From a virus: a stretch of DNA of 49,012 bases. The stretch lies in the IMG/VR virus record IMGVR_UViG_3300005832_000020, positions 1 through 49,012 of that record, one strand, 5' to 3'. Under the pieces are notes generated by a model, which was not told the DNA's origin, made no database searches, and saw nothing but the letters and a program-made list of their open reading frames with translations. This document shows positions 1-49,012 of this stretch, piece after piece. The first letter of the stretch is position 1, and the number at the start of each line of letters is the position of its first letter. A program made the position numbers and the translations under genes.

Positions 1-120
1 GAGGATTGTTTCAGCCAACAATCAATTCGGCGCCGTTAAAATTGCATAGTTGGCCCGGGGAAGTCGCCCAAAAAGTTACAAATTTGCTAATATGTGGGTG
101 AATTCTATAGAAAAAAAAAA
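1..120. repeat. Left copy of a 120-bp direct terminal repeat, identical to 48893-49012 and ending in an A10 run
   Basis: Read directly: gaggattgtttcagccaac...gaattctatagaaaaaaaaaa is present at both window ends, 120/120 identical. Confidence 0.95.
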
Positions 121-158
121 TGATAAATTAAGATATAAACAATATTTAGACAATTAAA

Positions 159-602
159 CTCCCTCATTTCGTGAACCCCTCTCATCTTATGAATCTCCCT
201 CATTTCCCGGTCCACCCAATCCGAAAGGGTGCGGCCAACTACGCAATTTTCGGGCCGCCGATTTGTAACCACCCGAACCAATTAAGAAAAACGTACCAAT
301 TCACAATCCTGAACCCAAAGTTTAAAATATTGAACCCAATTTCCCAACAATTTCAACGGGTTATGAATTTGGTTCACAATCCTGAACTTCCCGCCCCGAT
401 CGTACCCAGCAACAATCACAACAACAACAACCGTTTTTACCAATAAAATCACCAACTTACGATTATTTCCCCACCCATACCATCTTGGCACCCAACGTGC
501 ATATATAAATGGTAACGTTGGGCACCAATAACGGGCCGCCCAAAACAGACGCAACCCCGGCAACCCGCCGGCACCGATCACAAATCGGACGCTTTCACAA
601 TC
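159..602. repeat. Cluster of iteron-like short direct repeats in noncoding DNA (candidate ori, packaging or regulatory region)
   Basis: Direct repeats: ctccctcatttc at 159-170 and 195-206; ttcacaatcctgaac at 300-314 and 373-387, with a partial ttcacaatc at 594-602; tgaacccaa at 310-318 and 331-339. A stem cccaacgt/acgttggg (491-498/515-522) encloses an AT-rich loop. No ORF here has an RBS. Confidence 0.6.
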
Positions 603-680
603 TAAAAGGAAGTTGACAACCTACCAAATTGAAAGTCAACACATTCGGCCGATGGACATACGCATAGGAGGCCGAACACC

Positions 681-707
681 CAAAGTGCACTTTGAAAGGC
701 GGTCTTT
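681..707 (-). promoter_or_regulatory. Composite operator-like site: 12-bp perfect palindrome AAAGTGCACTTT (682-693) plus CGGTCTTT arm (700-707). It is the inverted partner of 1588-1614.
   Basis: The reverse complement aaagaccgcctttcaaagtgcactttg matches 1588-1614 at 24/27 positions. It lies about 40 nt upstream of the first early ORF. Confidence 0.5.
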
Positions 708-743
708 TCGTTTTGTGGGTTGTTTCAACAAGGAGACCACAAA

Positions 744-1394
744 ATGGGAAAAGAAATAATCTATCACGAAGGAAACAATCCATTTGCAGACCGTGTTGAC
801 CCAGACGGCACCAAATGGTACGAACCAACCGCCCCCGGATTCGAGATGGGAGCACAAGACAAGTACATGGTCTATTGGCCGATCCCTCGGAACATGGAAG
901 AGGCCAAAGAATTTTGGGGACCGAACATGACCGAGCGTGAGGTATTCTTGGCCGTTGTCAAGGCATTTCGCGTGCTTCCGGCTTATAAAGTCGTTGGCTT
1001 TTACAACATCGGAGACCGTGATCCGAATGGGATCACCATCCATTTCATTGACCAAGATGGTAATGACCAAACTACCACCAAAGGGGACGCAATTGTCCCC
1101 TTGGAGAGACCGAACGTTGCAACCGCGCGTGATGAGAATGAAAACCCGATCACCAATTCCGAATATTACAGCAAACTCAAACCCGGCGGACATGAGGCAA
1201 TGCAAGAACTCGCCACCAACTTTGAGTTGAAACCAGTCGGTGAGTCCAAGGCCGTTGAAAAAGCCACGCTCAAATCCAAGGCCAAGGCCCTCGACGAGGC
1301 CAAAGCGGCCGCCGGTATTTCATCTCAAGATGAGCTTATCAAGATGCTCGAAGCCGCCAAGAAAGCCATGGAAGCCGGTTTGATCACCATCTAA
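744..1394 (+). CDS. Hypothetical early protein (216 aa) with a Lys/Ala-rich helical C-terminus
   Basis: ATG at 744 is preceded by aaggagacc. It is the in-frame internal start of ORF 720-1394, whose TTG at 720 lacks an RBS. Confidence 0.7.
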   Translation: MGKEIIYHEGNNPFADRVDPDGTKWYEPTAPGFEMGAQDKYMVYWPIPRNMEEAKEFWGPNMTEREVFLAVVKAFRVLPAYKVVGFYNIGDRDPNGITIHFIDQDGNDQTTTKGDAIVPLERPNVATARDENENPITNSEYYSKLKPGGHEAMQELATNFELKPVGESKAVEKATLKSKAKALDEAKAAAGISSQDELIKMLEAAKKAMEAGLITI

Positions 1395-1409
1395 CAAGGA
1401 GGCAATCCC

Positions 1410-1565
1410 ATGAGATCAAAAGACCGCCGCCAAAAGTTGTGCATTCGGTCTTTTGAGTCCGAGCGGCGTCAGCAACCAGACCGCCGCATTCCACCCATGA
1501 CCGAAAAGCACAAAGACCGAATAGGGCAACATGCCCTTAAAACCCTTATCCGCAAGTTCAATTAA
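1410..1565 (+). CDS. Small, highly basic hypothetical protein (51 aa; MRSKDRRQKLCIRSFESERRQQPDRR...), below the ORF-track length cutoff
   Basis: aaggagg lies 7 nt upstream of ATG 1410, followed by an open frame to TAA 1563-1565. The ORF overlaps three AAAGACCG-type motifs, so the region could instead be purely regulatory. Confidence 0.35.
   Translation: MRSKDRRQKLCIRSFESERRQQPDRRIPPMTEKHKDRIGQHALKTLIRKFN
1416..1456 (+). promoter_or_regulatory. Stem-loop tcaaaagaccg/cggtcttttga: both AAAGACCG arms flank a degenerate copy of the AAAGTGCACTTT core
   Basis: 11-bp inverted repeat at 1416-1426 and 1446-1456. The loop contains aaaagttgtgcatt, which resembles aaagtgcacttt. Confidence 0.45.
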
Positions 1566-1587
1566 CCCAACCGCCCACACAAACGTG

Positions 1588-1614
1588 AAAGACCGTCTCT
1601 TAAAGTGCACTTTG
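1588..1614 (+). promoter_or_regulatory. Composite operator-like site: AAAGACCG arm (1588-1595) plus palindrome AAAGTGCACTTT (1602-1613)
   Basis: aaagaccgtctcttaaagtgcactttg lies about 43 nt upstream of ATG 1657 and is the inverted partner of 681-707. Confidence 0.5.
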
Positions 1615-1656
1615 AACCTCCCTTCTAACAATCCCAATCCAAAAGGAGACTCCCAG

Positions 1657-1932
1657 ATGAACGACCAAGCAAGAGACAAATCATTAGAGCCGGAAAACGT
1701 TTTCAAGAGACTTGAGCAACTCAAAGATCGTAGGAAAGAGATCGACTATGATATCTTTGAATGCGAATATGAGTTAAGTCTCCAATTAACATGCTTACCG
1801 CCCGCAGCCCTCAAATGGATTCGTAACGGATGGTTAAAACCGGCTTTCAAAGTCAACAAAGATGTTTTGTCCGCCCTTGATGAAGATCAACGAAATTTTA
1901 TCACCGAAGTAACCAAAGCAACAGAAAGATAA
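1657..1932 (+). CDS. Hypothetical early protein (91 aa)
   Basis: aaaaggagactcccag precedes ATG 1657, an in-frame internal start of ORF 1531-1932. Confidence 0.7.
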   Translation: MNDQARDKSLEPENVFKRLEQLKDRRKEIDYDIFECEYELSLQLTCLPPAALKWIRNGWLKPAFKVNKDVLSALDEDQRNFITEVTKATER

Positions 1933-1939
1933 TGCCGGA

Positions 1940-1990
1940 AAACCCTCAACCGTTTCGTGGTATGTAACGGTTGAGGGTTTCTTTTTTTCT
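1940..1990 (+). terminator. Rho-independent terminator. The stem contains copy 1 (1943-1977) of the 35-bp quasi-palindrome family.
   Basis: aaaccctcaaccgtt (1940-1954) pairs with aacggttgagggttt (1966-1980) and is followed by cttttttt. Confidence 0.8.
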
Positions 1991-2033
1991 TATCTTTTTA
2001 AACAACCCCCCCCAGTTCAAAAAGGAGACTCCC

Positions 2034-2249
2034 ATGAGCGCCTACGTCTATCCCAATTTCAAAACAAAAAAATCTCTAAAAGAAGCAGTCAAAAGAGGTG
2101 ATTCCCTAATCGTAAAAGAGCAGACTCCTTTTGGAGAGCAGCTCATCGAGAACGGAGTTGCCTTTTTAGAAGGACCGCACTTTCCCTCTCCCCACAGTTG
2201 GTACGCAAAGGCCTTCTTAAAAGAGGGAAAAATCATTAAACTTTCTTAA
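2034..2249 (+). CDS. Hypothetical protein (71 aa)
   Basis: aaaaggagactccc lies immediately before ATG 2034, an in-frame internal start of ORF 1971-2249. Confidence 0.75.
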   Translation: MSAYVYPNFKTKKSLKEAVKRGDSLIVKEQTPFGEQLIENGVAFLEGPHFPSPHSWYAKAFLKEGKIIKLS

Positions 2250-2265
2250 CCAAAAAGGAAAAGAG

Positions 2266-2517
2266 ATGAAAGCGAGAGGACCGTCTCACACCATCACTAC
2301 CAACGACAAACTTGTTTTCCGTATCTGGGACACAGAAGCCAAAAAGTTCTATACCCAAAGAAAGAGACAGAAGAAAGAGTTCTACCAAGACCCTTTCCTT
2401 GTAGAAGTTCACAAGAGATACAAAATTTCCACCACAGAGGCGGTAAAGTATATATACCTTACCAAAGGTTTAGGACTCAAAGAAAGTTTAGCTTTCCTAA
2501 ACTCCCTGCGGTATTAA
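2266..2517 (+). CDS. Hypothetical basic protein (83 aa) whose C-terminus resembles the GLGLKEA helix of the ribosomal L7/L12 C-terminal domain
   Basis: aaaaaggaaaagag precedes ATG 2266. The C-terminal AVKYIYLTKGLGLKESLAFLNSL compares with L12 AIKvVReiTGLGLKEAKdLV. Confidence 0.7.
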   Translation: MKARGPSHTITTNDKLVFRIWDTEAKKFYTQRKRQKKEFYQDPFLVEVHKRYKISTTEAVKYIYLTKGLGLKESLAFLNSLRY

Positions 2518-2522
2518 CCAAT

Positions 2523-2557
2523 CCCTCAATCGGTTCATGGCGTGTACCGATTGAGGG
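2523..2557 (+). repeat. 35-bp quasi-palindrome family, copy 2 (ccctcaatcggttcatggcgtgtaccgattgaggg)
   Basis: Perfect 12-bp arms ccctcaatcggt/accgattgaggg (14 bp with flanking at/at, 2521-2534 and 2546-2559). Intergenic, directly after stop 2517. Aligns without gaps to the eight other copies. Confidence 0.8.
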
Positions 2558-2603
2558 ATTACCCTTTCCTCAAATTTATTTCCCCGGCGAGAAACAAAAA
2601 CCG

Positions 2604-2632
2604 TTGACACCAATATTAATATGGTGTACCAT
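2604..2632 (+). promoter_or_regulatory. Candidate sigma70-type promoter: TTGACA, 17-nt spacer, TACCAT
   Basis: ttgaca at 2604-2609, 17-nt spacer, taccat at 2627-2632. It lies about 40 nt upstream of ATG 2673 and downstream of a hairpin. Confidence 0.35.
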
Positions 2633-2672
2633 TACCCCCATAATCACCAATAACCCCAAACAGGAGGCTCCC

Positions 2673-2981
2673 ATGAACAAAGACTACGAAGAAACACAGA
2701 TCTCTGATCCCACAAAAGAGATCAAAGAATCCCTTGAACAGGCTCTCGTTCAACTGGATCGCGACCCAGCGCCGGACACCCTAATTCTAATCCTCGGCTC
2801 CTCGGTAAAGGATGAGCCGGAGTTTCGGAAAGCAGAAGGTTGCATGATCGGCCAAAATCCAAAGGTAGTTGCAGCCCTCGGAGAGGTTTTTATGAAAAAC
2901 CCTCTCATTTTGCTCCAGATCTTGGAGTATGTTGGGTCCACTCCTCTCGAACAAAAAGGAGGCAACAATGGATTACACTGA
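2673..2981 (+). CDS. Hypothetical acidic protein (102 aa)
   Basis: caggaggctccc precedes ATG 2673, an in-frame internal start of ORF 2604-2981. Confidence 0.75.
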   Translation: MNKDYEETQISDPTKEIKESLEQALVQLDRDPAPDTLILILGSSVKDEPEFRKAEGCMIGQNPKVVAALGEVFMKNPLILLQILEYVGSTPLEQKGGNNGLH

Positions 2982-3309
2982 TCTCCTTGAACAGCGAAAG
3001 ATCATGGCCACCGAACTCGCAAAACTCCGAGACGACGAGATGAGACTCCGTCTCATTATCCACCGAAAACAATCTTATTTCAACGAACTTCAGGCCAAAA
3101 TTCATGACCACCAGGCCCAGGAAATCTTGGCTAAAAAGGCCAGCGAAGCCAAGAAGGTAAAGGAAACCAAGTTCTCTTCCCGTGACATTGAAAACGTAAT
3201 CTACGCAGAATTTGGTCAAGAGGCGGTAGAGACTGCCAAAACAACTCTCGGCCCGAACTGGGCCACAATCTTATTCAACCTCATAACCCTCAAAGAAGAG
3301 AAGTGGTAA
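2968..3309 (+). CDS. Hypothetical coiled-coil protein (113 aa)
   Basis: aaaaaggaggcaaca precedes ATG 2968, which overlaps the upstream gene by 14 nt. Confidence 0.7.
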   Translation: MDYTDLLEQRKIMATELAKLRDDEMRLRLIIHRKQSYFNELQAKIHDHQAQEILAKKASEAKKVKETKFSSRDIENVIYAEFGQEAVETAKTTLGPNWATILFNLITLKEEKW

Positions 3310-3331
3310 TACCCAAGAAAGGAGGTCCAAA

Positions 3332-3742
3332 GTGCCTTATCCCAGAACCCTCAAAAAAGATCAGTTCGACCTCATCTCTCCGATAATCGACAAGCTCGCT
3401 CAACTTTCCCCAGGGAAGTCCATTGTCTGTTCTTGTGAAACAGCAACAGCTCTCTCTCGTCTTCGTTCCACTCTCTATTCTTACTTCCACTTAAGTTCTA
3501 CTAAAAACTACTACCGTATAAAAACAATCTCCTCAACCGAGTTCCTCATCACTCGTCTCGACAATGTTCTTTTCAAAATCCGAGATGCGTCTTCCCGAGG
3601 AGAAGATTTTGCAGCCACTCATCTCATTGGCCAATCCTTTGAGATGGCCAAACGTATCTTATCCTGTGCAGTTCAAGCACAAGACTTAACCGAAGAAGAG
3701 AGCAGAGAGGCTCTCGAAAAATGGACACAAATCAACCAGTAA
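3332..3742 (+). CDS. Hypothetical protein (136 aa)
   Basis: aaaggagg lies 6 nt upstream of GTG 3332. Confidence 0.7.
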   Translation: MPYPRTLKKDQFDLISPIIDKLAQLSPGKSIVCSCETATALSRLRSTLYSYFHLSSTKNYYRIKTISSTEFLITRLDNVLFKIRDASSRGEDFAATHLIGQSFEMAKRILSCAVQAQDLTEEESREALEKWTQINQ

Positions 3743-3906
3743 ACAGACCGTGCTTCCCAGTTCGTTGGGAGTCAACCAAATACGCCGCCGAGTTCAGGCA
3801 CCTCTTTTGCCCTTTTTACCACCTTTGCCTCAACGAAGCGGCAATAAAAAACTGGCCGAGTTTTGTGTGTCCAAAAGTCCTTAATGAAGCATTAACAAAA
3901 ACCTAA
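3721..3906 (+). CDS. Hypothetical Cys-rich small protein (61 aa, 4 Cys)
   Basis: ATG 3721 overlaps the upstream gene by 22 nt; the RBS (gagagg) is weak. Confidence 0.45.
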   Translation: MDTNQPVNRPCFPVRWESTKYAAEFRHLFCPFYHLCLNEAAIKNWPSFVCPKVLNEALTKT

Positions 3907-3926
3907 CCCCGAAAGAGAGGCTCCCA

Positions 3927-4970
3927 ATGTATCCTAAAACTCTCGAACAAATTCTCGACCTTGGCCCACCCACAATCCTTGACAATTCCATGCGAGTTAC
4001 TGCATGCGACTGCTGGCTCAAGCATTCATTCGAGCGCCGTGGGTATACCTATTCCTCAAAACCCCAGTATTTCACTTTCGGCTCTGCTTGGGGCAATGCT
4101 CTCAACATCTGGTACTCTCCAGAATATTCTTCCCTCCCTCCTCAAGACCGTACCACCCGTGCGCTCGAAGTAGCCCATACCACCTTTTCCGACAATCCTC
4201 CTCTACCAGAGTTCCCTCCTGATCCTATTAACAATTTCCAGAACTTAAAAAACAAGTTCTCCGATTACGTTTCCAACTACCCCACCGAACCTTGGGAAGT
4301 TATAACCCCCGAACTCGGTTGGATTTACCCTTTCGAGCTCCGTATAAAATACTCCCTTGCCGGTGCCCTCGATGGTTACATCCGATGGTCTCCTTACGGG
4401 TACCTCGAGCTCGAAAACAAAACCACTGGAATGTATCTTTCTGATTACTTCTTGGCCACCTACCGTTATAGCAGCCAAATAACCGGCTATTCTTGGTACG
4501 GTCACAAGATCCACGGCCCAGAGCACGCAGGAACTCTCATAAACGTAATAACCAAGAAACCTCCAACCAAAACTGGAAAGAGTCCCCAGTTCGCCCGGCT
4601 AATCGAAACCCGTACTCCCCAAGAATACCAACGTTTCGAGAAAGACTGGCTCCACTTTATCCTTTCCATGGAACAAGTTTACGCAAGCGGTCACTTTCCC
4701 CAAACCACCAACCCTATAAACTGTGTCGGTGGAATAGGCCGTTCTCCGTGCCTGTTCAAAAACCTTTGTGCTTCGGGGTTAGATCTCAATAAAATCAACC
4801 CCTTAAACTACCCAAACATCACGATTAGAAAGGAAAGATTCGAACCCTGGTTCCGTTCTGGTTCCGAAGAACGGGATATCCCAACCTCAATCACTACACA
4901 CCGTGAACCGGTTAAGCATTTCTATCACCGTCCTAACCGGATTGGTGGTATCAAGATGAAAAGGAGATAA
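3927..4970 (+). CDS. PD-(D/E)XK (RecB/Cas4-like) exonuclease with a probable 4-Cys cluster
   Basis: The motifs GALDGYI ... YLELENKTTG fit the D...ExK nuclease core. One N-terminal Cys region (TACDCW) plus the C-terminal NCVGGIGRSPCLFKNLC resemble the Cas4/AddB Fe-S arrangement. RBS agagaggctccca. Confidence 0.55.
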   Translation: MYPKTLEQILDLGPPTILDNSMRVTACDCWLKHSFERRGYTYSSKPQYFTFGSAWGNALNIWYSPEYSSLPPQDRTTRALEVAHTTFSDNPPLPEFPPDPINNFQNLKNKFSDYVSNYPTEPWEVITPELGWIYPFELRIKYSLAGALDGYIRWSPYGYLELENKTTGMYLSDYFLATYRYSSQITGYSWYGHKIHGPEHAGTLINVITKKPPTKTGKSPQFARLIETRTPQEYQRFEKDWLHFILSMEQVYASGHFPQTTNPINCVGGIGRSPCLFKNLCASGLDLNKINPLNYPNITIRKERFEPWFRSGSEERDIPTSITTHREPVKHFYHRPNRIGGIKMKRR

Positions 4971-4973
4971 GTA

Positions 4974-5180
4974 ATGGAAAAAGAAGAAGTTCTCAAAAAT
5001 TTCAAATTTCACGGAGATTGGGCTTCGTTCCACTATGCGGACAACACAGGCCAAGAATGGCCCTTGGGACAAGAAGAGGAAAGAAAAGCCGTAGCGATCT
5101 TCCATCTTCATCCAGAATACCAAGATGAAATGAGAGAAATTGCCAAGGATTTCCTGTGGAAAATAGGAGGTGGAAAATGA
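4974..5180 (+). CDS. Hypothetical protein (68 aa); shares the motif EE(V/I)LK(N/K)FK(F/N)HGD with 10306-10536
   Basis: aaaaggagataagta precedes ATG 4974. Confidence 0.7.
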   Translation: MEKEEVLKNFKFHGDWASFHYADNTGQEWPLGQEEERKAVAIFHLHPEYQDEMREIAKDFLWKIGGGK

Positions 5181-5383
5181 TTCTCGAAATCAGAGTAGTT
5201 CCAGCAACTGACTATCCACATTATCGTTGGTTATTCTCAAACAACACAATTACTGTAGTATCTTCCCGGAACTACGAAACCTTTCAAAAGGCTGTCATTT
5301 CTGGGAGAAGATATATGAAAAAACTCGGCTATGAGACTCACAATGTTTACCTTTCTCCTCAACCACCAACAATCGTTCTTTGA
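5177..5383 (+). CDS. Hypothetical protein (68 aa)
   Basis: ataggaggtggaaa precedes ATG 5177, with an ATGA start/stop overlap with the upstream gene. Confidence 0.7.
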   Translation: MILEIRVVPATDYPHYRWLFSNNTITVVSSRNYETFQKAVISGRRYMKKLGYETHNVYLSPQPPTIVL

Positions 5384-5397
5384 AAAAGGAGACACTC

Positions 5398-5673
5398 ATG
5401 AAAACTCCCGGAATAATCAAAGCATCAACAACACGTTCCAAGGACGGTAAGATTGTTCTCCAAAAGGTGATAACGAGAGAAGAAATTTGGCCAAGGCTTT
5501 GTTTCTTCCTTGAACTCACCGACGGTAAGTTCCACCATATCCACTACACGTTTACAACCTGGACGTGGGAAGATGATAAGGAAGTGGGAATCTACCGTCT
5601 CGACGAGGATAAACTCCCAGAAGGAATTGAATTTATCATAGAAAGGAGGGAAGAATTATGGCACGCAGAGTAA
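5398..5673 (+). CDS. Hypothetical protein (91 aa)
   Basis: aaaaaggagacactc precedes ATG 5398. Confidence 0.7.
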   Translation: MKTPGIIKASTTRSKDGKIVLQKVITREEIWPRLCFFLELTDGKFHHIHYTFTTWTWEDDKEVGIYRLDEDKLPEGIEFIIERREELWHAE

Positions 5674-5864
5674 CAAAAGGACTTATCCGACGGTGTTTAA
5701 TAGAGGAGGCTTCCATTGACCGCAAAGGAAGAATTATCATTCCAGTCATGGTAGCCCACAGTTACGTAGGCAATCTTGTTATTCTATTTGGTGACATGTG
5801 CACAGCCAAAAACGGCTTGGAAGACATCAAACGGGAGGTAAATCATGATTCTCGAAGAAGCTAA
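5658..5864 (+). CDS. Hypothetical protein (68 aa), possibly AbrB/SpoVT-like (DRKGRIIIPVMV)
   Basis: gaaaggagggaagaatt precedes ATG 5658. The ORF overlaps both neighbours. The fold suggestion rests on one short motif. Confidence 0.5.
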   Translation: MARRVTKGLIRRCLIEEASIDRKGRIIIPVMVAHSYVGNLVILFGDMCTAKNGLEDIKREVNHDSRRS

Positions 5865-6636
5865 ACCAGCGTCCACAATGACTCTCGAGAATTACCAAAT
5901 CAAAGCTTTGCTCCTCGGTCCGAGTAAAAGTGGCAAAACTGTTTCCTCAATCACAATCCCTGGACGCAAGTTATTAATCGACTTCGATCAGAGGAAGGAA
6001 AGCGTAGCTGGCTTCCAAGACGTAGAGATCATCGAATGCTACGAACCCAATCCTCGGAGTCCAACCGCCTGGATCAGAGCAGGGAAGATCAAGGACGAGT
6101 TAGTTCGTCTTGCCTTCGACTCCCAAAAGAGCCAGAAACCATTCCCTTACTCCGCGGTCATCTTCGATGGTTTAAGCTCTTTAGACCGTTATGCAATGAA
6201 CTATTCTCTACTCCTCAACCCCAAGCTTGGATTGGGAGGTGCTCCCGCAGAACACCATTACCTCCCCCAGATGACCATGCTTTCAAGCTATATCTTCAGC
6301 ACCATTGCTCTTCCTTGTTCCGTAATCTACACCGGTCACGTAGACCTTTACGAGAACAAGAAGATGGGAACTCACAAATTTTACCCCAAGATGACCGGCA
6401 AGAACCGTACTGCCCTTTCCTCTTGGTTCAACGAAGTTTACAACTGTTACCGTTTAAGCTCCACAAAGGACAAAGAACCGCCGAGGTTCTTTTGGCAAAC
6501 TTCCGGAGACGACCAAATGGACTTCTTCGGTAGTGCAATGAACACACAATCTCTCTACTGGACCGACCCGATAGAAGTCAACTTCTCCAACCCCCCTGTG
6601 GGCTTTGCAGATTTATTAAAAAGGAGGTTCAAATGA
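5845..6636 (+). CDS. P-loop ATPase, AAA_24/Sak4-like (RecA-superfamily phage recombination/replication ATPase)
   Basis: Walker A LLGPSKSGKT near the N-terminus and a Walker B-like AVIFDGLS. The size (263 aa) and the position next to an SSB-like gene are typical. RBS gggagg. Confidence 0.6.
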   Translation: MILEEAKPASTMTLENYQIKALLLGPSKSGKTVSSITIPGRKLLIDFDQRKESVAGFQDVEIIECYEPNPRSPTAWIRAGKIKDELVRLAFDSQKSQKPFPYSAVIFDGLSSLDRYAMNYSLLLNPKLGLGGAPAEHHYLPQMTMLSSYIFSTIALPCSVIYTGHVDLYENKKMGTHKFYPKMTGKNRTALSSWFNEVYNCYRLSSTKDKEPPRFFWQTSGDDQMDFFGSAMNTQSLYWTDPIEVNFSNPPVGFADLLKRRFK

Positions 6637-6827
6637 AATTCCACCAGAAGAGAAACCTCACAAAAGGTTGGTTCACCGCCTCGTTAAGATTTTTTGAAAG
6701 GCAAAAGCATTCGGATATTTTCATCGAGCGTGAACTTCGTACCATTGAAACTATTGTCTCAATGCTCGAAAGTACACTTAAGCACTGGGATAGAGTTATT
6801 ATTAATCCTTATAAAGAAAGGAGGTAA
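6633..6827 (+). CDS. Hypothetical protein (64 aa)
   Basis: aaaaaggaggttcaa precedes ATG 6633, with an ATGA overlap with the upstream gene. Confidence 0.65.
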   Translation: MKFHQKRNLTKGWFTASLRFFERQKHSDIFIERELRTIETIVSMLESTLKHWDRVIINPYKERR

Positions 6828-6835
6828 ACACAAAT

Positions 6836-6870
6836 CCCTAAACCGTTACACATAATGAACCAATCGAGAA
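6836..6870 (+). repeat. 35-bp quasi-palindrome family, copy 3 (ccctaaaccgttacacataatgaaccaatcgagaa)
   Basis: Intergenic, 32 nt upstream of ATG 6902. Aligns without gaps to the family consensus. Confidence 0.7.
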
Positions 6871-6901
6871 CCAAACAACAAACAACAAAGGAGAAACAAA
6901 A

Positions 6902-7414
6902 ATGGCAGTTTTCCAGATGACAAAGGCGGCAAGTGAACTTCAGTCTGCGGTGGTACTCGATGCAGATTGGTACGAAATGGAGATCACAGAAGAACCCCAG
7001 GTTGAGCCGAACAAGAAGCTCACCGAACTTGGAGGAGAAGCTGACGGAGCAGGTTTTAACATTGTTTTGAGATTGGCCTGCGTAGACCCCCAGTTCCACG
7101 GGAGAAGTTTCACAAAATGGCTCTCCATGGCAAATCCTTCCGACGCTAACAAGTTCACCAAGAACGGTCAGTGTTACACTGATTGGAAAGAGATGAATAT
7201 TCGGCTGGAATCGGCAGCCTTCCAGGGGATTTCCGCAAACGAAGCTAAAGCAATGTTGGCTTCAGGGAGGGAGATTACAGTAGAGTTCTCTGTTGGAGAT
7301 CGAGCACTTTACTACATCACCCAGAAGGTAGTACTTGACGCTATGGGCCAGCCCACGGAAGAGAAGTTCAACGAGCTCGATCCGTGGCAGCTCCCGAGAC
7401 CGATTGCCCGGTAG
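6902..7414 (+). CDS. Hypothetical protein (170 aa), possibly a DUF669/ssDNA-binding-like partner of the AAA_24 ATPase
   Basis: aaaggagaaacaaaa precedes ATG 6902. The functional call rests on synteny with the ATPase and an acidic C-terminal tail, not on a clear motif. Confidence 0.35.
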   Translation: MAVFQMTKAASELQSAVVLDADWYEMEITEEPQVEPNKKLTELGGEADGAGFNIVLRLACVDPQFHGRSFTKWLSMANPSDANKFTKNGQCYTDWKEMNIRLESAAFQGISANEAKAMLASGREITVEFSVGDRALYYITQKVVLDAMGQPTEEKFNELDPWQLPRPIAR

Positions 7415-7420
7415 GAATCT

Positions 7421-7446
7421 CCCCCGGTGAATAATAGCACCGGGGG
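7421..7446 (+). terminator. GC-rich stem-loop after 6902-7414 (cccccggtg / caccggggg); no U-tract
   Basis: 9-bp perfect stem at 7421-7429 and 7438-7446 with loop aataatag. Confidence 0.4.
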
Positions 7447-7465
7447 CAACACAAGGGAGGATGAT

Positions 7466-7819
7466 ATGTCGATCAAAGTTGAAGCAGAAAAGATAGTAGT
7501 GAGAGGCTGTAGGTATTATAAAGTAATAGCATTTGAGGCTCTGTGGGAAGAAGATTTACCAAAGGAATACACGGATAACGAACCGTGTGTTTATAAGTCA
7601 GGAAGTGAGCTTGTAGGAAGAACTTATTATAAAAAAGAGGAAAATTATCACTGTAGCTACTCACCATATGTATTTTGCACTGGTGCGCGTTACAAAGAGG
7701 ACGACTTCAACAGGAGGCTTGATTTCGTCAAAAAATGTGGGGAAAGATTGCGTAAAATCAATAAGCGCCTTGCTAAAGAAAATGCGGAATGGAATGGAAA
7801 GATTGTGCACATCATTTAA
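7466..7819 (+). CDS. Hypothetical protein (117 aa), visibly AT-richer than its neighbours
   Basis: aagggagg lies 5 nt upstream of ATG 7466, an in-frame internal start of ORF 7427-7819. Confidence 0.7.
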   Translation: MSIKVEAEKIVVRGCRYYKVIAFEALWEEDLPKEYTDNEPCVYKSGSELVGRTYYKKEENYHCSYSPYVFCTGARYKEDDFNRRLDFVKKCGERLRKINKRLAKENAEWNGKIVHII

Positions 7820-8046
7820 ACAAGGGGTTTTTGACGATGAATGAGATGATAACAGCACCCGGCTGCATGTAAGCGAAAGTGGAAGAGAGCGCGGGTATGG
7901 CCGGCACCCACCCTTACATCAATATGGGGACGATAACTGATAAGCTCACTACCCCGATGTTTAGGTATCCGTAACCGCCATGCAGCCAAACCACAAACAA
8001 GCCCCAGTGGTATCCACTACACTGGGGCAATTAAAAAGGAGTCCAG
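7820..8046 (+). other. 227-nt noncoding gap with long-range complementarity and a terminal hairpin (candidate structured RNA or regulatory region)
   Basis: ggctgcatg (7861-7869) pairs with catgcagcc (7979-7987); atgtaag (7867-7873) pairs with cttacat (7913-7919). There is a hairpin gccccag...ctggggc at 8001-8028. No RBS-preceded ORF is present. Confidence 0.3.
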
Positions 8047-8229
8047 ATGGATAGAAATTACAAATTCTCCATGTCCAAGGATTTATTCGAGGCCTTTTAC
8101 CGCCTATTCCCTGGACTCGGTGAACGAAGAAGGTTTTTAATCGACCAAATAACCCTTGCCATAACAAAAGCGGAGAAGAAAAAAGATTTCAACAGAGAAA
8201 TCTTCGACGCTTACGAGGAAGGAGAGTAA
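8047..8229 (+). CDS. Small protein (60 aa), possibly a ribbon-helix-helix DNA-binding protein
   Basis: aaaaaggagtccag precedes ATG 8047. The N-terminal YKFSMSKDLFEAFYRL...RRRFLIDQITLAI fits a beta-strand/helix/helix RHH pattern. Confidence 0.5.
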   Translation: MDRNYKFSMSKDLFEAFYRLFPGLGERRRFLIDQITLAITKAEKKKDFNREIFDAYEEGE

Positions 8230-8230
8230 G

Positions 8231-8419
8231 ATGAAAAGAAAAGGAACGATACCTTGGAACAACTATTGTTTGAGAAAGTTTGGTACAAGTATCAAGAAAG
8301 AGATTATCAGTAGCATGAACAAAGCTGTTGCTACTGAAATTACAAAAAAGTTTAAGGGAAGAGAGATTGCCCCTTTCAAAGGAGCTTTTTATATTCCAAA
8401 AACTATAGGAAAATGTTAG
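8231..8419 (+). CDS. Hypothetical basic protein (62 aa)
   Basis: gaaggagagtaag precedes ATG 8231. Confidence 0.65.
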   Translation: MKRKGTIPWNNYCLRKFGTSIKKEIISSMNKAVATEITKKFKGREIAPFKGAFYIPKTIGKC

Positions 8420-8430
8420 AGGAGAGACCC

Positions 8431-8706
8431 ATGAAAAATCTCATCCGGATAATCGGCAAAGCCCCAAGTGAACTAACCCCAGAAGAATGGCTTGAAAAGC
8501 TCCAGGGTGAAAGAAGAAGAGTTCAAGATGCCCTTCTAGCTTTCACCCAAGGAACGTCGACTTCTTTCAAGAAAACAACAAAAGCAACCAGGGAGAAGAA
8601 GAAAGAACTTTCTCTCAAACAACAGTTAGCTTTAATCGAATCCTACGGGTTATCCGTAGAAGCGTTGAAAGAATTTGCCAAGAGGAGGGCCAATGGAGAA
8701 TCCTAA
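8431..8706 (+). CDS. Hypothetical protein (91 aa)
   Basis: agaggagagaccc precedes ATG 8431, an in-frame internal start of ORF 8413-8706. Confidence 0.65.
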   Translation: MKNLIRIIGKAPSELTPEEWLEKLQGERRRVQDALLAFTQGTSTSFKKTTKATREKKKELSLKQQLALIESYGLSVEALKEFAKRRANGES

Positions 8707-10309
8707 ATACGACAAAGTTTACAAAATCAATCCCGAGAAGGTAAGCTGCGGAACGAGGATTCGACAAGAGTTCGAGAGAAAAGGAATGGAAGAACTCGTA
8801 GCTTCAATCCAGCAAACTGGCCAACACACTCCTGGGGTGTGCATGCTCACTCCAGAAGGCGATCTTCGGCTGGTCGCTGGTGAAAGAAGGTTACGAGCTT
8901 GTCAAACCCTTGGAGTTGACTATTCCTACGTTCTCGAACCTTTCGACGAGGGAAAGCTCAAGATCATCGAAATTACCGAGAACCTCCACCGCCGGGCTTA
9001 CACCTGGCAAGAAGAGGTCCAAGCCAAAGCCAACCTCCACTCTTACATGCAAAGCCAGCACGGAGCGGCAGTTTCTGGCCAGCGAGGCGGTTGGGGAATA
9101 GCTCATACTGCCGCCAAACTCGGCCAGGCCATCTCCACACTCAATGAAGATGTGGAGTTGGCCCAGTGGGCCGAGCAGATACCAGAAATATCAAGTGCCC
9201 GGAACAAAACAGATGCAAAGAAGATTGTTCAACGAATAAAGACTCAACTAAACCGAAAAGAACAGTTGGAAGAAGCTTTAGCCAGTTCGGATAACCCTCT
9301 CTTAAGTAGCTTAAGCGCTTCTCTCCAAGAACGATATGAAACAGCTGTTCAGGAACACGAGTTTTCTCCCGGTCAAGAGGGAGAGAAAAGGCCAAAGCAA
9401 GAGGCAAAAGCGGAACCTTCTCTCGAACAACTCAAGCTCGCCCAGTTGGTCTTCTTCGACAAGAAGTGTATTTGCTCATCCTTCGAGGATTATTACCCCA
9501 ACTTACCTAAAGACAACTTTGACATGGTATTCTTTGACCCTCCCTGGGGACAGGATTATTCCACCCAATCCCCAGCAAGTCAAACAAAATTTGACGATTC
9601 TCAAGAACAATTTTTAACCAAGCTACCTCAATGGTTAGAAATGCTTTACTCGGTAATGAGTCCTAACTCCGTTATCTACATGTTCTTCGGAATAGTTGAC
9701 CACGGTTTTGCCTACCAGTCCCTCGAAAGAGCAGGTTTTGAAACAAATTGGATGCCTCTTATCTGGCACAAAAGAGGAGCTCATCGAACACGTAATCCAG
9801 AAACCTGGCGCGGTCGATCTTACGAGCCCATAGCCTACGCTTATAAAGGTAAGAAATCCTTGGTCTTAAGAGGCGCTCCAGACTACATCGAAACAAGTGC
9901 CCCAACCTCTCGCATCAAGAAAGACCACCCAGCGGCTAAACACCCAGGAATTTACCGTCAAATCCTTCTCGACCATTCATTACCGGGAGATAAAATCCTC
10001 GACCCGATGGCCGGGTCAGGAATGTTAGGTGTGGCTTGTGAAAGCATTTGTAGATCTAAACCCCTTGACTGGCTAATGATCGAACAACACGAAGCTTTTA
10101 GAAATCTCCAAATATTCAATCTCCACGAAGGTTATGATTCAATCATCCAAGCTCCAGATGAAACCGAACTCTCCCCCGAACAAGCCATCGAAGTCATCGG
10201 AGCGGTAGATTACAAAACCCTCACCCCAGGTACAAAAGCCTGGACTTACTTCTGGAATAATAATCCAGATAAACAAGACGAGATGCTTGAATGGAGGAAA
10301 AAACAATGA
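8693..10309 (+). CDS. ParB-like N-terminal domain fused to a beta-class N6/N4 DNA methyltransferase
   Basis: The N-terminus has LVAGERRLRAC (ParB/Srx GERR box). The C-terminal half has motif IV MVFFDPPWG before HPAAKHP and motif I ILDPMAGSGMLGVAC. RBS agaggaggg. Confidence 0.7.
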   Translation: MENPKYDKVYKINPEKVSCGTRIRQEFERKGMEELVASIQQTGQHTPGVCMLTPEGDLRLVAGERRLRACQTLGVDYSYVLEPFDEGKLKIIEITENLHRRAYTWQEEVQAKANLHSYMQSQHGAAVSGQRGGWGIAHTAAKLGQAISTLNEDVELAQWAEQIPEISSARNKTDAKKIVQRIKTQLNRKEQLEEALASSDNPLLSSLSASLQERYETAVQEHEFSPGQEGEKRPKQEAKAEPSLEQLKLAQLVFFDKKCICSSFEDYYPNLPKDNFDMVFFDPPWGQDYSTQSPASQTKFDDSQEQFLTKLPQWLEMLYSVMSPNSVIYMFFGIVDHGFAYQSLERAGFETNWMPLIWHKRGAHRTRNPETWRGRSYEPIAYAYKGKKSLVLRGAPDYIETSAPTSRIKKDHPAAKHPGIYRQILLDHSLPGDKILDPMAGSGMLGVACESICRSKPLDWLMIEQHEAFRNLQIFNLHEGYDSIIQAPDETELSPEQAIEVIGAVDYKTLTPGTKAWTYFWNNNPDKQDEMLEWRKKQ

Positions 10310-10536
10310 AAGAACGGAATATTCCATGGTCTTTGTTAGTTGATATATCTATGACAAGCTGTGACAAAAAGTATGACAAAGAAGAAATACTTAAAAAATT
10401 TAAGAATCACGGTGATTTGGTAATGGAAACTTACAGATGGTATAACGATTTTAACAAGCGGTGGGTTTTCGAGTACTACAACCGCAGGTGGTCGATGGCT
10501 ATAGGGTACGCGAATTTTAAACATATGTGGGAGTGA
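10306..10536 (+). CDS. Hypothetical protein (76 aa); shares an N-terminal motif with 4974-5180
   Basis: ggaggaaaaaaca precedes ATG 10306, with an ATGA overlap with the methyltransferase stop. Confidence 0.6.
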   Translation: MKERNIPWSLLVDISMTSCDKKYDKEEILKKFKNHGDLVMETYRWYNDFNKRWVFEYYNRRWSMAIGYANFKHMWE

Positions 10537-10613
10537 GAAATGACCGAAAAATATTTACCAAAAAGGTCTGAAAATTTCCAAACTTCCGCGAAGAACTCGA
10601 AAGGAGATCGACG

Positions 10614-13082
10614 ATGCCCGGAACAAACACAAATAGACTAACCACTCGAATAGTCCCTCCTCATGGCCCCATCGGAGCAACTATTTGTTTCATTGGAGAA
10701 GCCCCAGGCGAAGTCGAAGACCGCTGTGGTCTACCCTTCCAAGGCCCTGCTGGTCAGTTCCACGATCGTTGCCTCTCCCAAGTGGGAATAGTCCGTTCAG
10801 AGACTCTTCACACCAACCTTTTTAACCAACGACCGCCCAAGAACAACGCTGGTTACTTCTTCCAAGATTCAAAATGTACCAAGCTTACCTGGGAAGGAGA
10901 AGAACACGTAGAAGCCCTACGAATGTGGCTCGAATCTCTCCGCACCAACGGTTCACCTCCGAATATCCTGGTAAGCCTGGGCCGTCACGCTATGCGCTTT
11001 CTCACCGGCAAGTCCCGTATAAACAAGTGGCGAGGAAGTGTAGTACCTTGTACCCTCTCTCCTGGTTACAAAGTTTACATCATGTACCACCCTTCTTACG
11101 TAAACCGCCTGATCAACGAAAAAGAAGAGCGATACCTCGGCGGCGAAAAGAAAAAAGACTCCCAAAACGCCTTACCCCTTTACCTTTTAGACCTCCAAAG
11201 AGTCTTACAACAGAGTGAAACACCAGAACTCCTTTACCCCAACAGAACTTTCTACACTGAGCTTTCCTATTCTGAACTTTGTTCTCGTCTCACCACCTTA
11301 ACCAAAGCAACCGGATCAGTCGCCGTGGATATTGAAACCTTACCCTCCGCAACCGGTCCCATAGTTTGGAAAATAGGCTTTGCAGAATCCCCAGGCGAAG
11401 GTTTTTCCATCCACATTCTTCGAAACCAACGATTCAACTACCCTCTTCACGAAGAGGCCCATTTATGGAAACTCATCTCTGAGGTATTTCTCAACCCCAA
11501 CCTCAAAAAGATCTTTCAAGGTGGAATTCAGTACGACCTTCCCATTCTCGGTCGTTATTACGGCCTTCGTCTCGCAGACAGAACCCTCGAAGATACAATG
11601 TGGGTTCACCAAGCTACCTATCCCTACCTCCGAAAGAGCTTACAGCTATTAGCTTCCATTTACACCTGGGAACCTTACTACAAAGACGAATCAAAAGTCC
11701 ACCTTGGCAACCGACGATCTGACGAAGCAGAAGCAGCATACAATGCTAAAGACTGCTGTGTCACCAGAGAAGTTCTTCCCGTAATAACCAGAGAAGCAAA
11801 GGAACACCATACCTGGCTCGGCTATCTCCGCCAAATGCACGTTTCGCCCTCCATAATAGCCATGATAACAAAGGGTGTTCGTGTTGATAAGAAAAAATTA
11901 GACGAACTCAACCAAGAATACACTCAACTTTCTACCGATGCAAAGAGAGCAATCGAAGCAGAAATTGGCAAAGAGATAAACCTAAACTCTTCGAGTCAGA
12001 AAGCTCGTCTCCTCTATGGATACCTCGGTCTTCCTATAATCACACACCCCAAGACCAAGAAACCAACCACAGACGCGTCTGCAATTGCTCGCCTCACAAG
12101 GCAATTTCCGAACAACTCTATTCTCAAAAAGCTTGCAGAGTATCAAGAATACACTAAACTCATCCAAGACTTCACCAACATAACCATAGGTTCAGACGGT
12201 CGAGTTCACACAAGCTATGGTTGGGTATCAACTTGGCGGCTCAACAGTTCCGAAGGCCCGTTTGGAGACGGTCGAAATCTCCAGAACATTCCAAGAAGAG
12301 TTCGTTCTTTCTTCATCCCAGACGAAGGATTGGAAATGGGAGCTCGGGATTTAATCCAAGCAGAAGCTCAGTTTGTAGATTGGGATTCCGAAAACCTTGG
12401 CGCAATCGAAGATTTCAAAAACGGTACAGATACCCATTGGAAAAAAGCTTGCGAACTTTTCAACATTCCTCTCGGATCAAAATACCTCCCAGAAGTAGAC
12501 TACAGAGATCCAATTTCCAAACAGCTCCTAAAAATGAAAGACCTCCGAAAATGCGGTAAGATAATCCGCCATGCTGGTAACTACGACATGGGACCGATTA
12601 TTCTCCAAAACATCTTCCTTGTCAATGGATTCTATTACTCGGCCGCCCAGTGCAAGAAAATAATGGAAATAAGCAGAGCAAACTCCCCACACCTTTTAGC
12701 TTGGCACCGACGAATCAGAGAACAACTCAACACTACCCGTACTCTCATTACCCCCGAACCTTTTGCTCGCAAACGAGAATTCTTGGGCCGCCTCAACGAT
12801 ACCCTCTACAAAGCTGGTTACGCTTTCCGCCCTCAGTCCACCATTGGCGAAATCCTCCAGGTAGGCACCCAACGAATCTTCGACCGCCTCGACTACCTCG
12901 ACATTTTACTCAACGTTCACGACGAGATTGTTTGGCAGTGCCACCCTAACGATATGGCCAAAGCCCATGCTGATGTAGAAGAACTACTCGAAACCCCAAT
13001 AGAATTTCCCATAGGCAAACTTATCATCGGTAGCGATGGAAAAAGAGGCCCGTCCTGGGGAGAAATGAAGGAAATAAAATGA
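10614..13082 (+). CDS. Fusion protein: family-4-like uracil-DNA glycosylase domain, 3'-5' exonuclease and family-A DNA polymerase
   Basis: UDG motifs FIGEAPGEVEDRCGLPFQGPAG and YHPSY. Exonuclease motifs VAVDIETL and YNAKDC. Polymerase motif B RKCGKIIRHAGNYDMG and motif C NVHDEIVW. RBS gaaaggagatcgacg. Confidence 0.8.
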   Translation: MPGTNTNRLTTRIVPPHGPIGATICFIGEAPGEVEDRCGLPFQGPAGQFHDRCLSQVGIVRSETLHTNLFNQRPPKNNAGYFFQDSKCTKLTWEGEEHVEALRMWLESLRTNGSPPNILVSLGRHAMRFLTGKSRINKWRGSVVPCTLSPGYKVYIMYHPSYVNRLINEKEERYLGGEKKKDSQNALPLYLLDLQRVLQQSETPELLYPNRTFYTELSYSELCSRLTTLTKATGSVAVDIETLPSATGPIVWKIGFAESPGEGFSIHILRNQRFNYPLHEEAHLWKLISEVFLNPNLKKIFQGGIQYDLPILGRYYGLRLADRTLEDTMWVHQATYPYLRKSLQLLASIYTWEPYYKDESKVHLGNRRSDEAEAAYNAKDCCVTREVLPVITREAKEHHTWLGYLRQMHVSPSIIAMITKGVRVDKKKLDELNQEYTQLSTDAKRAIEAEIGKEINLNSSSQKARLLYGYLGLPIITHPKTKKPTTDASAIARLTRQFPNNSILKKLAEYQEYTKLIQDFTNITIGSDGRVHTSYGWVSTWRLNSSEGPFGDGRNLQNIPRRVRSFFIPDEGLEMGARDLIQAEAQFVDWDSENLGAIEDFKNGTDTHWKKACELFNIPLGSKYLPEVDYRDPISKQLLKMKDLRKCGKIIRHAGNYDMGPIILQNIFLVNGFYYSAAQCKKIMEISRANSPHLLAWHRRIREQLNTTRTLITPEPFARKREFLGRLNDTLYKAGYAFRPQSTIGEILQVGTQRIFDRLDYLDILLNVHDEIVWQCHPNDMAKAHADVEELLETPIEFPIGKLIIGSDGKRGPSWGEMKEIK

Positions 13083-13249
13083 AACCTTTTGAGGAAACAG
13101 AAGAACAAAAGTGGGAACGTTGTAAAAACTCTTCACCTTCTTGTGAAGACCTTGACTGGTGTATATTCACTGGATTTATCCAAAGATGCTCCATCCACAC
13201 CTGCATCCTTTGGCACTTTCGCACCTGGGAAGATACACGTAAGCCCTAA
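13079..13249 (+). CDS. Small Cys-rich hypothetical protein (56 aa; ...KWERCKNSSPSCEDLDWCIF...QRCSIHTCILW...), below the ORF-track cutoff
   Basis: ATG 13079 forms an ATGA overlap with the polymerase stop, and gaagga lies upstream. I prefer it over the overlapping non-ATG ORF 13089-13286. Confidence 0.4.
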   Translation: MKPFEETEEQKWERCKNSSPSCEDLDWCIFTGFIQRCSIHTCILWHFRTWEDTRKP

Positions 13250-13278
13250 ACCGTTACATACCATGAACCGCTTGAGGG
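13244..13278 (+). repeat. 35-bp quasi-palindrome family, copy 4 (ccctaaaccgttacataccatgaaccgcttgaggg)
   Basis: Ends 4 nt before ATG 13283 and is followed by tttt. Confidence 0.75.
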
Positions 13279-13282
13279 TTTT

Positions 13283-14488
13283 ATGAGCTACAAAAGACAA
13301 TTACCAAATTGGCTCAAGGGGTTACAGGAATATGTAGAGGAAAGCGAAAGTCCCCGGCAGTTCTGGATGTGGGCAGGTTTAAGCACTATAGCTGGAGCAT
13401 TGCAACGAAAAGTCTGGCTTCCATTTGGGTTTGAACCTATCTTTCCTAATCTCTACGTATTGATTGTAGCTCCGCCGGGCAGGTGCCGTAAGGGTGCTCC
13501 GGTAGCCTTTGTTAAAAAGATGCTTACAGAAATAGGGGCAAACGTTTATGTTGACTCACCTACAAAAAGAGCTCTGACAAAAGCTTTAGATAGTCTGGGT
13601 AAAAACAACGCCTTTATGTATCAAGGTAAACCGAGAGTACATTGTTCAATCACACTTCCGAGTAAAGAACTTTCGAGTTTCTTGGCCACAGATACCAAGG
13701 CTATGGTGGAAATTTTAACAGAAATCTACGATTGCCATGATATCTGGGAGTATCAAACGAGTGGAGAGGGAAAGGATAAACTCTACGGTTTGTGTACAAA
13801 TTGCTTCTTTGCCACAACACCAAGCTGGATGGCTACAAACCTTCCTGAAGAAGCAATCGGAGGAGGCTTTACCAGTAGGTTTGTGTTAGTGAGTGGATTA
13901 GAAAAATACAAATACGTTCCTATTCCGCCTCCACCGGATAGTGAAATTTACAAGAGTCTCAAACTTGACTTAACCCACATATCCACCCAACTGATTGGAG
14001 AATTTGTTTGGGGAGATGGGGCGGAAAAGTTATTCTCTGATTGGTACATGACCATAGAGCCAAAAAGGAAAGCAACTAAAGACGAGAGAATCCATTCCAT
14101 GTTCGAAAGGCTCCATGTGATAACTATAAAAGTTGCTATGTGCCTACGAGTTGCTTATTCTGATGATTTGATACTAACCTGTGAAGATATTACTGGAGCT
14201 ATTAGGCTGGCCGAAAGTGTTCTCAATACAGCAGGAGATGCTTTGAGTGACCACGGTCGATCTAAACAAGCTGTGGACGTTGGTAAGGTTATAAGTCAAA
14301 TCAAGCTCGCGGGAAGTATTACCTTCCAAGAACTGATGAAGTTAAATTTTAGAAACACAACAAAAACCGAGTTAGAAGAAATTATCCAAACGATTCAGGT
14401 GATGGGGTTGGCAAAGTTAATTGGCAACAAGAATCCTTGGTTAAGCCAAATCGTTTGGACACCACCACAAAAGGAGGCAAGAAGATGA
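13283..14488 (+). CDS. DUF3987-like P-loop protein (putative replicative helicase or primase-associated ATPase)
   Basis: The N-terminal pattern PRQFWMWAGLSTIAGALQRK...LYVLIVAPPGRCRKGA (Walker-A-like), then GGGFTSRFVLV, resembles the DUF3987 family by memory. Confidence 0.4.
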   Translation: MSYKRQLPNWLKGLQEYVEESESPRQFWMWAGLSTIAGALQRKVWLPFGFEPIFPNLYVLIVAPPGRCRKGAPVAFVKKMLTEIGANVYVDSPTKRALTKALDSLGKNNAFMYQGKPRVHCSITLPSKELSSFLATDTKAMVEILTEIYDCHDIWEYQTSGEGKDKLYGLCTNCFFATTPSWMATNLPEEAIGGGFTSRFVLVSGLEKYKYVPIPPPPDSEIYKSLKLDLTHISTQLIGEFVWGDGAEKLFSDWYMTIEPKRKATKDERIHSMFERLHVITIKVAMCLRVAYSDDLILTCEDITGAIRLAESVLNTAGDALSDHGRSKQAVDVGKVISQIKLAGSITFQELMKLNFRNTTKTELEEIIQTIQVMGLAKLIGNKNPWLSQIVWTPPQKEARR

Positions 14489-14730
14489 AATTTAAAAAGT
14501 TGTATGTTGTTAGAATGCTTCTTCAAACAGGTTATACAATATATGGATATAGCTGGAAAATAAAGTGTAATAGTTATGACATAATTAGTAACACAATATT
14601 CCCAGATGAGAAAGCCGCAAGAAAATCTTTGTTGTATAATATGATCAAAAGATTCGATATGAATAAACCTGAAAAAAGTTCAATTGTAATAGAAGATTTT
14701 ATTATAGTTGACTACACACTTAATATTTAA
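14485..14730 (+). CDS. Hypothetical protein (81 aa), AT-rich
   Basis: aaaaggaggcaagaag precedes ATG 14485, with an ATGA overlap with the upstream stop. Confidence 0.65.
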   Translation: MKFKKLYVVRMLLQTGYTIYGYSWKIKCNSYDIISNTIFPDEKAARKSLLYNMIKRFDMNKPEKSSIVIEDFIIVDYTLNI

Positions 14731-14748
14731 AAAGGAGGCAAGAACGAG

Positions 14749-15333
14749 ATGAGACCAAATCCATTATTACTACCAGCAGATGTTGGTTTAACCAGATCAT
14801 CAAGTTTTATAGGCGATACGATAAGGGTATTCGAAACTTCTCCAGGAGAAAAAGCAACAAAGGTAAACCATTCTTTTATTGTTACAGACATGGGTAGGCT
14901 TTGTCCGTACCTATGCCAGAGACCTCTTCCATTAGCTCAGATAGTTGAAGCTAGATCCAGAGTTCGACATCACGAGCTTTATAAACATTATCATGCTGAT
15001 GGGAGAAAGGTTTCTATTTGGAGAAATCCGTATTTATTTGACCGGACGAGGGAGATAATAGCCACTCACGCTTTTCACTACGTTGGTAAGAAATACGGAA
15101 CTCAAGAGATAGTTGGCCACGCATTAGACCGCCTATGTGGAGGAATCTATTTCTTTAGGAAAATATTCGGTTCAGATAACTATCCCATTTGTTCTTGGGT
15201 AACTGCATACGCGTATAAGAAAGCAGGTATAGCCTGCTCTTACCTACCAGCCGACGCAACAGACCCAGACGATATCTGGGATTTTGTCAAAGCCGAAGGA
15301 TGGGAATGTATCTTATCATTGCAGGAGATTTAA
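14749..15333 (+). CDS. Permuted papain-fold NlpC/P60-like (YiiX/C92-like) peptidase; candidate cell-wall hydrolase
   Basis: A His-containing strand KVNHSFIV precedes NYPICSWVTAYAYKKAGI (candidate catalytic Cys), the order seen in permuted NlpC/P60 enzymes. RBS aaaaaggaggcaagaacgag. Confidence 0.45.
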   Translation: MRPNPLLLPADVGLTRSSSFIGDTIRVFETSPGEKATKVNHSFIVTDMGRLCPYLCQRPLPLAQIVEARSRVRHHELYKHYHADGRKVSIWRNPYLFDRTREIIATHAFHYVGKKYGTQEIVGHALDRLCGGIYFFRKIFGSDNYPICSWVTAYAYKKAGIACSYLPADATDPDDIWDFVKAEGWECILSLQEI

Positions 15334-15346
15334 AAGGAGGCAAACA

Positions 15347-15520
15347 ATGAAAGTTATTTTATACCGAAATAAGGAACCTGAAATGGGACTTGATATCTCG
15401 AAAGGATTCAAGATTGGGTTATTCACTAATTCAGGTGACGAACTTTTAGAAATAGACGTATCTATAACGCATTATGATAAAGAAGAAATAGATATAGATA
15501 TAACAGGAGGTAAACAATGA
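15347..15520 (+). CDS. Hypothetical protein (57 aa)
   Basis: aaaaggaggcaaaca precedes ATG 15347, an in-frame internal start of ORF 15284-15520. Confidence 0.6.
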   Translation: MKVILYRNKEPEMGLDISKGFKIGLFTNSGDELLEIDVSITHYDKEEIDIDITGGKQ

Positions 15521-15693
15521 TTCTCGATAAAGAACAATATCACTTGTGTGGTATATGTAAGCACCAAAAAGTGTGGATGGAATATGGTAAGCTGTTTATA
15601 GATTGTGACAAGGCTTGTGTGCCACATAGGGGACAAGCAAAATGTGGTATCTTAGAATGTAATAATTATAACCCATTATGGTCGGAGATCTAA
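15517..15693 (+). CDS. Small Cys-rich hypothetical protein (58 aa; CGIC...C...C...C...C, zinc-ribbon-like), below the ORF-track cutoff
   Basis: aggaggtaaaca precedes ATG 15517, with an ATGA overlap with the upstream stop. TAA at 15691-15693. It is the last gene of the + arm. Confidence 0.5.
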   Translation: MILDKEQYHLCGICKHQKVWMEYGKLFIDCDKACVPHRGQAKCGILECNNYNPLWSEI

Positions 15694-15778
15694 ACACGCA
15701 CTGGATAAAGTTTTTAACTTACTCATTATTCGTAGCCCTTTTACTTTTATCTGTTTATTTGTACCTCAAGGACGAAAA

Positions 15779-18700
15779 CTAAGACCCTGGTTTTATCCCA
15801 AGAATACTCTTGGAAAAACCCTTAAACCCCTCTTCCTCTGCTCCTCTCCACATTTGTTTCATTTGTAGACCGCCTGGAACAAGGATAGCCCCACTGTCCA
15901 AAATTTGCTTCAGGCGGCCTACAGCTTTTTCAGGCTCTTGAACACTCAACAACGCCCCAACAGCATGGTAGATTGGTGTCCAACTCGGAGGAATCATATA
16001 CTGATCTACAGTGCTTGGAAAAACCCCGAGACCAACACTTTTCATTGCCCTCTTTCTATCCCAAACCTGTTCCATCGCCTGTTCCGCAATAGCTGCCGAG
16101 AACATTCCTGTAATCGTAACCCCGATCTTATCCGCCGGTACTTCCCCAGTCCGCATCCACTTTTCAATCAGCGTTCCGTAGTTCATCCACCAAGTTTGAA
16201 AGATCATTCCAGTCTTGCCAATTATCCCAGCCTTACCAGTAACTATCGGAGCATCTGCAGCCCCGTACAAGTACTGTGTATCTGCAATAACATCAGAGAC
16301 CCAAATTTTCTTAGCTTCATCCAAGAGACCTCTTCTTAAATTATCTTCCAAAAGACTTTTTCTTAAATTATCCTCAATCTCCGTTGCCACCCAAGGATTT
16401 CTTTTCTTCAACCCGAGGAGGCCGATAAACCGCTTTATCTCTTCTGGACTATCAAGAGTAGTCTTACCCATCTTACCAAGAGCAGTTTCCCACTTATTCA
16501 TCGCAGCTCCGCCAGAGACATACCTATTCCATCTATCACTTCCTCTAAACATCCACATGGCAAAGTCTCTAACTCTATCAGTGCTTGGTAAGGCAAAACC
16601 TCCAATCTCTTTCATCCCCGGGAGTGCGTGCGGAGTTATAGCTGCTTCGGGAGCATAATCAGTAATAGCTCCAAGGCTTCTTATATACTCCCTTGTCTTA
16701 GGATTCATTGCTTTCTTTGCTCCAGCAACAAGATGCCCAAGCCCTTTTAACCCTCCAAGATCTGCTGGTACGGTTAAGAGTGGTTGAAACAAGTTCCTTA
16801 CTGCACTAAAAGGCTTAAACCCAAGAGCACCCATGTAAGTAAAATCGTTAACGGTCTGCCCGAGCTGCATTACCCTATCCGCATCCCAAATCCCCGTCCC
16901 ACCGAGTCTCTTTTCAATCCCACCTATTCCTTTGGTTAACCATTCTGCCACCTTATAATCCGTCGTAGAAGGCATGTGTAAAATCCGAGCCATCCAGTGC
17001 TCTGTATATTCTCTCCAAGCAGGCGGAAGCTTTTCTGCATACTTAACAATATCATCCATTACAGGGTAAACAAACATCTCCTTTCCCTGTGCTCTCAACC
17101 TAGCCTCAATCATTGTTGCAAAGTCAACAGGGGCACCTCTCTTAGGTTCAATCTTCTTCGCCTTGGTAAAGAAAGCTTGTGGTCCTCTCATTAAAGAGGT
17201 TTTCCATTCCTGTGCATATTGTGCTCCACGTTCAGCAAGTCGGGCTGTGTAGTTTTCTAGATAAGGTAAAAAAGTTCCCCTACTGTTAGCTCCTCCTAAA
17301 GTTAACTCTTTTTCAAGTTTACTAAGCTGTCTTTTCAGCGTATCCCCACTGGCAGTAAACCAAGGATGAGCATCTCCTGTTGAAACCAATCTTTTCCTAG
17401 CTGCAGACAAGATTTCTTTAAGCCCCAAAACCTTATCTGCATGTGACTTCCCTGCACTTGTCGCAAACAGATTAGCCACTTTGGGATTCAGTTCCCTAAG
17501 CATATAATCCAACGAGTTGTGTCCCCAAGCAGTCAATCCCTTGTTTACAAAAACTTGTCTTAGCTTGTGAGAAACAAATTCTCCATAAAGAACGTCAGAA
17601 TATTGATTCCACGCCTCTACAAGTAGCCTACTCGCCCCTCCTTTCGGCAATGTATTAACCAGTCTGGTAACCTCAGCCGCCTTTTCCAACATTACTTCTT
17701 CAGTAGCACCCCTGTAAACAGGCCGCATAATCTCATCTGTTTTCAACAAAACATCATAGGCAGCTTTTTGATCTGCTGCTCCAAAGTTAGCTGAAAAAGA
17801 AAAGCCACCAAACTTATCAAACTTTACCTTTCCAAGTTGCAACTCTTCCAACTTCTTTTGCCATAACAAAACCCTATCAAAAGTATAACTATTCGCCTCC
17901 CCGATGGCTGCCTTTCCTGGCTTGTAAATATTCTGATAAGTCCCAAGAGTCTCCTCTCCAGTTCCAAAAATTACCCTCGACGGAGTAAAATTTACCGGAA
18001 ACACTCTTCCTCTTCCAATAGCAGTGAGATTCCAAACTGCCCTTTTATCTCTAAGCATATCCAAGACCACGTTCGTAACCAGCTCCGGAGTAGCCTGATC
18101 AAAAGTCATCGCTTTCCCAAGATCTTCTCCGATAAACTTCTTTGCACCTGCCTTAAGAGCCACCTCTGCGTATTCAACTGGATACTTTCCTCCATAAACC
18201 TCTTTACCCAACGCTGTTCTAAAAAGCTTTTGATAGTGTTTGCTCTGCAATGTTTCACTTGACAATTTGTGCAAAGTATCTCTGGACAATGCCAACTTAA
18301 GTTGTGGTCCCCTCCAAGGACCCACGTACTCCTGACCCTTAACCCAACGAGTTGCTTCCTTAAAAGCTCCTGTAGGATCCTTGCCGAGGTATTTCCTTGA
18401 AATATAGGCATTTTTTAATAAGTCTTCAGACTCTCCTAACATAACTCTTGAAACTGCATCTGCTTCTTCCTTAGCAAATCCCATACTTTTAAGTTTCTTA
18501 TTCAACCTTTCCGCATAGTTAAACGGACTCCACTTGAGTTCCGGAGCCAATTCTCCTATTCCCCTTACCGCATCTTCTATCGGAAGAATCTTTTTAACCG
18601 CCTTTTGTCCAAAAGCCCACTTGGCAGCCTTCTGCCCTGCCTTAATTGCGGTCATAGAAGTCCCTGCCCAAAGTGCAGCTCCAAGGGCTTCAACTCCTAC

Positions 18701-18973
18701 TGCTTGAACTTTCTCCTCTGGACTCAGAGCATTGAACTTTTCCCTCTCACTCGGCAAAGCATATCGTGCTCCTGGTACGAATCCAAGTCCAACCTTAATA
18801 ACATCATACACCCAAGGAGCATCTTCCATTACCTCTCTTTCTTTACCAAACGGCAGAATCGCTTCACGGGCTGAAGGGGTTGAGGATAACGGTTTGACCT
18901 CAGAGAAAGCGTCAAAGGGTTTTTCTTCTATTGTACTACCTGGAGTAATATCATCTAATGGATTGTAGGGCAT
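15779..18973 (-). CDS. Large virion-associated protein (1064 aa). Its position matches a podovirus internal-core/ejection protein; a tape-measure-like role is not excluded.
   Basis: Long uninterrupted ORF, last gene of the late arm, following three other unassignable proteins. I recognised no catalytic motif. Confidence 0.3.
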   Translation of the reverse strand: MPYNPLDDITPGSTIEEKPFDAFSEVKPLSSTPSAREAILPFGKEREVMEDAPWVYDVIKVGLGFVPGARYALPSEREKFNALSPEEKVQAVGVEALGAALWAGTSMTAIKAGQKAAKWAFGQKAVKKILPIEDAVRGIGELAPELKWSPFNYAERLNKKLKSMGFAKEEADAVSRVMLGESEDLLKNAYISRKYLGKDPTGAFKEATRWVKGQEYVGPWRGPQLKLALSRDTLHKLSSETLQSKHYQKLFRTALGKEVYGGKYPVEYAEVALKAGAKKFIGEDLGKAMTFDQATPELVTNVVLDMLRDKRAVWNLTAIGRGRVFPVNFTPSRVIFGTGEETLGTYQNIYKPGKAAIGEANSYTFDRVLLWQKKLEELQLGKVKFDKFGGFSFSANFGAADQKAAYDVLLKTDEIMRPVYRGATEEVMLEKAAEVTRLVNTLPKGGASRLLVEAWNQYSDVLYGEFVSHKLRQVFVNKGLTAWGHNSLDYMLRELNPKVANLFATSAGKSHADKVLGLKEILSAARKRLVSTGDAHPWFTASGDTLKRQLSKLEKELTLGGANSRGTFLPYLENYTARLAERGAQYAQEWKTSLMRGPQAFFTKAKKIEPKRGAPVDFATMIEARLRAQGKEMFVYPVMDDIVKYAEKLPPAWREYTEHWMARILHMPSTTDYKVAEWLTKGIGGIEKRLGGTGIWDADRVMQLGQTVNDFTYMGALGFKPFSAVRNLFQPLLTVPADLGGLKGLGHLVAGAKKAMNPKTREYIRSLGAITDYAPEAAITPHALPGMKEIGGFALPSTDRVRDFAMWMFRGSDRWNRYVSGGAAMNKWETALGKMGKTTLDSPEEIKRFIGLLGLKKRNPWVATEIEDNLRKSLLEDNLRRGLLDEAKKIWVSDVIADTQYLYGAADAPIVTGKAGIIGKTGMIFQTWWMNYGTLIEKWMRTGEVPADKIGVTITGMFSAAIAEQAMEQVWDRKRAMKSVGLGVFPSTVDQYMIPPSWTPIYHAVGALLSVQEPEKAVGRLKQILDSGAILVPGGLQMKQMWRGAEEEGFKGFSKSILGIKPGS

Positions 18974-18981
18974 GTGTTAAC

Positions 18982-20436
18982 CTATTTAGGCTCGTTAGTA
19001 TAATGAAGTGGGTGTGAACCAGCTTTCGGAAGATTTTTGTAAAAGTTTTCAAGGATATTAAGTGAACTTGGTGTATTTCGTTGGTAGATTAGAACTTCCT
19101 CACGAGACATAGGAAGAACACTACCATCTGGTTGTCGTCTTAGCCACTGTCCTTGAGGTGATCGTACAACGTCCCAAGTACTCACATCTACCTTTGGCTC
19201 TTCCGGAGCTTGTGACTCTTCCTTCTTGACAAAACGATCTTCGAGCATTTGAATAAGCTCTTCTCCATAATAGATTGGTTTGCCATCTTGGTTAGCAATT
19301 ATGGTTCCCATTTCTGTCCTTGCAACAACACCATCTTTACGTTCTTCGAGGTAAAGAGGAATAGGTGTACCATCACTAAGGGTTTGAGCAATAGGAACCC
19401 CTTTGAAAATTCTTACCTGACCATCTTCGTTGTCAAAGGTATAAGCATTACCGAACCAGCGGTAGGGGTTGACTATCGACCGCATTTTCTTTTTAGGTAC
19501 AAAGACCACGTTGTGGTTAGCAAACCGAGGATCTTGTCCGATCGTTTCTTTGAGGGCGGTCTGCCAATCACTACCCTCTTCATGAAGTTGATGAGCTACA
19601 CGAGCAAGTTTCCCAGCTTCGGAATTATCTTGGTACTTGTCATCAAGCTTAAGGGCGGCAAAAGCAATAGCAAATGATTGTAAAAACTTCTCATTAGGAT
19701 CAAGCCCCTCCCCGCCCTTACGTTCAGGCCGCGGACCCAGGCGATGTGTTTTAACTTGTATTTTACCTTCAGAAAAAACGTCGAGGAAGAAACTATTAGT
19801 TACTACATCTTCACCTACAGTAACAGTATTACTCCCCTTATACACCAACCCGTTCTGTTGAATGAGAGCTGCAGGCGTGGTTCCATAACCCTTAGCTATT
19901 TCATCAAGTTTTAAAGTTTCCGCATCTGCGAGACTAGTTACTCCACGTTCATCTCTCAGAGCATACTCCCCATTACCAATTCCAATGAACCGAGCTGGGG
20001 GTACAGTGATTCCAACAAGTCGAAGCTTTGCATCAGCATAATCTTTCTGCTCAAAGATTTTATACGCTACATAATTAGGATCAGTTGCACCAGGTTCTAA
20101 AGGAGTTGGTTTAGGATAAGATTCTTCAAAATTTGCAAGCTTCTCTGCCATTGGGCTAATAGGTGTTTGATCGAGAAATGGTTGAAGAGAAGCTGCAAGC
20201 ATAGGAGGTAATTGAGCAGCAACACTTCTCATTGTTTTACGTGTATGCTCTCTCATAGACCGACTATTAGCAGTCTTATAAGTATCCATGAGATTACTCA
20301 TAGTTTGAATAGCCATGATCCTGGCCTCTTGAGCATAGAACCTATCTTGAGCTAAAGCACCTTGTTCTTGTTCATCTTTATATCTCTTAAGAGCCAGCAT
20401 TTCGCCAACTCTACTCGGTCTTCTTTCATAAAACAT
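18982..20436 (-). CDS. Hypothetical virion protein (484 aa)
   Basis: ggagg lies 6 nt upstream of ATG 20436, with a TGATG overlap with the upstream stop. Confidence 0.6.
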   Translation of the reverse strand: MFYERRPSRVGEMLALKRYKDEQEQGALAQDRFYAQEARIMAIQTMSNLMDTYKTANSRSMREHTRKTMRSVAAQLPPMLAASLQPFLDQTPISPMAEKLANFEESYPKPTPLEPGATDPNYVAYKIFEQKDYADAKLRLVGITVPPARFIGIGNGEYALRDERGVTSLADAETLKLDEIAKGYGTTPAALIQQNGLVYKGSNTVTVGEDVVTNSFFLDVFSEGKIQVKTHRLGPRPERKGGEGLDPNEKFLQSFAIAFAALKLDDKYQDNSEAGKLARVAHQLHEEGSDWQTALKETIGQDPRFANHNVVFVPKKKMRSIVNPYRWFGNAYTFDNEDGQVRIFKGVPIAQTLSDGTPIPLYLEERKDGVVARTEMGTIIANQDGKPIYYGEELIQMLEDRFVKKEESQAPEEPKVDVSTWDVVRSPQGQWLRRQPDGSVLPMSREEVLIYQRNTPSSLNILENFYKNLPKAGSHPLHYTNEPK

Positions 20437-21188
20437 CACAAACCTCCAACCGTTCCGCCGAAGTCTCCACGACTAACTCCTCCGTAATCTCCACCGCCAG
20501 TATCTCCAATACCAGGTCCACTTCCACCTTCTCCTCCAACAGGTCTACCAATTCCGTAGTCTATATCGTAGGGGGAATAACCACTCGCGTAGTTTACTGG
20601 ATCAGAGAAGAAACCGAAATTTGGATCTTGTGTAATCTTGTTAAAGGTACTTCGTCCGGTAATAGAACCATATCTATCTTCCAGTTCATCTCTCAAACCT
20701 TCATAAGATCTGGAGTTAAAAACATCCCCAACAACGTCACCGAGATACCCTCCTACAAGTCCTACACCAAGACTTGCAAATGCCCCAAGAGGCCCAAACG
20801 TTAACCCCAGAGCGCTCACACCCAGTTTCATTAACCTTTGGCCTACCTTAGCAAATGTTCCAGTAATAGAAGGTGTTTCTGTTTTCAACGCAGCTACAGT
20901 ACCGCTTTTGATAGAACTTCCCAAGGTGGCTGGTATATTAGTAAGACCTATAAACGGATTACCCATAAGGGTTCCCAGAGCAGTTTGGGCTACTAAATTC
21001 TTGACGAGAGAAGAGCCAAACTGTGAAGCAAAAGCTCTACCAGCCATGTTGGAAGTTCCTACGGAGCCTTGAACTCCAAGATTACCACCAAGCTCTCCTC
21101 CGATTGAAGAAAAAGCTGATTGCTCAACAGGACTTAATCTTGTAGGTTCCTTACCATAACTATGATCAAACCCATAACCACTAATCAT
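20436..21188 (-). CDS. Gly-rich hypothetical virion protein (250 aa) with hydrophobic GxxxG-type segments and a GG-rich tail; possibly an internal or membrane-inserting protein
   Basis: ATG 21188 lies 2 nt after the upstream stop. The composition is LGVGLVGGYLG...GGEGGSGPGIGDTGGGDYGG. Confidence 0.5.
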   Translation of the reverse strand: MISGYGFDHSYGKEPTRLSPVEQSAFSSIGGELGGNLGVQGSVGTSNMAGRAFASQFGSSLVKNLVAQTALGTLMGNPFIGLTNIPATLGSSIKSGTVAALKTETPSITGTFAKVGQRLMKLGVSALGLTFGPLGAFASLGVGLVGGYLGDVVGDVFNSRSYEGLRDELEDRYGSITGRSTFNKITQDPNFGFFSDPVNYASGYSPYDIDYGIGRPVGGEGGSGPGIGDTGGGDYGGVSRGDFGGTVGGL

Positions 21189-21190
21189 CA

Positions 21191-21808
21191 CTACCACCAA
21201 AGCTTATCAAAAGTATCCTGGCTTATATAGCTATCATTTCCGCCACCACCAAGAAAATCTTTTAACCAGTTATCCTGTTGAATATCTTGATAGATGTTAA
21301 TCCCAGATCCAAGTAAGTTACCCCCAAAGTTTAACCAATCCATAACTTCTTGATGACTTTGAATATCACCTTTTAATCCATATTCCTTGTTGAACTGTTT
21401 CTGCGCAAGAGCATACTCACCCCAAAACTTTTCACTCTCCCAAGCCATGCCTTCGCCAAACTTCTCTTTTTCCCACTCAAGTGCTTGTGAGAATTGTCCT
21501 TTGCTAAAACCAAGGGTTTCGTTAAACTGCCGCTTCTCTTCAGCAAGCGTTTGACCGTATTGCTTTTCGCCTATACTCACCTTACGCTCTTCTAAACCCA
21601 AGGTTTTCCCAAACTTTTCCTTTTCCCATTTGAGTGAAACATCAAACTCTCTCATTTGTTCATCAAGGGCAGAGTAGAACTTATCCATCTCAGCAAGGTA
21701 TGCACTCTTCCCAAGAGCACTGGATTTCAATTCAGTTTCATAAGCACCAGGAGTTTTGCGATAAGCTCCACCAGCTGGCCTGAACAGTTCAAAATCTTCA
21801 TAAGCCAT
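21191..21808 (-). CDS. Hypothetical protein (205 aa) with an internal repeat WEKEKFG...
   Basis: ATG 21808 forms a TAATG junction with the upstream stop. Repeats LKWEKEKFGKTLG and LEWEKEKFGEGMAWESEKFWG. Confidence 0.55.
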   Translation of the reverse strand: MAYEDFELFRPAGGAYRKTPGAYETELKSSALGKSAYLAEMDKFYSALDEQMREFDVSLKWEKEKFGKTLGLEERKVSIGEKQYGQTLAEEKRQFNETLGFSKGQFSQALEWEKEKFGEGMAWESEKFWGEYALAQKQFNKEYGLKGDIQSHQEVMDWLNFGGNLLGSGINIYQDIQQDNWLKDFLGGGGNDSYISQDTFDKLWW

Positions 21809-24303
21809 TATAGTATTTCTCCTATTGTATCTAAGATATAAATTATTTCCCAAACCTCCATATATGAATCATACGTTGGAGTTAACCTTGTAGTAATATA
21901 TTCCAACCCTACTTGAATTGCATTAAGATTAGGAATTGATACTTCTATAATCGGAACAGCCATTCCTGCATTACTCTCTGCAAGCGACATAGTTGTTGGC
22001 GTTGTATATGCAACGCCAGTATTACTTAAGTTAGAATAAAGTTTTATTGTAGCTATTCCAGCAGGCATAGCCTTCACCGCCGTCCACAGTTTTCTGAAAG
22101 TAAATCTAGTACTTAATCCTTCTGCAGATATAGCCATCAATGCTCTTGTTTTTATAGAATGATTAATTCCTACAGTAGTTGTAAGAGTTCTTTGATCTTC
22201 TATACCGATTTCAAGTTCTATTACATAACCACTATTGCAACCACCAAAGGTTCTCTGCTGACCAAACTGATCTATCAAATCAATACCACAAGTTAGAGGA
22301 TAATAACGTTGAAATGGAGGATACCAACCATTTAACTTTGTATTATAAACCAACTCAATAGTTGGCAAAATCAAGTGATACTCATTATTAACCTGATCAG
22401 TAAAAGCTTGCAAATTCAATAACTCAGAAGCTCCAAGACAATCATCATAATAAGGATTAAAGTAATTATCTACAGGCAGGGAAATCTTCTTTGTACTTGT
22501 TCCATAAGTCAAGTATGTTCCATCTTGAGCTTGCCAAATAGCTACATTAACCACCTCATCCCGTTGAAGTCCTTCGGTTCCTACTTCTACTACACTAGCA
22601 GATTTTGGAGCTACAATACCTTTACTACTAACCTTAGTTACTTTATAATCTCCATCAACAGCAAAGAGACCATTACGTTTCCAGACCAGTAGAAAGCTAC
22701 CAAAATTCTTAGCAACAAGAATTTCAGAATCATCTCCTATTGGTTCTGAATATCCACTTAAAGTTCCACTAAGATGATCCGGCATTCCTGGAGCAGAATA
22801 TCTCAACCTATTAGGCCACAGACTATCTCCCCACAAAACCAACGATCCATTAAATTCAACACAACCAGTATAAGTACTAAGAGCTTCTGGGTAAGCGGCA
22901 TAAACTCCAAGATATATTCTAACATCTGCACTTAATGCTGCTGAAATAGATATTCTATACCAATAACCTGGAACAGGGTCACCCTTAAGTGTTCTTCTTT
23001 GCGGAGTAACCACCGCTGCATCAAACCAAACTTTACCTGTTTGACTAAACGAACTGTCCAAAGCTCCATCTAATGTTTGATCTTCAATATTAGTTGTAAG
23101 TGCTGTCCAAGCATTACCAGTCCACACACCTATTTCATCTATCAAAGCTGCATTAGTATTGCTATAACCCCTAACTATACCAAAACCAAATCCAGCTGCA
23201 ATGTCTGGAGTTTTTATATAAATATAATCCGCTGTTTGCATAGCGGAAATATCTAAGTAAGTAGTTCCAGTTTCTACACTCAAATCTCCAAGTGCGTCTT
23301 GATATTCACCAATACTTTGATCGTAAAAAAGTATACCGCCTAAATACTGCCAAGTACCATCCCACTTAGGCGTAACAGTAGTTGCATCAAAGCATACGGT
23401 ACATTGCCTAACAGTAGCTGCATCAATAGCAGCACTAAAAGTAACTCTATACCAATAAGCCATAACCCCACCAATAACTTTCATTCTATCGGCAGAATTT
23501 CTTGTCCATTCTAAACTACCATCAATTGCATGAGTTGCCCCAGCCACAGCTGTTCCATCGGAAGCACTCACATCTGTCCAAGCTCCAGCTCTCCAGGCAG
23601 ACACAGTAGCAGTAGCCGCGTTATTATTTACCACAGAACCGAAGCTTAAATTAATAGAATCAGCAATCTCCGGAGAACCCACAAAATATGAATCACTCGC
23701 CCCGCTGCCTAATACTGCTACCTTAGTATCCAAAACATCTATTACTTCTTTGGTATAATCAGTTGCAGCTATTTCCGAGCTATCCCAAACAACAAAACCA
23801 ACACAGGATGGAGTATTACCACCGAAAGTAATAGGTGCACCAGAACCGTCTGCATAGAACCACTGTTCTCCAGAGATTGCAGAAAATCCGGGCTTGTTAC
23901 CTACAACAACGCCGAGGGAAGCTCCTAAATCAGTTACTTGTTCCAACGCATCTGCACTTGATACTCCAAGAAGGTCATCGCTGTTTTCCAACAGTAATGG
24001 ACTACTACTCTCTGTTAATAAATTAAACGTAGCGGTAGTATTACCTAAGAGTTTATTATTTATCTGAGTAAAAAAGTGAGAATCTCTATGCCTCGGGTTT
24101 ATATAATAATGAAGACTTGCAATACCCTTACCAGATTCTGCGGCAGTAGTGTTAAGCAAAGTGCTACCACTTCTACACCGCCACCCTCCAGTTGTCCCTG
24201 CTACTCTCACATTCTTACCATCAACAATAGAACCAGCCGGTAATAAAGAAGGTGGAGAAACTCCATCATAATGCCCAGTAAATCTTTCTTTAAACAGTTG
24301 CAT
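21808..24303 (-). CDS. Large tail protein (831 aa); size and position suggest a nozzle / tail-tubular-B-like protein
   Basis: TGATG junction at 24303. It lies downstream of the capsid genes and upstream of the internal-protein-like genes. The assignment is by gene order only. Confidence 0.35.
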   Translation of the reverse strand: MQLFKERFTGHYDGVSPPSLLPAGSIVDGKNVRVAGTTGGWRCRSGSTLLNTTAAESGKGIASLHYYINPRHRDSHFFTQINNKLLGNTTATFNLLTESSSPLLLENSDDLLGVSSADALEQVTDLGASLGVVVGNKPGFSAISGEQWFYADGSGAPITFGGNTPSCVGFVVWDSSEIAATDYTKEVIDVLDTKVAVLGSGASDSYFVGSPEIADSINLSFGSVVNNNAATATVSAWRAGAWTDVSASDGTAVAGATHAIDGSLEWTRNSADRMKVIGGVMAYWYRVTFSAAIDAATVRQCTVCFDATTVTPKWDGTWQYLGGILFYDQSIGEYQDALGDLSVETGTTYLDISAMQTADYIYIKTPDIAAGFGFGIVRGYSNTNAALIDEIGVWTGNAWTALTTNIEDQTLDGALDSSFSQTGKVWFDAAVVTPQRRTLKGDPVPGYWYRISISAALSADVRIYLGVYAAYPEALSTYTGCVEFNGSLVLWGDSLWPNRLRYSAPGMPDHLSGTLSGYSEPIGDDSEILVAKNFGSFLLVWKRNGLFAVDGDYKVTKVSSKGIVAPKSASVVEVGTEGLQRDEVVNVAIWQAQDGTYLTYGTSTKKISLPVDNYFNPYYDDCLGASELLNLQAFTDQVNNEYHLILPTIELVYNTKLNGWYPPFQRYYPLTCGIDLIDQFGQQRTFGGCNSGYVIELEIGIEDQRTLTTTVGINHSIKTRALMAISAEGLSTRFTFRKLWTAVKAMPAGIATIKLYSNLSNTGVAYTTPTTMSLAESNAGMAVPIIEVSIPNLNAIQVGLEYITTRLTPTYDSYMEVWEIIYILDTIGEIL

Positions 24304-24797
24304 CAGTCAACCTTAAGAACGAAGTGAAAACCCCAAGAATCTAAAACACCATCATTTTCAATAATTACCTCAAAGTAATTTGTCGTAGCCGTTCCAATTC
24401 CAAGTATAGGTCCATGTAACAAAGTAGTTAACCCGCCAACTACAGGTACAACAGTATAATTACTACTACCAAGGTTATGTGTAACCTTAAGTCTGCCTGT
24501 AGAAACTAAACTCGAAGTCCACGTAGCTGGTAAATCAACAGCTACTCCATCAGCCCCAACCCTTCCAAAATACAGACCAAAATCTTCAAGATCCAACACA
24601 CCACCACCAGCAGCATTTGAATGATCATGAGTAGCATTAACAAAGCTAGCAACTGTGGGTGTAACTATCGTTGGTGAACTAAAAACATTAGCTTTGGTAA
24701 TTTTCTTAGTTGTACTATCAGTATCATCTACAACGACAAAGATATCTGCATCTGCCAGAGTTGTAAGTGCACCAAGATCGCTTATTTTAGTTCCCAT
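24303..24797 (-). CDS. Tail-fibre-like protein (164 aa)
   Basis: The N-terminus KISDLGALTTLADADIFVVVDDTDSTTKKITKANV matches the common phage fibre/spike N-terminal pattern. TAATG junction at 24797. Confidence 0.4.
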   Translation of the reverse strand: MGTKISDLGALTTLADADIFVVVDDTDSTTKKITKANVFSSPTIVTPTVASFVNATHDHSNAAGGGVLDLEDFGLYFGRVGADGVAVDLPATWTSSLVSTGRLKVTHNLGSSNYTVVPVVGGLTTLLHGPILGIGTATTNYFEVIIENDGVLDSWGFHFVLKVD

Positions 24798-25648
24798 TAA
24801 TCTAATCCTCCAGTCCAGGTTGTATACCCTGGCGTAATCACACGATCAGCAGCCCACTCTTCGAGCAATTTCCTTTGATCAGCTGCAACACTTCTCCAGT
24901 AGCTAAAAATCTCAGGCTTAAAACTACTCGAAGGTTTAGCCATAGCACTTACCATCGCCTCTGTTATTATCATTGGATGAAATTCTGCTGGTATAAGCAA
25001 CGGATCAGTACCATACGTAAGCCCAGCAGCATAAGAAGAAGTTGTTGTAGCTTCTCTTGTATCTCCATCATAAGATATAACATAATCCACAGAAGTTACT
25101 CCAGCCAAGTCAATTACACGCAAAAGAACATCATCATAGTAAGCATCAAATGGACTAGCCTCTACACCAAGATTAGCAATATTAGAACCGCTTGGTGTAC
25201 TCGTTGTACCATAAGCAAGATCTGGAATCCTACACTGATACCAAATATCAACACTACCACTATAACTGGACTGAACCAATTCAATACTATCTTTCAACAG
25301 ATACGCAGTAAGTGCTCCATCATAAATTGGACTCGATTCCGGAGCATATAAACTCTTCTCCCTTACCGAGTTAATAAAATGAATAGGTCTTTTTGTTCCA
25401 ACTTCTTCCGCATAAACCGGCTTACTAAACCGCCCAGTACCCAGAGCATTAGTTATTGGAATTGACCCGTTTGTAGCTGTAAACGTATTCTTTTCCACGA
25501 GCCAATTACCCTTACTCATAGAAATCATAAGCACCATAGCTTCTTGTGCTCTATTAAGTCTATTAAGCAATTCAGCATCAGTCCAATGACTTGCTACTGA
25601 TTCGTTAAGATTTTCCCTCAGTTGTTTAATCATATCAATAGCATTCAT
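24797..25648 (-). CDS. Virion protein (283 aa), possibly a head-to-tail adaptor or tail-tubular-A-like protein
   Basis: The N-terminal HWTDAELLNRLNRAQEAM pattern and the position between the capsid and tail genes. Confidence 0.3.
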   Translation of the reverse strand: MNAIDMIKQLRENLNESVASHWTDAELLNRLNRAQEAMVLMISMSKGNWLVEKNTFTATNGSIPITNALGTGRFSKPVYAEEVGTKRPIHFINSVREKSLYAPESSPIYDGALTAYLLKDSIELVQSSYSGSVDIWYQCRIPDLAYGTTSTPSGSNIANLGVEASPFDAYYDDVLLRVIDLAGVTSVDYVISYDGDTREATTTSSYAAGLTYGTDPLLIPAEFHPMIITEAMVSAMAKPSSSFKPEIFSYWRSVAADQRKLLEEWAADRVITPGYTTWTGGLD

Positions 25649-25650
25649 AT

Positions 25651-25893
25651 TTAATCCTCATCATCCTGACCAGGAATTTCCTTTACCAGTGATGGCGGTG
25701 CTTGTTTGAGCAGTTCGATCTTCTTGTTCTCTGTTTGCTTCAGCAGTTGCATCAGTGTCTGCCCCTGGTCATAGTGGATTTGTATTTTATCCCTCAACAC
25801 CTGCGAAATTTTATTCCACTTTTCCATTTGCTTGGCAAATTCAATATCCTCTTTACTCAGCTTAAACTTCTCAACCTTATTAGTCTTTTCCAC
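25651..25893 (-). CDS. Hypothetical coiled-coil protein (80 aa)
   Basis: gggagag lies 6 nt upstream of GTG 25893. Confidence 0.55.
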   Translation of the reverse strand: MEKTNKVEKFKLSKEDIEFAKQMEKWNKISQVLRDKIQIHYDQGQTLMQLLKQTENKKIELLKQAPPSLVKEIPGQDDED

Positions 25894-26395
25894 TGATTGC
25901 TCTCCCTATTCTATAAACCCTCGGAACTTGGACACTTAACACTCCTCTTAACCTGTTAAGATTATCCTTGGTTATACTTTCAATTTTATTTCTGAAATCC
26001 TTGGCCTTTCTTCTCTGAGTTTGAAGGTCCAACTCAATAAGATAATCCTCTAACTGTTTCTGTGAATACCTCCAAGGATCTCCAAATTGCAACTTAATCA
26101 AAATATCCGTTCCCAGTTCTCTATAATCCCCTTTATCAGTCCTAACAGTAAGCATATGAAACGGTTTCTTCCCATTCCTCGGAACTCGCCAGATTTCCCA
26201 CTTATTACTCCCCCAATCCCAACGAACTTCTAGTTCTGGATCAAGCTTTTTAAGCTGTTTAGTAAACCCTCTATCCGGAACCATAGCAACATGGTTTACA
26301 GCTCTCCACTGTTCCATCGTACTCGGTTCCTTTGGCGCAAGTTGTTCTATCAACCCACGCTTTGGCATTTTATCTGTAACTATAATTTTATTCAT
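25880..26395 (-). CDS. Hypothetical protein (171 aa)
   Basis: ATG 26395 is preceded by gaagaggcagga. The longer TTG start at 26470 would run through the 26434-26466 stem-loop and lacks proper RBS spacing. Confidence 0.5.
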   Translation of the reverse strand: MNKIIVTDKMPKRGLIEQLAPKEPSTMEQWRAVNHVAMVPDRGFTKQLKKLDPELEVRWDWGSNKWEIWRVPRNGKKPFHMLTVRTDKGDYRELGTDILIKLQFGDPWRYSQKQLEDYLIELDLQTQRRKAKDFRNKIESITKDNLNRLRGVLSVQVPRVYRIGRAISGKD

Positions 26396-26433
26396 TCCTG
26401 CCTCTTCTACCAATCCTGCCTTTTTGATAATAT

Positions 26434-26466
26434 GGAAGGGGCTAACGGCAGGAATTAGCCCCTTCC
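26434..26466 (-). promoter_or_regulatory. 11-bp perfect stem-loop (ggaaggggcta / tagccccttcc) between two late genes
   Basis: Read directly. There is no flanking U-tract in the - sense, so it may be an attenuator, an RNA-stability element or a processing site. Confidence 0.4.
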
Positions 26467-26476
26467 ACAAGGCCCC

Positions 26477-27091
26477 TTATACCGCGTCAGGAGCTTCCCA
26501 TTGACTACGATGTCTCCCAGTTATATCCGTAGCCTCAATCTCATAGCCCAGCTCAATTCCAAGCAATTTGCACTCGTCTGCAGTAGCACTACCAAGAGCA
26601 TTTAACTCTACTGAAATAGCTGCAGCCATGTCCGTACTGGTTAAATAACTCTCCCAACTCAAATCAGTCCACACAGTAACTTCCAACGAAGCTGCATTAG
26701 TAGAACAGGTATGAGCCGCAAACGTAGTACTTACATCCGCTCCGGCAATAAACTCAGTCATTGCATCTGTTCGGCCAAAGAATTTACTGGTAACTATAAA
26801 ACCCGGAGTATCTGCATCTGTAGAAGCGTGCTGAAACCACAGCCTTGCATAAACCTTCTTCTCCCTATTCAAATCCCAAGGAATCGGAAAGATATGAGCT
26901 ACCTCATCAGCCGTATCCATAGGAACACCTGCCAACTCACTCGTCGTAATTGGTTCAAGTGTCGGTGTCCCCTGGCTAAGAGAAATCGTACTCGTACCGT
27001 TATTATCCATCCCTGCGAAAGTAACCACAGGAATCCAAAGCTTTTTAAGCTTCCAGCCAATATGTTTATCTACTACTAATCCTCCACCCAC
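26477..27091 (-). CDS. Hypothetical protein directly downstream of the major capsid gene (204 aa); possibly a capsid decoration or accessory protein
   Basis: aaggagg lies 7 nt upstream of GTG 27091. The functional suggestion is positional only. Confidence 0.4.
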   Translation of the reverse strand: MGGGLVVDKHIGWKLKKLWIPVVTFAGMDNNGTSTISLSQGTPTLEPITTSELAGVPMDTADEVAHIFPIPWDLNREKKVYARLWFQHASTDADTPGFIVTSKFFGRTDAMTEFIAGADVSTTFAAHTCSTNAASLEVTVWTDLSWESYLTSTDMAAAISVELNALGSATADECKLLGIELGYEIEATDITGRHRSQWEAPDAV

Positions 27092-27107
27092 GGTATTACC
27101 TCCTTTA

Positions 27108-27142
27108 TCCTCGATCGATTCATGAGCTGAACCGATCGAGGT
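27108..27142 (+). repeat. 35-bp quasi-palindrome family, copy 9 (tcctcgatcgattcatgagctgaaccgatcgaggt)
   Basis: Arms cctcgatcg/cgatcgagg. It lies between the capsid stop (27151) and the next start (27091). The T-tract lies on the + side only. Confidence 0.7.
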
Positions 27143-27150
27143 TTTGTTGA

Positions 27151-28530
27151 TTACAGTGTGTATGCAAGATCAGCAATGACCGCTTGACTGTTTCTTCGAC
27201 GACAACCCATTTCCAGATACCGGAAGAGGACAGCTTCATAAGCATCTTTATTAGCTATACGAGACAATACACTTCCATCTTTGTCCATCCACTGGTAGTC
27301 ACTCATCTCATAGATGCTGAAATCTTTGAGGGTTAAGAAATACATTTCACCATCAATAGCATCGTCAGGATCAGCTACAAGAGGAATACCGTTGTACTCA
27401 AGCCCGGTATACCCTCCGTCCAGAGACATCACGTTGACGGTTCGTCGGTCGACTCGACAGAGATCTGCATACTCACGTCGAATTGCCTGAGTGGTCAAAA
27501 TAATATCCGGACCATAATTCTTACCGGCCATCTTCTCAACATAGTCAAACGCCTTGTCCATGTCTTGAAAAGTCAAAGCACGCTGACCAGCATATCTACC
27601 ACTCGGATGCTTATAGACCTTAGACCTCCACCACGGATACGTAGCTACAGCCAAACCTTGAAAAGGATCGTTGACTGTGAATCCAGTATTGGTTCCGTCG
27701 TAACAGATAATTTCATCGAGGTCTGAATCCGTAACTATCCCACGAAGACCCATAGGTTCCAGCCGGAAATGCCCTGCAGGGCTGGCTGCTGTAGAATAAA
27801 GACCGCTTGCAGGTCTGACGAAAAAGGTACCTGCAGCTTCAGTAACGACGGGGTCAGTACCAGTAACAGTATCATAAGTAGCAACACTGTCGTCAATTGC
27901 ACTTATCGCCATATCGGTATCATCTATCGTGAGAACAGTAACCACCGAGCCTGCAGCTGTAAACACCACGGGAACTGCGCTGTTATTCTCCGCAACATAC
28001 TTCGCTCCAAACGTAGAACCAAAGCCGTCTGAACCTACAGTGTTCGCACGATAAGCCTTTTGCCACGTTTGAGTACCTCCAGTCCCCGACCGCCATCTTG
28101 CCAAGACACCATAACCACAACCCCAGAGCATTCTGTTAACCTCTTTCCTGAGATCATCAGCAATCCCTGTCATTTCAGTGTCGATTACCCGAGCATAAGC
28201 TCCACGGTCATCACGAGTACTTGCAATGGTAGGCCCAGAGAATGCTACAGTACCGTAGATCCTCTTCATACCAACGTCCATTACTTTAAACTTTTGATAT
28301 CCAGCCGCCGGCAAGTCAGCCGCATCGGCTCTTGCTCCTGTGCCAGTTGACCGCCCATATCTACACTCGATATGAGCAACGCTACCAGATACATCGGTGC
28401 TATTCCTATCAATAAATGTAGTAAGAATATTGCTCTGATGAATCTGATCTTGAATAACCGGCAGATAGATTTCTTTTAAAACTTCTGAATAATTGCTCAA
28501 AATTGCAGCAATCGTCAAATCTGTTGCCAT
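27151..28530 (-). CDS. Major capsid protein (HK97-fold type, 459 aa)
   Basis: Strong RBS aggagagtaaaaa. It follows a scaffold-like gene. The N-terminal pattern ...YLPVIQDQIHQSNILTTFI...GRSTGTGARADAADLPAAGYQKF...GTVAFSG is typical of HK97-family capsid proteins. Confidence 0.75.
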   Translation of the reverse strand: MATDLTIAAILSNYSEVLKEIYLPVIQDQIHQSNILTTFIDRNSTDVSGSVAHIECRYGRSTGTGARADAADLPAAGYQKFKVMDVGMKRIYGTVAFSGPTIASTRDDRGAYARVIDTEMTGIADDLRKEVNRMLWGCGYGVLARWRSGTGGTQTWQKAYRANTVGSDGFGSTFGAKYVAENNSAVPVVFTAAGSVVTVLTIDDTDMAISAIDDSVATYDTVTGTDPVVTEAAGTFFVRPASGLYSTAASPAGHFRLEPMGLRGIVTDSDLDEIICYDGTNTGFTVNDPFQGLAVATYPWWRSKVYKHPSGRYAGQRALTFQDMDKAFDYVEKMAGKNYGPDIILTTQAIRREYADLCRVDRRTVNVMSLDGGYTGLEYNGIPLVADPDDAIDGEMYFLTLKDFSIYEMSDYQWMDKDGSVLSRIANKDAYEAVLFRYLEMGCRRRNSQAVIADLAYTL

Positions 28531-28533
28531 TTT

Positions 28534-29295
28534 TTACTCTCCTAATTTGTTATTGAGATATTCCCTAACAGCATCTCTTGTACTTACCTGACCTTTTTCA
28601 ATCTTCCTATTAGTAAGCACAATCTTTTTGCCCTTAAACTTGGAACCTAAACCACCTTCAGGACCTGGTTCCCTTATTTTGTTTGCATCAAATTTAGCCA
28701 AATCAATACCAAATTCCTTTGCAAATCTTGCCCGAAGTTCCTCTTGGGTACGAGTCTTTTCGACTACAGCTTCTTTAGCGAGATCAAAGACAGGCTTTGT
28801 TCGTTCTGTAGAAGCCTTAACAATCAATTTCGAGACATCTTCATCAGACAACTCAGGGTAGCGTTTCTGAATCTCCCTACGAAGTTCCAACCGTACAAGT
28901 TTAGTATTATCATTCCGAAGGTTTTCAATAGTTTCTACCATTTCAGCAACCTTCGTTGATAATTCATTTAACTCCGTATTAGAAACATCTTTGGGTTTAG
29001 CAGAAATCACAGGAGGTTCCTCACTACGCCTGGCTTCCCTTTTGAGATTTATCTCTCCATTTTCTGTTATAATACCGTGTTCTATAAGCTGAGGAATTAA
29101 TTGAAGTGCTCGTTCAGCTTGCGAAACAAATTCCTCTGGCTCAACTTGATAACGCTCAGCTACCGTTGTAAACGGCTTTGTGCGTGTTATCATCTCTTCT
29201 GCTTGAGCAGCTTTCTGTACCAGTTCTTTAATTTCCCCAGGACTGTAAGTTTTTCCGTCTAATTCAATCCCAGTTGAACTTTGTTCTTCACTCAT
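28534..29295 (-). CDS. Scaffolding protein (acidic, helical, 253 aa)
   Basis: It lies between the portal and capsid genes and is E/K-rich and coiled-coil-like. aaggagg gives better spacing to ATG 29295 than to ATG 29298. Confidence 0.55.
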   Translation of the reverse strand: MSEEQSSTGIELDGKTYSPGEIKELVQKAAQAEEMITRTKPFTTVAERYQVEPEEFVSQAERALQLIPQLIEHGIITENGEINLKREARRSEEPPVISAKPKDVSNTELNELSTKVAEMVETIENLRNDNTKLVRLELRREIQKRYPELSDEDVSKLIVKASTERTKPVFDLAKEAVVEKTRTQEELRARFAKEFGIDLAKFDANKIREPGPEGGLGSKFKGKKIVLTNRKIEKGQVSTRDAVREYLNNKLGE

Positions 29296-29572
29296 CATTA
29301 CCTCCTTTCATTTTCACTTTCTTGGTTTTTACAGGGATTAACAATTCTGACAGTCCCCCATGAGATCTCCAGTACCCAATCACTACTGGTAAGATAACAT
29401 CAAACTTAGTCCTTGGGTGAAATCTTGTGAAAAGTATCTGAGCTTTTCGATCTTCCACTGTCGATCCAGTGAGTTGAGCCATAAACTCAGTATGCTTTTC
29501 CCAACAATTCTTTGCTGCCTGTAAACTTTCTACAAAGTTATTCCAGTTTTCAACTGCCTCGTTATTGTCCAC
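29288..29572 (-). CDS. Hypothetical protein (94 aa)
   Basis: aaggaggcagga precedes GTG 29572, which overlaps the portal stop by 11 nt. Confidence 0.55.
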   Translation of the reverse strand: MDNNEAVENWNNFVESLQAAKNCWEKHTEFMAQLTGSTVEDRKAQILFTRFHPRTKFDVILPVVIGYWRSHGGLSELLIPVKTKKVKMKGGNDE

Positions 29573-31484
29573 TCCTGCCTCCTTTTGCCCTTTCCATCAT
29601 ACTAAGCATTTGTTGCTGCTTTTCTTCTAGAAACTTTTCATGCATAGACATATGCTGTAATAAGACAGAATTTAAATAGTTATACTTCTCAGATTCCTGT
29701 AACTTAAGCCTCTGGAACTCTAAAACTTTCTGCGCGTTACCATGTTCTTTAAGATGAATTGAATGATTATCATAGCTGTTGACCAAATAGACATCCGCTT
29801 CACCAGACATAATAACATCATTCTCCCATCTTGCTACATGCTCATCTAACTGATCATCGCCGTAAATGTCTTCGACAATAGAATCCTCTACCATTCTCAA
29901 GACTTTTCGCTTAATCCTTGGATCAAGAGGATCACCGTATAAACCCTTTTGAAAACGGTCGAGAATCTGGGCCTCTCGCATTGACCTTGAATCCGGCACA
30001 GAACTTTGTCTTTTAACCGAAACGTCAGTATTACTCCGTAAATCTGCCCCTTTAAATGCAAAGACTTCAAAATTACCTTCAGTCCCTCGCACTTTTATCA
30101 TACGTTCAGTCTTGTATCCAGACTGAATCCTTTGTAATACCCTCGCAGCCAATGCTTCGATACCTTCTTCAAAAACAGAGTGCATTGGAATATTACCGTG
30201 AGCATCCTGTTCCCGAAGAAAAACTGCCATTTCACCACTTCTAATATCAGATCGGTTAGTTCCTCTACTAACCTCATGTTGGGAGTAAAGATTCTCAAAA
30301 GATCCTTTTGTAATTTCAAGAATAAGCGGATAAGTTGCCGGTAGTCCTTTGAGGGTCATAATCTCTGGTTTATGCCCCATCACCGGAGTATATTCCAACC
30401 ACTCTCCCATCTCATCATCAGGTAACCTATTAAGCTTAGCACTCCTCGGAACAAGACCCTTTCCACGAGCCATTGATTTGTTAAAATCTTCTATATCGTT
30501 CTTGGTACTATTCCAAGTTCTTTGGAGCGGTATGGCAAACTCACTCGTTGAAAGTCCCCAAAAAAGTCCAGGCATGTCAATATCTTTAAAATGCTCCAAA
30601 TGATAAGACTCGTAGGGATAAATGTCTTTTTGGAGAACAATCCCATTAGCCGCGATAACATGCAACCCCTTAGGATATAGTGCATTAGGTTTTATCTTCA
30701 AATTAATCTCAAATGCACCAGGCACCTCTTCATTATTCTGAACAGCCAAATTAGTCCCCAGGAACGCTGCAGATACTGTAGCCGAACTGGGACTTCCTTC
30801 ACTTTCAATCTCTTTCCCCCTCGAATACCTTGCAGGAAACCAGCTCAGTTCCCTCCACTTTTTCTTAATCAGCCAAGGAAATTCATCTACCTCTATATCA
30901 CCCAGCCCTGTATAAGGTACCAAGATATCAAAAGGAGACCAAACTCCAACATCAGCATCCCCAAGATAAACCAAATTTCCGTTTTCGTCCCTTTCAATCG
31001 GCCCTCCTTTTTCATCCCACCTATCATCAAGAAACCCATTCCCTGTTGCATAGATCCATTGACCGAGCCTCCTGAGTTTTCTTCTCATTCTATTGTTTTT
31101 AAAAAAACTCTTGAGAATCTTATCACCCATCTTAGCTGCTTTAATATCCTCTGGATCTGAACTATTAGGCACCACGCACATTTCCGGATTACTCTTAATA
31201 AGATCAGCAACTTGTCTTCTGTACTTAGGTAGTATCTGATTATCTACACTCTTTGTTCTACCCCTGCGCAGTTTAACCAGTTGCAGAGCGTGCAGCGTAG
31301 TGTTAAACCGAGTATACTGCTTTCCCATTATAAAAGCCATCGTTAGCAGCCACTGTTGTTCAAACGGCCTACGAAGACCCATACCAATTTCATCGAGCTC
31401 CATCACCATAGGCCAAAGTTCATCAGCTTTCTTTGGCTTAACTTTAACCTTATACTGGTCAGCCGCTTTGTTAAACGGTCTCAT
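29562..31484 (-). CDS. Portal protein (640 aa)
   Basis: Its size, its position upstream of the scaffold and capsid genes, and the N-terminal RRPFEQQWLLTMAFIMGKQY pattern typical of portals. RBS gggagactaata. Confidence 0.7.
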   Translation of the reverse strand: MRPFNKAADQYKVKVKPKKADELWPMVMELDEIGMGLRRPFEQQWLLTMAFIMGKQYTRFNTTLHALQLVKLRRGRTKSVDNQILPKYRRQVADLIKSNPEMCVVPNSSDPEDIKAAKMGDKILKSFFKNNRMRRKLRRLGQWIYATGNGFLDDRWDEKGGPIERDENGNLVYLGDADVGVWSPFDILVPYTGLGDIEVDEFPWLIKKKWRELSWFPARYSRGKEIESEGSPSSATVSAAFLGTNLAVQNNEEVPGAFEINLKIKPNALYPKGLHVIAANGIVLQKDIYPYESYHLEHFKDIDMPGLFWGLSTSEFAIPLQRTWNSTKNDIEDFNKSMARGKGLVPRSAKLNRLPDDEMGEWLEYTPVMGHKPEIMTLKGLPATYPLILEITKGSFENLYSQHEVSRGTNRSDIRSGEMAVFLREQDAHGNIPMHSVFEEGIEALAARVLQRIQSGYKTERMIKVRGTEGNFEVFAFKGADLRSNTDVSVKRQSSVPDSRSMREAQILDRFQKGLYGDPLDPRIKRKVLRMVEDSIVEDIYGDDQLDEHVARWENDVIMSGEADVYLVNSYDNHSIHLKEHGNAQKVLEFQRLKLQESEKYNYLNSVLLQHMSMHEKFLEEKQQQMLSMMERAKGGRSGQ

Positions 31485-31486
31485 TA

Positions 31487-31750
31487 TTAGTCTCCCGTAG
31501 TACCAATTAACTCTTCTTCATCTGTAGATTTATCAAGGGTATCTTGTAAATACACATCTTCGGGTAGTGTATACTCTTTAAGCGTTTGAAAGTCTTTTGC
31601 CATCAATCTATCAAGCAACTTCTCATTCATCTGTCGCAATCTTGCAATCTCATTTCTAAACTCACCAATAACAACACTTTGCATTGCTTGTTCAGCGATA
31701 AACTTATCAAGTTTTTCTTCAAACCTTTTTAGTACTTTCTTTTCAAACAT
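31487..31750 (-). CDS. Hypothetical coiled-coil protein (87 aa)
   Basis: ATG 31750 is preceded by gagaaagggcaggatt. The upstream ATG 31774 lies inside the 35-bp palindrome. Confidence 0.45.
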   Translation of the reverse strand: MFEKKVLKRFEEKLDKFIAEQAMQSVVIGEFRNEIARLRQMNEKLLDRLMAKDFQTLKEYTLPEDVYLQDTLDKSTDEEELIGTTGD

Positions 31751-31763
31751 AATCCTGCCCTTT

Positions 31764-31798
31764 CTCTCGATCATTACACACCGTGTAACGGTTTAGGT
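31764..31798 (-). repeat. 35-bp quasi-palindrome family, copy 5, the only copy in inverted orientation (- strand: acctaaaccgttacacggtgtgtaatgatcgagag)
   Basis: Intergenic, between 31815-32165 and 31487-31750. Confidence 0.7.
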
Positions 31799-31814
31799 TT
31801 TAGTGTAATTTCTT

Positions 31815-32165
31815 TCATTTTGGGTAATCTTTTCTTTTATAAGATTTACCCCACATATACCTCATAGGACTTACCAGTTTGCTATTTTTATTTTTAATCC
31901 AGTTGTCTATGTTATTACTAAATTCAACACAATAATCACAAACACCTAAACAATTATCTGGTTGCGAGCTTGGATACAGAAACGTACAACGATCTGGATT
32001 TTCAGTTGATTCTCTCCAGGCAACACACGGCTCTACTCTTGCACCTTGTGGAGGCGCGAGTAAACACACTGTTATCAAGTGCATTCGATAACGATAATGG
32101 GTAGTCCTCTTTTTCTCTTGCGTGGGAGCAACCGCGCCATTCATACTGTACTCCCAAATACTCAT
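31815..32165 (-). CDS. Hypothetical Cys-rich protein (116 aa)
   Basis: ATG 32165 lies 1 nt after the upstream stop. The protein has 7 Cys, including CLGVCDYC. Confidence 0.5.
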   Translation of the reverse strand: MSIWEYSMNGAVAPTQEKKRTTHYRYRMHLITVCLLAPPQGARVEPCVAWRESTENPDRCTFLYPSSQPDNCLGVCDYCVEFSNNIDNWIKNKNSKLVSPMRYMWGKSYKRKDYPK

Positions 32166-32166
32166 G

Positions 32167-32379
32167 TTACTCTACAGGCGGTGGTTTCCCGTTAGTTCTA
32201 CTAAACAGTTTCACAAACGGATTCTTAATAGCTTCGATTAATCTATCATCCCACTCGCTTTTTGTAAGTTTGGCTATCGCTAATAGTATAGCAAAAACCG
32301 ACGAAAGTGTAACTGCGTTATTCTTTACAAATTCCAAAACAATTCCATCACATCCAGTTTTTACAATCCACCAGTCCAT
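32167..32379 (-). CDS. Small membrane protein (70 aa); holin candidate
   Basis: One hydrophobic helix LSSVFAILLAIA is followed by KLTKSEWDDRLIEAI, which resembles the (T/S)xxDD(K/R)(I/L) motif of many small phage membrane proteins. TAATG junction. Confidence 0.35.
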   Translation of the reverse strand: MDWWIVKTGCDGIVLEFVKNNAVTLSSVFAILLAIAKLTKSEWDDRLIEAIKNPFVKLFSRTNGKPPPVE

Positions 32380-32651
32380 TAAAATATGTCTCCTAATAAC
32401 TCTAAACCTTTTGCAAATATATCAATTCGTGATAAAGCTGTTAAAACAATTAGCAAAATGATAACGCTGATTATTTTATAAGAAGTTCTTGACCAAAAAG
32501 ACCTGACCTTTTTAACCACCACATGATCTTGAGCATGTTCAAACGGTGTTGACCCGCTTCCTTTAAGGTCTACTGCATAAGGACAACAGGCATTCTTGAG
32601 AGCCTCTTGAATGACCTTTTTCAGATCTTCGTCAGTTGTTTTAATCTCCAT
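32379..32651 (-). CDS. Small C-terminally membrane-anchored protein (90 aa); candidate holin, antiholin or spanin-like protein
   Basis: The ATG 32651 TAATG junction. The C-terminal TM segment is YKIISVIILLIVLTAL. Confidence 0.3.
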   Translation of the reverse strand: MEIKTTDEDLKKVIQEALKNACCPYAVDLKGSGSTPFEHAQDHVVVKKVRSFWSRTSYKIISVIILLIVLTALSRIDIFAKGLELLGDIF

Positions 32652-34348
32652 TATTCCACCGAAGCTGAACTTCCTGAACTCCACGAAAGAGAAGTACCAG
32701 ATGATGCTGAAACCGACTCGTTTTTTTCCTGTGAGCTGTTTGTAACATCTTTATCTTCTATTGTGGCGAGTGGGTTGTCGCTTGTATCGTCTATTGTCCC
32801 TGTAACAGATGAATAGTTTAGCCCAATAGATACGCTATCTGTGTCATATACTATCGAGCTTCCGGTACAGACAACAGTATCAGTTCCTGTTCCGCTGGAA
32901 TAACTGAGAGATATAGGTCCAGCGTTCATCATGGTCACGTCATAGTCGCTACATAGTTCTCCAGTTGAGGCGGCTTCAACTGCTTCACTGTATACAAATG
33001 TCCATGAAAGACCGTTTGAGCCTATTGTAACTGTATTCAGGGTTGGCGGGGTACTATCTCCAGATTCATACTCAAATGCCCCCCTGTCCCATACTTCATC
33101 CCCGCCCCTTGTTATTCCCAGCATATCTAAATCATTTCCAGGAATAAGCGCTCCGGTATCATAGCCATCATTTGTTGCTGCTGTTAAAGTAAAATCTCCA
33201 CCAGCGGCATTTGTAAACGGATCTCCGGTTCCTATTTGTCGGTTGGCCTCAGTCGGAGTAGTAAAACTGTTACCGTAAAACCAGTTATAGTCGTGTGTCC
33301 CGTACAACGATCCGCTTGCGCAGGAGTTATTATAAAATATATTATTGTAGTTATACCACCCGGTGCCACTACCGGGTGATATTCCGCAATTGCCAGAACT
33401 ATTATAAACAACATTATTAAAGAATCTTACGTTATCAAACGTGCTTCCTGTATCTGTGGCGATTATACCATTCCCAGATACACAGTTTCCGTTAATAAAT
33501 AAATTGCCGTAAATATCCCATCCAGTTGGACCGGTTGTCAGTGTATCCAGGGCTATGATGCAACCAGTACCCTCCCATAAATCCCAGATATTATATCTTA
33601 CCACCACATTCGAAAGCTGGTGGAGACTCCACATCTCTGAATGTTCATCTCCGTTACTTTCGTTTTTGTAAAAGTAATTATACTCAACCAGCCATCCCGT
33701 TTCGGCAGGGGTGTTTCTGGCAGTATCTATCAAAGTCCTGCCAGAGTCGTGCAAATAAGAATACTGTAGGGTGATGTTATTAGCACCACCTGTTGAATAT
33801 ATGAGATCGTTGGCTCCGCCAACACAATCCCCATCATCCCCAACTCCCTCTATCTCCACATATCGGATGATAGAGTTAGACGAGTTGGTAATTAAAATTC
33901 CTTTGGATATGCAAGCCGACCCCGACAAGTCAATTTTTATTCCATGACCAGAGGTCCAGTTTGTTCTGGATACTCCATCTATAACCCAGTAATCGGTAGA
34001 CATCGTTACTTGACCAGCCCTAACAGCTTGTCCATCCCCATAAGTCGAAGACCATCCATCACCAGTTAAATTGCCACACTCATCGTAATTGGTAGCAGTG
34101 GCCTTTCTGATCGTGATGGTTTGCGTACCGCTTTCTGCGGTGTTAAGCGTCTTCGAGCCATAGCTCCCGTCCATCAGATAGTACGTATTCCCACGAACAA
34201 AAGTTAGTCCACTCCATGAAAGAGTATTATCCCAATCTATGCCAGTTCCAGACCCAGACCCAGAAGGTGAAACGCAATACGTTGCAGCATGCGTTGTCGA
34301 ACATACTACAAGGGAAAACATTAAAATAAGAAATGGTGTTCTTTTCAT
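32651..34348 (-). CDS. Secreted right-handed parallel beta-helix protein (565 aa) with a C-terminal Ig-like module; candidate polysaccharide depolymerase or tailspike
   Basis: Signal-peptide-like MKRTPFLILMFSLVVCSTTHA|ATYCV. PbH1-type repeats VRYNIWD, IYGNLFINGN, FFNNVVYNSSG and YNNIFYNNS. TAATG junction at 34348. Confidence 0.55.
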   Translation of the reverse strand: MKRTPFLILMFSLVVCSTTHAATYCVSPSGSGSGTGIDWDNTLSWSGLTFVRGNTYYLMDGSYGSKTLNTAESGTQTITIRKATATNYDECGNLTGDGWSSTYGDGQAVRAGQVTMSTDYWVIDGVSRTNWTSGHGIKIDLSGSACISKGILITNSSNSIIRYVEIEGVGDDGDCVGGANDLIYSTGGANNITLQYSYLHDSGRTLIDTARNTPAETGWLVEYNYFYKNESNGDEHSEMWSLHQLSNVVVRYNIWDLWEGTGCIIALDTLTTGPTGWDIYGNLFINGNCVSGNGIIATDTGSTFDNVRFFNNVVYNSSGNCGISPGSGTGWYNYNNIFYNNSCASGSLYGTHDYNWFYGNSFTTPTEANRQIGTGDPFTNAAGGDFTLTAATNDGYDTGALIPGNDLDMLGITRGGDEVWDRGAFEYESGDSTPPTLNTVTIGSNGLSWTFVYSEAVEAASTGELCSDYDVTMMNAGPISLSYSSGTGTDTVVCTGSSIVYDTDSVSIGLNYSSVTGTIDDTSDNPLATIEDKDVTNSSQEKNESVSASSGTSLSWSSGSSASVE

Positions 34349-35388
34349 TAATTTCCCCAATTTGTATCTTCTCTGACTTCGAAATTGTCTATAACAATGC
34401 TTTGGTTCTGGCGGTATATATACACTCCCGCCTTATCCATAATCTCGCCGGCATTAGTGGTGTTCGTATCCTGCCAACCACTAACTAAAGTAAAAGATGA
34501 ATCCCGTAATTCACAAACTACACTTGTGTCATCGTTATATACCAGATAAAAATAGTATGTTGCATCCGATACATCTTTGTCTGCTGGGTTCGTGCCAGTA
34601 CTCGCTCCGGTAGAATCTTCGGCGTATATGACATTTGCAGTGTTCGTGTCTGTGGTGAAATGGCAATCGGCAATAATGTCACTAGCCGATTCCAGAAAAA
34701 TGCCGAAGGCGTAAGAACCTCCTGCTCCATAGTTTAGCACGCGAAACTGCATCCTGGCATACACCGTAGAGTTTTCATGACCCGTGACAGGCGCTAACGC
34801 AGACCGCACTTCAGCAGTACCGGCAGTCACTAGGTTTGCGGAATGTGTTCCGCTCAATACTGTCCCGGTGTAGTCATCGTTCCAACCCGTTGGAGTAGTT
34901 GTCCATTGGGCATCGTCAGATTCATCTTCGAAGTCGGAATAAAAAAGGCCAGTGAAACCGCCTTGAGTAGAGTTATTCGTAAACCCCGTGGTCTTATCAT
35001 CTATTGCAGCAAGAGCATTGGTGGCAACATCGGTTATTGTCCCTTGAGTATAATCCAACCCGGTTGATATTGTTTCACCAGAGTTAACCGTTGCACTTCC
35101 GGTGCAGGTAAAAACAGAATCAGACCCCCTGGTTCCAGAAGCATATGTGAAAGTTATTGCCCCGGCAGTAGACATGGTGACGGTATAGCCATCGCACATA
35201 TCTCCGTCATCGGTGGCAGTGACAATCTCGTCATATGTGAACGTCCACGTGTCACCGTCAGCATCTATTACAAAGGTTGATAGGGTGGGTGAAGTAGTAT
35301 CTGCCCCTCCCGCATAATACCATCCAGCGGAGCAAGGCTTTATGTAATATAAATTAATTAATAAGCACAATAAAAAGATCTTTTTCAT
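34348..35388 (-). CDS. Secreted protein (346 aa): an N-terminal Ig-like module homologous to the C-terminus of 32651-34348, plus a C-terminal jelly-roll/lectin-like region
   Basis: Signal-peptide-like MKKIFLLCLLINLYYIKPCSA|G. The module DTTSPTLSTFVIDADGDTWTFTYDE...CTGS...GTITD...NALAAIDDK aligns to DSTPPTLNTVTIGSNGLSWTFVYSE...CTGS...GTIDD...NPLATIEDK. Confidence 0.5.
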   Translation of the reverse strand: MKKIFLLCLLINLYYIKPCSAGWYYAGGADTTSPTLSTFVIDADGDTWTFTYDEIVTATDDGDMCDGYTVTMSTAGAITFTYASGTRGSDSVFTCTGSATVNSGETISTGLDYTQGTITDVATNALAAIDDKTTGFTNNSTQGGFTGLFYSDFEDESDDAQWTTTPTGWNDDYTGTVLSGTHSANLVTAGTAEVRSALAPVTGHENSTVYARMQFRVLNYGAGGSYAFGIFLESASDIIADCHFTTDTNTANVIYAEDSTGASTGTNPADKDVSDATYYFYLVYNDDTSVVCELRDSSFTLVSGWQDTNTTNAGEIMDKAGVYIYRQNQSIVIDNFEVREDTNWGN

Positions 35389-38300
35389 TAATCTTCCTCG
35401 GCATAATACCATATTTCGAATATCACTTGGTGGGTTGTTTCAGTATAAGCTGTGCCAAACTCTAAATATAAAACCTTGCCGTTAGCTACTGCTGCGCCGC
35501 TGTTAATATTTGCATTCGTATCTTCAGACGAAACACCAGCAGAAGTGTCTAACACATCTATTACAGCAGCATTGGCAACCCCTATGAATGCATCAGCATA
35601 TTTAAGATCGAGATCTACTTCAGTTGTTGGATCTGCTTCAAATGAAACCTTCCACTCCGTAATAATTATACCTTCAGGGGCATCGTCACCTATTGTCATC
35701 AAAAAGAGTCTGTCCACTGCCCCATCACAAACCGTTTTTGGATCAAAGGACCACATTTTATGTTCTAGAAGTGATTTAGCGGCTTCACCCTGAATTTCTC
35801 CAGCGGAACCACCATGAAAAACTAATTGGTCATCTGTTGACTGAAGACCAATTTGGCCTTCTGCGCCAAGGGCCATATCCGAAGTACTATTCCAAATTTC
35901 AAATGTAGTTGCCCCTCCGAAATCGTGTACGCCACTCCAAGCCTGACCTGCTACTTTACCAAGCGCAGCACCCTCAATGCTCAACACACCCGAAGATGCA
36001 GTGAGTGTGTTTTCAGAGGCATGGCTTAGTTCAAGTTGAGTACTAGCTGTAATTGTAGTACCAGAGATCGTTGTATCGGCAGCAATGGTTGCCGCCGTAA
36101 GATCCCCTATGACATCCACATCATTGTCGAAATCAAACCTGTCTTCACCGTTCATGTAGGTCAACGAACCCTGATTGCCAACAGCATCAAAAGCCAAAAC
36201 CACATCAGCGTCAGTCCCTACCGCACCAAACGTTACAGCAGCAGCGTTATTGGTAAAGTTAGCTTCTGCTGTTCCAGTAATCGCAGTACCAGAGATAGTC
36301 GTATCGGCAGCTATTGTTGAGGCCGTAAAAGCTCCGTCAACATCCATTGTCGCTCCTGTAACATTAATCGAACCAGCGGCGTTGAATGTTATGACTTCGT
36401 TTCCAGTAATGCCCACAACTGCACCGTCAGCCAATAAAACATCATCTCCTACAGCTACATCACCAGTAGATGTTATCGTACCACTTGCAAGTATATCACC
36501 AGTTACGTCGAGTTCTACGGTTGGAATCGCTTTCTTTATTCCAACAAATCCATCAGGAGCAAGATTTATATCTCCTTCAGCAGCATCTACATCAACTGTA
36601 GCTATAGTAAGTGCTCCATCGTCAGCAACCGTAAATGTTGCATAGTTTGTAGCGTCATAACCCAATCTTAACTGCTCAGTTGTTAGGATATTTGAAATCT
36701 TCTTTGTTGAAGTAATTGTTAGATCATTTACAACGTCTGCATCGCCAATATCTGTTACGTCAAGTAGAATATAATTCCCCATGTCTGTATAGGTTAATGG
36801 AGAAGCCGTTTGTAAAACGCCATTACTACTTGAAGTCCCTATATACCCCGCAGCCGCATCAGAATCAACTTTAACTGTAAAAGCATCCGTCGTTCCACCG
36901 ATAGGAATAGCTGCTACGTCATTGTTTCCTACATATAAAATATTCTCGTCTGTATCCCAACACAAAGATCCCTCTGCTGTATATCCAGTGCAAGCCGTAT
37001 TCTGGGGTACTCTAAATGTTGCAGTTCCAAGCACAATGGCGTTCCCAGCCTTATCGAACTGCCAAGAATTGGTTGTATTTCCTCCAAGATACATATAGGG
37101 TTCAGTCGCAGATAAGAACTCAAGAAGTGGAGTAGCTGTAGGCCCGTCAGAGTCATAAGCTCCCAAGTACATATATTTAGTCGAAGCCGAGGCTGCATAC
37201 GCAAGATAGGCATCTGTAACCGTTATTGGCCCTGTAGTATGAGTCGGCATAGTAATCGTTAATGCAGACCAATCCTGAGTTGTGTTCAAGGCACTTGCGG
37301 GAACCGTACCTGATGAAATATTTGTTCCAGCAAGGGCAGTTATTGAAGCGCCAGCACCCACTAAATTTGTAGCCGTGACATCTCCTGTAGTAGTAATATC
37401 TATAGCATTAAAATCAAATGTTGCTATATCTGTTGATGTGCTTACTCCAATTGTATCTGCCGTTCCAAATTCAAAAGAAAATGCTTCTGTATCGGTATCA
37501 GTATTCAGAGACGTAAACGTTAATCGTTCTTCGTCTTCCCACCACTGCATAGTAAGGTTTGAAAAGTTTCCATCAAAAAGTAGGTAATAATCATTGGCGT
37601 CTACATCCATACCAATAAACATATTGCCAGAAGACGTTATACTGCCATCTAATACCACAGTTCCACCGTCTGAAGTAAATGTGTGGTCATCAACAAGGGC
37701 AGAGCCATAGTCCATATCATCATCTGTTCCAATATCTAATAATGGAGTAGCTACAGAAGTCGTTGCTGTAATAACACCAGTTGATGTAATTGCCCCACAA
37801 TCAGTAGTTGTTATATCTGCGCAGGTTACATCTGCAAAATCTATTGAATCATCGTCTATCGTATCGTCAGTTATTTGTTCTCCGTCAAGTGCAGTTAAAT
37901 TAGCACCACCACCATAAAATTCAGTTGATGTAATTGAAGTGGCACCAGCCACAACACCTGCGTCTATTGTAATGGTTCCATCAAGTGTGATAGTCTGATC
38001 TGTATACGGAGTAATCGCAAGAGTAGAAGCACCAGCAGAAGAAATAGTGTTCCCGTTAATTGTTATATCATCAACAGTTAAGGTTGTAAGTGTCCCAACA
38101 GAGGTAATTGCTGATTGTGCAGTACCCGTCACAGTTGCTGCCGTTGTTGCTTCTCCTGTTAAAGCTCCTTCAAACGTAGTAGAGAACAAGGTTTCACTAA
38201 ACGGATTGTAGTACAAATTCGGAGAAGATTCTATAGCTACGTTACCACCATCTGCATCTGCATCAGCTACGAAAGTTAAAACGTTGTTTTCGGGAGTGTC

Positions 38301-40631
38301 GGGGTTGTTACCTACTGCAAGTTGAGTTGCAACGGCAACCGAACCAGCAATGGAACAATGCCACTGGTCATCTACTGTAGAATAAATACATGAAAGTAAA
38401 TCACCGCTTTGTGCAGTATAGTTTACACCACCCCCTTCTAACCCCTCACCCTCAAAAACAAATGTAGTGTAATCATCGTTTACGATTACAAACAGAAGTT
38501 GTCCGTTTAGTGGTGATCCATCAAAGTCAGTTATAACACCAGGATCTCCTGATGTATTTTGTGTTATATGAATCATACCACCAGATACATCAGGGGTAGA
38601 ATCTCCTGCTGTAATCAAATTCGGAGCATCGTACAATAATGGAACAGCAGCAGTGGTATCGTCTAAAACACTTGTAATTGTTCCACCCGCAGCAAGTTCG
38701 TCGAGAGTTTCCAAAGCAGCTTGAAGAGTTGTGTCTCCTGCTCCCAAGTGACCGTCGAAATTGGTTACATCAGTTGGAACATCTACTGCCGCAACCTGTC
38801 CAGCACCTGCACCCCAATCTATGTGGGTGTCTTTAATAAGATCTGTAGCGGTTATCGCTGTAGTAAAAGTTGGGCTGTCTATTGTTGGGGCTTGATTAAA
38901 TACCGCTAATGGAGAACCAGTTGCAGAACCCGTTTCATTACTCAAGACTCCGTAGAGTTGAGCAGAAGTTGTTGCAGCAAAAACACTCAGGTTATCATTA
39001 ACATTAGGAACAGCCACTCCACTCTCAGTCACCACAGTTGGATTCAAGGTTCCTGTGATCCCCAAAATTGTAGTATCGTCTGCAACTGGCCCAACCACTA
39101 CACTATGAGTGTTCCCAGCATCGTAAAAAGTTTGAGTTCCTGCATGGTGAACAACAATATCTCCCTTATCGCCAGTATTCCCAGCATTTATAACACCTGT
39201 TGTAATAGTGTTACCAGCAGAACTAGCCGAAGCAAAATTTATAGTCCCTACAGCAGAATATCCATTAGCCGCTGTGATAGTATCATGATTAGAATTCCAC
39301 GTGTCTCCTGCTGCTACATAGGCAGAGTATGCCGTACCAGAACTTGTAATAATAAAGGTATTTGCTATAGTTACTACCGTAGCGTTATTACCCGTACTAT
39401 CTAACCGCACGCCTGTTGTAGCAAAACTTGAAGAAGCTTGACTTGCTACAATAAACCTGTTCCTACCAATAGTAGCAGATGTCGCAGTTCCGTACAACCA
39501 AAGACCTGTAGCAGATCCACTTCCAGTTGTAGAAACTTCTATAATATTATCATTTATTATAAAACTTCCTGTACCACCACTAACGGTTTCAAAGCCGACA
39601 ACTTCATCATTAGTATCATTACAAGTTACATAAATTTCGTTGTTAAATAAAAGTAAACTGGCCGTTCCTTCATGAGACACAGCTGATTGCGTTCTTGCAG
39701 TTTCTGTCGTACCTCCAGTAATTGAATAAATTATACGAGTTTGATAAACCCTCATAGATCCGCCAGTAACATTTAAAGCTTTCATTAAATAGTCACCAGC
39801 ACTTTTTGTTATTGTAATATTACATGTTATTATAGCACTATCACTTCCACTTGACACTATAGCATTTGAATTAGCCCCCAAGGTTCCATAATTTACAACT
39901 ATACCAATATCTTGTATAGTACCTTTTGCAGACGGAAACGTAACCGCAGTTCCTGAAGTTGGAGTAATTCTTGTGGTAGTTCTACCACTACCCAATATAT
40001 CCACATAGTTCTTCATCACTACGTTTTCAGCATAGTCACCAGGAGCTACTTTTATAAGATACCTTTTTGAAGTCGTAGCATCCGTGATTGCGGCCAAAGC
40101 TCCTGAAATCGAAGTGTAATCAGCACCTGACTTCGCTACTGTTACCTCTTGGGCGTAGGGCTTCCTAACCCCCGTTAAATTGGCACCAGAGCCTGTCGGC
40201 GCTAAAACATCAGTCCCAATAACCAATCCAAGGGTAGTCCTTTGAGCAGCAGCGTTGGCATCGTCTAAAATAGCCTCTCCCGCAGCTGTAACCGTAACTG
40301 CTGAGGTGGCTCCGCTTGAAATTTTTACAAGACCATTATAATCCTTAACATTAGCCTCTAAGCCGCCAACCTCATGATCCAGAAAATCATTATCAATAGC
40401 ATCTCCATTGATTGCATCGGGATCTATATTAGCAGTAAAGGCTTTAGGAAGGTTCAGTAAAGTTACCTTCCTGGTCCCAGGAGAAACACTAGGATTATTG
40501 GTAGTTCCAACAATATCATCACTAGTTGGATCAGTATCTGGCGTAAACCCAGAAGGTGCAGTAGCCTGTGACCAAGAAACACCCGAAAAAAGAAACAAAA
40601 TAGCTAACGTTAAAAATAAAACCTTTTTCAT
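35388..40631 (-). CDS. Giant fibre/adhesin-like protein (1747 aa) with an N-terminal signal peptide
   Basis: gggagaat precedes ATG 40631. The N-terminus is MKKVLFLTLAILFLFSGVSWSQA|TAPS. The fibre-type motif AGEAILDDANAAAQRTTLGL is present. The composition is T/G/A/S/D/N-rich, with internal repeats such as TIAADTTISGT twice. Confidence 0.55.
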   Translation of the reverse strand: MKKVLFLTLAILFLFSGVSWSQATAPSGFTPDTDPTSDDIVGTTNNPSVSPGTRKVTLLNLPKAFTANIDPDAINGDAIDNDFLDHEVGGLEANVKDYNGLVKISSGATSAVTVTAAGEAILDDANAAAQRTTLGLVIGTDVLAPTGSGANLTGVRKPYAQEVTVAKSGADYTSISGALAAITDATTSKRYLIKVAPGDYAENVVMKNYVDILGSGRTTTRITPTSGTAVTFPSAKGTIQDIGIVVNYGTLGANSNAIVSSGSDSAIITCNITITKSAGDYLMKALNVTGGSMRVYQTRIIYSITGGTTETARTQSAVSHEGTASLLLFNNEIYVTCNDTNDEVVGFETVSGGTGSFIINDNIIEVSTTGSGSATGLWLYGTATSATIGRNRFIVASQASSSFATTGVRLDSTGNNATVVTIANTFIITSSGTAYSAYVAAGDTWNSNHDTITAANGYSAVGTINFASASSAGNTITTGVINAGNTGDKGDIVVHHAGTQTFYDAGNTHSVVVGPVADDTTILGITGTLNPTVVTESGVAVPNVNDNLSVFAATTSAQLYGVLSNETGSATGSPLAVFNQAPTIDSPTFTTAITATDLIKDTHIDWGAGAGQVAAVDVPTDVTNFDGHLGAGDTTLQAALETLDELAAGGTITSVLDDTTAAVPLLYDAPNLITAGDSTPDVSGGMIHITQNTSGDPGVITDFDGSPLNGQLLFVIVNDDYTTFVFEGEGLEGGGVNYTAQSGDLLSCIYSTVDDQWHCSIAGSVAVATQLAVGNNPDTPENNVLTFVADADADGGNVAIESSPNLYYNPFSETLFSTTFEGALTGEATTAATVTGTAQSAITSVGTLTTLTVDDITINGNTISSAGASTLAITPYTDQTITLDGTITIDAGVVAGATSITSTEFYGGGANLTALDGEQITDDTIDDDSIDFADVTCADITTTDCGAITSTGVITATTSVATPLLDIGTDDDMDYGSALVDDHTFTSDGGTVVLDGSITSSGNMFIGMDVDANDYYLLFDGNFSNLTMQWWEDEERLTFTSLNTDTDTEAFSFEFGTADTIGVSTSTDIATFDFNAIDITTTGDVTATNLVGAGASITALAGTNISSGTVPASALNTTQDWSALTITMPTHTTGPITVTDAYLAYAASASTKYMYLGAYDSDGPTATPLLEFLSATEPYMYLGGNTTNSWQFDKAGNAIVLGTATFRVPQNTACTGYTAEGSLCWDTDENILYVGNNDVAAIPIGGTTDAFTVKVDSDAAAGYIGTSSSNGVLQTASPLTYTDMGNYILLDVTDIGDADVVNDLTITSTKKISNILTTEQLRLGYDATNYATFTVADDGALTIATVDVDAAEGDINLAPDGFVGIKKAIPTVELDVTGDILASGTITSTGDVAVGDDVLLADGAVVGITGNEVITFNAAGSINVTGATMDVDGAFTASTIAADTTISGTAITGTAEANFTNNAAAVTFGAVGTDADVVLAFDAVGNQGSLTYMNGEDRFDFDNDVDVIGDLTAATIAADTTISGTTITASTQLELSHASENTLTASSGVLSIEGAALGKVAGQAWSGVHDFGGATTFEIWNSTSDMALGAEGQIGLQSTDDQLVFHGGSAGEIQGEAAKSLLEHKMWSFDPKTVCDGAVDRLFLMTIGDDAPEGIIITEWKVSFEADPTTEVDLDLKYADAFIGVANAAVIDVLDTSAGVSSEDTNANINSGAAVANGKVLYLEFGTAYTETTHQVIFEIWYYAEED

Positions 40632-40639
40632 ATTCTCCC

Positions 40640-40843
40640 TCATTCTGTTAACCAACAATCTGCGGTTCCCTCTATAAGCCAACAATCTGCGGTACCTTCC
40701 AATAACCAGGTATCTCCGGATGGAGTTGCCACTCCTTTACCAGTTGAACCTACACCAAAAAGTAAAAATTCATCTTTACTTGCCCAAGAGTAAACAGCCA
40801 TTCCCAAGGCTAATAATATTACAAGACTGATAATCTTTTTCAT
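40640..40843 (-). CDS. Small secreted peptide (67 aa) ending in the tandem nonapeptide EGTADCWL(I/T)
   Basis: The N-terminus is MKKIISLVILLALGMAVYSWA|SKDE. The C-terminal LLEGTADCWLIEGTADCWLTE is encoded by a 27-bp tandem repeat. Confidence 0.45.
   Translation of the reverse strand: MKKIISLVILLALGMAVYSWASKDEFLLFGVGSTGKGVATPSGDTWLLEGTADCWLIEGTADCWLTE
40652..40693. repeat. 27-bp-period tandem repeat (2 units; core ccaacaatctgcggt at 40652-40666 and 40679-40693)
   Basis: Read directly. It lies in frame within 40640-40843. Confidence 0.85.
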
Positions 40844-40844
40844 C

Positions 40845-43800
40845 TTAGTACCATGATAATCCCGTTCCAGTTGATGGTGAAACCCCCGTTCCGGTTGCTA
40901 TTGACCCAGAGGTTTTACTTGCAATTTGAATTGCAATAGATCCTAAATCAACTCCAACCGGAGTTAAATCCGTGTCTATATCATTTCCAGCAGCATCTTG
41001 GATCACAACTCCGTTTAAAGAAAAAGCAGACACAGACGCAGCCTGAAGATCTGAAGTCGCCATATTCTCCGCTGTAATTAATTGGAAGCAAATAGAGGTT
41101 CCAGAAACAGACGATCCGTAAGCATTCACATTCCCAGTTACTGCCCCCGTATTTACAAGCAACGTCATTGTCGGCGCACTACCAGATATAATAGATACAG
41201 GTTCATCATAAGTAATACATATAGGGATTTCTGCATAAACCGTGCTAAAGTTACCGGTATTCGATCCAGACCACGACGAAGCCACGGGCGATGTTGTGTC
41301 CGTAGCAATGTTGAACACTTCCATTTTCGTGATTGCGGTGTAATAATTGGAATCAGAATAGCCACCCGGCAACGTAGTTGTTAGCGTATTGTCTACAGCA
41401 GTAGAATCTTTTATCCACGCTATCTGTGAACCGTAATTGCCGTTTCTTAGATTGGTATTGCTATTCCACCAGCCATGAACCAAGTACGTCTTTGTTTCAT
41501 CTATTGTGTAAATGATTTCATCCGTAACAGTTGTTTGATTAGCTGTCACAGTGGTCCCGTTACTTCCACTATCAAACGTAATTCTTGTTGGGGTGGTAGT
41601 ACAAGTACTGGTAGCACTTTGTTCACAGATAGACATTCCACTTATCACCATGTTAGCTGTAAGTGGGGCTTGAAGCGTAAACCTTACCTTAGTACCTGAT
41701 GTAGTTATTGCAGCAGCGGGCAAGATCATCCTCTTGTTTCTATCTGCAACATTAATCGGTTCAACACTTGAGGTTAATGCTATACCCGTCCAACTTTCTG
41801 ACCAACCACCCCCGCCTGCCGTTACGGTAATTTCAACCGGCCCATCTTGGCATTGACCACCATCGTTATCTGTAACCGTTAGGGTTACATTAAACACACC
41901 CACTGTAGCCATTGTTACAGAAGCATTATCTTCATTTGTCAGATTAGACCCACCCCCGTCCAAATCCCAAAGGTAACTTGCAATGGTTCCATCTGAATCT
42001 GCCGCAGTAGAATTAAAATCAAGCGTATCGTTTTGGGAAATAGTTTGTGCTGTAGGAGAATCTATCGAACAAGTAGGCAGTTCATTAGGAGGATTGACTT
42101 GGACCTCAAGTCTATCTAACAACACAATATTAGACGACCTTGTGTAACCCGTTGGAGTAGTATATAAAGACTCATCGTTTAGAGTAGCAGCAGACTTATA
42201 AATACTTGAATTTGCAGCAGATGTAAGCCTTCTGATATATGCTGGCCCATCGTTGAACCACAGGTGGACCAGATAGTCTTTGGTTTCATCTATCGCAAAT
42301 TCTAACGAATCAGAATACTGAGAAGCTGATGTTGATAAAGTAACCTGTGATAATCCTCCAAATTTAACTTCCGTTGGAGTAGTTGTGCAATTCCAGTAAG
42401 AATCAACCAAAGGGTCTGCTGAAGTTGTTGCCCTTTCGCAAATCGAAACGTGATCTATGACAGATGCATTTCCGGTGTTCCCAGTAAACCTTAACCTACA
42501 GGAATCTCCGCTAATAGAAATATCCGCAGCTTTTAAAACCATTCTTCTATTATGATCAGCAGTAGCATTGGAAATATCTGTATCCAATGCAACAGACCAT
42601 GAAGTTTGCCAGTTTGTTGTAGTTCCTGTTTCGTCTAAAAACGCTCCTATTTCAGGCGGATCGCTTTTTGTCCCAGTAACTACCGCACTGGGCCATACCG
42701 ATGAGTTTTTAAGATCAACCGTATACCCACCAATAGCGACACCCGCTCCAATCAATGGGGATTCTGCATTCCCAGGCCATAATTGGAAATCAGCGGTGCT
42801 GTTATATTGAGGATCTGCTGTAAGAGAGTTTGTAGAACCAGACCACGAACCAAACGTTGCCGTAGTATATGTAGTTCCTGTCCAATAAACCCTATTGGCC
42901 GTAGCTGAATTGTAAAGAAGGTTGTTGCTGTATGTTCCAGAACCTACACTATCGTAAATTGTATAACCAGTTGCCTTTGTTAGATAAATCGAATTATTTT
43001 TAACTTCAAATCCAGTAGAACCAGCTAATCTATATATTCCGTATGTTACATTGCCAGTTGTATCTAAAATAGAATTATTATAAATTAACGTTCCAGAACT
43101 TCCAGTACTATCATAAATATTTATAAAACCAGGATAAGTAGGCGCGCCACCACAATCTTTACCTATATTATTATAAAACTCTGCGTCTACAGTATAAGTT
43201 CCTGCTCTAAACATACTTCTAACTTGGTAGAATTTATTTCTATACGTTTTTACTCTAGCTGTTCCGTATGTATTAATCCTACCAAGCCTAACACCAACCT
43301 CAAGCCCCAATCCATAGAAATAGTTATCATAAACATTTATATCAGTTGATGTATATCCATTACCCCCATTAATACCAATCCCATAGTGACGCCCAGAAGA
43401 CCCTCCCTCTCCGTATCCTTCATCCATGTGAATCGTATTGTCATAAACATTTACATTGGAAGAATGTTTAATATCTATACTTTGTTCACCAGCATTCCCA
43501 AGGTCGTTATTATAAATACTTAAATCAGAAGTAGAATCTTCTGTTTGAATACAATCTCCATTAACGTTATTAATTGTATTGTCATGGATGAGGTAGCTTA
43601 CCGTTGCGCCCCTTCCAGTTCCAGTAAAAATTCCTATGTTATCAATACCATTAAGTGTGGGCGTTGTGCTCACACCCAAATTGCTAATCGTGCAGTTCTT
43701 GATCTCCACTTCACCAGTTACAGATTGACCAATTACAATACCATTATGGCCTTCATACTGTGCACCTTGCCCTGATAACTCCCCATCAATATCAACCCCA

Positions 43801-44267
43801 TCTATCATGGGAGATATTTGAGATCCTCCGATATAAACCAACATGGACTTTGAAACAGCAAACTCCTGGCCCACACAAGAAATATCTTTAAGAAGAAGAT
43901 CTTCAAAATCCTGTGTAATGTAAATGCATCTATTTGTATCTCCGTCTAATTCTGGTTTGCCATCTATTGTAACATCTTTAGCATCGAATGAATCCGCTGT
44001 AACACTACCCCTAACAGTTAAATTTGTTACTCCGTCCGATGTTCCACCGAGAGTTAATGTAGCATCATTAAATGAATCCCCTGCTCTTATAATAACTATA
44101 TCACTATTCCCAAAAGAATATGAGTTTATTTTCCCAATAGTTTCCCATGCTGTGGCAGGGGATGTACCAGCCGCTGCGTCAGATCCACCGTTCTTAACAT
44201 AATACGTTGCTGCAAAAGACGGAGAAGCACAGGTTAAAATAAAAAATATTAGGAGATATTTTTTCAT
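40845..44267 (-). CDS. Secreted parallel beta-helix protein (1140 aa) with a PKD domain and a C-terminal Ig-like module; candidate depolymerase or tailspike
   Basis: The N-terminus is MKKYLLIFFILTCASPSFA|ATYYVKNGGSDAAAGTS. PbH1 repeats IHDNTINN, IYNNDLGN, VYDNTIH, VYDNYFYG, FYNNIGKD, IYNNSILD and VKNNSIYL. PKD motif DSDGTIASYLWDLDGGG...VFNVTLTVTDNDGG. Confidence 0.6.
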   Translation of the reverse strand: MKKYLLIFFILTCASPSFAATYYVKNGGSDAAAGTSPATAWETIGKINSYSFGNSDIVIIRAGDSFNDATLTLGGTSDGVTNLTVRGSVTADSFDAKDVTIDGKPELDGDTNRCIYITQDFEDLLLKDISCVGQEFAVSKSMLVYIGGSQISPMIDGVDIDGELSGQGAQYEGHNGIVIGQSVTGEVEIKNCTISNLGVSTTPTLNGIDNIGIFTGTGRGATVSYLIHDNTINNVNGDCIQTEDSTSDLSIYNNDLGNAGEQSIDIKHSSNVNVYDNTIHMDEGYGEGGSSGRHYGIGINGGNGYTSTDINVYDNYFYGLGLEVGVRLGRINTYGTARVKTYRNKFYQVRSMFRAGTYTVDAEFYNNIGKDCGGAPTYPGFINIYDSTGSSGTLIYNNSILDTTGNVTYGIYRLAGSTGFEVKNNSIYLTKATGYTIYDSVGSGTYSNNLLYNSATANRVYWTGTTYTTATFGSWSGSTNSLTADPQYNSTADFQLWPGNAESPLIGAGVAIGGYTVDLKNSSVWPSAVVTGTKSDPPEIGAFLDETGTTTNWQTSWSVALDTDISNATADHNRRMVLKAADISISGDSCRLRFTGNTGNASVIDHVSICERATTSADPLVDSYWNCTTTPTEVKFGGLSQVTLSTSASQYSDSLEFAIDETKDYLVHLWFNDGPAYIRRLTSAANSSIYKSAATLNDESLYTTPTGYTRSSNIVLLDRLEVQVNPPNELPTCSIDSPTAQTISQNDTLDFNSTAADSDGTIASYLWDLDGGGSNLTNEDNASVTMATVGVFNVTLTVTDNDGGQCQDGPVEITVTAGGGGWSESWTGIALTSSVEPINVADRNKRMILPAAAITTSGTKVRFTLQAPLTANMVISGMSICEQSATSTCTTTPTRITFDSGSNGTTVTANQTTVTDEIIYTIDETKTYLVHGWWNSNTNLRNGNYGSQIAWIKDSTAVDNTLTTTLPGGYSDSNYYTAITKMEVFNIATDTTSPVASSWSGSNTGNFSTVYAEIPICITYDEPVSIISGSAPTMTLLVNTGAVTGNVNAYGSSVSGTSICFQLITAENMATSDLQAASVSAFSLNGVVIQDAAGNDIDTDLTPVGVDLGSIAIQIASKTSGSIATGTGVSPSTGTGLSWY

Positions 44268-44269
44268 AT

Positions 44270-44304
44270 ACCTAAACCGTTACACGTCATGAAGCGATTG
44301 AGAT
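44270..44304 (+). repeat. 35-bp quasi-palindrome family, copy 6 (acctaaaccgttacacgtcatgaagcgattgagat)
   Basis: Intergenic, between 44312-44767 and ATG 44267. Confidence 0.7.
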
Positions 44305-44311
44305 CTTTTTA

Positions 44312-44767
44312 CTACCTCGGAGTAATAACCCAAATCTTTATCTGGAGTTCTGCACTATGAACGTCTTGGTTGGCTATTGCCAAGACCAAAGGTCCATCTA
44401 CACCAATGGGACCGGTTTCAGATGCAAGTGTATCATAAGCAGAAACGCGTTCAGTAGCTGTGGCACTGCGATCGTCGAGAGCAGTAGTGCCAAAAATTTC
44501 CACCCCTTTGTAAGTCAATGTGATATCATAAGCTGCGGTTGGAGCAACAGTACCAGGATCGGTCATTATCTCCCTAACAAAACCGACAATATCTTGAGTT
44601 GTGAAGGTGTTATACGTCCCGGCGGCTGAGTCGAAGACAATATCCAAGGTTAAAACACAAAACCCACCATAGCAACTGTATCGTTGAGTTGTCTCAGATG
44701 CCGAAAACGCCTGTGTAGTCCCCAAAAGCAAAACCAGCGAACAAACTAAGCCTTTAAAAAGCTTCAT
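44312..44767 (-). CDS. Secreted hypothetical protein (151 aa)
   Basis: gggagga lies 8 nt upstream of ATG 44767. The N-terminus is MKLFKGLVCSLVLLLGTTQAFSA|SE. The ORF overlaps the TerL stop by 14 nt. Confidence 0.55.
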   Translation of the reverse strand: MKLFKGLVCSLVLLLGTTQAFSASETTQRYSCYGGFCVLTLDIVFDSAAGTYNTFTTQDIVGFVREIMTDPGTVAPTAAYDITLTYKGVEIFGTTALDDRSATATERVSAYDTLASETGPIGVDGPLVLAIANQDVHSAELQIKIWVITPR

Positions 44768-46646
44768 CAAATAAATCCTCCCAAAGCGAACTTGTTATCT
44801 TTCTTGTTTCATATTTTTCTTCCAGTTGCTGAGCAGCAATAGCTGTCTGTAAGCACCACTCGGCGTTGGTCTTTGGAATACCTTCGATGGTAGGGAACTG
44901 AGGATGTTCTACTACTCTTTCCCTCAGTGAACTTGTATCTTCTTCTACCTTCTCGTCAAAAGGAACCACCTGGTTAATCTGCAGCGCAATTCCAAGGCAC
45001 AGTACTTCGTCGTCGTTGCAACCAGATTTGGCTCCGGGCTTACCGTTTTGGTTGAGAACAAAGGTAGTCATCTCTTTTACACAACGAGGATCAGTCCATC
45101 CAGCACCCTCTATGAGCCATTGTTTAAGTCCGCTGACCAGTTTTCTCCTCGAATCAGTCCCCGTCCACCAGCCTTTGCGGTAGGAAATACTTTCTTTAGT
45201 GGTATCATACCGAGGCATCATGAAAGGATTGGGAACTTGGTAGATCTCTGCACACAAATCAAAAGTGGCAAGGCCAGGGCCGTTGGTTTCTATTGCGTAC
45301 CAAGGGTCGCCGTAGAATTCGCAGACCATCTTAACCATTTTGGCGAGTTGAATCTCGTCCAGGTTGGTATGAACTGTAGCCACAACGTCTTCGTTTGTTC
45401 GTTCGAGGACTTTGATTATGCCAAAATCTCCCCATTCCAACCCTTCAGCAACGTCAACAGCTACAACATAAGACCGTTTGGGGTCAGGCGGAGTGTAAAC
45501 CAAAAACAAATTAGCTGTAGGGTCGAGTAACCCGTGGTCAATTTGGCTTTCCCGGAGTTCGACGAGCTTGAGTTTGTCCAAATCAAACTCGTAATAAGCC
45601 CTGGGCATTCTCTTACTCTTGAGAAGCGTAGACATTCGTTGAGCTGCACGGCCTTCAAAGACCGGAGAACCGGCTCCTATGTAATCAATGTCTAGTTCCT
45701 GGGCTATCTCCGAGGGAGACCTTCTTCTGCACTCACGATCGTACCAAGGGGATCTTATCAACCTTTCTTCATCCCCATCCCAGTTTTCTGGTAACGGCCA
45801 CCTACAATAACCGCCTTTGATCTTAAGTGGGTGCAACGTCCAATGTAATCTTGTTTTTGTTTTACTAGGATCAGTGATCAGATCATAATACTGCCCACCT
45901 GCCCCAAACGGTGTTGAAAGGGGAATGCGGCATGGAGTAGCATCGCCAGCCGCTGTCCAGGCACTCTTATCAGTTGATTCCCATTTGGCAAACTCGTCAA
46001 ACATAACTGCAGCATAACGACCGCCGGTACTAAAATTAGCGTTGTTTGATTCGCCAGTAATGGATGCGCCAGTAGCTGGGTTCTGCAAACGCATAAAATT
46101 GTCGTGCTGTTTGCTGTTAAAACCTTCTGGCCAAAGCCAGCGCGGTAACTTGTAGAATGCGTATCGAGCTTTTGGTAACAAAGCCCGCATATCCCCTTTT
46201 TTGTCCACGTAGTCTTCAATTCTACTACCGAGAAGGAAATCCGTACCTCCAATTGGATTGAGCCAAAACCACAAAAAGGTTAGTATGATCATCCAAGAGA
46301 CACCCATGTCTCTACTCTTTTCTATCGGAAAATCAGTACCGCTGTTTATAGCTTCTACAAGAGCGAGAAGCATCTTATCTTGATAGGGATAGGTGCAAAA
46401 AGGCTGGTTGTGTCGGGGTCTCTTGCGAACGTCGAGAGTATAAAAGAAAGCGTTGAAAGCGAAGATAATATCCCGGTAAAAAAGTTCTTTTACCTTTTTC
46501 CTAAAAACCAAATCAACCGCCGCTCGTTGGAGGATGTTACGTCTCCACTTGAGATTGGTTCGGTAATCTTTTGGAAACTGGGTATTATTTATGAAAGGCT
46601 CGCCACTCAAGCTCTTTACCCCCATGAAAACCTGTTTTTCCTTCAA
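44754..46646 (-). CDS. terL: Terminase large subunit
   Basis: Walker-A-like IEKSRDMGVSW and Walker-B AAVMFDEFAKWE, with a C-terminal nuclease-sized domain. The start is ambiguous between TTG 46646 and ATG 46625. Confidence 0.7.
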   Translation of the reverse strand: MKEKQVFMGVKSLSGEPFINNTQFPKDYRTNLKWRRNILQRAAVDLVFRKKVKELFYRDIIFAFNAFFYTLDVRKRPRHNQPFCTYPYQDKMLLALVEAINSGTDFPIEKSRDMGVSWMIILTFLWFWLNPIGGTDFLLGSRIEDYVDKKGDMRALLPKARYAFYKLPRWLWPEGFNSKQHDNFMRLQNPATGASITGESNNANFSTGGRYAAVMFDEFAKWESTDKSAWTAAGDATPCRIPLSTPFGAGGQYYDLITDPSKTKTRLHWTLHPLKIKGGYCRWPLPENWDGDEERLIRSPWYDRECRRRSPSEIAQELDIDYIGAGSPVFEGRAAQRMSTLLKSKRMPRAYYEFDLDKLKLVELRESQIDHGLLDPTANLFLVYTPPDPKRSYVVAVDVAEGLEWGDFGIIKVLERTNEDVVATVHTNLDEIQLAKMVKMVCEFYGDPWYAIETNGPGLATFDLCAEIYQVPNPFMMPRYDTTKESISYRKGWWTGTDSRRKLVSGLKQWLIEGAGWTDPRCVKEMTTFVLNQNGKPGAKSGCNDDEVLCLGIALQINQVVPFDEKVEEDTSSLRERVVEHPQFPTIEGIPKTNAEWCLQTAIAAQQLEEKYETRKITSSLWEDLFDEAF

Positions 46647-47685
46647 ATTGAGCCCACGAAAAGGTTTCTTCAGTTCCCACCCAATTATGTATCATTGAAT
46701 CTATTCCTCTTCGATAGGCTTCTTCAAGAGCATTACTGAGATCTTCTGTTTCTTTCATACCAAAAGTTCCTGCTCTGTAACCAGCAGTATTCAAATAAGG
46801 AGGATCTGCATAAATAAAGTCGCCTTTTTCTGCTCCTTTTATTGTTTCTTCCCAAGGTCGTACTGCAATATCAGCTTTATGAGTCTTTAAGACTTCAGAA
46901 TGTTCGTAAATTCTATCAACTAAACCTTTTGGGGTTATGTATTTCCCTTGTGGCGAACCATAGCGAGGAGCAAAACCAGGTTCTGTAGCTAAAGTATAAG
47001 AACCAACAAAAATATCCGCAGCTGCTTGTTTAGCAGGATTATCAGAATAATATCCTTGCTTGTTTTTCTTTGCCACGTCTATTGTATGTTTCCAAAATTC
47101 CTCTGTTGTTGGATAAGAATAACCCTTTGTCAATTTCTCGAGGTGCTTAACAACCGCATCTGGATTATCCATAACTTGCTTGTGAATGTTAACAGTCCGA
47201 GGATTTACATCCCCCAAAACCATCTTTTCAAATTTCTTGGTTTTACCAACACTCCGAGCAACCTTACCAGTTCCTAAAAACGGTTCGTAATAGGTTTTTC
47301 CTTTAGGAATAGTTTTTGCTACTTTTTTAGCTAACTGCCCTTTCTGCCCCATTAGTCGAAATAGATTAGCTGGGCCTGTTCCGCCTCCTGGGGCTCCGCC
47401 TACAAGGAGCCTAGTACTTAAATCAAGCAAATCTTGTTCTGTTAGTTTCTCTGGATTAACCAAACCTTTCTTTGCAGTTGCTATAAGTGTGCCAGGTCTG
47501 TCGAGCAACCACAATTTTAACAACCGGGCAACTCCAGTAGCTGTGCTTTCACCTTCTTGTAATCTTAAATCCCTCTCTGGATTCTCTATTCCTTTGAGTA
47601 ATTCTCGATAAACATCCTGAAGATCCTTACCAACGATCCCAGTTTTTACTTGTGGTACATTAGCTCTGATCTGGGACATATCCAT
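46585..47685 (-). CDS. Dam-like (D12/alpha-class) N6-adenine DNA methyltransferase with an N-terminal extension of about 130 aa
   Basis: Motif I GQKGQLAKKVAKTIPKGKTYYEPFLGTGKVA precedes motif IV FIYADPPYLN. The ORF overlaps both terminase-subunit genes. Confidence 0.65.
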   Translation of the reverse strand: MDMSQIRANVPQVKTGIVGKDLQDVYRELLKGIENPERDLRLQEGESTATGVARLLKLWLLDRPGTLIATAKKGLVNPEKLTEQDLLDLSTRLLVGGAPGGGTGPANLFRLMGQKGQLAKKVAKTIPKGKTYYEPFLGTGKVARSVGKTKKFEKMVLGDVNPRTVNIHKQVMDNPDAVVKHLEKLTKGYSYPTTEEFWKHTIDVAKKNKQGYYSDNPAKQAAADIFVGSYTLATEPGFAPRYGSPQGKYITPKGLVDRIYEHSEVLKTHKADIAVRPWEETIKGAEKGDFIYADPPYLNTAGYRAGTFGMKETEDLSNALEEAYRRGIDSMIHNWVGTEETFSWAQFEGKTGFHGGKELEWRAFHK

Positions 47686-48193
47686 CTTCGTCTTCGATCA
47701 TGTTGAGTACTTCCAAACTCAACTCTTCATCGGTCATTTTGTTAACATTGATCTTGCCGATGTTGTATTGATTGTTAGTAACTTCCCTGACCGGATTGTT
47801 TTTTGGAATAGCGCGGTCGAGAACCTCAAACGCAGCCGCCTGTCTAATCTTCCTTTCCCTCGGGTCGGTTGGGGACAGATCAAGATCTTCGTCAATCACT
47901 TCGAGGGCCCTTTGAGCCATGTTTAAAATATCTTGCCTCAACTCCGTTGCGGCCATTTCCGCCCCTCGTTCGAGGGAAGCCAAGTATTCGAGGAACGCAG
48001 GGGAACCAGTAATGTTGCTAATCTGAGTTGGAGTCATATTGAAAAGAATGGAAAGGTCAGTAGGCCGCGTTCCGGAAACAACAGCCCTTGCCATAGCTCT
48101 GTGCCACGGACGGAGTTCAATCAACCGTCCTTCGATTGCTCCGTGCGGTTGGTAGATGTTTTGATATGTAAGTCCTTTATTCAACTTGCCCAT
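47660..48193 (-). CDS. Putative terminase small subunit / HTH DNA-binding protein (177 aa)
   Basis: It lies upstream of TerL in the same operon. It has an HTH-like TRPTDLSILFNMTPTQISNITG and an acidic C-terminus. Confidence 0.4.
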   Translation of the reverse strand: MGKLNKGLTYQNIYQPHGAIEGRLIELRPWHRAMARAVVSGTRPTDLSILFNMTPTQISNITGSPAFLEYLASLERGAEMAATELRQDILNMAQRALEVIDEDLDLSPTDPRERKIRQAAAFEVLDRAIPKNNPVREVTNNQYNIGKINVNKMTDEELSLEVLNMIEDEDGYVPDQS

Positions 48194-48217
48194 TTTGTGT
48201 TCTTCTTTCTAAGAAAT

Positions 48218-48286
48218 CCCCACCCCACAATCAGCCTTTTGAGGCTCCCGATCAAAAGGTTCACGTCTGACTTGGGGCGGGGGGTG
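48218..48286 (-). other. Compound stem-loop of about 69 nt (GC-rich outer stem, middle stem, 8-bp inner hairpin) in the late-operon leader
   Basis: In the - sense, CCCCGCCCCA pairs with UGGGGUGGGG (one G-U), AGUCAG pairs with CUGAUU, and CCUUUUGA pairs with UCAAAAGG. Confidence 0.45.
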
Positions 48287-48340
48287 GAGTGATTAGAAGC
48301 GGTGCGCACCGAGTTCTCCTTCCTCTCTTGGGACTCCTAA

Positions 48341-48493
48341 TCACGATTTCTTCTTTCTCTTCTTCTTCATATGTTTAAACATTTCAACTTCTTTGAGCCG
48401 CTTATCCGCTTCCTTTTCCGTCTTATACGGTCCTCCGAGCTTTCTTCCTTTTTCCGAAGTTACCACGTATCCCTTAGAAGTTTTCTTTTTCAC
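48341..48493 (-). CDS. Small lysine-rich protein (50 aa; VKKKTSKGYVVTSEKGRKLGGPYKTEKEADKRLKEVEMFKHMKKKRKKKS), below the ORF-track cutoff
   Basis: GTG 48493 is preceded by gaaaggaaaattt, and the frame is open to TGA 48343-48341. It would be the first gene of the late arm. The sequence looks protein-like. Confidence 0.4.
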   Translation of the reverse strand: MKKKTSKGYVVTSEKGRKLGGPYKTEKEADKRLKEVEMFKHMKKKRKKKS

Positions 48494-48796
48494 CCAAATT
48501 TTCCTTTCTCGAAATAAAGACGTACCTGCACTTAACCGCCACCATTATACCACGTTCACGATTAAAAGTCAACCTACGATCCCCCCACGCCACCCCATTC
48601 ACGATGATCCATTCCCACTTTCTTAAAAATACCTCCTACCGAGAATTCCCTAAAATCGAAAAAGTCGTATGGGTAATTTTTGAGTTTTCCCCCCGGTCCC
48701 GGAATTCTCAAATCCCCCCAGGGCCTCTTCGGTGAATACGATTCAGAATTTGAATCCCTCTCTCACCTCTGAACCATACCCCAGGTTTTGCTCTTT

Positions 48797-48831
48797 CCCT
48801 CAACCGTTTCACGCCATGTATCGGTTGAGGT
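48797..48831 (+). repeat. 35-bp quasi-palindrome family, copy 7 (ccctcaaccgtttcacgccatgtatcggttgaggt)
   Basis: It lies in the terminal noncoding region, 62 nt before the terminal repeat. Confidence 0.75.
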
Positions 48832-48842
48832 TCGTTCGTTCG

Positions 48843-48877
48843 TTCTCAACCGCTTCACGGGATGAACCTATTGAGAA
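48843..48877 (+). repeat. 35-bp quasi-palindrome family, copy 8 (ttctcaaccgcttcacgggatgaacctattgagaa)
   Basis: It lies 11 nt after copy 7 and 15 nt before the terminal repeat. Confidence 0.7.
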
Positions 48878-48892
48878 AAGTGAATACGATTT

Positions 48893-49012
48893 GAGGATTG
48901 TTTCAGCCAACAATCAATTCGGCGCCGTTAAAATTGCATAGTTGGCCCGGGGAAGTCGCCCAAAAAGTTACAAATTTGCTAATATGTGGGTGAATTCTAT
49001 AGAAAAAAAAAA
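48893..49012. repeat. Right copy of the 120-bp direct terminal repeat
   Basis: Identical to 1-120. Confidence 0.95.

Follow-up and report, generated by a model that had tools for sequence, protein, structure and literature searches.

Dispersed quasi-palindromic elements in the genome of an uncultured phage and its relatives: candidate operator-like sites for a lineage-specific protein

The stretch of DNA analysed here (the window, 49,012 nucleotides; IMG/VR record IMGVR_UViG_3300005832_000020) is a complete phage genome of 49 kb with two convergent gene arms. It carries about 11 copies of a 35-bp quasi-palindrome: the nine of a first-pass annotation, an additional one at 4884 and a borderline one at 18852. 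Judging from the sequence patterns, we propose with moderate confidence that these elements are operator-like sites on double-stranded DNA, recognised by a symmetric protein particular to this lineage. Each element would present two inverted half-sites to such a protein, bound as a dimer or as a dimer of dimers. The binder seems to be phage-encoded and co-evolved with its sites, and its occupancy might organise expression or some other genome-wide process, either as a roadblock or an insulator that separates gene modules, or with the elements as loading points for a spreading protein.

The phage is apparently podovirus-like and lytic; no repressor or integrase module was detected in its genome. 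Among its products are the large terminase subunit (TerL, 630 aa) and Sak4-like annealase, exonuclease and SSB-like proteins. The major capsid proteins of uncultured relatives are 52-64% identical to that of the window, and the closest capsid matches from cultured phages are about 26% identical. Capsid homologues number in the hundreds, and the family is known only from metagenomes. Many of its members were sampled from sediment, groundwater or saline lakes; Planctomycetota are weakly indicated as hosts.

Two detection procedures were used. With at most 3 mismatches allowed, a degenerate consensus matched the nine sites and 4884 only, and gave no match in 100 dinucleotide shuffles. A position weight matrix (PWM), applied leave-one-out, scored the copies at 24-44 bits, and the top score in 200 Markov-2 random genomes was 16.8 bits. 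All nine gapless 35-nt copies lie exactly where they had been placed, the one at 31764 being inverted, and the 14 invariant columns are precisely those that had been listed. The number of copies expected by chance is none, and conserved coding sequence is avoided. Essentially non-coding 35-nt windows make up only about 3% of the total, and the elements fill nearly all of the larger intergenic gaps. A tight layout recurs, in which the upstream stop codon is followed by the palindrome, whose right end is the Shine-Dalgarno (SD) sequence of the next gene. A 12.5-kb accessory block (31.8-44.3 kb) contains no copies. The coordinates are collected in Table 1.

Table 1. Positions of the elements and of associated features in the window
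Feature	Position	Strand	Remark
Left terminal repeat, exact direct, 120 bp	1..120	.	right copy 48893-49012
Element copy 1	1943..1977	+	10 nt past upstream gene's stop codon; followed by TTTCTTTTTTTCTT
Element copy 2	2523..2557	+	5 nt past stop codon; no T-tract
Additional (tenth) copy	4884..4918	+	PWM score 31.6 bits
Element copy 3	6836..6870	+	precedes SSB-like 170-aa gene; sense-strand fold -1 kcal/mol
Candidate binder 2, 60-aa protein	8047..8229	+	strand-helix-helix sequence pattern; in 8/8 genomes compared
Candidate binder 1, ParB-methyltransferase	8675..10309	+	Noc/ParB-like N-domain (GERRLRA) and HTH, fused to N6_N4 DNA methyltransferase
Element copy 4	13244..13278	+	right end GAGGG 4 nt from primase ATG
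Borderline eleventh copy	18852..18886	-	14.6 bits; 5' end of 1064-aa ORF
Element copy 5	27108..27142	-	between major capsid stop codon and next gene's SD; well paired
Element copy 6, inverted	31764..31798	-	16 nt past stop codon
Element copy 7	44270..44304	-	end 2 nt from ATG of 1140-aa protein; poor fold
Sigma-70-like promoter TTGACT-17-TATAAT	48544..48572	-	11/12 match, extended TG
Element copy 8	48797..48831	.	tandem with copy 9, 46 bp start to start
Element copy 9	48843..48877	.	15 nt before right terminal repeat; promoter downstream

The elements had been described as exclusively intergenic. This holds for nine of the 11 copies; those at 4884 and 18852 are inside ORFs. The 4884 copy begins directly past the conserved end of the exonuclease, within a 30-aa C-terminal extension of the ORF, and because this extension is missing from six homologues, the spot is ancestrally intergenic. 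Scores like that of 18852 are expected about 0.01 times per random genome. A degenerate copy suspected at 48648-48684 scored about -40 bits without gaps, and therefore no in-register copy is present there. The two copies at the right end are in tandem, as had been noted, but they stop short of the 120-bp repeat instead of lying just inside it.

The window consensus consists of two inverted half-sites, CCCTCAACCGTTTCA. The exact half CCTAAACCGTTACA is kept in four window copies despite a partner arm that does not pair with it, and a T·T or A·A mismatch at column 13/23 is conserved in 7 of the 11 copies. The GAGGG end of copy 13244 is at the same time the SD of the primase gene. Copy 31764 immediately precedes the SD and ATG of a 95-aa gene, and the portal gene is downstream of that gene. 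A promoter-like sequence, TTGACA-17-TACCAT, is found at 2604, after copy 2523. Within 47600-49012 the sigma-70-like promoter of Table 1 is unique; it is directed at the first minus-arm gene (48341-48493). Copies 48797 and 48843 are upstream of this promoter, the only strong one of the minus arm, and the former is about 225 bp upstream of its -35 box. The same layout of elements and arm promoter is seen in the relative L048.

The elements might instead act as intercistronic RNA hairpins, that is, as attenuators or terminators, 3' stabilisers of the preceding cistrons, processing sites or SD-adjacent translational operators, in which case the recogniser might be a sequence-specific RNA-binding protein or a nuclease. 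For the family as a whole this is considered rather unlikely, although sense-oriented elements do lie between a stop codon and the following SD. In 72 sense-oriented elements, G·U mismatches (20) were not in excess over A·C mismatches (26; other, 42) on the sense strand. Deviations were rarely compensated (6 compensated versus 114 uncompensated in the relatives, 9 versus 47 in the window), and there was no covariation: the observed pairing of 75.8% equals that of column shuffles (75.9%). The family does not show the compensatory or wobble changes that maintain pairs in structured RNAs, and the element matched no Rfam family. Several copies, 6836 and 44270 among them, fold at merely -1 to -6 kcal/mol, and four have fold energies of -10 kcal/mol or weaker. 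The conserved mismatch at column 13/23, loops that alternate between A5 and U5, and the two copies upstream of the arm promoter also argue against hairpins. At the level of sequence, the palindromy is explained by two consensus half-sites and not by pairing. The earlier view that the elements are more like sites for a dimeric protein than like plain terminators is thus supported by the absent covariation and G·U bias, the uncompensated deviations, the weak folds and the position of the promoter-upstream copies.

Two copies should be considered separately. The anatomy of a rho-independent terminator, a stable G+C-rich stem-loop followed by a U-tract, is found at 1943 only, which folds at -25.6 kcal/mol and, as had been claimed, is a terminator; this copy would also act as an RNA hairpin. 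The other 10 copies have no sense-strand T-tract, so that the T-tracts reported after several copies of the + arm come down to this one. The term bifunctional terminator consequently suits 1943, possibly 27108, and none of the others. Copy 27108 probably acts as an RNA hairpin too: it may be terminator-like because a hairpin is present at the post-capsid junction of nearly every relative (a hairpin or an element in most of them). Flanks of the element at this junction are drawn out into longer complementary stems (L001, L010, L012 and L063 are examples), and sense-strand G·U pairs occur in those of L011, L016 and L063. This hairpin and the strict stop-element-SD placement suit an RNA role for at least some copies, which counts against the DNA-site proposal. 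A packaging role, also suggested at first, found no support for the internal copies.

The relatives share the plan of the element, and each genome has its own arm sequence, such as ATTGATTCA-W5-TGAATCAAT, TGTTCG-AAWTT-CGAACA, GGCGTCA-W5-TGACGCC and others. Seven arm classes were distinguished: the window; L001/L002/L032; L005/L091; L020; L021/L050; L035/L037; and L047/L048/L052/L090/L095/gA. The arms of several classes are short palindromes themselves (AACGTT, AATATT, AACSGTT, TTCGAA, TTTAAA, TGAWTCA). The centre in class A is A5 or T5, with both orientations inside one genome; such flips make no difference to duplex DNA but change the RNA, and were counted for a DNA-level site. It should be mentioned that the centres of the window, which vary and are rich in G+C, differ from the W5 of the relatives, and that this does not favour the proposed reading. 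Genomes carry from 1-3 up to at least 16 elements. The complete genome gA (43,845 bp) has 16, all of them intergenic, and two of these are at junctions orthologous to those of window copies 6836 (gA 23019) and 13244 (gA 31934, also L090 12697 and L095 12637). Some junctions are kept between genomes although the element sequence differs. Within structural operons, the upstream arm showed 42 deviations and the downstream arm 60 (p = 0.09), a tendency towards better conservation upstream that a symmetric dimer would not predict.

Alternatively, the binder could come from the host, for instance a global regulator or a nucleoid protein that the phage exploits, and the motif class would then mirror the host. 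Identical class A arms are found in L007, L009 and L073, which are distant on the capsid tree from the L047/L048 clade, and also in L096, yet the ParB-methyltransferase of L096 is only 21% identical; moreover, no phage gene specific to the elements was found. The capsid tree, however, is poorly resolved in its deep branches. The window motif had no match across 185,579 bacterial and archaeal species (one genome per species), class A arms gave only single matches with different centres beyond the phage family, and multi-copy use is restricted to this family. No known host operator matches. A host binder is thus regarded as quite improbable.

The best candidate for the binder is the conserved fusion of a Noc/ParB-like CTPase and HTH region to a methyltransferase. 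It is conserved in 8/8 genomes compared, with an invariant GERRLRA. Its family profile aligned to Noc (7NG0) over residues 2-222, covering the CTPase and HTH regions (E = 7.6e-18), and the L091 homologue has an HTH_8 match. The window thus encodes a ParB-fold protein with a GxxRxxA NTP motif and an HTH; it is the ParB-domain protein that the first-pass annotation had named among possible regulators, and no test tied it to the elements. The second protein named there, of 60 aa, is equally conserved; its suggested RHH fold was not borne out by PDB sequence matches or, with a single-sequence model, by Foldseek, both of which gave none. The tests run linked no protein to the elements. Since the motif class tracks the overall phylogeny in the eight genomes, covariation with any single protein is uninformative. 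Both genes are still present in genomes with only 1-3 elements, an observation that speaks against the proposal.

On the analogy with parS, NBS and KorB OB sites, the ParB-like protein would load at the palindromes and then slide. In its full form, the elements would be parS-like loading sites, spaced every ~4-6 kb, at which the CTPase+HTH-methyltransferase closes as an NTP-dependent clamp, slides, and then methylates the phage genome processively or silences or insulates modules at a distance as KorB does. This form is tentative and on balance unlikely. No ParA or KorA partner of the ParB-like protein was seen.

Structure-forming DNA signals, namely N4-type cruciform or hairpin promoters, helicase-primase loading sites or origins, recombination linkers, or REP/MITE-like elements, appear very unlikely. 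A/T-rich centres would favour cruciform extrusion, and the SSB, primase, polymerase and portal genes are preceded by sites, a position that promoters occupy in T7-like phages. However, searches with PHROGs, Pfam and PDB profiles revealed no RNA polymerase; the 1064-aa and 1765-aa proteins received no assignment, and the former, which is conserved, has no polymerase motif and no PDB match. As origins, at least 16 per 44 kb would be implausible. Linkers would provide short homologies aiding modular exchange between co-infecting relatives, and the annealase, exonuclease and SSB-like proteins could use homologies of 23-35 bp; but positions are kept across genomes with different motifs. For mobile elements, no transposase was found, and the accessory block without copies argues against mobility. 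REP/MITE elements were rejected on the empty block, the junctions kept across motif classes and the lack of matches in the species survey.

Genome-specific dispersed repeats are among the few regulatory signals that can be read directly from the sequence of an uncultured phage. Here one element architecture is common to a large metagenome-only family, and arms that turn over at fixed junctions offer a natural experiment in protein-site co-evolution. If the ParB-CTPase-methyltransferase is the binder, the family would provide the DNA site so far lacking for a group of phage proteins with a role that is at present guessed, and clamp-type long-range control would extend from plasmids to phages. 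As loading sites of a sliding clamp, the elements would moreover be the first cis-site, with a mechanism, for the phage ParB-methyltransferase fusions, which are widespread but uncharacterised (PMC12704722). If the elements are merely operators of an ordinary regulator, they still give a useful annotation rule for the family.

In plasmid RK2, about a dozen OB palindromes of KorB are spread over a 45-60-kb replicon, some near promoters and some hundreds of bp or more away. The window resembles this arrangement in its about a dozen dispersed palindromes, likewise both close to promoters and far from them, on a replicon that itself encodes a ParB-family CTPase+HTH protein. Among the ParB-parS, Noc-NBS and KorB systems (PMC11790492), the parS half GTTTCAC resembles the window half-site GTT(T/A)CAC. 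The parS halves abut, whereas those of the window are 5 bp apart; this centre and the variable subsite distances, unlike canonical parS, weigh against the proposal. In the candidate binder the ParB dimerisation domain is replaced by the methyltransferase.

At the stoperators of Cluster A mycobacteriophages, elongation is blocked by a bound phage protein with which the sites co-evolve (PMC9283540, PMC6550527). Like the elements, they are many copies of a phage-specific site in short intergenic gaps genome-wide; they differ in being asymmetric sites of 13-14 bp, oriented with transcription and bound by a monomeric immunity repressor. An assignment to the stoperators was rejected because the elements are palindromic and neither repressor nor integrase was detected. 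Intrinsic terminators and T7-type RNase III sites are likewise intergenic dyads after highly expressed genes. The elements, in contrast, are conserved in sequence, lack a U-tract in 10/11 copies, have stems of at most 16 bp and do not covary.

The closest published analogue is the extended start-associated sequence (ESAS), which in Cluster K mycobacteriophages was described together with the SAS (Pope et al. 2011, PMC3203893; 2025 survey, PMC12699233). The ESAS has arms of 17 bp and a spacer of 4-13 bp, whereas the elements have arms of 7-15 bp and a fixed 5-bp centre. It is confined to the non-structural half of temperate siphoviruses, whereas the elements occur in both arms, with a cluster next to the terminal repeats. 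There is no similarity in sequence: the 13-bp SAS GGGATAGGAGCCC and the 17-bp repeat consensus are not matched, and there is no separate SAS here. In placement the elements follow the SAS/ESAS pattern. In either case, imperfect inverted repeats directly precede an SD-containing sequence and the start codon of some of the genes, and their consensus, specific to the lineage, is kept at orthologous genes without RNA compensation. The authors of the ESAS study likewise favoured a DNA-binding protein (PMC3203893). This parallel suggests a recurring solution in the organisation of phage genomes.

The element family is real, strongly non-random and common across the phage family. The nine copies of the 35-bp quasi-palindrome reported in the first-pass annotation were recovered, and their 14 invariant columns were confirmed exactly. 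A degenerate consensus allowing at most three mismatches matched only these nine and a further site, 4884 (copies are named by their start coordinates), and gave no match in 100 shuffles. Leave-one-out scoring with a position weight matrix (PWM) gave 24-44 bits per copy; the top score in 200 random Markov-2 genomes was 16.8 bits. The copy at 4884-4918 scored 31.6 bits and that at 18852-18886 a borderline 14.6 bits. The possible tenth copy placed earlier at 48648 scored about -40 bits and is not retained. Although non-coding windows account for only about 3% of all those of 35 nt, 9 of the 11 copies fall in them. Copy 4884 starts directly beyond the conserved part of the exonuclease, whose ORF (3927-4970) reads straight through it in a 30-codon (30-aa) extension. 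This extension has no counterpart in six homologues, which means that the spot was ancestrally intergenic; either the stop codon was lost or the sequence contains an error.

Internal copies lie 5-16 nt after a stop codon, ahead of the next SD and start codon. Copy 13244 ends on the right with GAGGG, which lies 4 nt before the primase ATG and constitutes its SD, and copy 44270 ends 2 nt from an ATG. Four copies have the exact half CCTAAACCGTTACA in common despite a non-pairing partner arm. At column 13/23, 7 of the 11 copies have a T·T or A·A mismatch. The fold energy is most favourable at 2523 (-28 kcal/mol) and least so at 6836 (-1 kcal/mol).

The window is a complete phage genome of 49,012 bp whose termini are exact 120-bp direct repeats, and its genes form two convergent arms (Table). 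Copies 48797 and 48843 adjoin the terminal repeat, 225-300 bp upstream of the minus-arm promoter, which is itself about 44 nt upstream of the first gene of that arm; these two copies are probably not transcribed. The same layout is seen in the relative L048 (element 2529, promoter 2606-2640), and several elements lie within the inter-arm region of L052. A sigma-70 promoter inside the element was rejected, as no fitting -10/-35 geometry was present. It should be mentioned that additional repeats and boxes occur in the control regions and at start codons (Table). The boxes that directly precede elements on the 5' side in the inter-arm control region may be promoters or second operators.

Table. 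Gene arms, signals, arm sequences of relatives and neighbouring sequence features (L numbers, loci of uncultured relatives; gA, complete relative genome)
Feature	Position or locus	Strand	Sequence or content
Plus arm	~0.7-15.7 kb	+	replication: exonuclease, Sak4-like annealase, SSB-like protein, ParB-methyltransferase, family-A polymerase with UDG domain, primase/helicase
Minus arm	48.5-15.8 kb	-	TerS-like, Dam-like methyltransferase, TerL, portal, major capsid, adaptor, tail genes
Sigma-70-like promoter	48572-48544	-	TTGACT-17-TATAAT, extended TG; only strong such site at right end
ParB recognition helix region, candidate protein			GQAISTLNEDVEL
Element arms	L007, L038, L047/L090, L048/gA, L052, L095 and others		ATTGATTCA-W5-TGAATCAAT
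Element arms	L035/L037		AATATTCA-W5-TGAATATT
Element arms	L021/L050		AACGTTCG-TTAAA-CGAACGAT
Element arms	L001, L002, L032		TGTTCG-AAWTT-CGAACA
Element arms	L005/L091		GGCGTCA-W5-TGACGCC
Element arms	L020		AGCGTTA-AATTT-TAACGCT
Class A-type palindrome (GATTCA-N5-TGAATC), right-end control region	48740-48756, between minus-arm promoter and copy 48797		GATTCAGAATTTGAATC
Exact 15-nt direct repeat, left-end control region	300-314, 373-387		TTCACAATCCTGAAC; like inner core but 6-nt spacer; first copy overlaps promoter-like TTCACA-17-TAAAAT
Conserved start context (4x)	1637, 2016, 2655, 5380		AAAAGGAGACTCCCATGA; its GGAGaCTCC is a mini-palindrome over SD
Conserved start context (3x)	5162, 5830, 15502		GGAGGTAAAnnATGATTCTCGA; encodes MIL(E/D)
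Repeat (9x)	7514, 7625, 22341, 33328, 33400, 39555, 43076, 43169, 43508	- (always)	TTTATAATA; three copies encode (I/F)YNN in 1140-aa beta-helix/PKD protein
Second post-capsid structure	>20 loci, including L047 10270-10320, L048 11375-11420, L052, L024, L030, L061		AGTATCC-(G+C-rich hairpin)-GGGnAAACTATG(A)GGAG
Boxes immediately 5' of elements	L052 790-930; L048 1696-1712, 1797-1813		GTACAATATATTGTAC, GGTATAATATTTTGTAC
tRNA-like sequence, early-arm intergenic gap	L092 6047-6218; L094 6078-6372		…GGTTCGAATCCTGCC…; next to single GTTTAAA-T-TTTAAAC element

Megablast with the window matched no cultured phage, and the closest cultured-phage capsid is at most 26% identical to that of the window. 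Scans of IMG/VR with the single capsid protein and with the window motif returned nothing. Hundreds of capsid homologues at 52-66% identity were found in metagenome assemblies, and relatives were obtained solely via the protein database and metagenome contigs. The sample consists of 80 capsid-centred loci, early arms reached through polymerase homologues, and one complete IMG/VR genome (gA, IMGVR_UViG_3300005613_000125, 43,845 bp). Two capsid relatives, L085 and L089 (genome_contigs), are on contigs assigned to MAGs of Pirellulales and Phycisphaeraceae, a weak hint of Planctomycetota hosts; more distant capsid relatives are on contigs in Methanosarcinales bins. The window also contains a 12.5-kb accessory block (31800-44270) devoid of elements. 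None of its genes (569, 354, 1765, 67 and 1140 aa) has a homologue among the relatives sampled; a lipoprotein-like signal, MKKYLLIFFILTCAS, opens the 1140-aa protein.

Elements in the relatives follow a common plan of arm, 5-bp centre and arm, in which the left flank often contains a stop codon and the right flank, rGAGr, is the SD. The arm sequence is genome-specific, and an inner box, TYCR-N5-YGRA, is shared. All 16 elements of gA are intergenic; one precedes the SSB-like gene and one the primase, the same junctions as those of window copies 6836 and 13244. An element is also ahead of the primase in L090 and L095. L092, L093 and L094 have only 1-3 copies. The window motif was absent from a collection with one genome each for 185,579 species of bacteria and archaea, and an origin as a host REP or prophage sequence was rejected on this ground. 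Outside the family, class A arms (GATTCA-N5-TGAATC) gave single matches only, with unrelated centres.

The dyad symmetry might reflect an RNA hairpin or a site on duplex DNA. In 72 elements of seven classes, oriented by flanking genes, arm mismatches on the sense strand were G·U in 20 cases, A·C in 26 and other in 42; the transcribed strand showed no wobble preference. Of the deviations from the class consensus in the relatives, 6 pairs were compensated and 114 were not. The corresponding window counts were 9 and 47, a modest excess that came mainly from copies 2523 and 27108. Pairing in the 11 sense-oriented window copies (75.8% of cells) equalled that after partner shuffling within columns (75.9%), with 297 of 500 shuffles pairing at least as well as observed. 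Pairing at the shuffled level, few compensations and lack of wobble bias mean that the palindromy consists of two consensus half-sites. Furthermore, class A centres of one and the same genome may read A5 or T5 whichever way the element is oriented; this swap is equal on duplex DNA and unequal in RNA. The elements matched no Rfam family.

Hairpin formation is indicated at particular junctions. Nearly every relative has a hairpin after the capsid gene. Where a family element occupies this position, its flanks are lengthened into longer complementary stems, with sense-strand G·U pairs in L011, L016 and L063. Copy 1943 has terminator anatomy and is the only copy with a sense-strand T-tract. Within structural operons, deviations tend to be fewer in the upstream arm than in the downstream arm (42 versus 60, p = 0.09). 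These features are read as secondary uses and constraints at such junctions. A second post-capsid structure in relatives, whose stem covaries between genomes (Table), does not belong to the palindrome family and is not in the window.

Both proteins named earlier as candidate binders are encoded in all eight genomes compared. The 8675-10309 (+) protein combines a ParB_N with an N6_N4_Mtase domain. When sequences from seven genomes were used to build a profile of its N-terminal half, this aligned with residues 2-222 of Noc (7NG0; E = 7.6e-18), across the CTPase fold, in which GERRL(R)A is invariant, and across the HTH. The half-site of the window elements, GTT(T/A)CAC, is similar to the parS half-site. 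A single-sequence AlphaFold model of this half was too low in confidence for use (pLDDT 39). ParB-family proteins bind dispersed palindromes, namely parS, NBS and KorB OB (PMC11790492). ParB-CTPase-methyltransferase fusions are frequent in phages and uncharacterised (PMC12704722), and a 2026 report described ParB-like proteins that activate phage DNA-modifying enzymes (PMC13229309). The 60-aa protein (8047-8229, +), described earlier as RHH-like, has a strand-helix-helix sequence pattern, and neither PDB sequences nor Foldseek gave a match; its single-sequence model (pLDDT 69) was helix-helix with a disordered N-terminus. The first gene after the minus-arm promoter, 48341-48493 (-), encodes a very basic protein of 50 aa (20 K/R; MKKKTSKGYVVTSEKGRKLGGPYKTEKEADKRL...), possibly a nucleic-acid binder.

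The motif class follows the overall phylogeny, as do all proteins in the eight-genome set, so that covariation singles out no protein. No gene was confined to element-rich genomes when presence was compared with element load; apparent "element-specific" families were coverage artefacts. A Pfam search with 20 small proteins yielded no recognisable regulator. A phage RNA polymerase was not found: the 630-aa protein proved to be TerL, neither a polymerase motif nor a PDB match came up for the 1064-aa core protein, and the 1765-aa protein has no family match. In several classes the arm is itself a short palindrome (AACGTT, AATATT, AACSGTT, TTCGAA, TTTAAA, TGAWTCA), a sequence feature that hints at a possible dimer of dimers as the binder. 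Methyltransferase targets were rejected, because GANTC occurs in class A arms but in none of the other classes. A 177-aa HTH protein precedes TerL in every relative; a packaging role of the elements as a TerS site is unlikely since copies are also internal.

The likeliest reading, to which we give about an even chance, is that a symmetric protein specific to this lineage uses the elements as operator-like sites on duplex DNA, a few copies also being used as hairpins; the identity of this binder and the process it would control are what we infer. The elements were compared with the defining features of stoperators, KorB OB sites, terminators, RNase III sites, REP/MITE elements and N4 hairpin promoters. 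Their nearest counterpart in the literature is the ESAS of Cluster K mycobacteriophages, inverted repeats directly upstream of SD-containing start-associated sequences (PMC3203893, PMC12699233). The ESAS consensus is subcluster-specific, their positions at orthologous genes are conserved, of the two repeats the left is nearer the consensus, and RNA pairing is unsupported (PMC3203893, PMC12699233); their role was still without explanation in 2025 (PMC12699233). The present family differs from ESAS in sequence, lineage, spacing rule and genomic distribution, but shares these behaviours, with inverted repeats ahead of the SD and start, a lineage-specific consensus, conservation at orthologous genes and RNA pairing likewise unsupported.

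Follow-up and report, generated by a model that had tools for sequence, protein, structure and literature searches.

A six-gene block with predicted Sec-type signal peptides in the terminase-portal slot of an uncultured sediment phage

An uncultured sediment phage with a terminally redundant genome of 48.9 kb carries a 12-kb run of six minus-strand genes (g1-g6) in the slot leading from the terminase large subunit (TerL) to the portal gene. The run occupies positions 32651-44767 of the window, the whole 49,012-nucleotide stretch of DNA that was analysed. By their features, all six N-termini read as canonical Sec/signal peptidase I signal peptides, which would imply export and cleavage. With about even confidence, the block is interpreted here as a set of late-expressed, Sec-exported, non-virion proteins that bind or degrade glycans, act on the envelope or matrix of the host, and are freed at lysis. 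An initial sequence-only reading had left three options, namely an exported arsenal, virion receptor-binding proteins, or a captured host cassette. The first is favoured, and the third is retained only as an origin for g2 and g6, not for g4.

Predicted signal peptides

The six genes and their predicted signal peptides are as follows.

g1, 44312-44767, minus strand: 151 aa, signal peptide MKLFKGLVCSLVLLLGTTQAFSA, cleaved before S
g2, 40845-44267, minus strand: 1140 aa, signal peptide MKKYLLIFFILTCASPSFA, cleaved before A
g3, 40640-40843, minus strand: 67 aa, signal peptide MKKIISLVILLALGMAVYSWA, cleaved before S
g4, 35388-40631, minus strand: 1747 aa, signal peptide MKKVLFLTLAILFLFSGVSWSQA, cleaved before T
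g5, 34348-35388, minus strand: 346 aa, signal peptide MKKIFLLCLLINLYYIKPCSA, cleaved before G
g6, 32651-34348, minus strand: 565 aa, signal peptide MKRTPFLILMFSLVVCSTTHA, cleaved before A

The calls come from our own rule-based scan of N-termini, and all six sequences quoted in the sequence-only reading were found at their positions. Its core point, that it is unusual for a tailed phage to encode signal peptides in its late operon, is upheld. Each protein begins with MK(K/R), continues into a hydrophobic core, and then has a small-x-Ala motif. The n-region holds 1-3 basic residues, and the core is uncharged, about 8-15 residues long, and reaches a Kyte-Doolittle maximum (10-residue window) of 2.9-3.4. 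The cleavage region has Ala at -1 and a small residue at -3, except at AFSA/S of g1, where -3 is Phe and cleavage at TQA/FS is therefore equally plausible. Neither a twin arginine nor a good lipobox is present in any of the six N-termini. When all ORFs of the window were scanned for hydrophobicity, no further credible gene showed an N-terminus of this kind; the other scan matches are antisense or internal ORFs. Cysteine counts are even in mature g1, g2, g3, g5, and g6, at 1.2-4.4% of residues versus 0.48% in the structural proteins, a pattern that fits exported proteins.

It is very improbable that these N-termini are an annotation artefact, produced by chance or by wrongly chosen start codons. 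For g1, g4, g5, and g6, longer versions beginning at an upstream TTG or GTG do exist, but the ATG-MK(K/R) starts of the same four genes follow GGAGG-like Shine-Dalgarno motifs, and with any longer start the hydrophobic segment would still lie near the N-terminus. The starts of g2 and g3 are also ATG; g2 has a weak AGG alone upstream, and g3 starts one base past the g2 stop. Moreover, homologues on independent contigs keep the hydrophobic segments, and the chance of six adjacent genes, if 6 of ~60 were randomly placed, is about 1e-6.

Position and layout of the block

The neighbours of the block are listed below.

TerL, 44754..46646, minus strand: terminase large subunit, upstream flank (phrog_2, E 1.8e-17)
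Two small ORFs, 32167..32651, minus strand: one TM segment each, directly 3' of g6
Portal protein, 29562..31484, minus strand: downstream flank of the variable slot (phrog_156, E 1.5e-18)

TerL, which has 1050 homologues in metagenomes, and the portal protein, which also has a weak P22_portal match, do flank the block as first described. However, the block is not wedged immediately beside the portal, because four small ORFs, two of them with single TM segments, intervene after g6. The two single-TM ORFs are candidate holin-type lysis proteins, and in relatives the matching slot is occupied by GTA_holin_3TM and Peptidase_M15_4 genes. The proposed TAATG coupling holds for g4/g5, g5/g6, and g6/next gene, the last ATG (at 32651) having one base in common with the g6 stop. 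The earlier junctions differ, with a 14-nt overlap between the TerL 3' end and the g1 start and gaps of 44 nt (g1/g2), 1 nt (g2/g3), and 8 nt (g3/g4).

Promoter- and terminator-like sites in the block do not exceed the shuffled-sequence level; this, together with the overlapping or near-abutting junctions, indicates that the block is co-transcribed with the late operon. In G+C, the block (0.422) matches the structural module (0.417), so a capture, if there was one, was not recent. The ORFs scanned yielded neither an integrase nor any other gene for lysogeny. All of these features oppose the idea of passenger cargo for the benefit of the host, in which a captured surface-protein cassette, comparable to a moron or to lysogenic conversion, would have no role in the lytic cycle. 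That idea draws on the beta-helix families of g2 and g6, nearly all of whose members bear signal peptides and some of which lie on chromosome-sized contigs, but g4 appears phage-derived and cassettes led by g1 have been kept in diverged relatives. It is considered quite unlikely for the block, although a host-derived origin is supported for g2 and g6 themselves, not for g4.

Proteins of the block

g1: The signal peptide (aa 1-23, nt 44699-44767) is followed by a conserved domain of ~125 aa, with two Cys in the mature part at residues 32 and 37. No match was found in Pfam, PHROG, NCBIfam, or PDB. The cassette is led by g1, which relatives keep with or without the signal peptide.

g2: After the signal peptide (aa 1-19, nt 44211-44267) come a right-handed beta-helix domain (aa about 20-545, nt 42633-44210), a beta-sandwich region, a PKD domain (aa 739-815, nt 41823-42053), and a second, similar region. 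The PKD assignment is above the curated cut-off (PKD 38.7 bits versus 27; PKD_4 E 1e-9) and has matches in PDB collagenases, whereas the Pfam Beta_helix match (E 3e-5) is below it, at 24.0 bits versus 25.9. The C-terminal region resembles the Ig-like module of g5 and g6 by eye, with no BLAST match between them. The homologue search matched 4884 representatives. At least 42 of the 49 inspected homologues of the N-domain have a signal peptide, and they start with it followed by ATYYVKNGG; the signal-peptide-free homologue P0257 lines up from its residue 3 with residue 21 of g2. Mature g2 enters the beta-helix cap from its first residues and has no N-terminal virion-docking domain.

g3: The signal peptide (aa 1-21, nt 40781-40843) leaves a mature peptide of 46 aa with a tandem WL(L/I)EGTADC repeat. 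No homologue was found, and the sole family match (NF053838, E 0.004) is below cut-off and covers the signal peptide only.

g4: The signal peptide (aa 1-23, nt 40563-40631) is followed by the fibre motif AAQRTTLGL (aa 106-144, nt 40200-40316), a ~430-aa segment (aa 158-587, nt 38871-40160) that reads like a beta-helix region and is held in common with the protein P0121, and a tail-fibre repeat (aa 814-907, nt 37911-38192) common to Peptidase_S74 fibres. The remainder is long and rich in Thr, Ala, Gly, and Asp. The description of g4 as a 1747-aa protein with a phage-fibre motif is thus borne out. The whole protein has no match in Pfam, PHROG, or PDB and no tblastn match in GenBank phages; judged by its modules, g4 is a mosaic of phage tail-fibre parts and phage-derived. 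Its closest signal-peptide-bearing relative, P0121, is encoded by an unrelated phage, in its tail region and directly downstream of a PHROG 'tail protein', and a HMMER search also matched P0122, a signal-peptide-free phage relative. The occurrence of g4 modules in genuine tail fibres, including Peptidase_S74-bearing ones, and the location of P0121 go against a non-virion reading, as does the size of g4, since a 1747-aa fibre is hard to fit in the periplasm and has no evident outer-membrane route.

g5: A signal peptide (aa 1-21, nt 35326-35388) precedes an Ig-like module (aa 29-132, nt 34993-35304) with 47% identity to g6 aa 430-533; matches to Ig V-domains are weak and non-significant. The C-terminal domain of ~200 aa tentatively reads like a lectin-type jelly roll.

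[quoted passage not shown] There is no Pfam match. The AlphaFold2 model (mean pLDDT 80.9, >90 across most of the helix) confidently predicts the right-handed beta-helix. Foldseek, which the sequence-only reading had suggested running on AlphaFold models, was run for g6 and returned the following matches, with modest TM-scores of 0.3-0.58: Pel9A pectate lyase, PL6 alginate lyases, GH136, RbmB, and phage tailspikes. The modelled fold is enzyme-like, with PL9 and PL6 lyases among the structures it resembles. The modest TM-scores count against the favoured reading, as does the failure of the analysis to identify catalytic residues or substrates. By heuristic, at least 51 of the 74 homologues have a signal peptide, and inspection by eye adds further ones. 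Their contigs reach 573 kb and include Bdellovibrio and Methyloglobulus records, and several homologues are on long, chromosome-sized contigs. One, P0151, is located inside an EPS gene cluster with Poly_export, glycosyltransferase, Wzy_C, and acetyltransferase genes. Mature g6 starts at the beta-helix cap, without an N-terminal virion-docking domain, and two signal-peptide-free homologues (P0174 and P0198) start with MA[NT]KYVRAGA, i.e., at the mature N-terminus. The signal peptide is a family trait of g6 and likewise of g2. Loss of the hydrophobic N-termini in relatives had been raised as an argument against export; most g2 and g6 homologues keep them, although every family has rare signal-peptide-free members, whose first residue falls exactly at the mature N-terminus.

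The same slot in related phages

The TerL-portal slot is hypervariable: one clade of relatives has 0.3-2.2 kb there, and the clade to which this phage belongs has 3.5-13.3 kb. The suggested search for a terminase-[signal-peptide block]-portal layout was productive: in at least 10 related phages, from estuarine and deep-sea sediments, this slot holds a run of signal-peptide genes headed by a g1 homologue, and these relatives are diverged (TerL identity 48-58%). From TerL to portal, 43 of 301 ORFs are signal-peptide-like, compared with 2 of 186 in the region that starts at the portal (Fisher p = 7e-8), an enrichment specific to the slot. The short-slot clade has no such block and retains homologues of the portal, the capsid, and the 283-, 831-, 220-, 485-, and 1064-aa proteins; by this gene content, the block is dispensable for virion building in relatives.

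In relatives, the slot also holds large proteins without signal peptides, among them DUF2341 and LamG proteins and one of 440 aa whose N-terminal motif is beta-helix-like. In relatives L014 and L104, such proteins accompany signal-peptide-free members of the g1 family and may well be virion receptor-binding proteins, an observation that goes against a non-virion reading. The signal-peptide state of g1 switches between the TerL sister lineages L114 and L014.

It is conceivable, if rather unlikely, that some or all of g2, g4, g5, and g6 are exported receptor-binding fibres or spikes that join virions after lysis. Their folding would take place in the oxidising periplasm, and g1 might serve as chaperone or adaptor. 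They would attach to finished, fibre-less particles only once holin, endolysin, and spanin mix the compartments, and may also clear receptors before lysis. This alternative is kept alive by g4, with its Peptidase_S74-fibre repeats and its segment in common with the tail-region protein P0121, and by the signal-peptide-free g1 family in the same slot, including the large proteins beside it and the L114 versus L014 switch. The translational coupling of the block to packaging genes is also consistent with it, and T4 fibres attach spontaneously in vitro to fibre-less particles. In contrast, mature g2 and g6 have no domain before the beta-helix for tail docking, nearly all members of their families have signal peptides, several of the g6 homologues lie on long contigs, and the block is missing altogether from one clade of relatives. 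We know of no precedent for Sec-exported tailed-phage fibres, and a literature search found none. A further counter-argument is a fibre-like protein elsewhere in the window.

W164, 24303..24797, minus strand: 164 aa, fibre-like, without signal peptide, in the conserved structural module

The motif F.NA.HDH..AAGGG occurs in both W164 and P0122 (68% over 28 aa, E 1.6e-9). W164 is a candidate for a fibre that the virion carries independently of the block; it has no PHROG or Pfam match and none in GenBank phages. No virion receptor-binding protein was positively identified in the window, where most structural ORFs are without matches; this counts against the favoured reading.

Another alternative is superinfection exclusion or receptor masking, in which the exported proteins would stay in the envelope and bind rather than degrade surface structures, blocking adsorption or DNA entry of competing phages. 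Phage signal-peptide proteins are best known as exclusion proteins or surface modifiers, such as T5 Llp, lambda Bor/Lom, and T4 Imm/Sp. In L005, L111, and L114, small genes for signal-peptide proteins and lipoproteins form runs beside the large ones, which points the same way, as does the resemblance of g5 and the PKD and Ig-like modules to binding domains. However, expression in a late operon coupled to TerL would come late, the ORFs scanned include no integrase or lysogeny gene, and 12 kb with two enzyme-like beta-helices and a 1747-aa fibre far exceeds known exclusion genes. We regard this role as unlikely.

Proposed export and role of the six proteins

The non-virion option fits best because g2 and g6 have no docking domain, because their families bear signal peptides, and because one clade is free of the block. 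We infer export, cleavage, substrates, timing, absence from virions, and phage benefit along the following lines. The block would be the cargo of the hypervariable slot, forming a late-transcribed, translationally coupled cassette. Its six products would leave the cytoplasm via host Sec and be cut by signal peptidase I, and export would thus keep them from contact with virions assembling in the cytoplasm. g2 and g6 would be beta-helix proteins that resemble polysaccharide lyases or hydrolases and bear PKD or Ig-like modules, g5 an Ig-like and putatively lectin-like protein, g4 a giant fibre-like protein, and g1 and g3 small proteins. In the envelope of the infected cell, whose host is probably diderm, they may bind and cut the cell's own capsule, EPS, and other surface glycans during periplasmic transit, and lysis would release them as free enzymes or adhesins. 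Receptors stripped from the dying cell and its debris could mean less superinfection and fewer progeny lost on debris, and the sediment biofilm matrix may be loosened for the burst.

The statement that no described system matches was too broad, since partial precedents exist, although none covers the whole six-gene cassette. Shiga toxin genes and lambda lom and bor are late-operon, signal-peptide phage cargo released by lysis. Exported beta-helix depolymerases are also found in capsule and EPS loci. VexL, a beta-helix lyase of a capsule locus, degrades nascent capsule only when a signal peptide directs it to the periplasm, and its cytosolic form is inert (PMC6003464), while WceF, an EPS hydrolase that resembles tailspikes, is likewise exported (PMC7949094).

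Signal peptides and organisation of the block

Six consecutive late genes, g1 to g6 (151, 1140, 67, 1747, 346, and 565 aa), all begin with Sec-type N-termini, and this observation is confirmed. Every N-terminus quoted in the sequence-only reading was located in the window sequence. In a rule-based scan with inspection, all six have the predicted Sec/SPase I layout, i.e., a positive n-region, an uncharged hydrophobic h-region of ~7-15 residues, and small residues at -3/-1, within a total of ~18-30. The signal-peptide calls rest on such explicit rules, on conservation among homologues, and on inspection. The N-termini have 1-3 basic residues followed by an uncharged core rich in Leu, Ile, and Phe, and cleavage is predicted at position 19-23, with Ala at -1 and Ser, Thr, Cys, or Ala at -3. 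The g1 cleavage site is ambiguous, with Phe at -3 for cleavage between AFSA and S and an alternative site between TQA and F, and the hydrophobic core of g5 is broken by Asn. All six genes start at ATG. A GGAGG-like motif lies upstream of g1, g4, g5, and g6; g2 has a weak AGG only, and g3 starts one base after the g2 stop. According to a hydrophobicity scan of all window ORFs, no other credible gene shares this N-terminal layout, and the adjacency of six such genes among ~60 is expected by chance at ~1e-6.

Lipoprotein and Tat signals were sought as a lipobox ([LVI][ASTVI][GAS]C where the h-region ends) and a twin-arginine motif in the n-region; neither a proper lipobox nor an RR motif is present in any of the six. 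SAR domains, which are weakly hydrophobic N-terminal TM segments that are Gly/Ala/Ser-rich and lack a cleavage site, were ruled out, as the cores are Leu/Ile/Phe-rich (Kyte-Doolittle 2.9-3.4) and are followed by AXA-type sites. The Cys counts of the mature proteins are even in g1 (2), g2 (14), g3 (2), g5 (4), and g6 (10), and structural proteins average 0.48% Cys. This even and rich Cys content is soft evidence that would fit disulfide-bonded exported proteins.

The block spans 12.1 kb or 24.8% of the unique genome, in agreement with the quarter first estimated. Translational coupling through TAATG, which had been claimed for the block as a whole, is present at g4/g5, g5/g6, and g6/next gene and is missing from the other junctions, namely TerL/g1 (14-nt overlap), g1/g2 (44-nt spacer), g2/g3 (1 nt), and g3/g4 (8 nt). 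Crude consensus scans found promoter- and terminator-like sites around the block to be no commoner than in shuffles, with no flanking pairs. A block with its own promoter and terminator was rejected on these chance-level counts and on the overlapping or near-abutting junctions. With no autonomous transcription signals found, the predicted organisation is not that of a classical moron. A compositionally foreign island was also ruled out (G+C 0.422 in the block and 0.417 in the structural module), and the idea that signal-peptide-coding DNA serves as a recombination linker was dropped at pairwise nucleotide identities of only 0.30-0.65.

Genome and late operon

The first 120 nt of the window (1-120) are identical to the last (48893-49012), so the window is a complete genome of ~48.9 kb, either circularly assembled or terminally redundant. 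It belongs to an uncultured tailed phage that encodes its own replication genes and is known only from metagenomes. An identical g6 copy occurs on a record from a 49,012-bp JGI contig, and a 19.7-kb fragment of the phage is also present in JGI sample 3300001371, a number cited in a paper on sediments of the Columbia River estuary lateral bays (Baker, Youngs Bay; PMC4589670).

The minus strand carries a single long late operon, whose best promoter-like site lies at 48572-48544. Its order is a small TerS-like ORF, a D12 methylase, TerL, the six-gene block, four small ORFs, portal, scaffold, capsid, and structural ORFs.

Landmark genes of the window
8675-10309: ParB_N and N6/N4 DNA methylase fusion ORF, near the 822-aa polymerase fusion
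10614-13082, plus strand: fusion of UDG-superfamily, 3'-5' exonuclease, and family A DNA polymerase (PolA), 822 aa
27151-28530, minus strand: major capsid protein (phrog_14242, E 3e-58)
29562-31484, minus strand: portal
44754-46646, minus strand: TerL

Further replication-type genes encode a DUF3987 protein, an AAA_24 protein, and DNA methylases. There is no integrase among the window ORFs scanned, and no tRNA gene was found in the window. PHROG, Pfam, and NCBIfam gave no informative match for g1, g3, g4, g5, or most structural ORFs, and the structural ORFs that close the late operon (~11 kb) have no database matches. The right-hand 22 kb had no match in a DNA search against GenBank phages, and PDB sequence searches gave no match to g4, to g6, or to profiles built for the 831-aa and 1064-aa proteins. 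The endolysins of relatives (Peptidase_M15_4-like, lysozyme-like, and SLT) have no homologue in the window by tblastn. At 31487-32684, where relatives have lysis genes, the window has no more than two small ORFs with one TM segment each and a Cys-rich ORF of 116 aa.

The TerL-portal slot in relatives

TerL has ~1050 metagenomic homologues, and ~60 loci with TerL at least 45% identical were recovered; a single-protein TerL scan of IMG/VR gave none, and an alignment-based scan was then used. Several of the loci with g1-led cassettes (below) come from the SDBS-SDBV accession sets, which we take to be assemblies of Loki's Castle samples. These sets are cited in marine and deep-sea sediment papers (PMC6401483; bioRxiv 10.1101/577767). 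Host assignment from TerL relatives binned in Nitrospirae, Saprospiraceae, and other MAGs was rejected as unreliable, the contigs being short.

A neighbour-joining TerL tree separates two groups, with a TerL-portal gap of 0.3-2.2 kb (short-gap) or 3.5-13.3 kb (long-gap, including the window). The short-gap loci L094 and L096 have homologues of the window portal, scaffold, capsid, and 196-, 283-, 831-, 220-, 485-, and 1064-aa proteins. Followed to the end of the structural module, they have no large fibre genes in view; their tail ends were reached through the neighbouring gene, as a scan with the 1064-aa protein found nothing. Since the virion module is kept in these loci without the block, the block lies outside the conserved virion core.

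The long-gap slot contains a holin (GTA_holin_3TM), an endolysin (Peptidase_M15_4), and two kinds of cargo. The first kind lacks signal peptides and comprises a conserved 123-aa leader and DUF2341 proteins (L002, L003, L007, L013, L100). The second is led by a g1 homologue, and cassettes with a signal-peptide g1 homologue as leader occur in the window, L005, L006, L008, L102, L103, L110, L111, L114, and L122. Behind the leader, L005 has five further signal-peptide proteins, L111 four and a lipoprotein, L114 at least five, L122 three, L006 two, and L008 at least two, while in L102, L103, and L110 only the leader gene falls within the contig. Across the family, signal-peptide-like ORFs make up 43 of the 301 in the slot vs 2 of the 186 from the portal onward (p = 7e-8).

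The g1, g2, g4, and g6 families include rare members that lack the signal peptide alongside the forms that have it. Even TerL sisters differ, as the g1 homologue has a signal peptide in L114 and none in L014. The signal-peptide-free members start exactly at the mature N-terminus, which indicates that the signal peptide is a discrete, switchable addition and not alignment noise.

Family members without a signal peptide
g1 family: L014 (two copies) and L104/L105, starting at the first conserved residue of the mature domain
g2 family: P0257 and P0258, starting 'MT[TD]YYVKNGG'; residue 3 of P0257 aligns with g2 residue 21 (E 8e-51)
g4 family: P0122, P0123, and P0126, with P0122 on a contig that has RecT and RusA genes
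g6 family: P0174 and P0198, starting 'MA[NT]KYVRAGA'

A 440-aa L014 protein was rejected as a g2 homologue (BLASTP E 4.7), only a short N-terminal motif being alike. On the 6.8-kb contig L098, which has no PHROG matches, two tandem g6-family proteins without signal peptide (439 and 421 aa, starting 'MANKYVR..') occupy 1474-5350 and are followed by a 429-aa ORF. In all long-gap relatives, the first post-TerL gene encodes a small protein of ~110-160 aa from one of several families; a third kind, beta-rich and of 111-113 aa with '..IHALQYLITGSGTVSLTLETS..', occurs at L115 12312-12647 and L123 2250-2591.

The beta-helix proteins g2 and g6

The sequence-only reading proposed two beta-helix proteins, one with a PKD domain. 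The g6 assignment is carried by a confident model; for g2 the Pfam Beta_helix match falls just under the cut-off, and the predicted fold is suggested by hundreds of homologues spanning aa 5-545. The PKD domain is clear at g2 aa 739-815 (PKD_4, 38.7 bits, cut-off 27; PKD, 38.5 bits, cut-off 23.5) and matches the PKD domains of PDB collagenases (E 1e-6). After its signal peptide, g2 consists of a predicted ~525-aa beta-helix domain and the PKD domain between two similar beta-rich regions, and its C-terminal region has an Ig-like appearance by eye. An exhaustive HMMER search found 4884 related cluster representatives. Matches to the N-domain are mostly 500-700 aa and read 'signal peptide + ATYYVKNGGND..GLSD..AW', with a signal peptide in at least 42 of the 49 homologues inspected.

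The g6 protein has 74 homologues, most of them 420-450 aa, which read 'signal peptide + A(A/N)xYVRxGAxG..NGSDWxNA ... GTWDRGAFEY'. A heuristic assigns a signal peptide to at least 51 of the 74, and inspection by eye adds more. Long contigs (573, 498, and 107 kb), Bdellovibrio and Methyloglobulus records among them, carry many of the homologues, and the homologue P0151 sits among Poly_export, glycosyltransferase, Wzy_C polymerase, and acetyltransferase genes, i.e., in an EPS or capsule locus. An AlphaFold2 model built from 48 homologues is a right-handed beta-helix (mean pLDDT 80.9, >90 over most of aa 22-430). Foldseek matched it at probability 1.0 to PL9, PL6, GH136, and tailspikes; its neighbours include pectate/alginate lyases (1ru4, PL6), GH136, the Vibrio matrix lyase RbmB, and phage tailspikes, at modest TM-scores of 0.3-0.58. 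The g6 sequence had no significant match among solved structures, and with these TM-scores its activity and substrate can only be inferred.

g4 and the receptor-binding proteins

The 1747-aa g4 protein carries the fibre motif that had been noticed in it, 'AAQRTTLGL' (residues 106-144), which is repeated in the homologues P0125 and P0126. It has few relatives. Residues 158-587 (~430 aa, possibly beta-helix-like) are shared with P0121 at 47% identity, and a ~95-aa repeat at 814-907 is 60-64% identical to repeats of P0123 and P0124, which are giant fibres ending in a Peptidase_S74 chaperone. No Peptidase_S74 domain is present in g4. Only g4 shares modules with established fibres. Two g4 relatives, P0121 and P0125, do have signal peptides. 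P0121 (1512 aa) is encoded on the unrelated phage contig L093 at 8805-15672 (ERR1554595_443), where a PHROG 'tail protein' lies just before it, TM proteins and a DPBB_1 protein after it, and two small signal-peptide ORFs flank it. This context places signal-peptide-bearing fibre-like proteins in more than one phage family.

These fibre parts in g4, together with the signal peptides present or absent on homologous proteins of sister lineages, speak for exported receptor-binding proteins (RBPs). A sediment podovirus-like clade would have moved its host-recognition and depolymerase apparatus outside the cytoplasm: fibres, spikes, and a small g1-family partner would be Sec-exported and disulfide-folded in the envelope, where they would begin by removing the glycans of the infected cell itself. 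Tail-complete particles would not acquire them until the cell has lysed, in an extracytoplasmic maturation with the signal peptide as the evolutionary switch. The slot of relatives agrees with this in holding signal-peptide-free g1 homologues and large signal-peptide-free proteins that are likely virion RBPs, and no RBP of the window was positively identified. However, mature g2 and g6 start at the beta-helix cap, which corresponds to residues 2-3 of the signal-peptide-free homologues, and thus have no N-terminal particle-attachment domain for docking. Moreover, the g2 and g6 families nearly all have signal peptides, several g6 homologues are chromosomal, and the short-gap clade lacks the block altogether. 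A literature search for a Sec-exported tail fibre or a comparable cassette found none described, and we know of no precedent for the post-lysis attachment of exported fibres. The exported RBPs are considered improbable.

The best candidate RBP of the window is W164, a 164-aa fibre-like ORF at 24303-24797 (minus strand) without signal peptide, which is a candidate short tail fibre by sequence. It lies between the 283-aa and 831-aa structural genes and has the motif 'F.NA.HDH..AAGGG' in common with P0122. W164 is missing from the short-gap relatives L094 and L096, and neither it nor g4 matched GenBank phages by tblastn. A shared motif between W164 and the mature g4 N-terminus was dropped, the alignment score being below the shuffle mean. 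In L094 (13295-14587) and L096 (13346-14152, 14180-14620), the 822-828-aa protein is followed by a gene product that combines a conserved N-terminus ('..K.R.PY..L..SL...F..P.RY.KES') with a divergent, very Cys-rich C-terminus. This pattern is typical of RBPs, and the window has no counterpart of the gene. Right after the capsid gene, L094 (8164-9057) and also L027-L029 encode a 297-318-aa protein with PbH1-like repeats and no signal peptide; the window has at this position a 204-aa ORF (26477-27091) with no detectable similarity to it.

Proposed export and action of the block proteins

The reading of the block as an exported, glycan-active set outside the virion has about an even chance of being right. 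The six proteins would be made late, together with virion parts, and threaded through SecYEG; their very hydrophobic cores would suit co-translational targeting, which would be helpful for g4. They would then be cleaved and folded in the envelope, where the beta-helix proteins would meet nascent or surface glycans before lysis releases them. In a sediment biofilm, the phage would gain by destroying receptors on the dying cell and on its debris, and by loosening the matrix. The mechanistic precedent for exported beta-helix action on host glycans is VexL, a capsule-locus lyase that degrades capsule in vivo only when a signal peptide delivers it to the periplasm, the cytosolic form being inert (PMC6003464). 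Bacteria also have exported EPS hydrolases that are tailspike-like, WceF being an example (PMC7949094). Spanin-like lipoprotein pairs and a T5-type peptidase endolysin in relatives make a diderm host probable. Small lipobox ORFs resembling spanin components, some in adjacent pairs, occur in the relatives' cassettes (L014 17806-18206; L005 7300-7464; L111 15298-15420; L114 10632-11239).

The late operons of tailed phages are assumed to encode cytoplasmic assembly parts and a small number of lysis proteins. In this phage, proteins marked for export take up a quarter of the genome, and the arrangement recurs in a clade found widely in sediments of estuaries and the deep sea. Should the products be exported enzymes or adhesins, phages could attack the host capsule or biofilm matrix from inside and not only from the virion tip, which would bear on phage spread in biofilms, sediment carbon turnover, and the search for soluble depolymerases. 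Homologous g1, g2, g4, and g6 domains that occur both with and without signal peptides amount to a natural experiment on how enzymes of the tailspike-like and the cellular EPS-processing kind may move between virion, cytoplasm, and envelope. Should virions prove to carry the proteins instead, a basic rule of tailed-phage assembly would be overturned.

Comparison with known systems

By analogy, the cassette would work like the exported cargo of late operons (stxAB, lom, bor) crossed with the depolymerases of EPS loci (VexL, WceF, RbmB). The stxAB genes of lambdoid phages and lambda lom and bor lie inside or beside the late operon, near the lysis genes. Their products have Sec signal peptides and are not virion parts, and Stx release depends on phage lysis. 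Each case involves just one or two small genes, carried by temperate phages and of benefit to the host or in virulence. The block is likewise in a late operon and has Sec signal peptides; in contrast, it consists of six consecutive genes over 12 kb, a quarter of the genome, with no lysogeny gene detected. It also encodes beta-helix, PKD/Ig, and fibre-like proteins with tight junctions, and the cassette type is conserved across the clade.

VexL (PMC6003464), WceF (PMC7949094), and RbmB (PDB 9ozd) combine a signal peptide with a right-handed beta-helix, as does g6. The EPS or capsule setting of P0151 and the match of the g6 model to lyase-type beta-helices, including RbmB, extend this likeness. 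VexL has disulfide bonds, and the even Cys counts suggest likewise for the block proteins. The three are, however, chromosomal housekeeping genes for glycan processing, WceF uses Tat whereas the block signals are Sec-type, and the phage copies carry extra Ig-like or PKD modules.

Tailspikes and fibres such as P22 gp9, the CBA120 TSPs, and the K1F endosialidase with its Peptidase_S74 chaperone share the beta-helix fold and the late genes, and Peptidase_S74 fibres have a repeat in common with g4, although g4 lacks their chaperone domain. Tailspikes have an N-terminal particle-binding domain and no signal peptide, and g2 and g6 show the reverse. With predicted signal peptides and no docking domain, the block is not of the tailspike class as usually defined.

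The SAR or Sec-exported phage lysis proteins (fOg44 Lys44, P1 Lyz, T4 RI; PMC8385771) are likewise late proteins with N-terminal export signals, encoded beside holin genes. They are, however, single small lysis enzymes or regulators, with SAR domains that are Gly/Ala/Ser-rich and weakly hydrophobic. No muralytic domain was detected in the block. Given this, the strong hydrophobic cores, and the predicted cleavage sites, the block does not encode SAR or lysis proteins. What is notable is the size of the cassette, its all-signal-peptide organisation behind a conserved leader gene, its recurrence in the sediment clade, and the on/off polymorphism of the signal peptide.

The smaller proteins g1, g3, and g5

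Neither g1 nor g3 had an informative database match. A single-sequence structure model of g1 was unusable (pLDDT 47.5), and a distant relationship between g1 and the 123-aa leader that heads the other block type was rejected (hhalign probability 0.5%). The g5 protein has an Ig-like module in common with g6, where it lies in the C-terminal part (47% identity over 106 aa); against PDB, g5 had only non-significant Ig matches.

No homologues of g3 (40640-40843) were found. Its 46-aa mature peptide ends in the tandem repeat WLLEGTADC WLIEGTADC WLTE, and its signal peptide weakly resembles the model of the Bdellovibrio hit-locus protein Bd0108 (E 0.004, under the cut-off). Some g6 homologues come from Bdellovibrio-like MAGs, and with the g3 resemblance this gives a very weak hint of the host.
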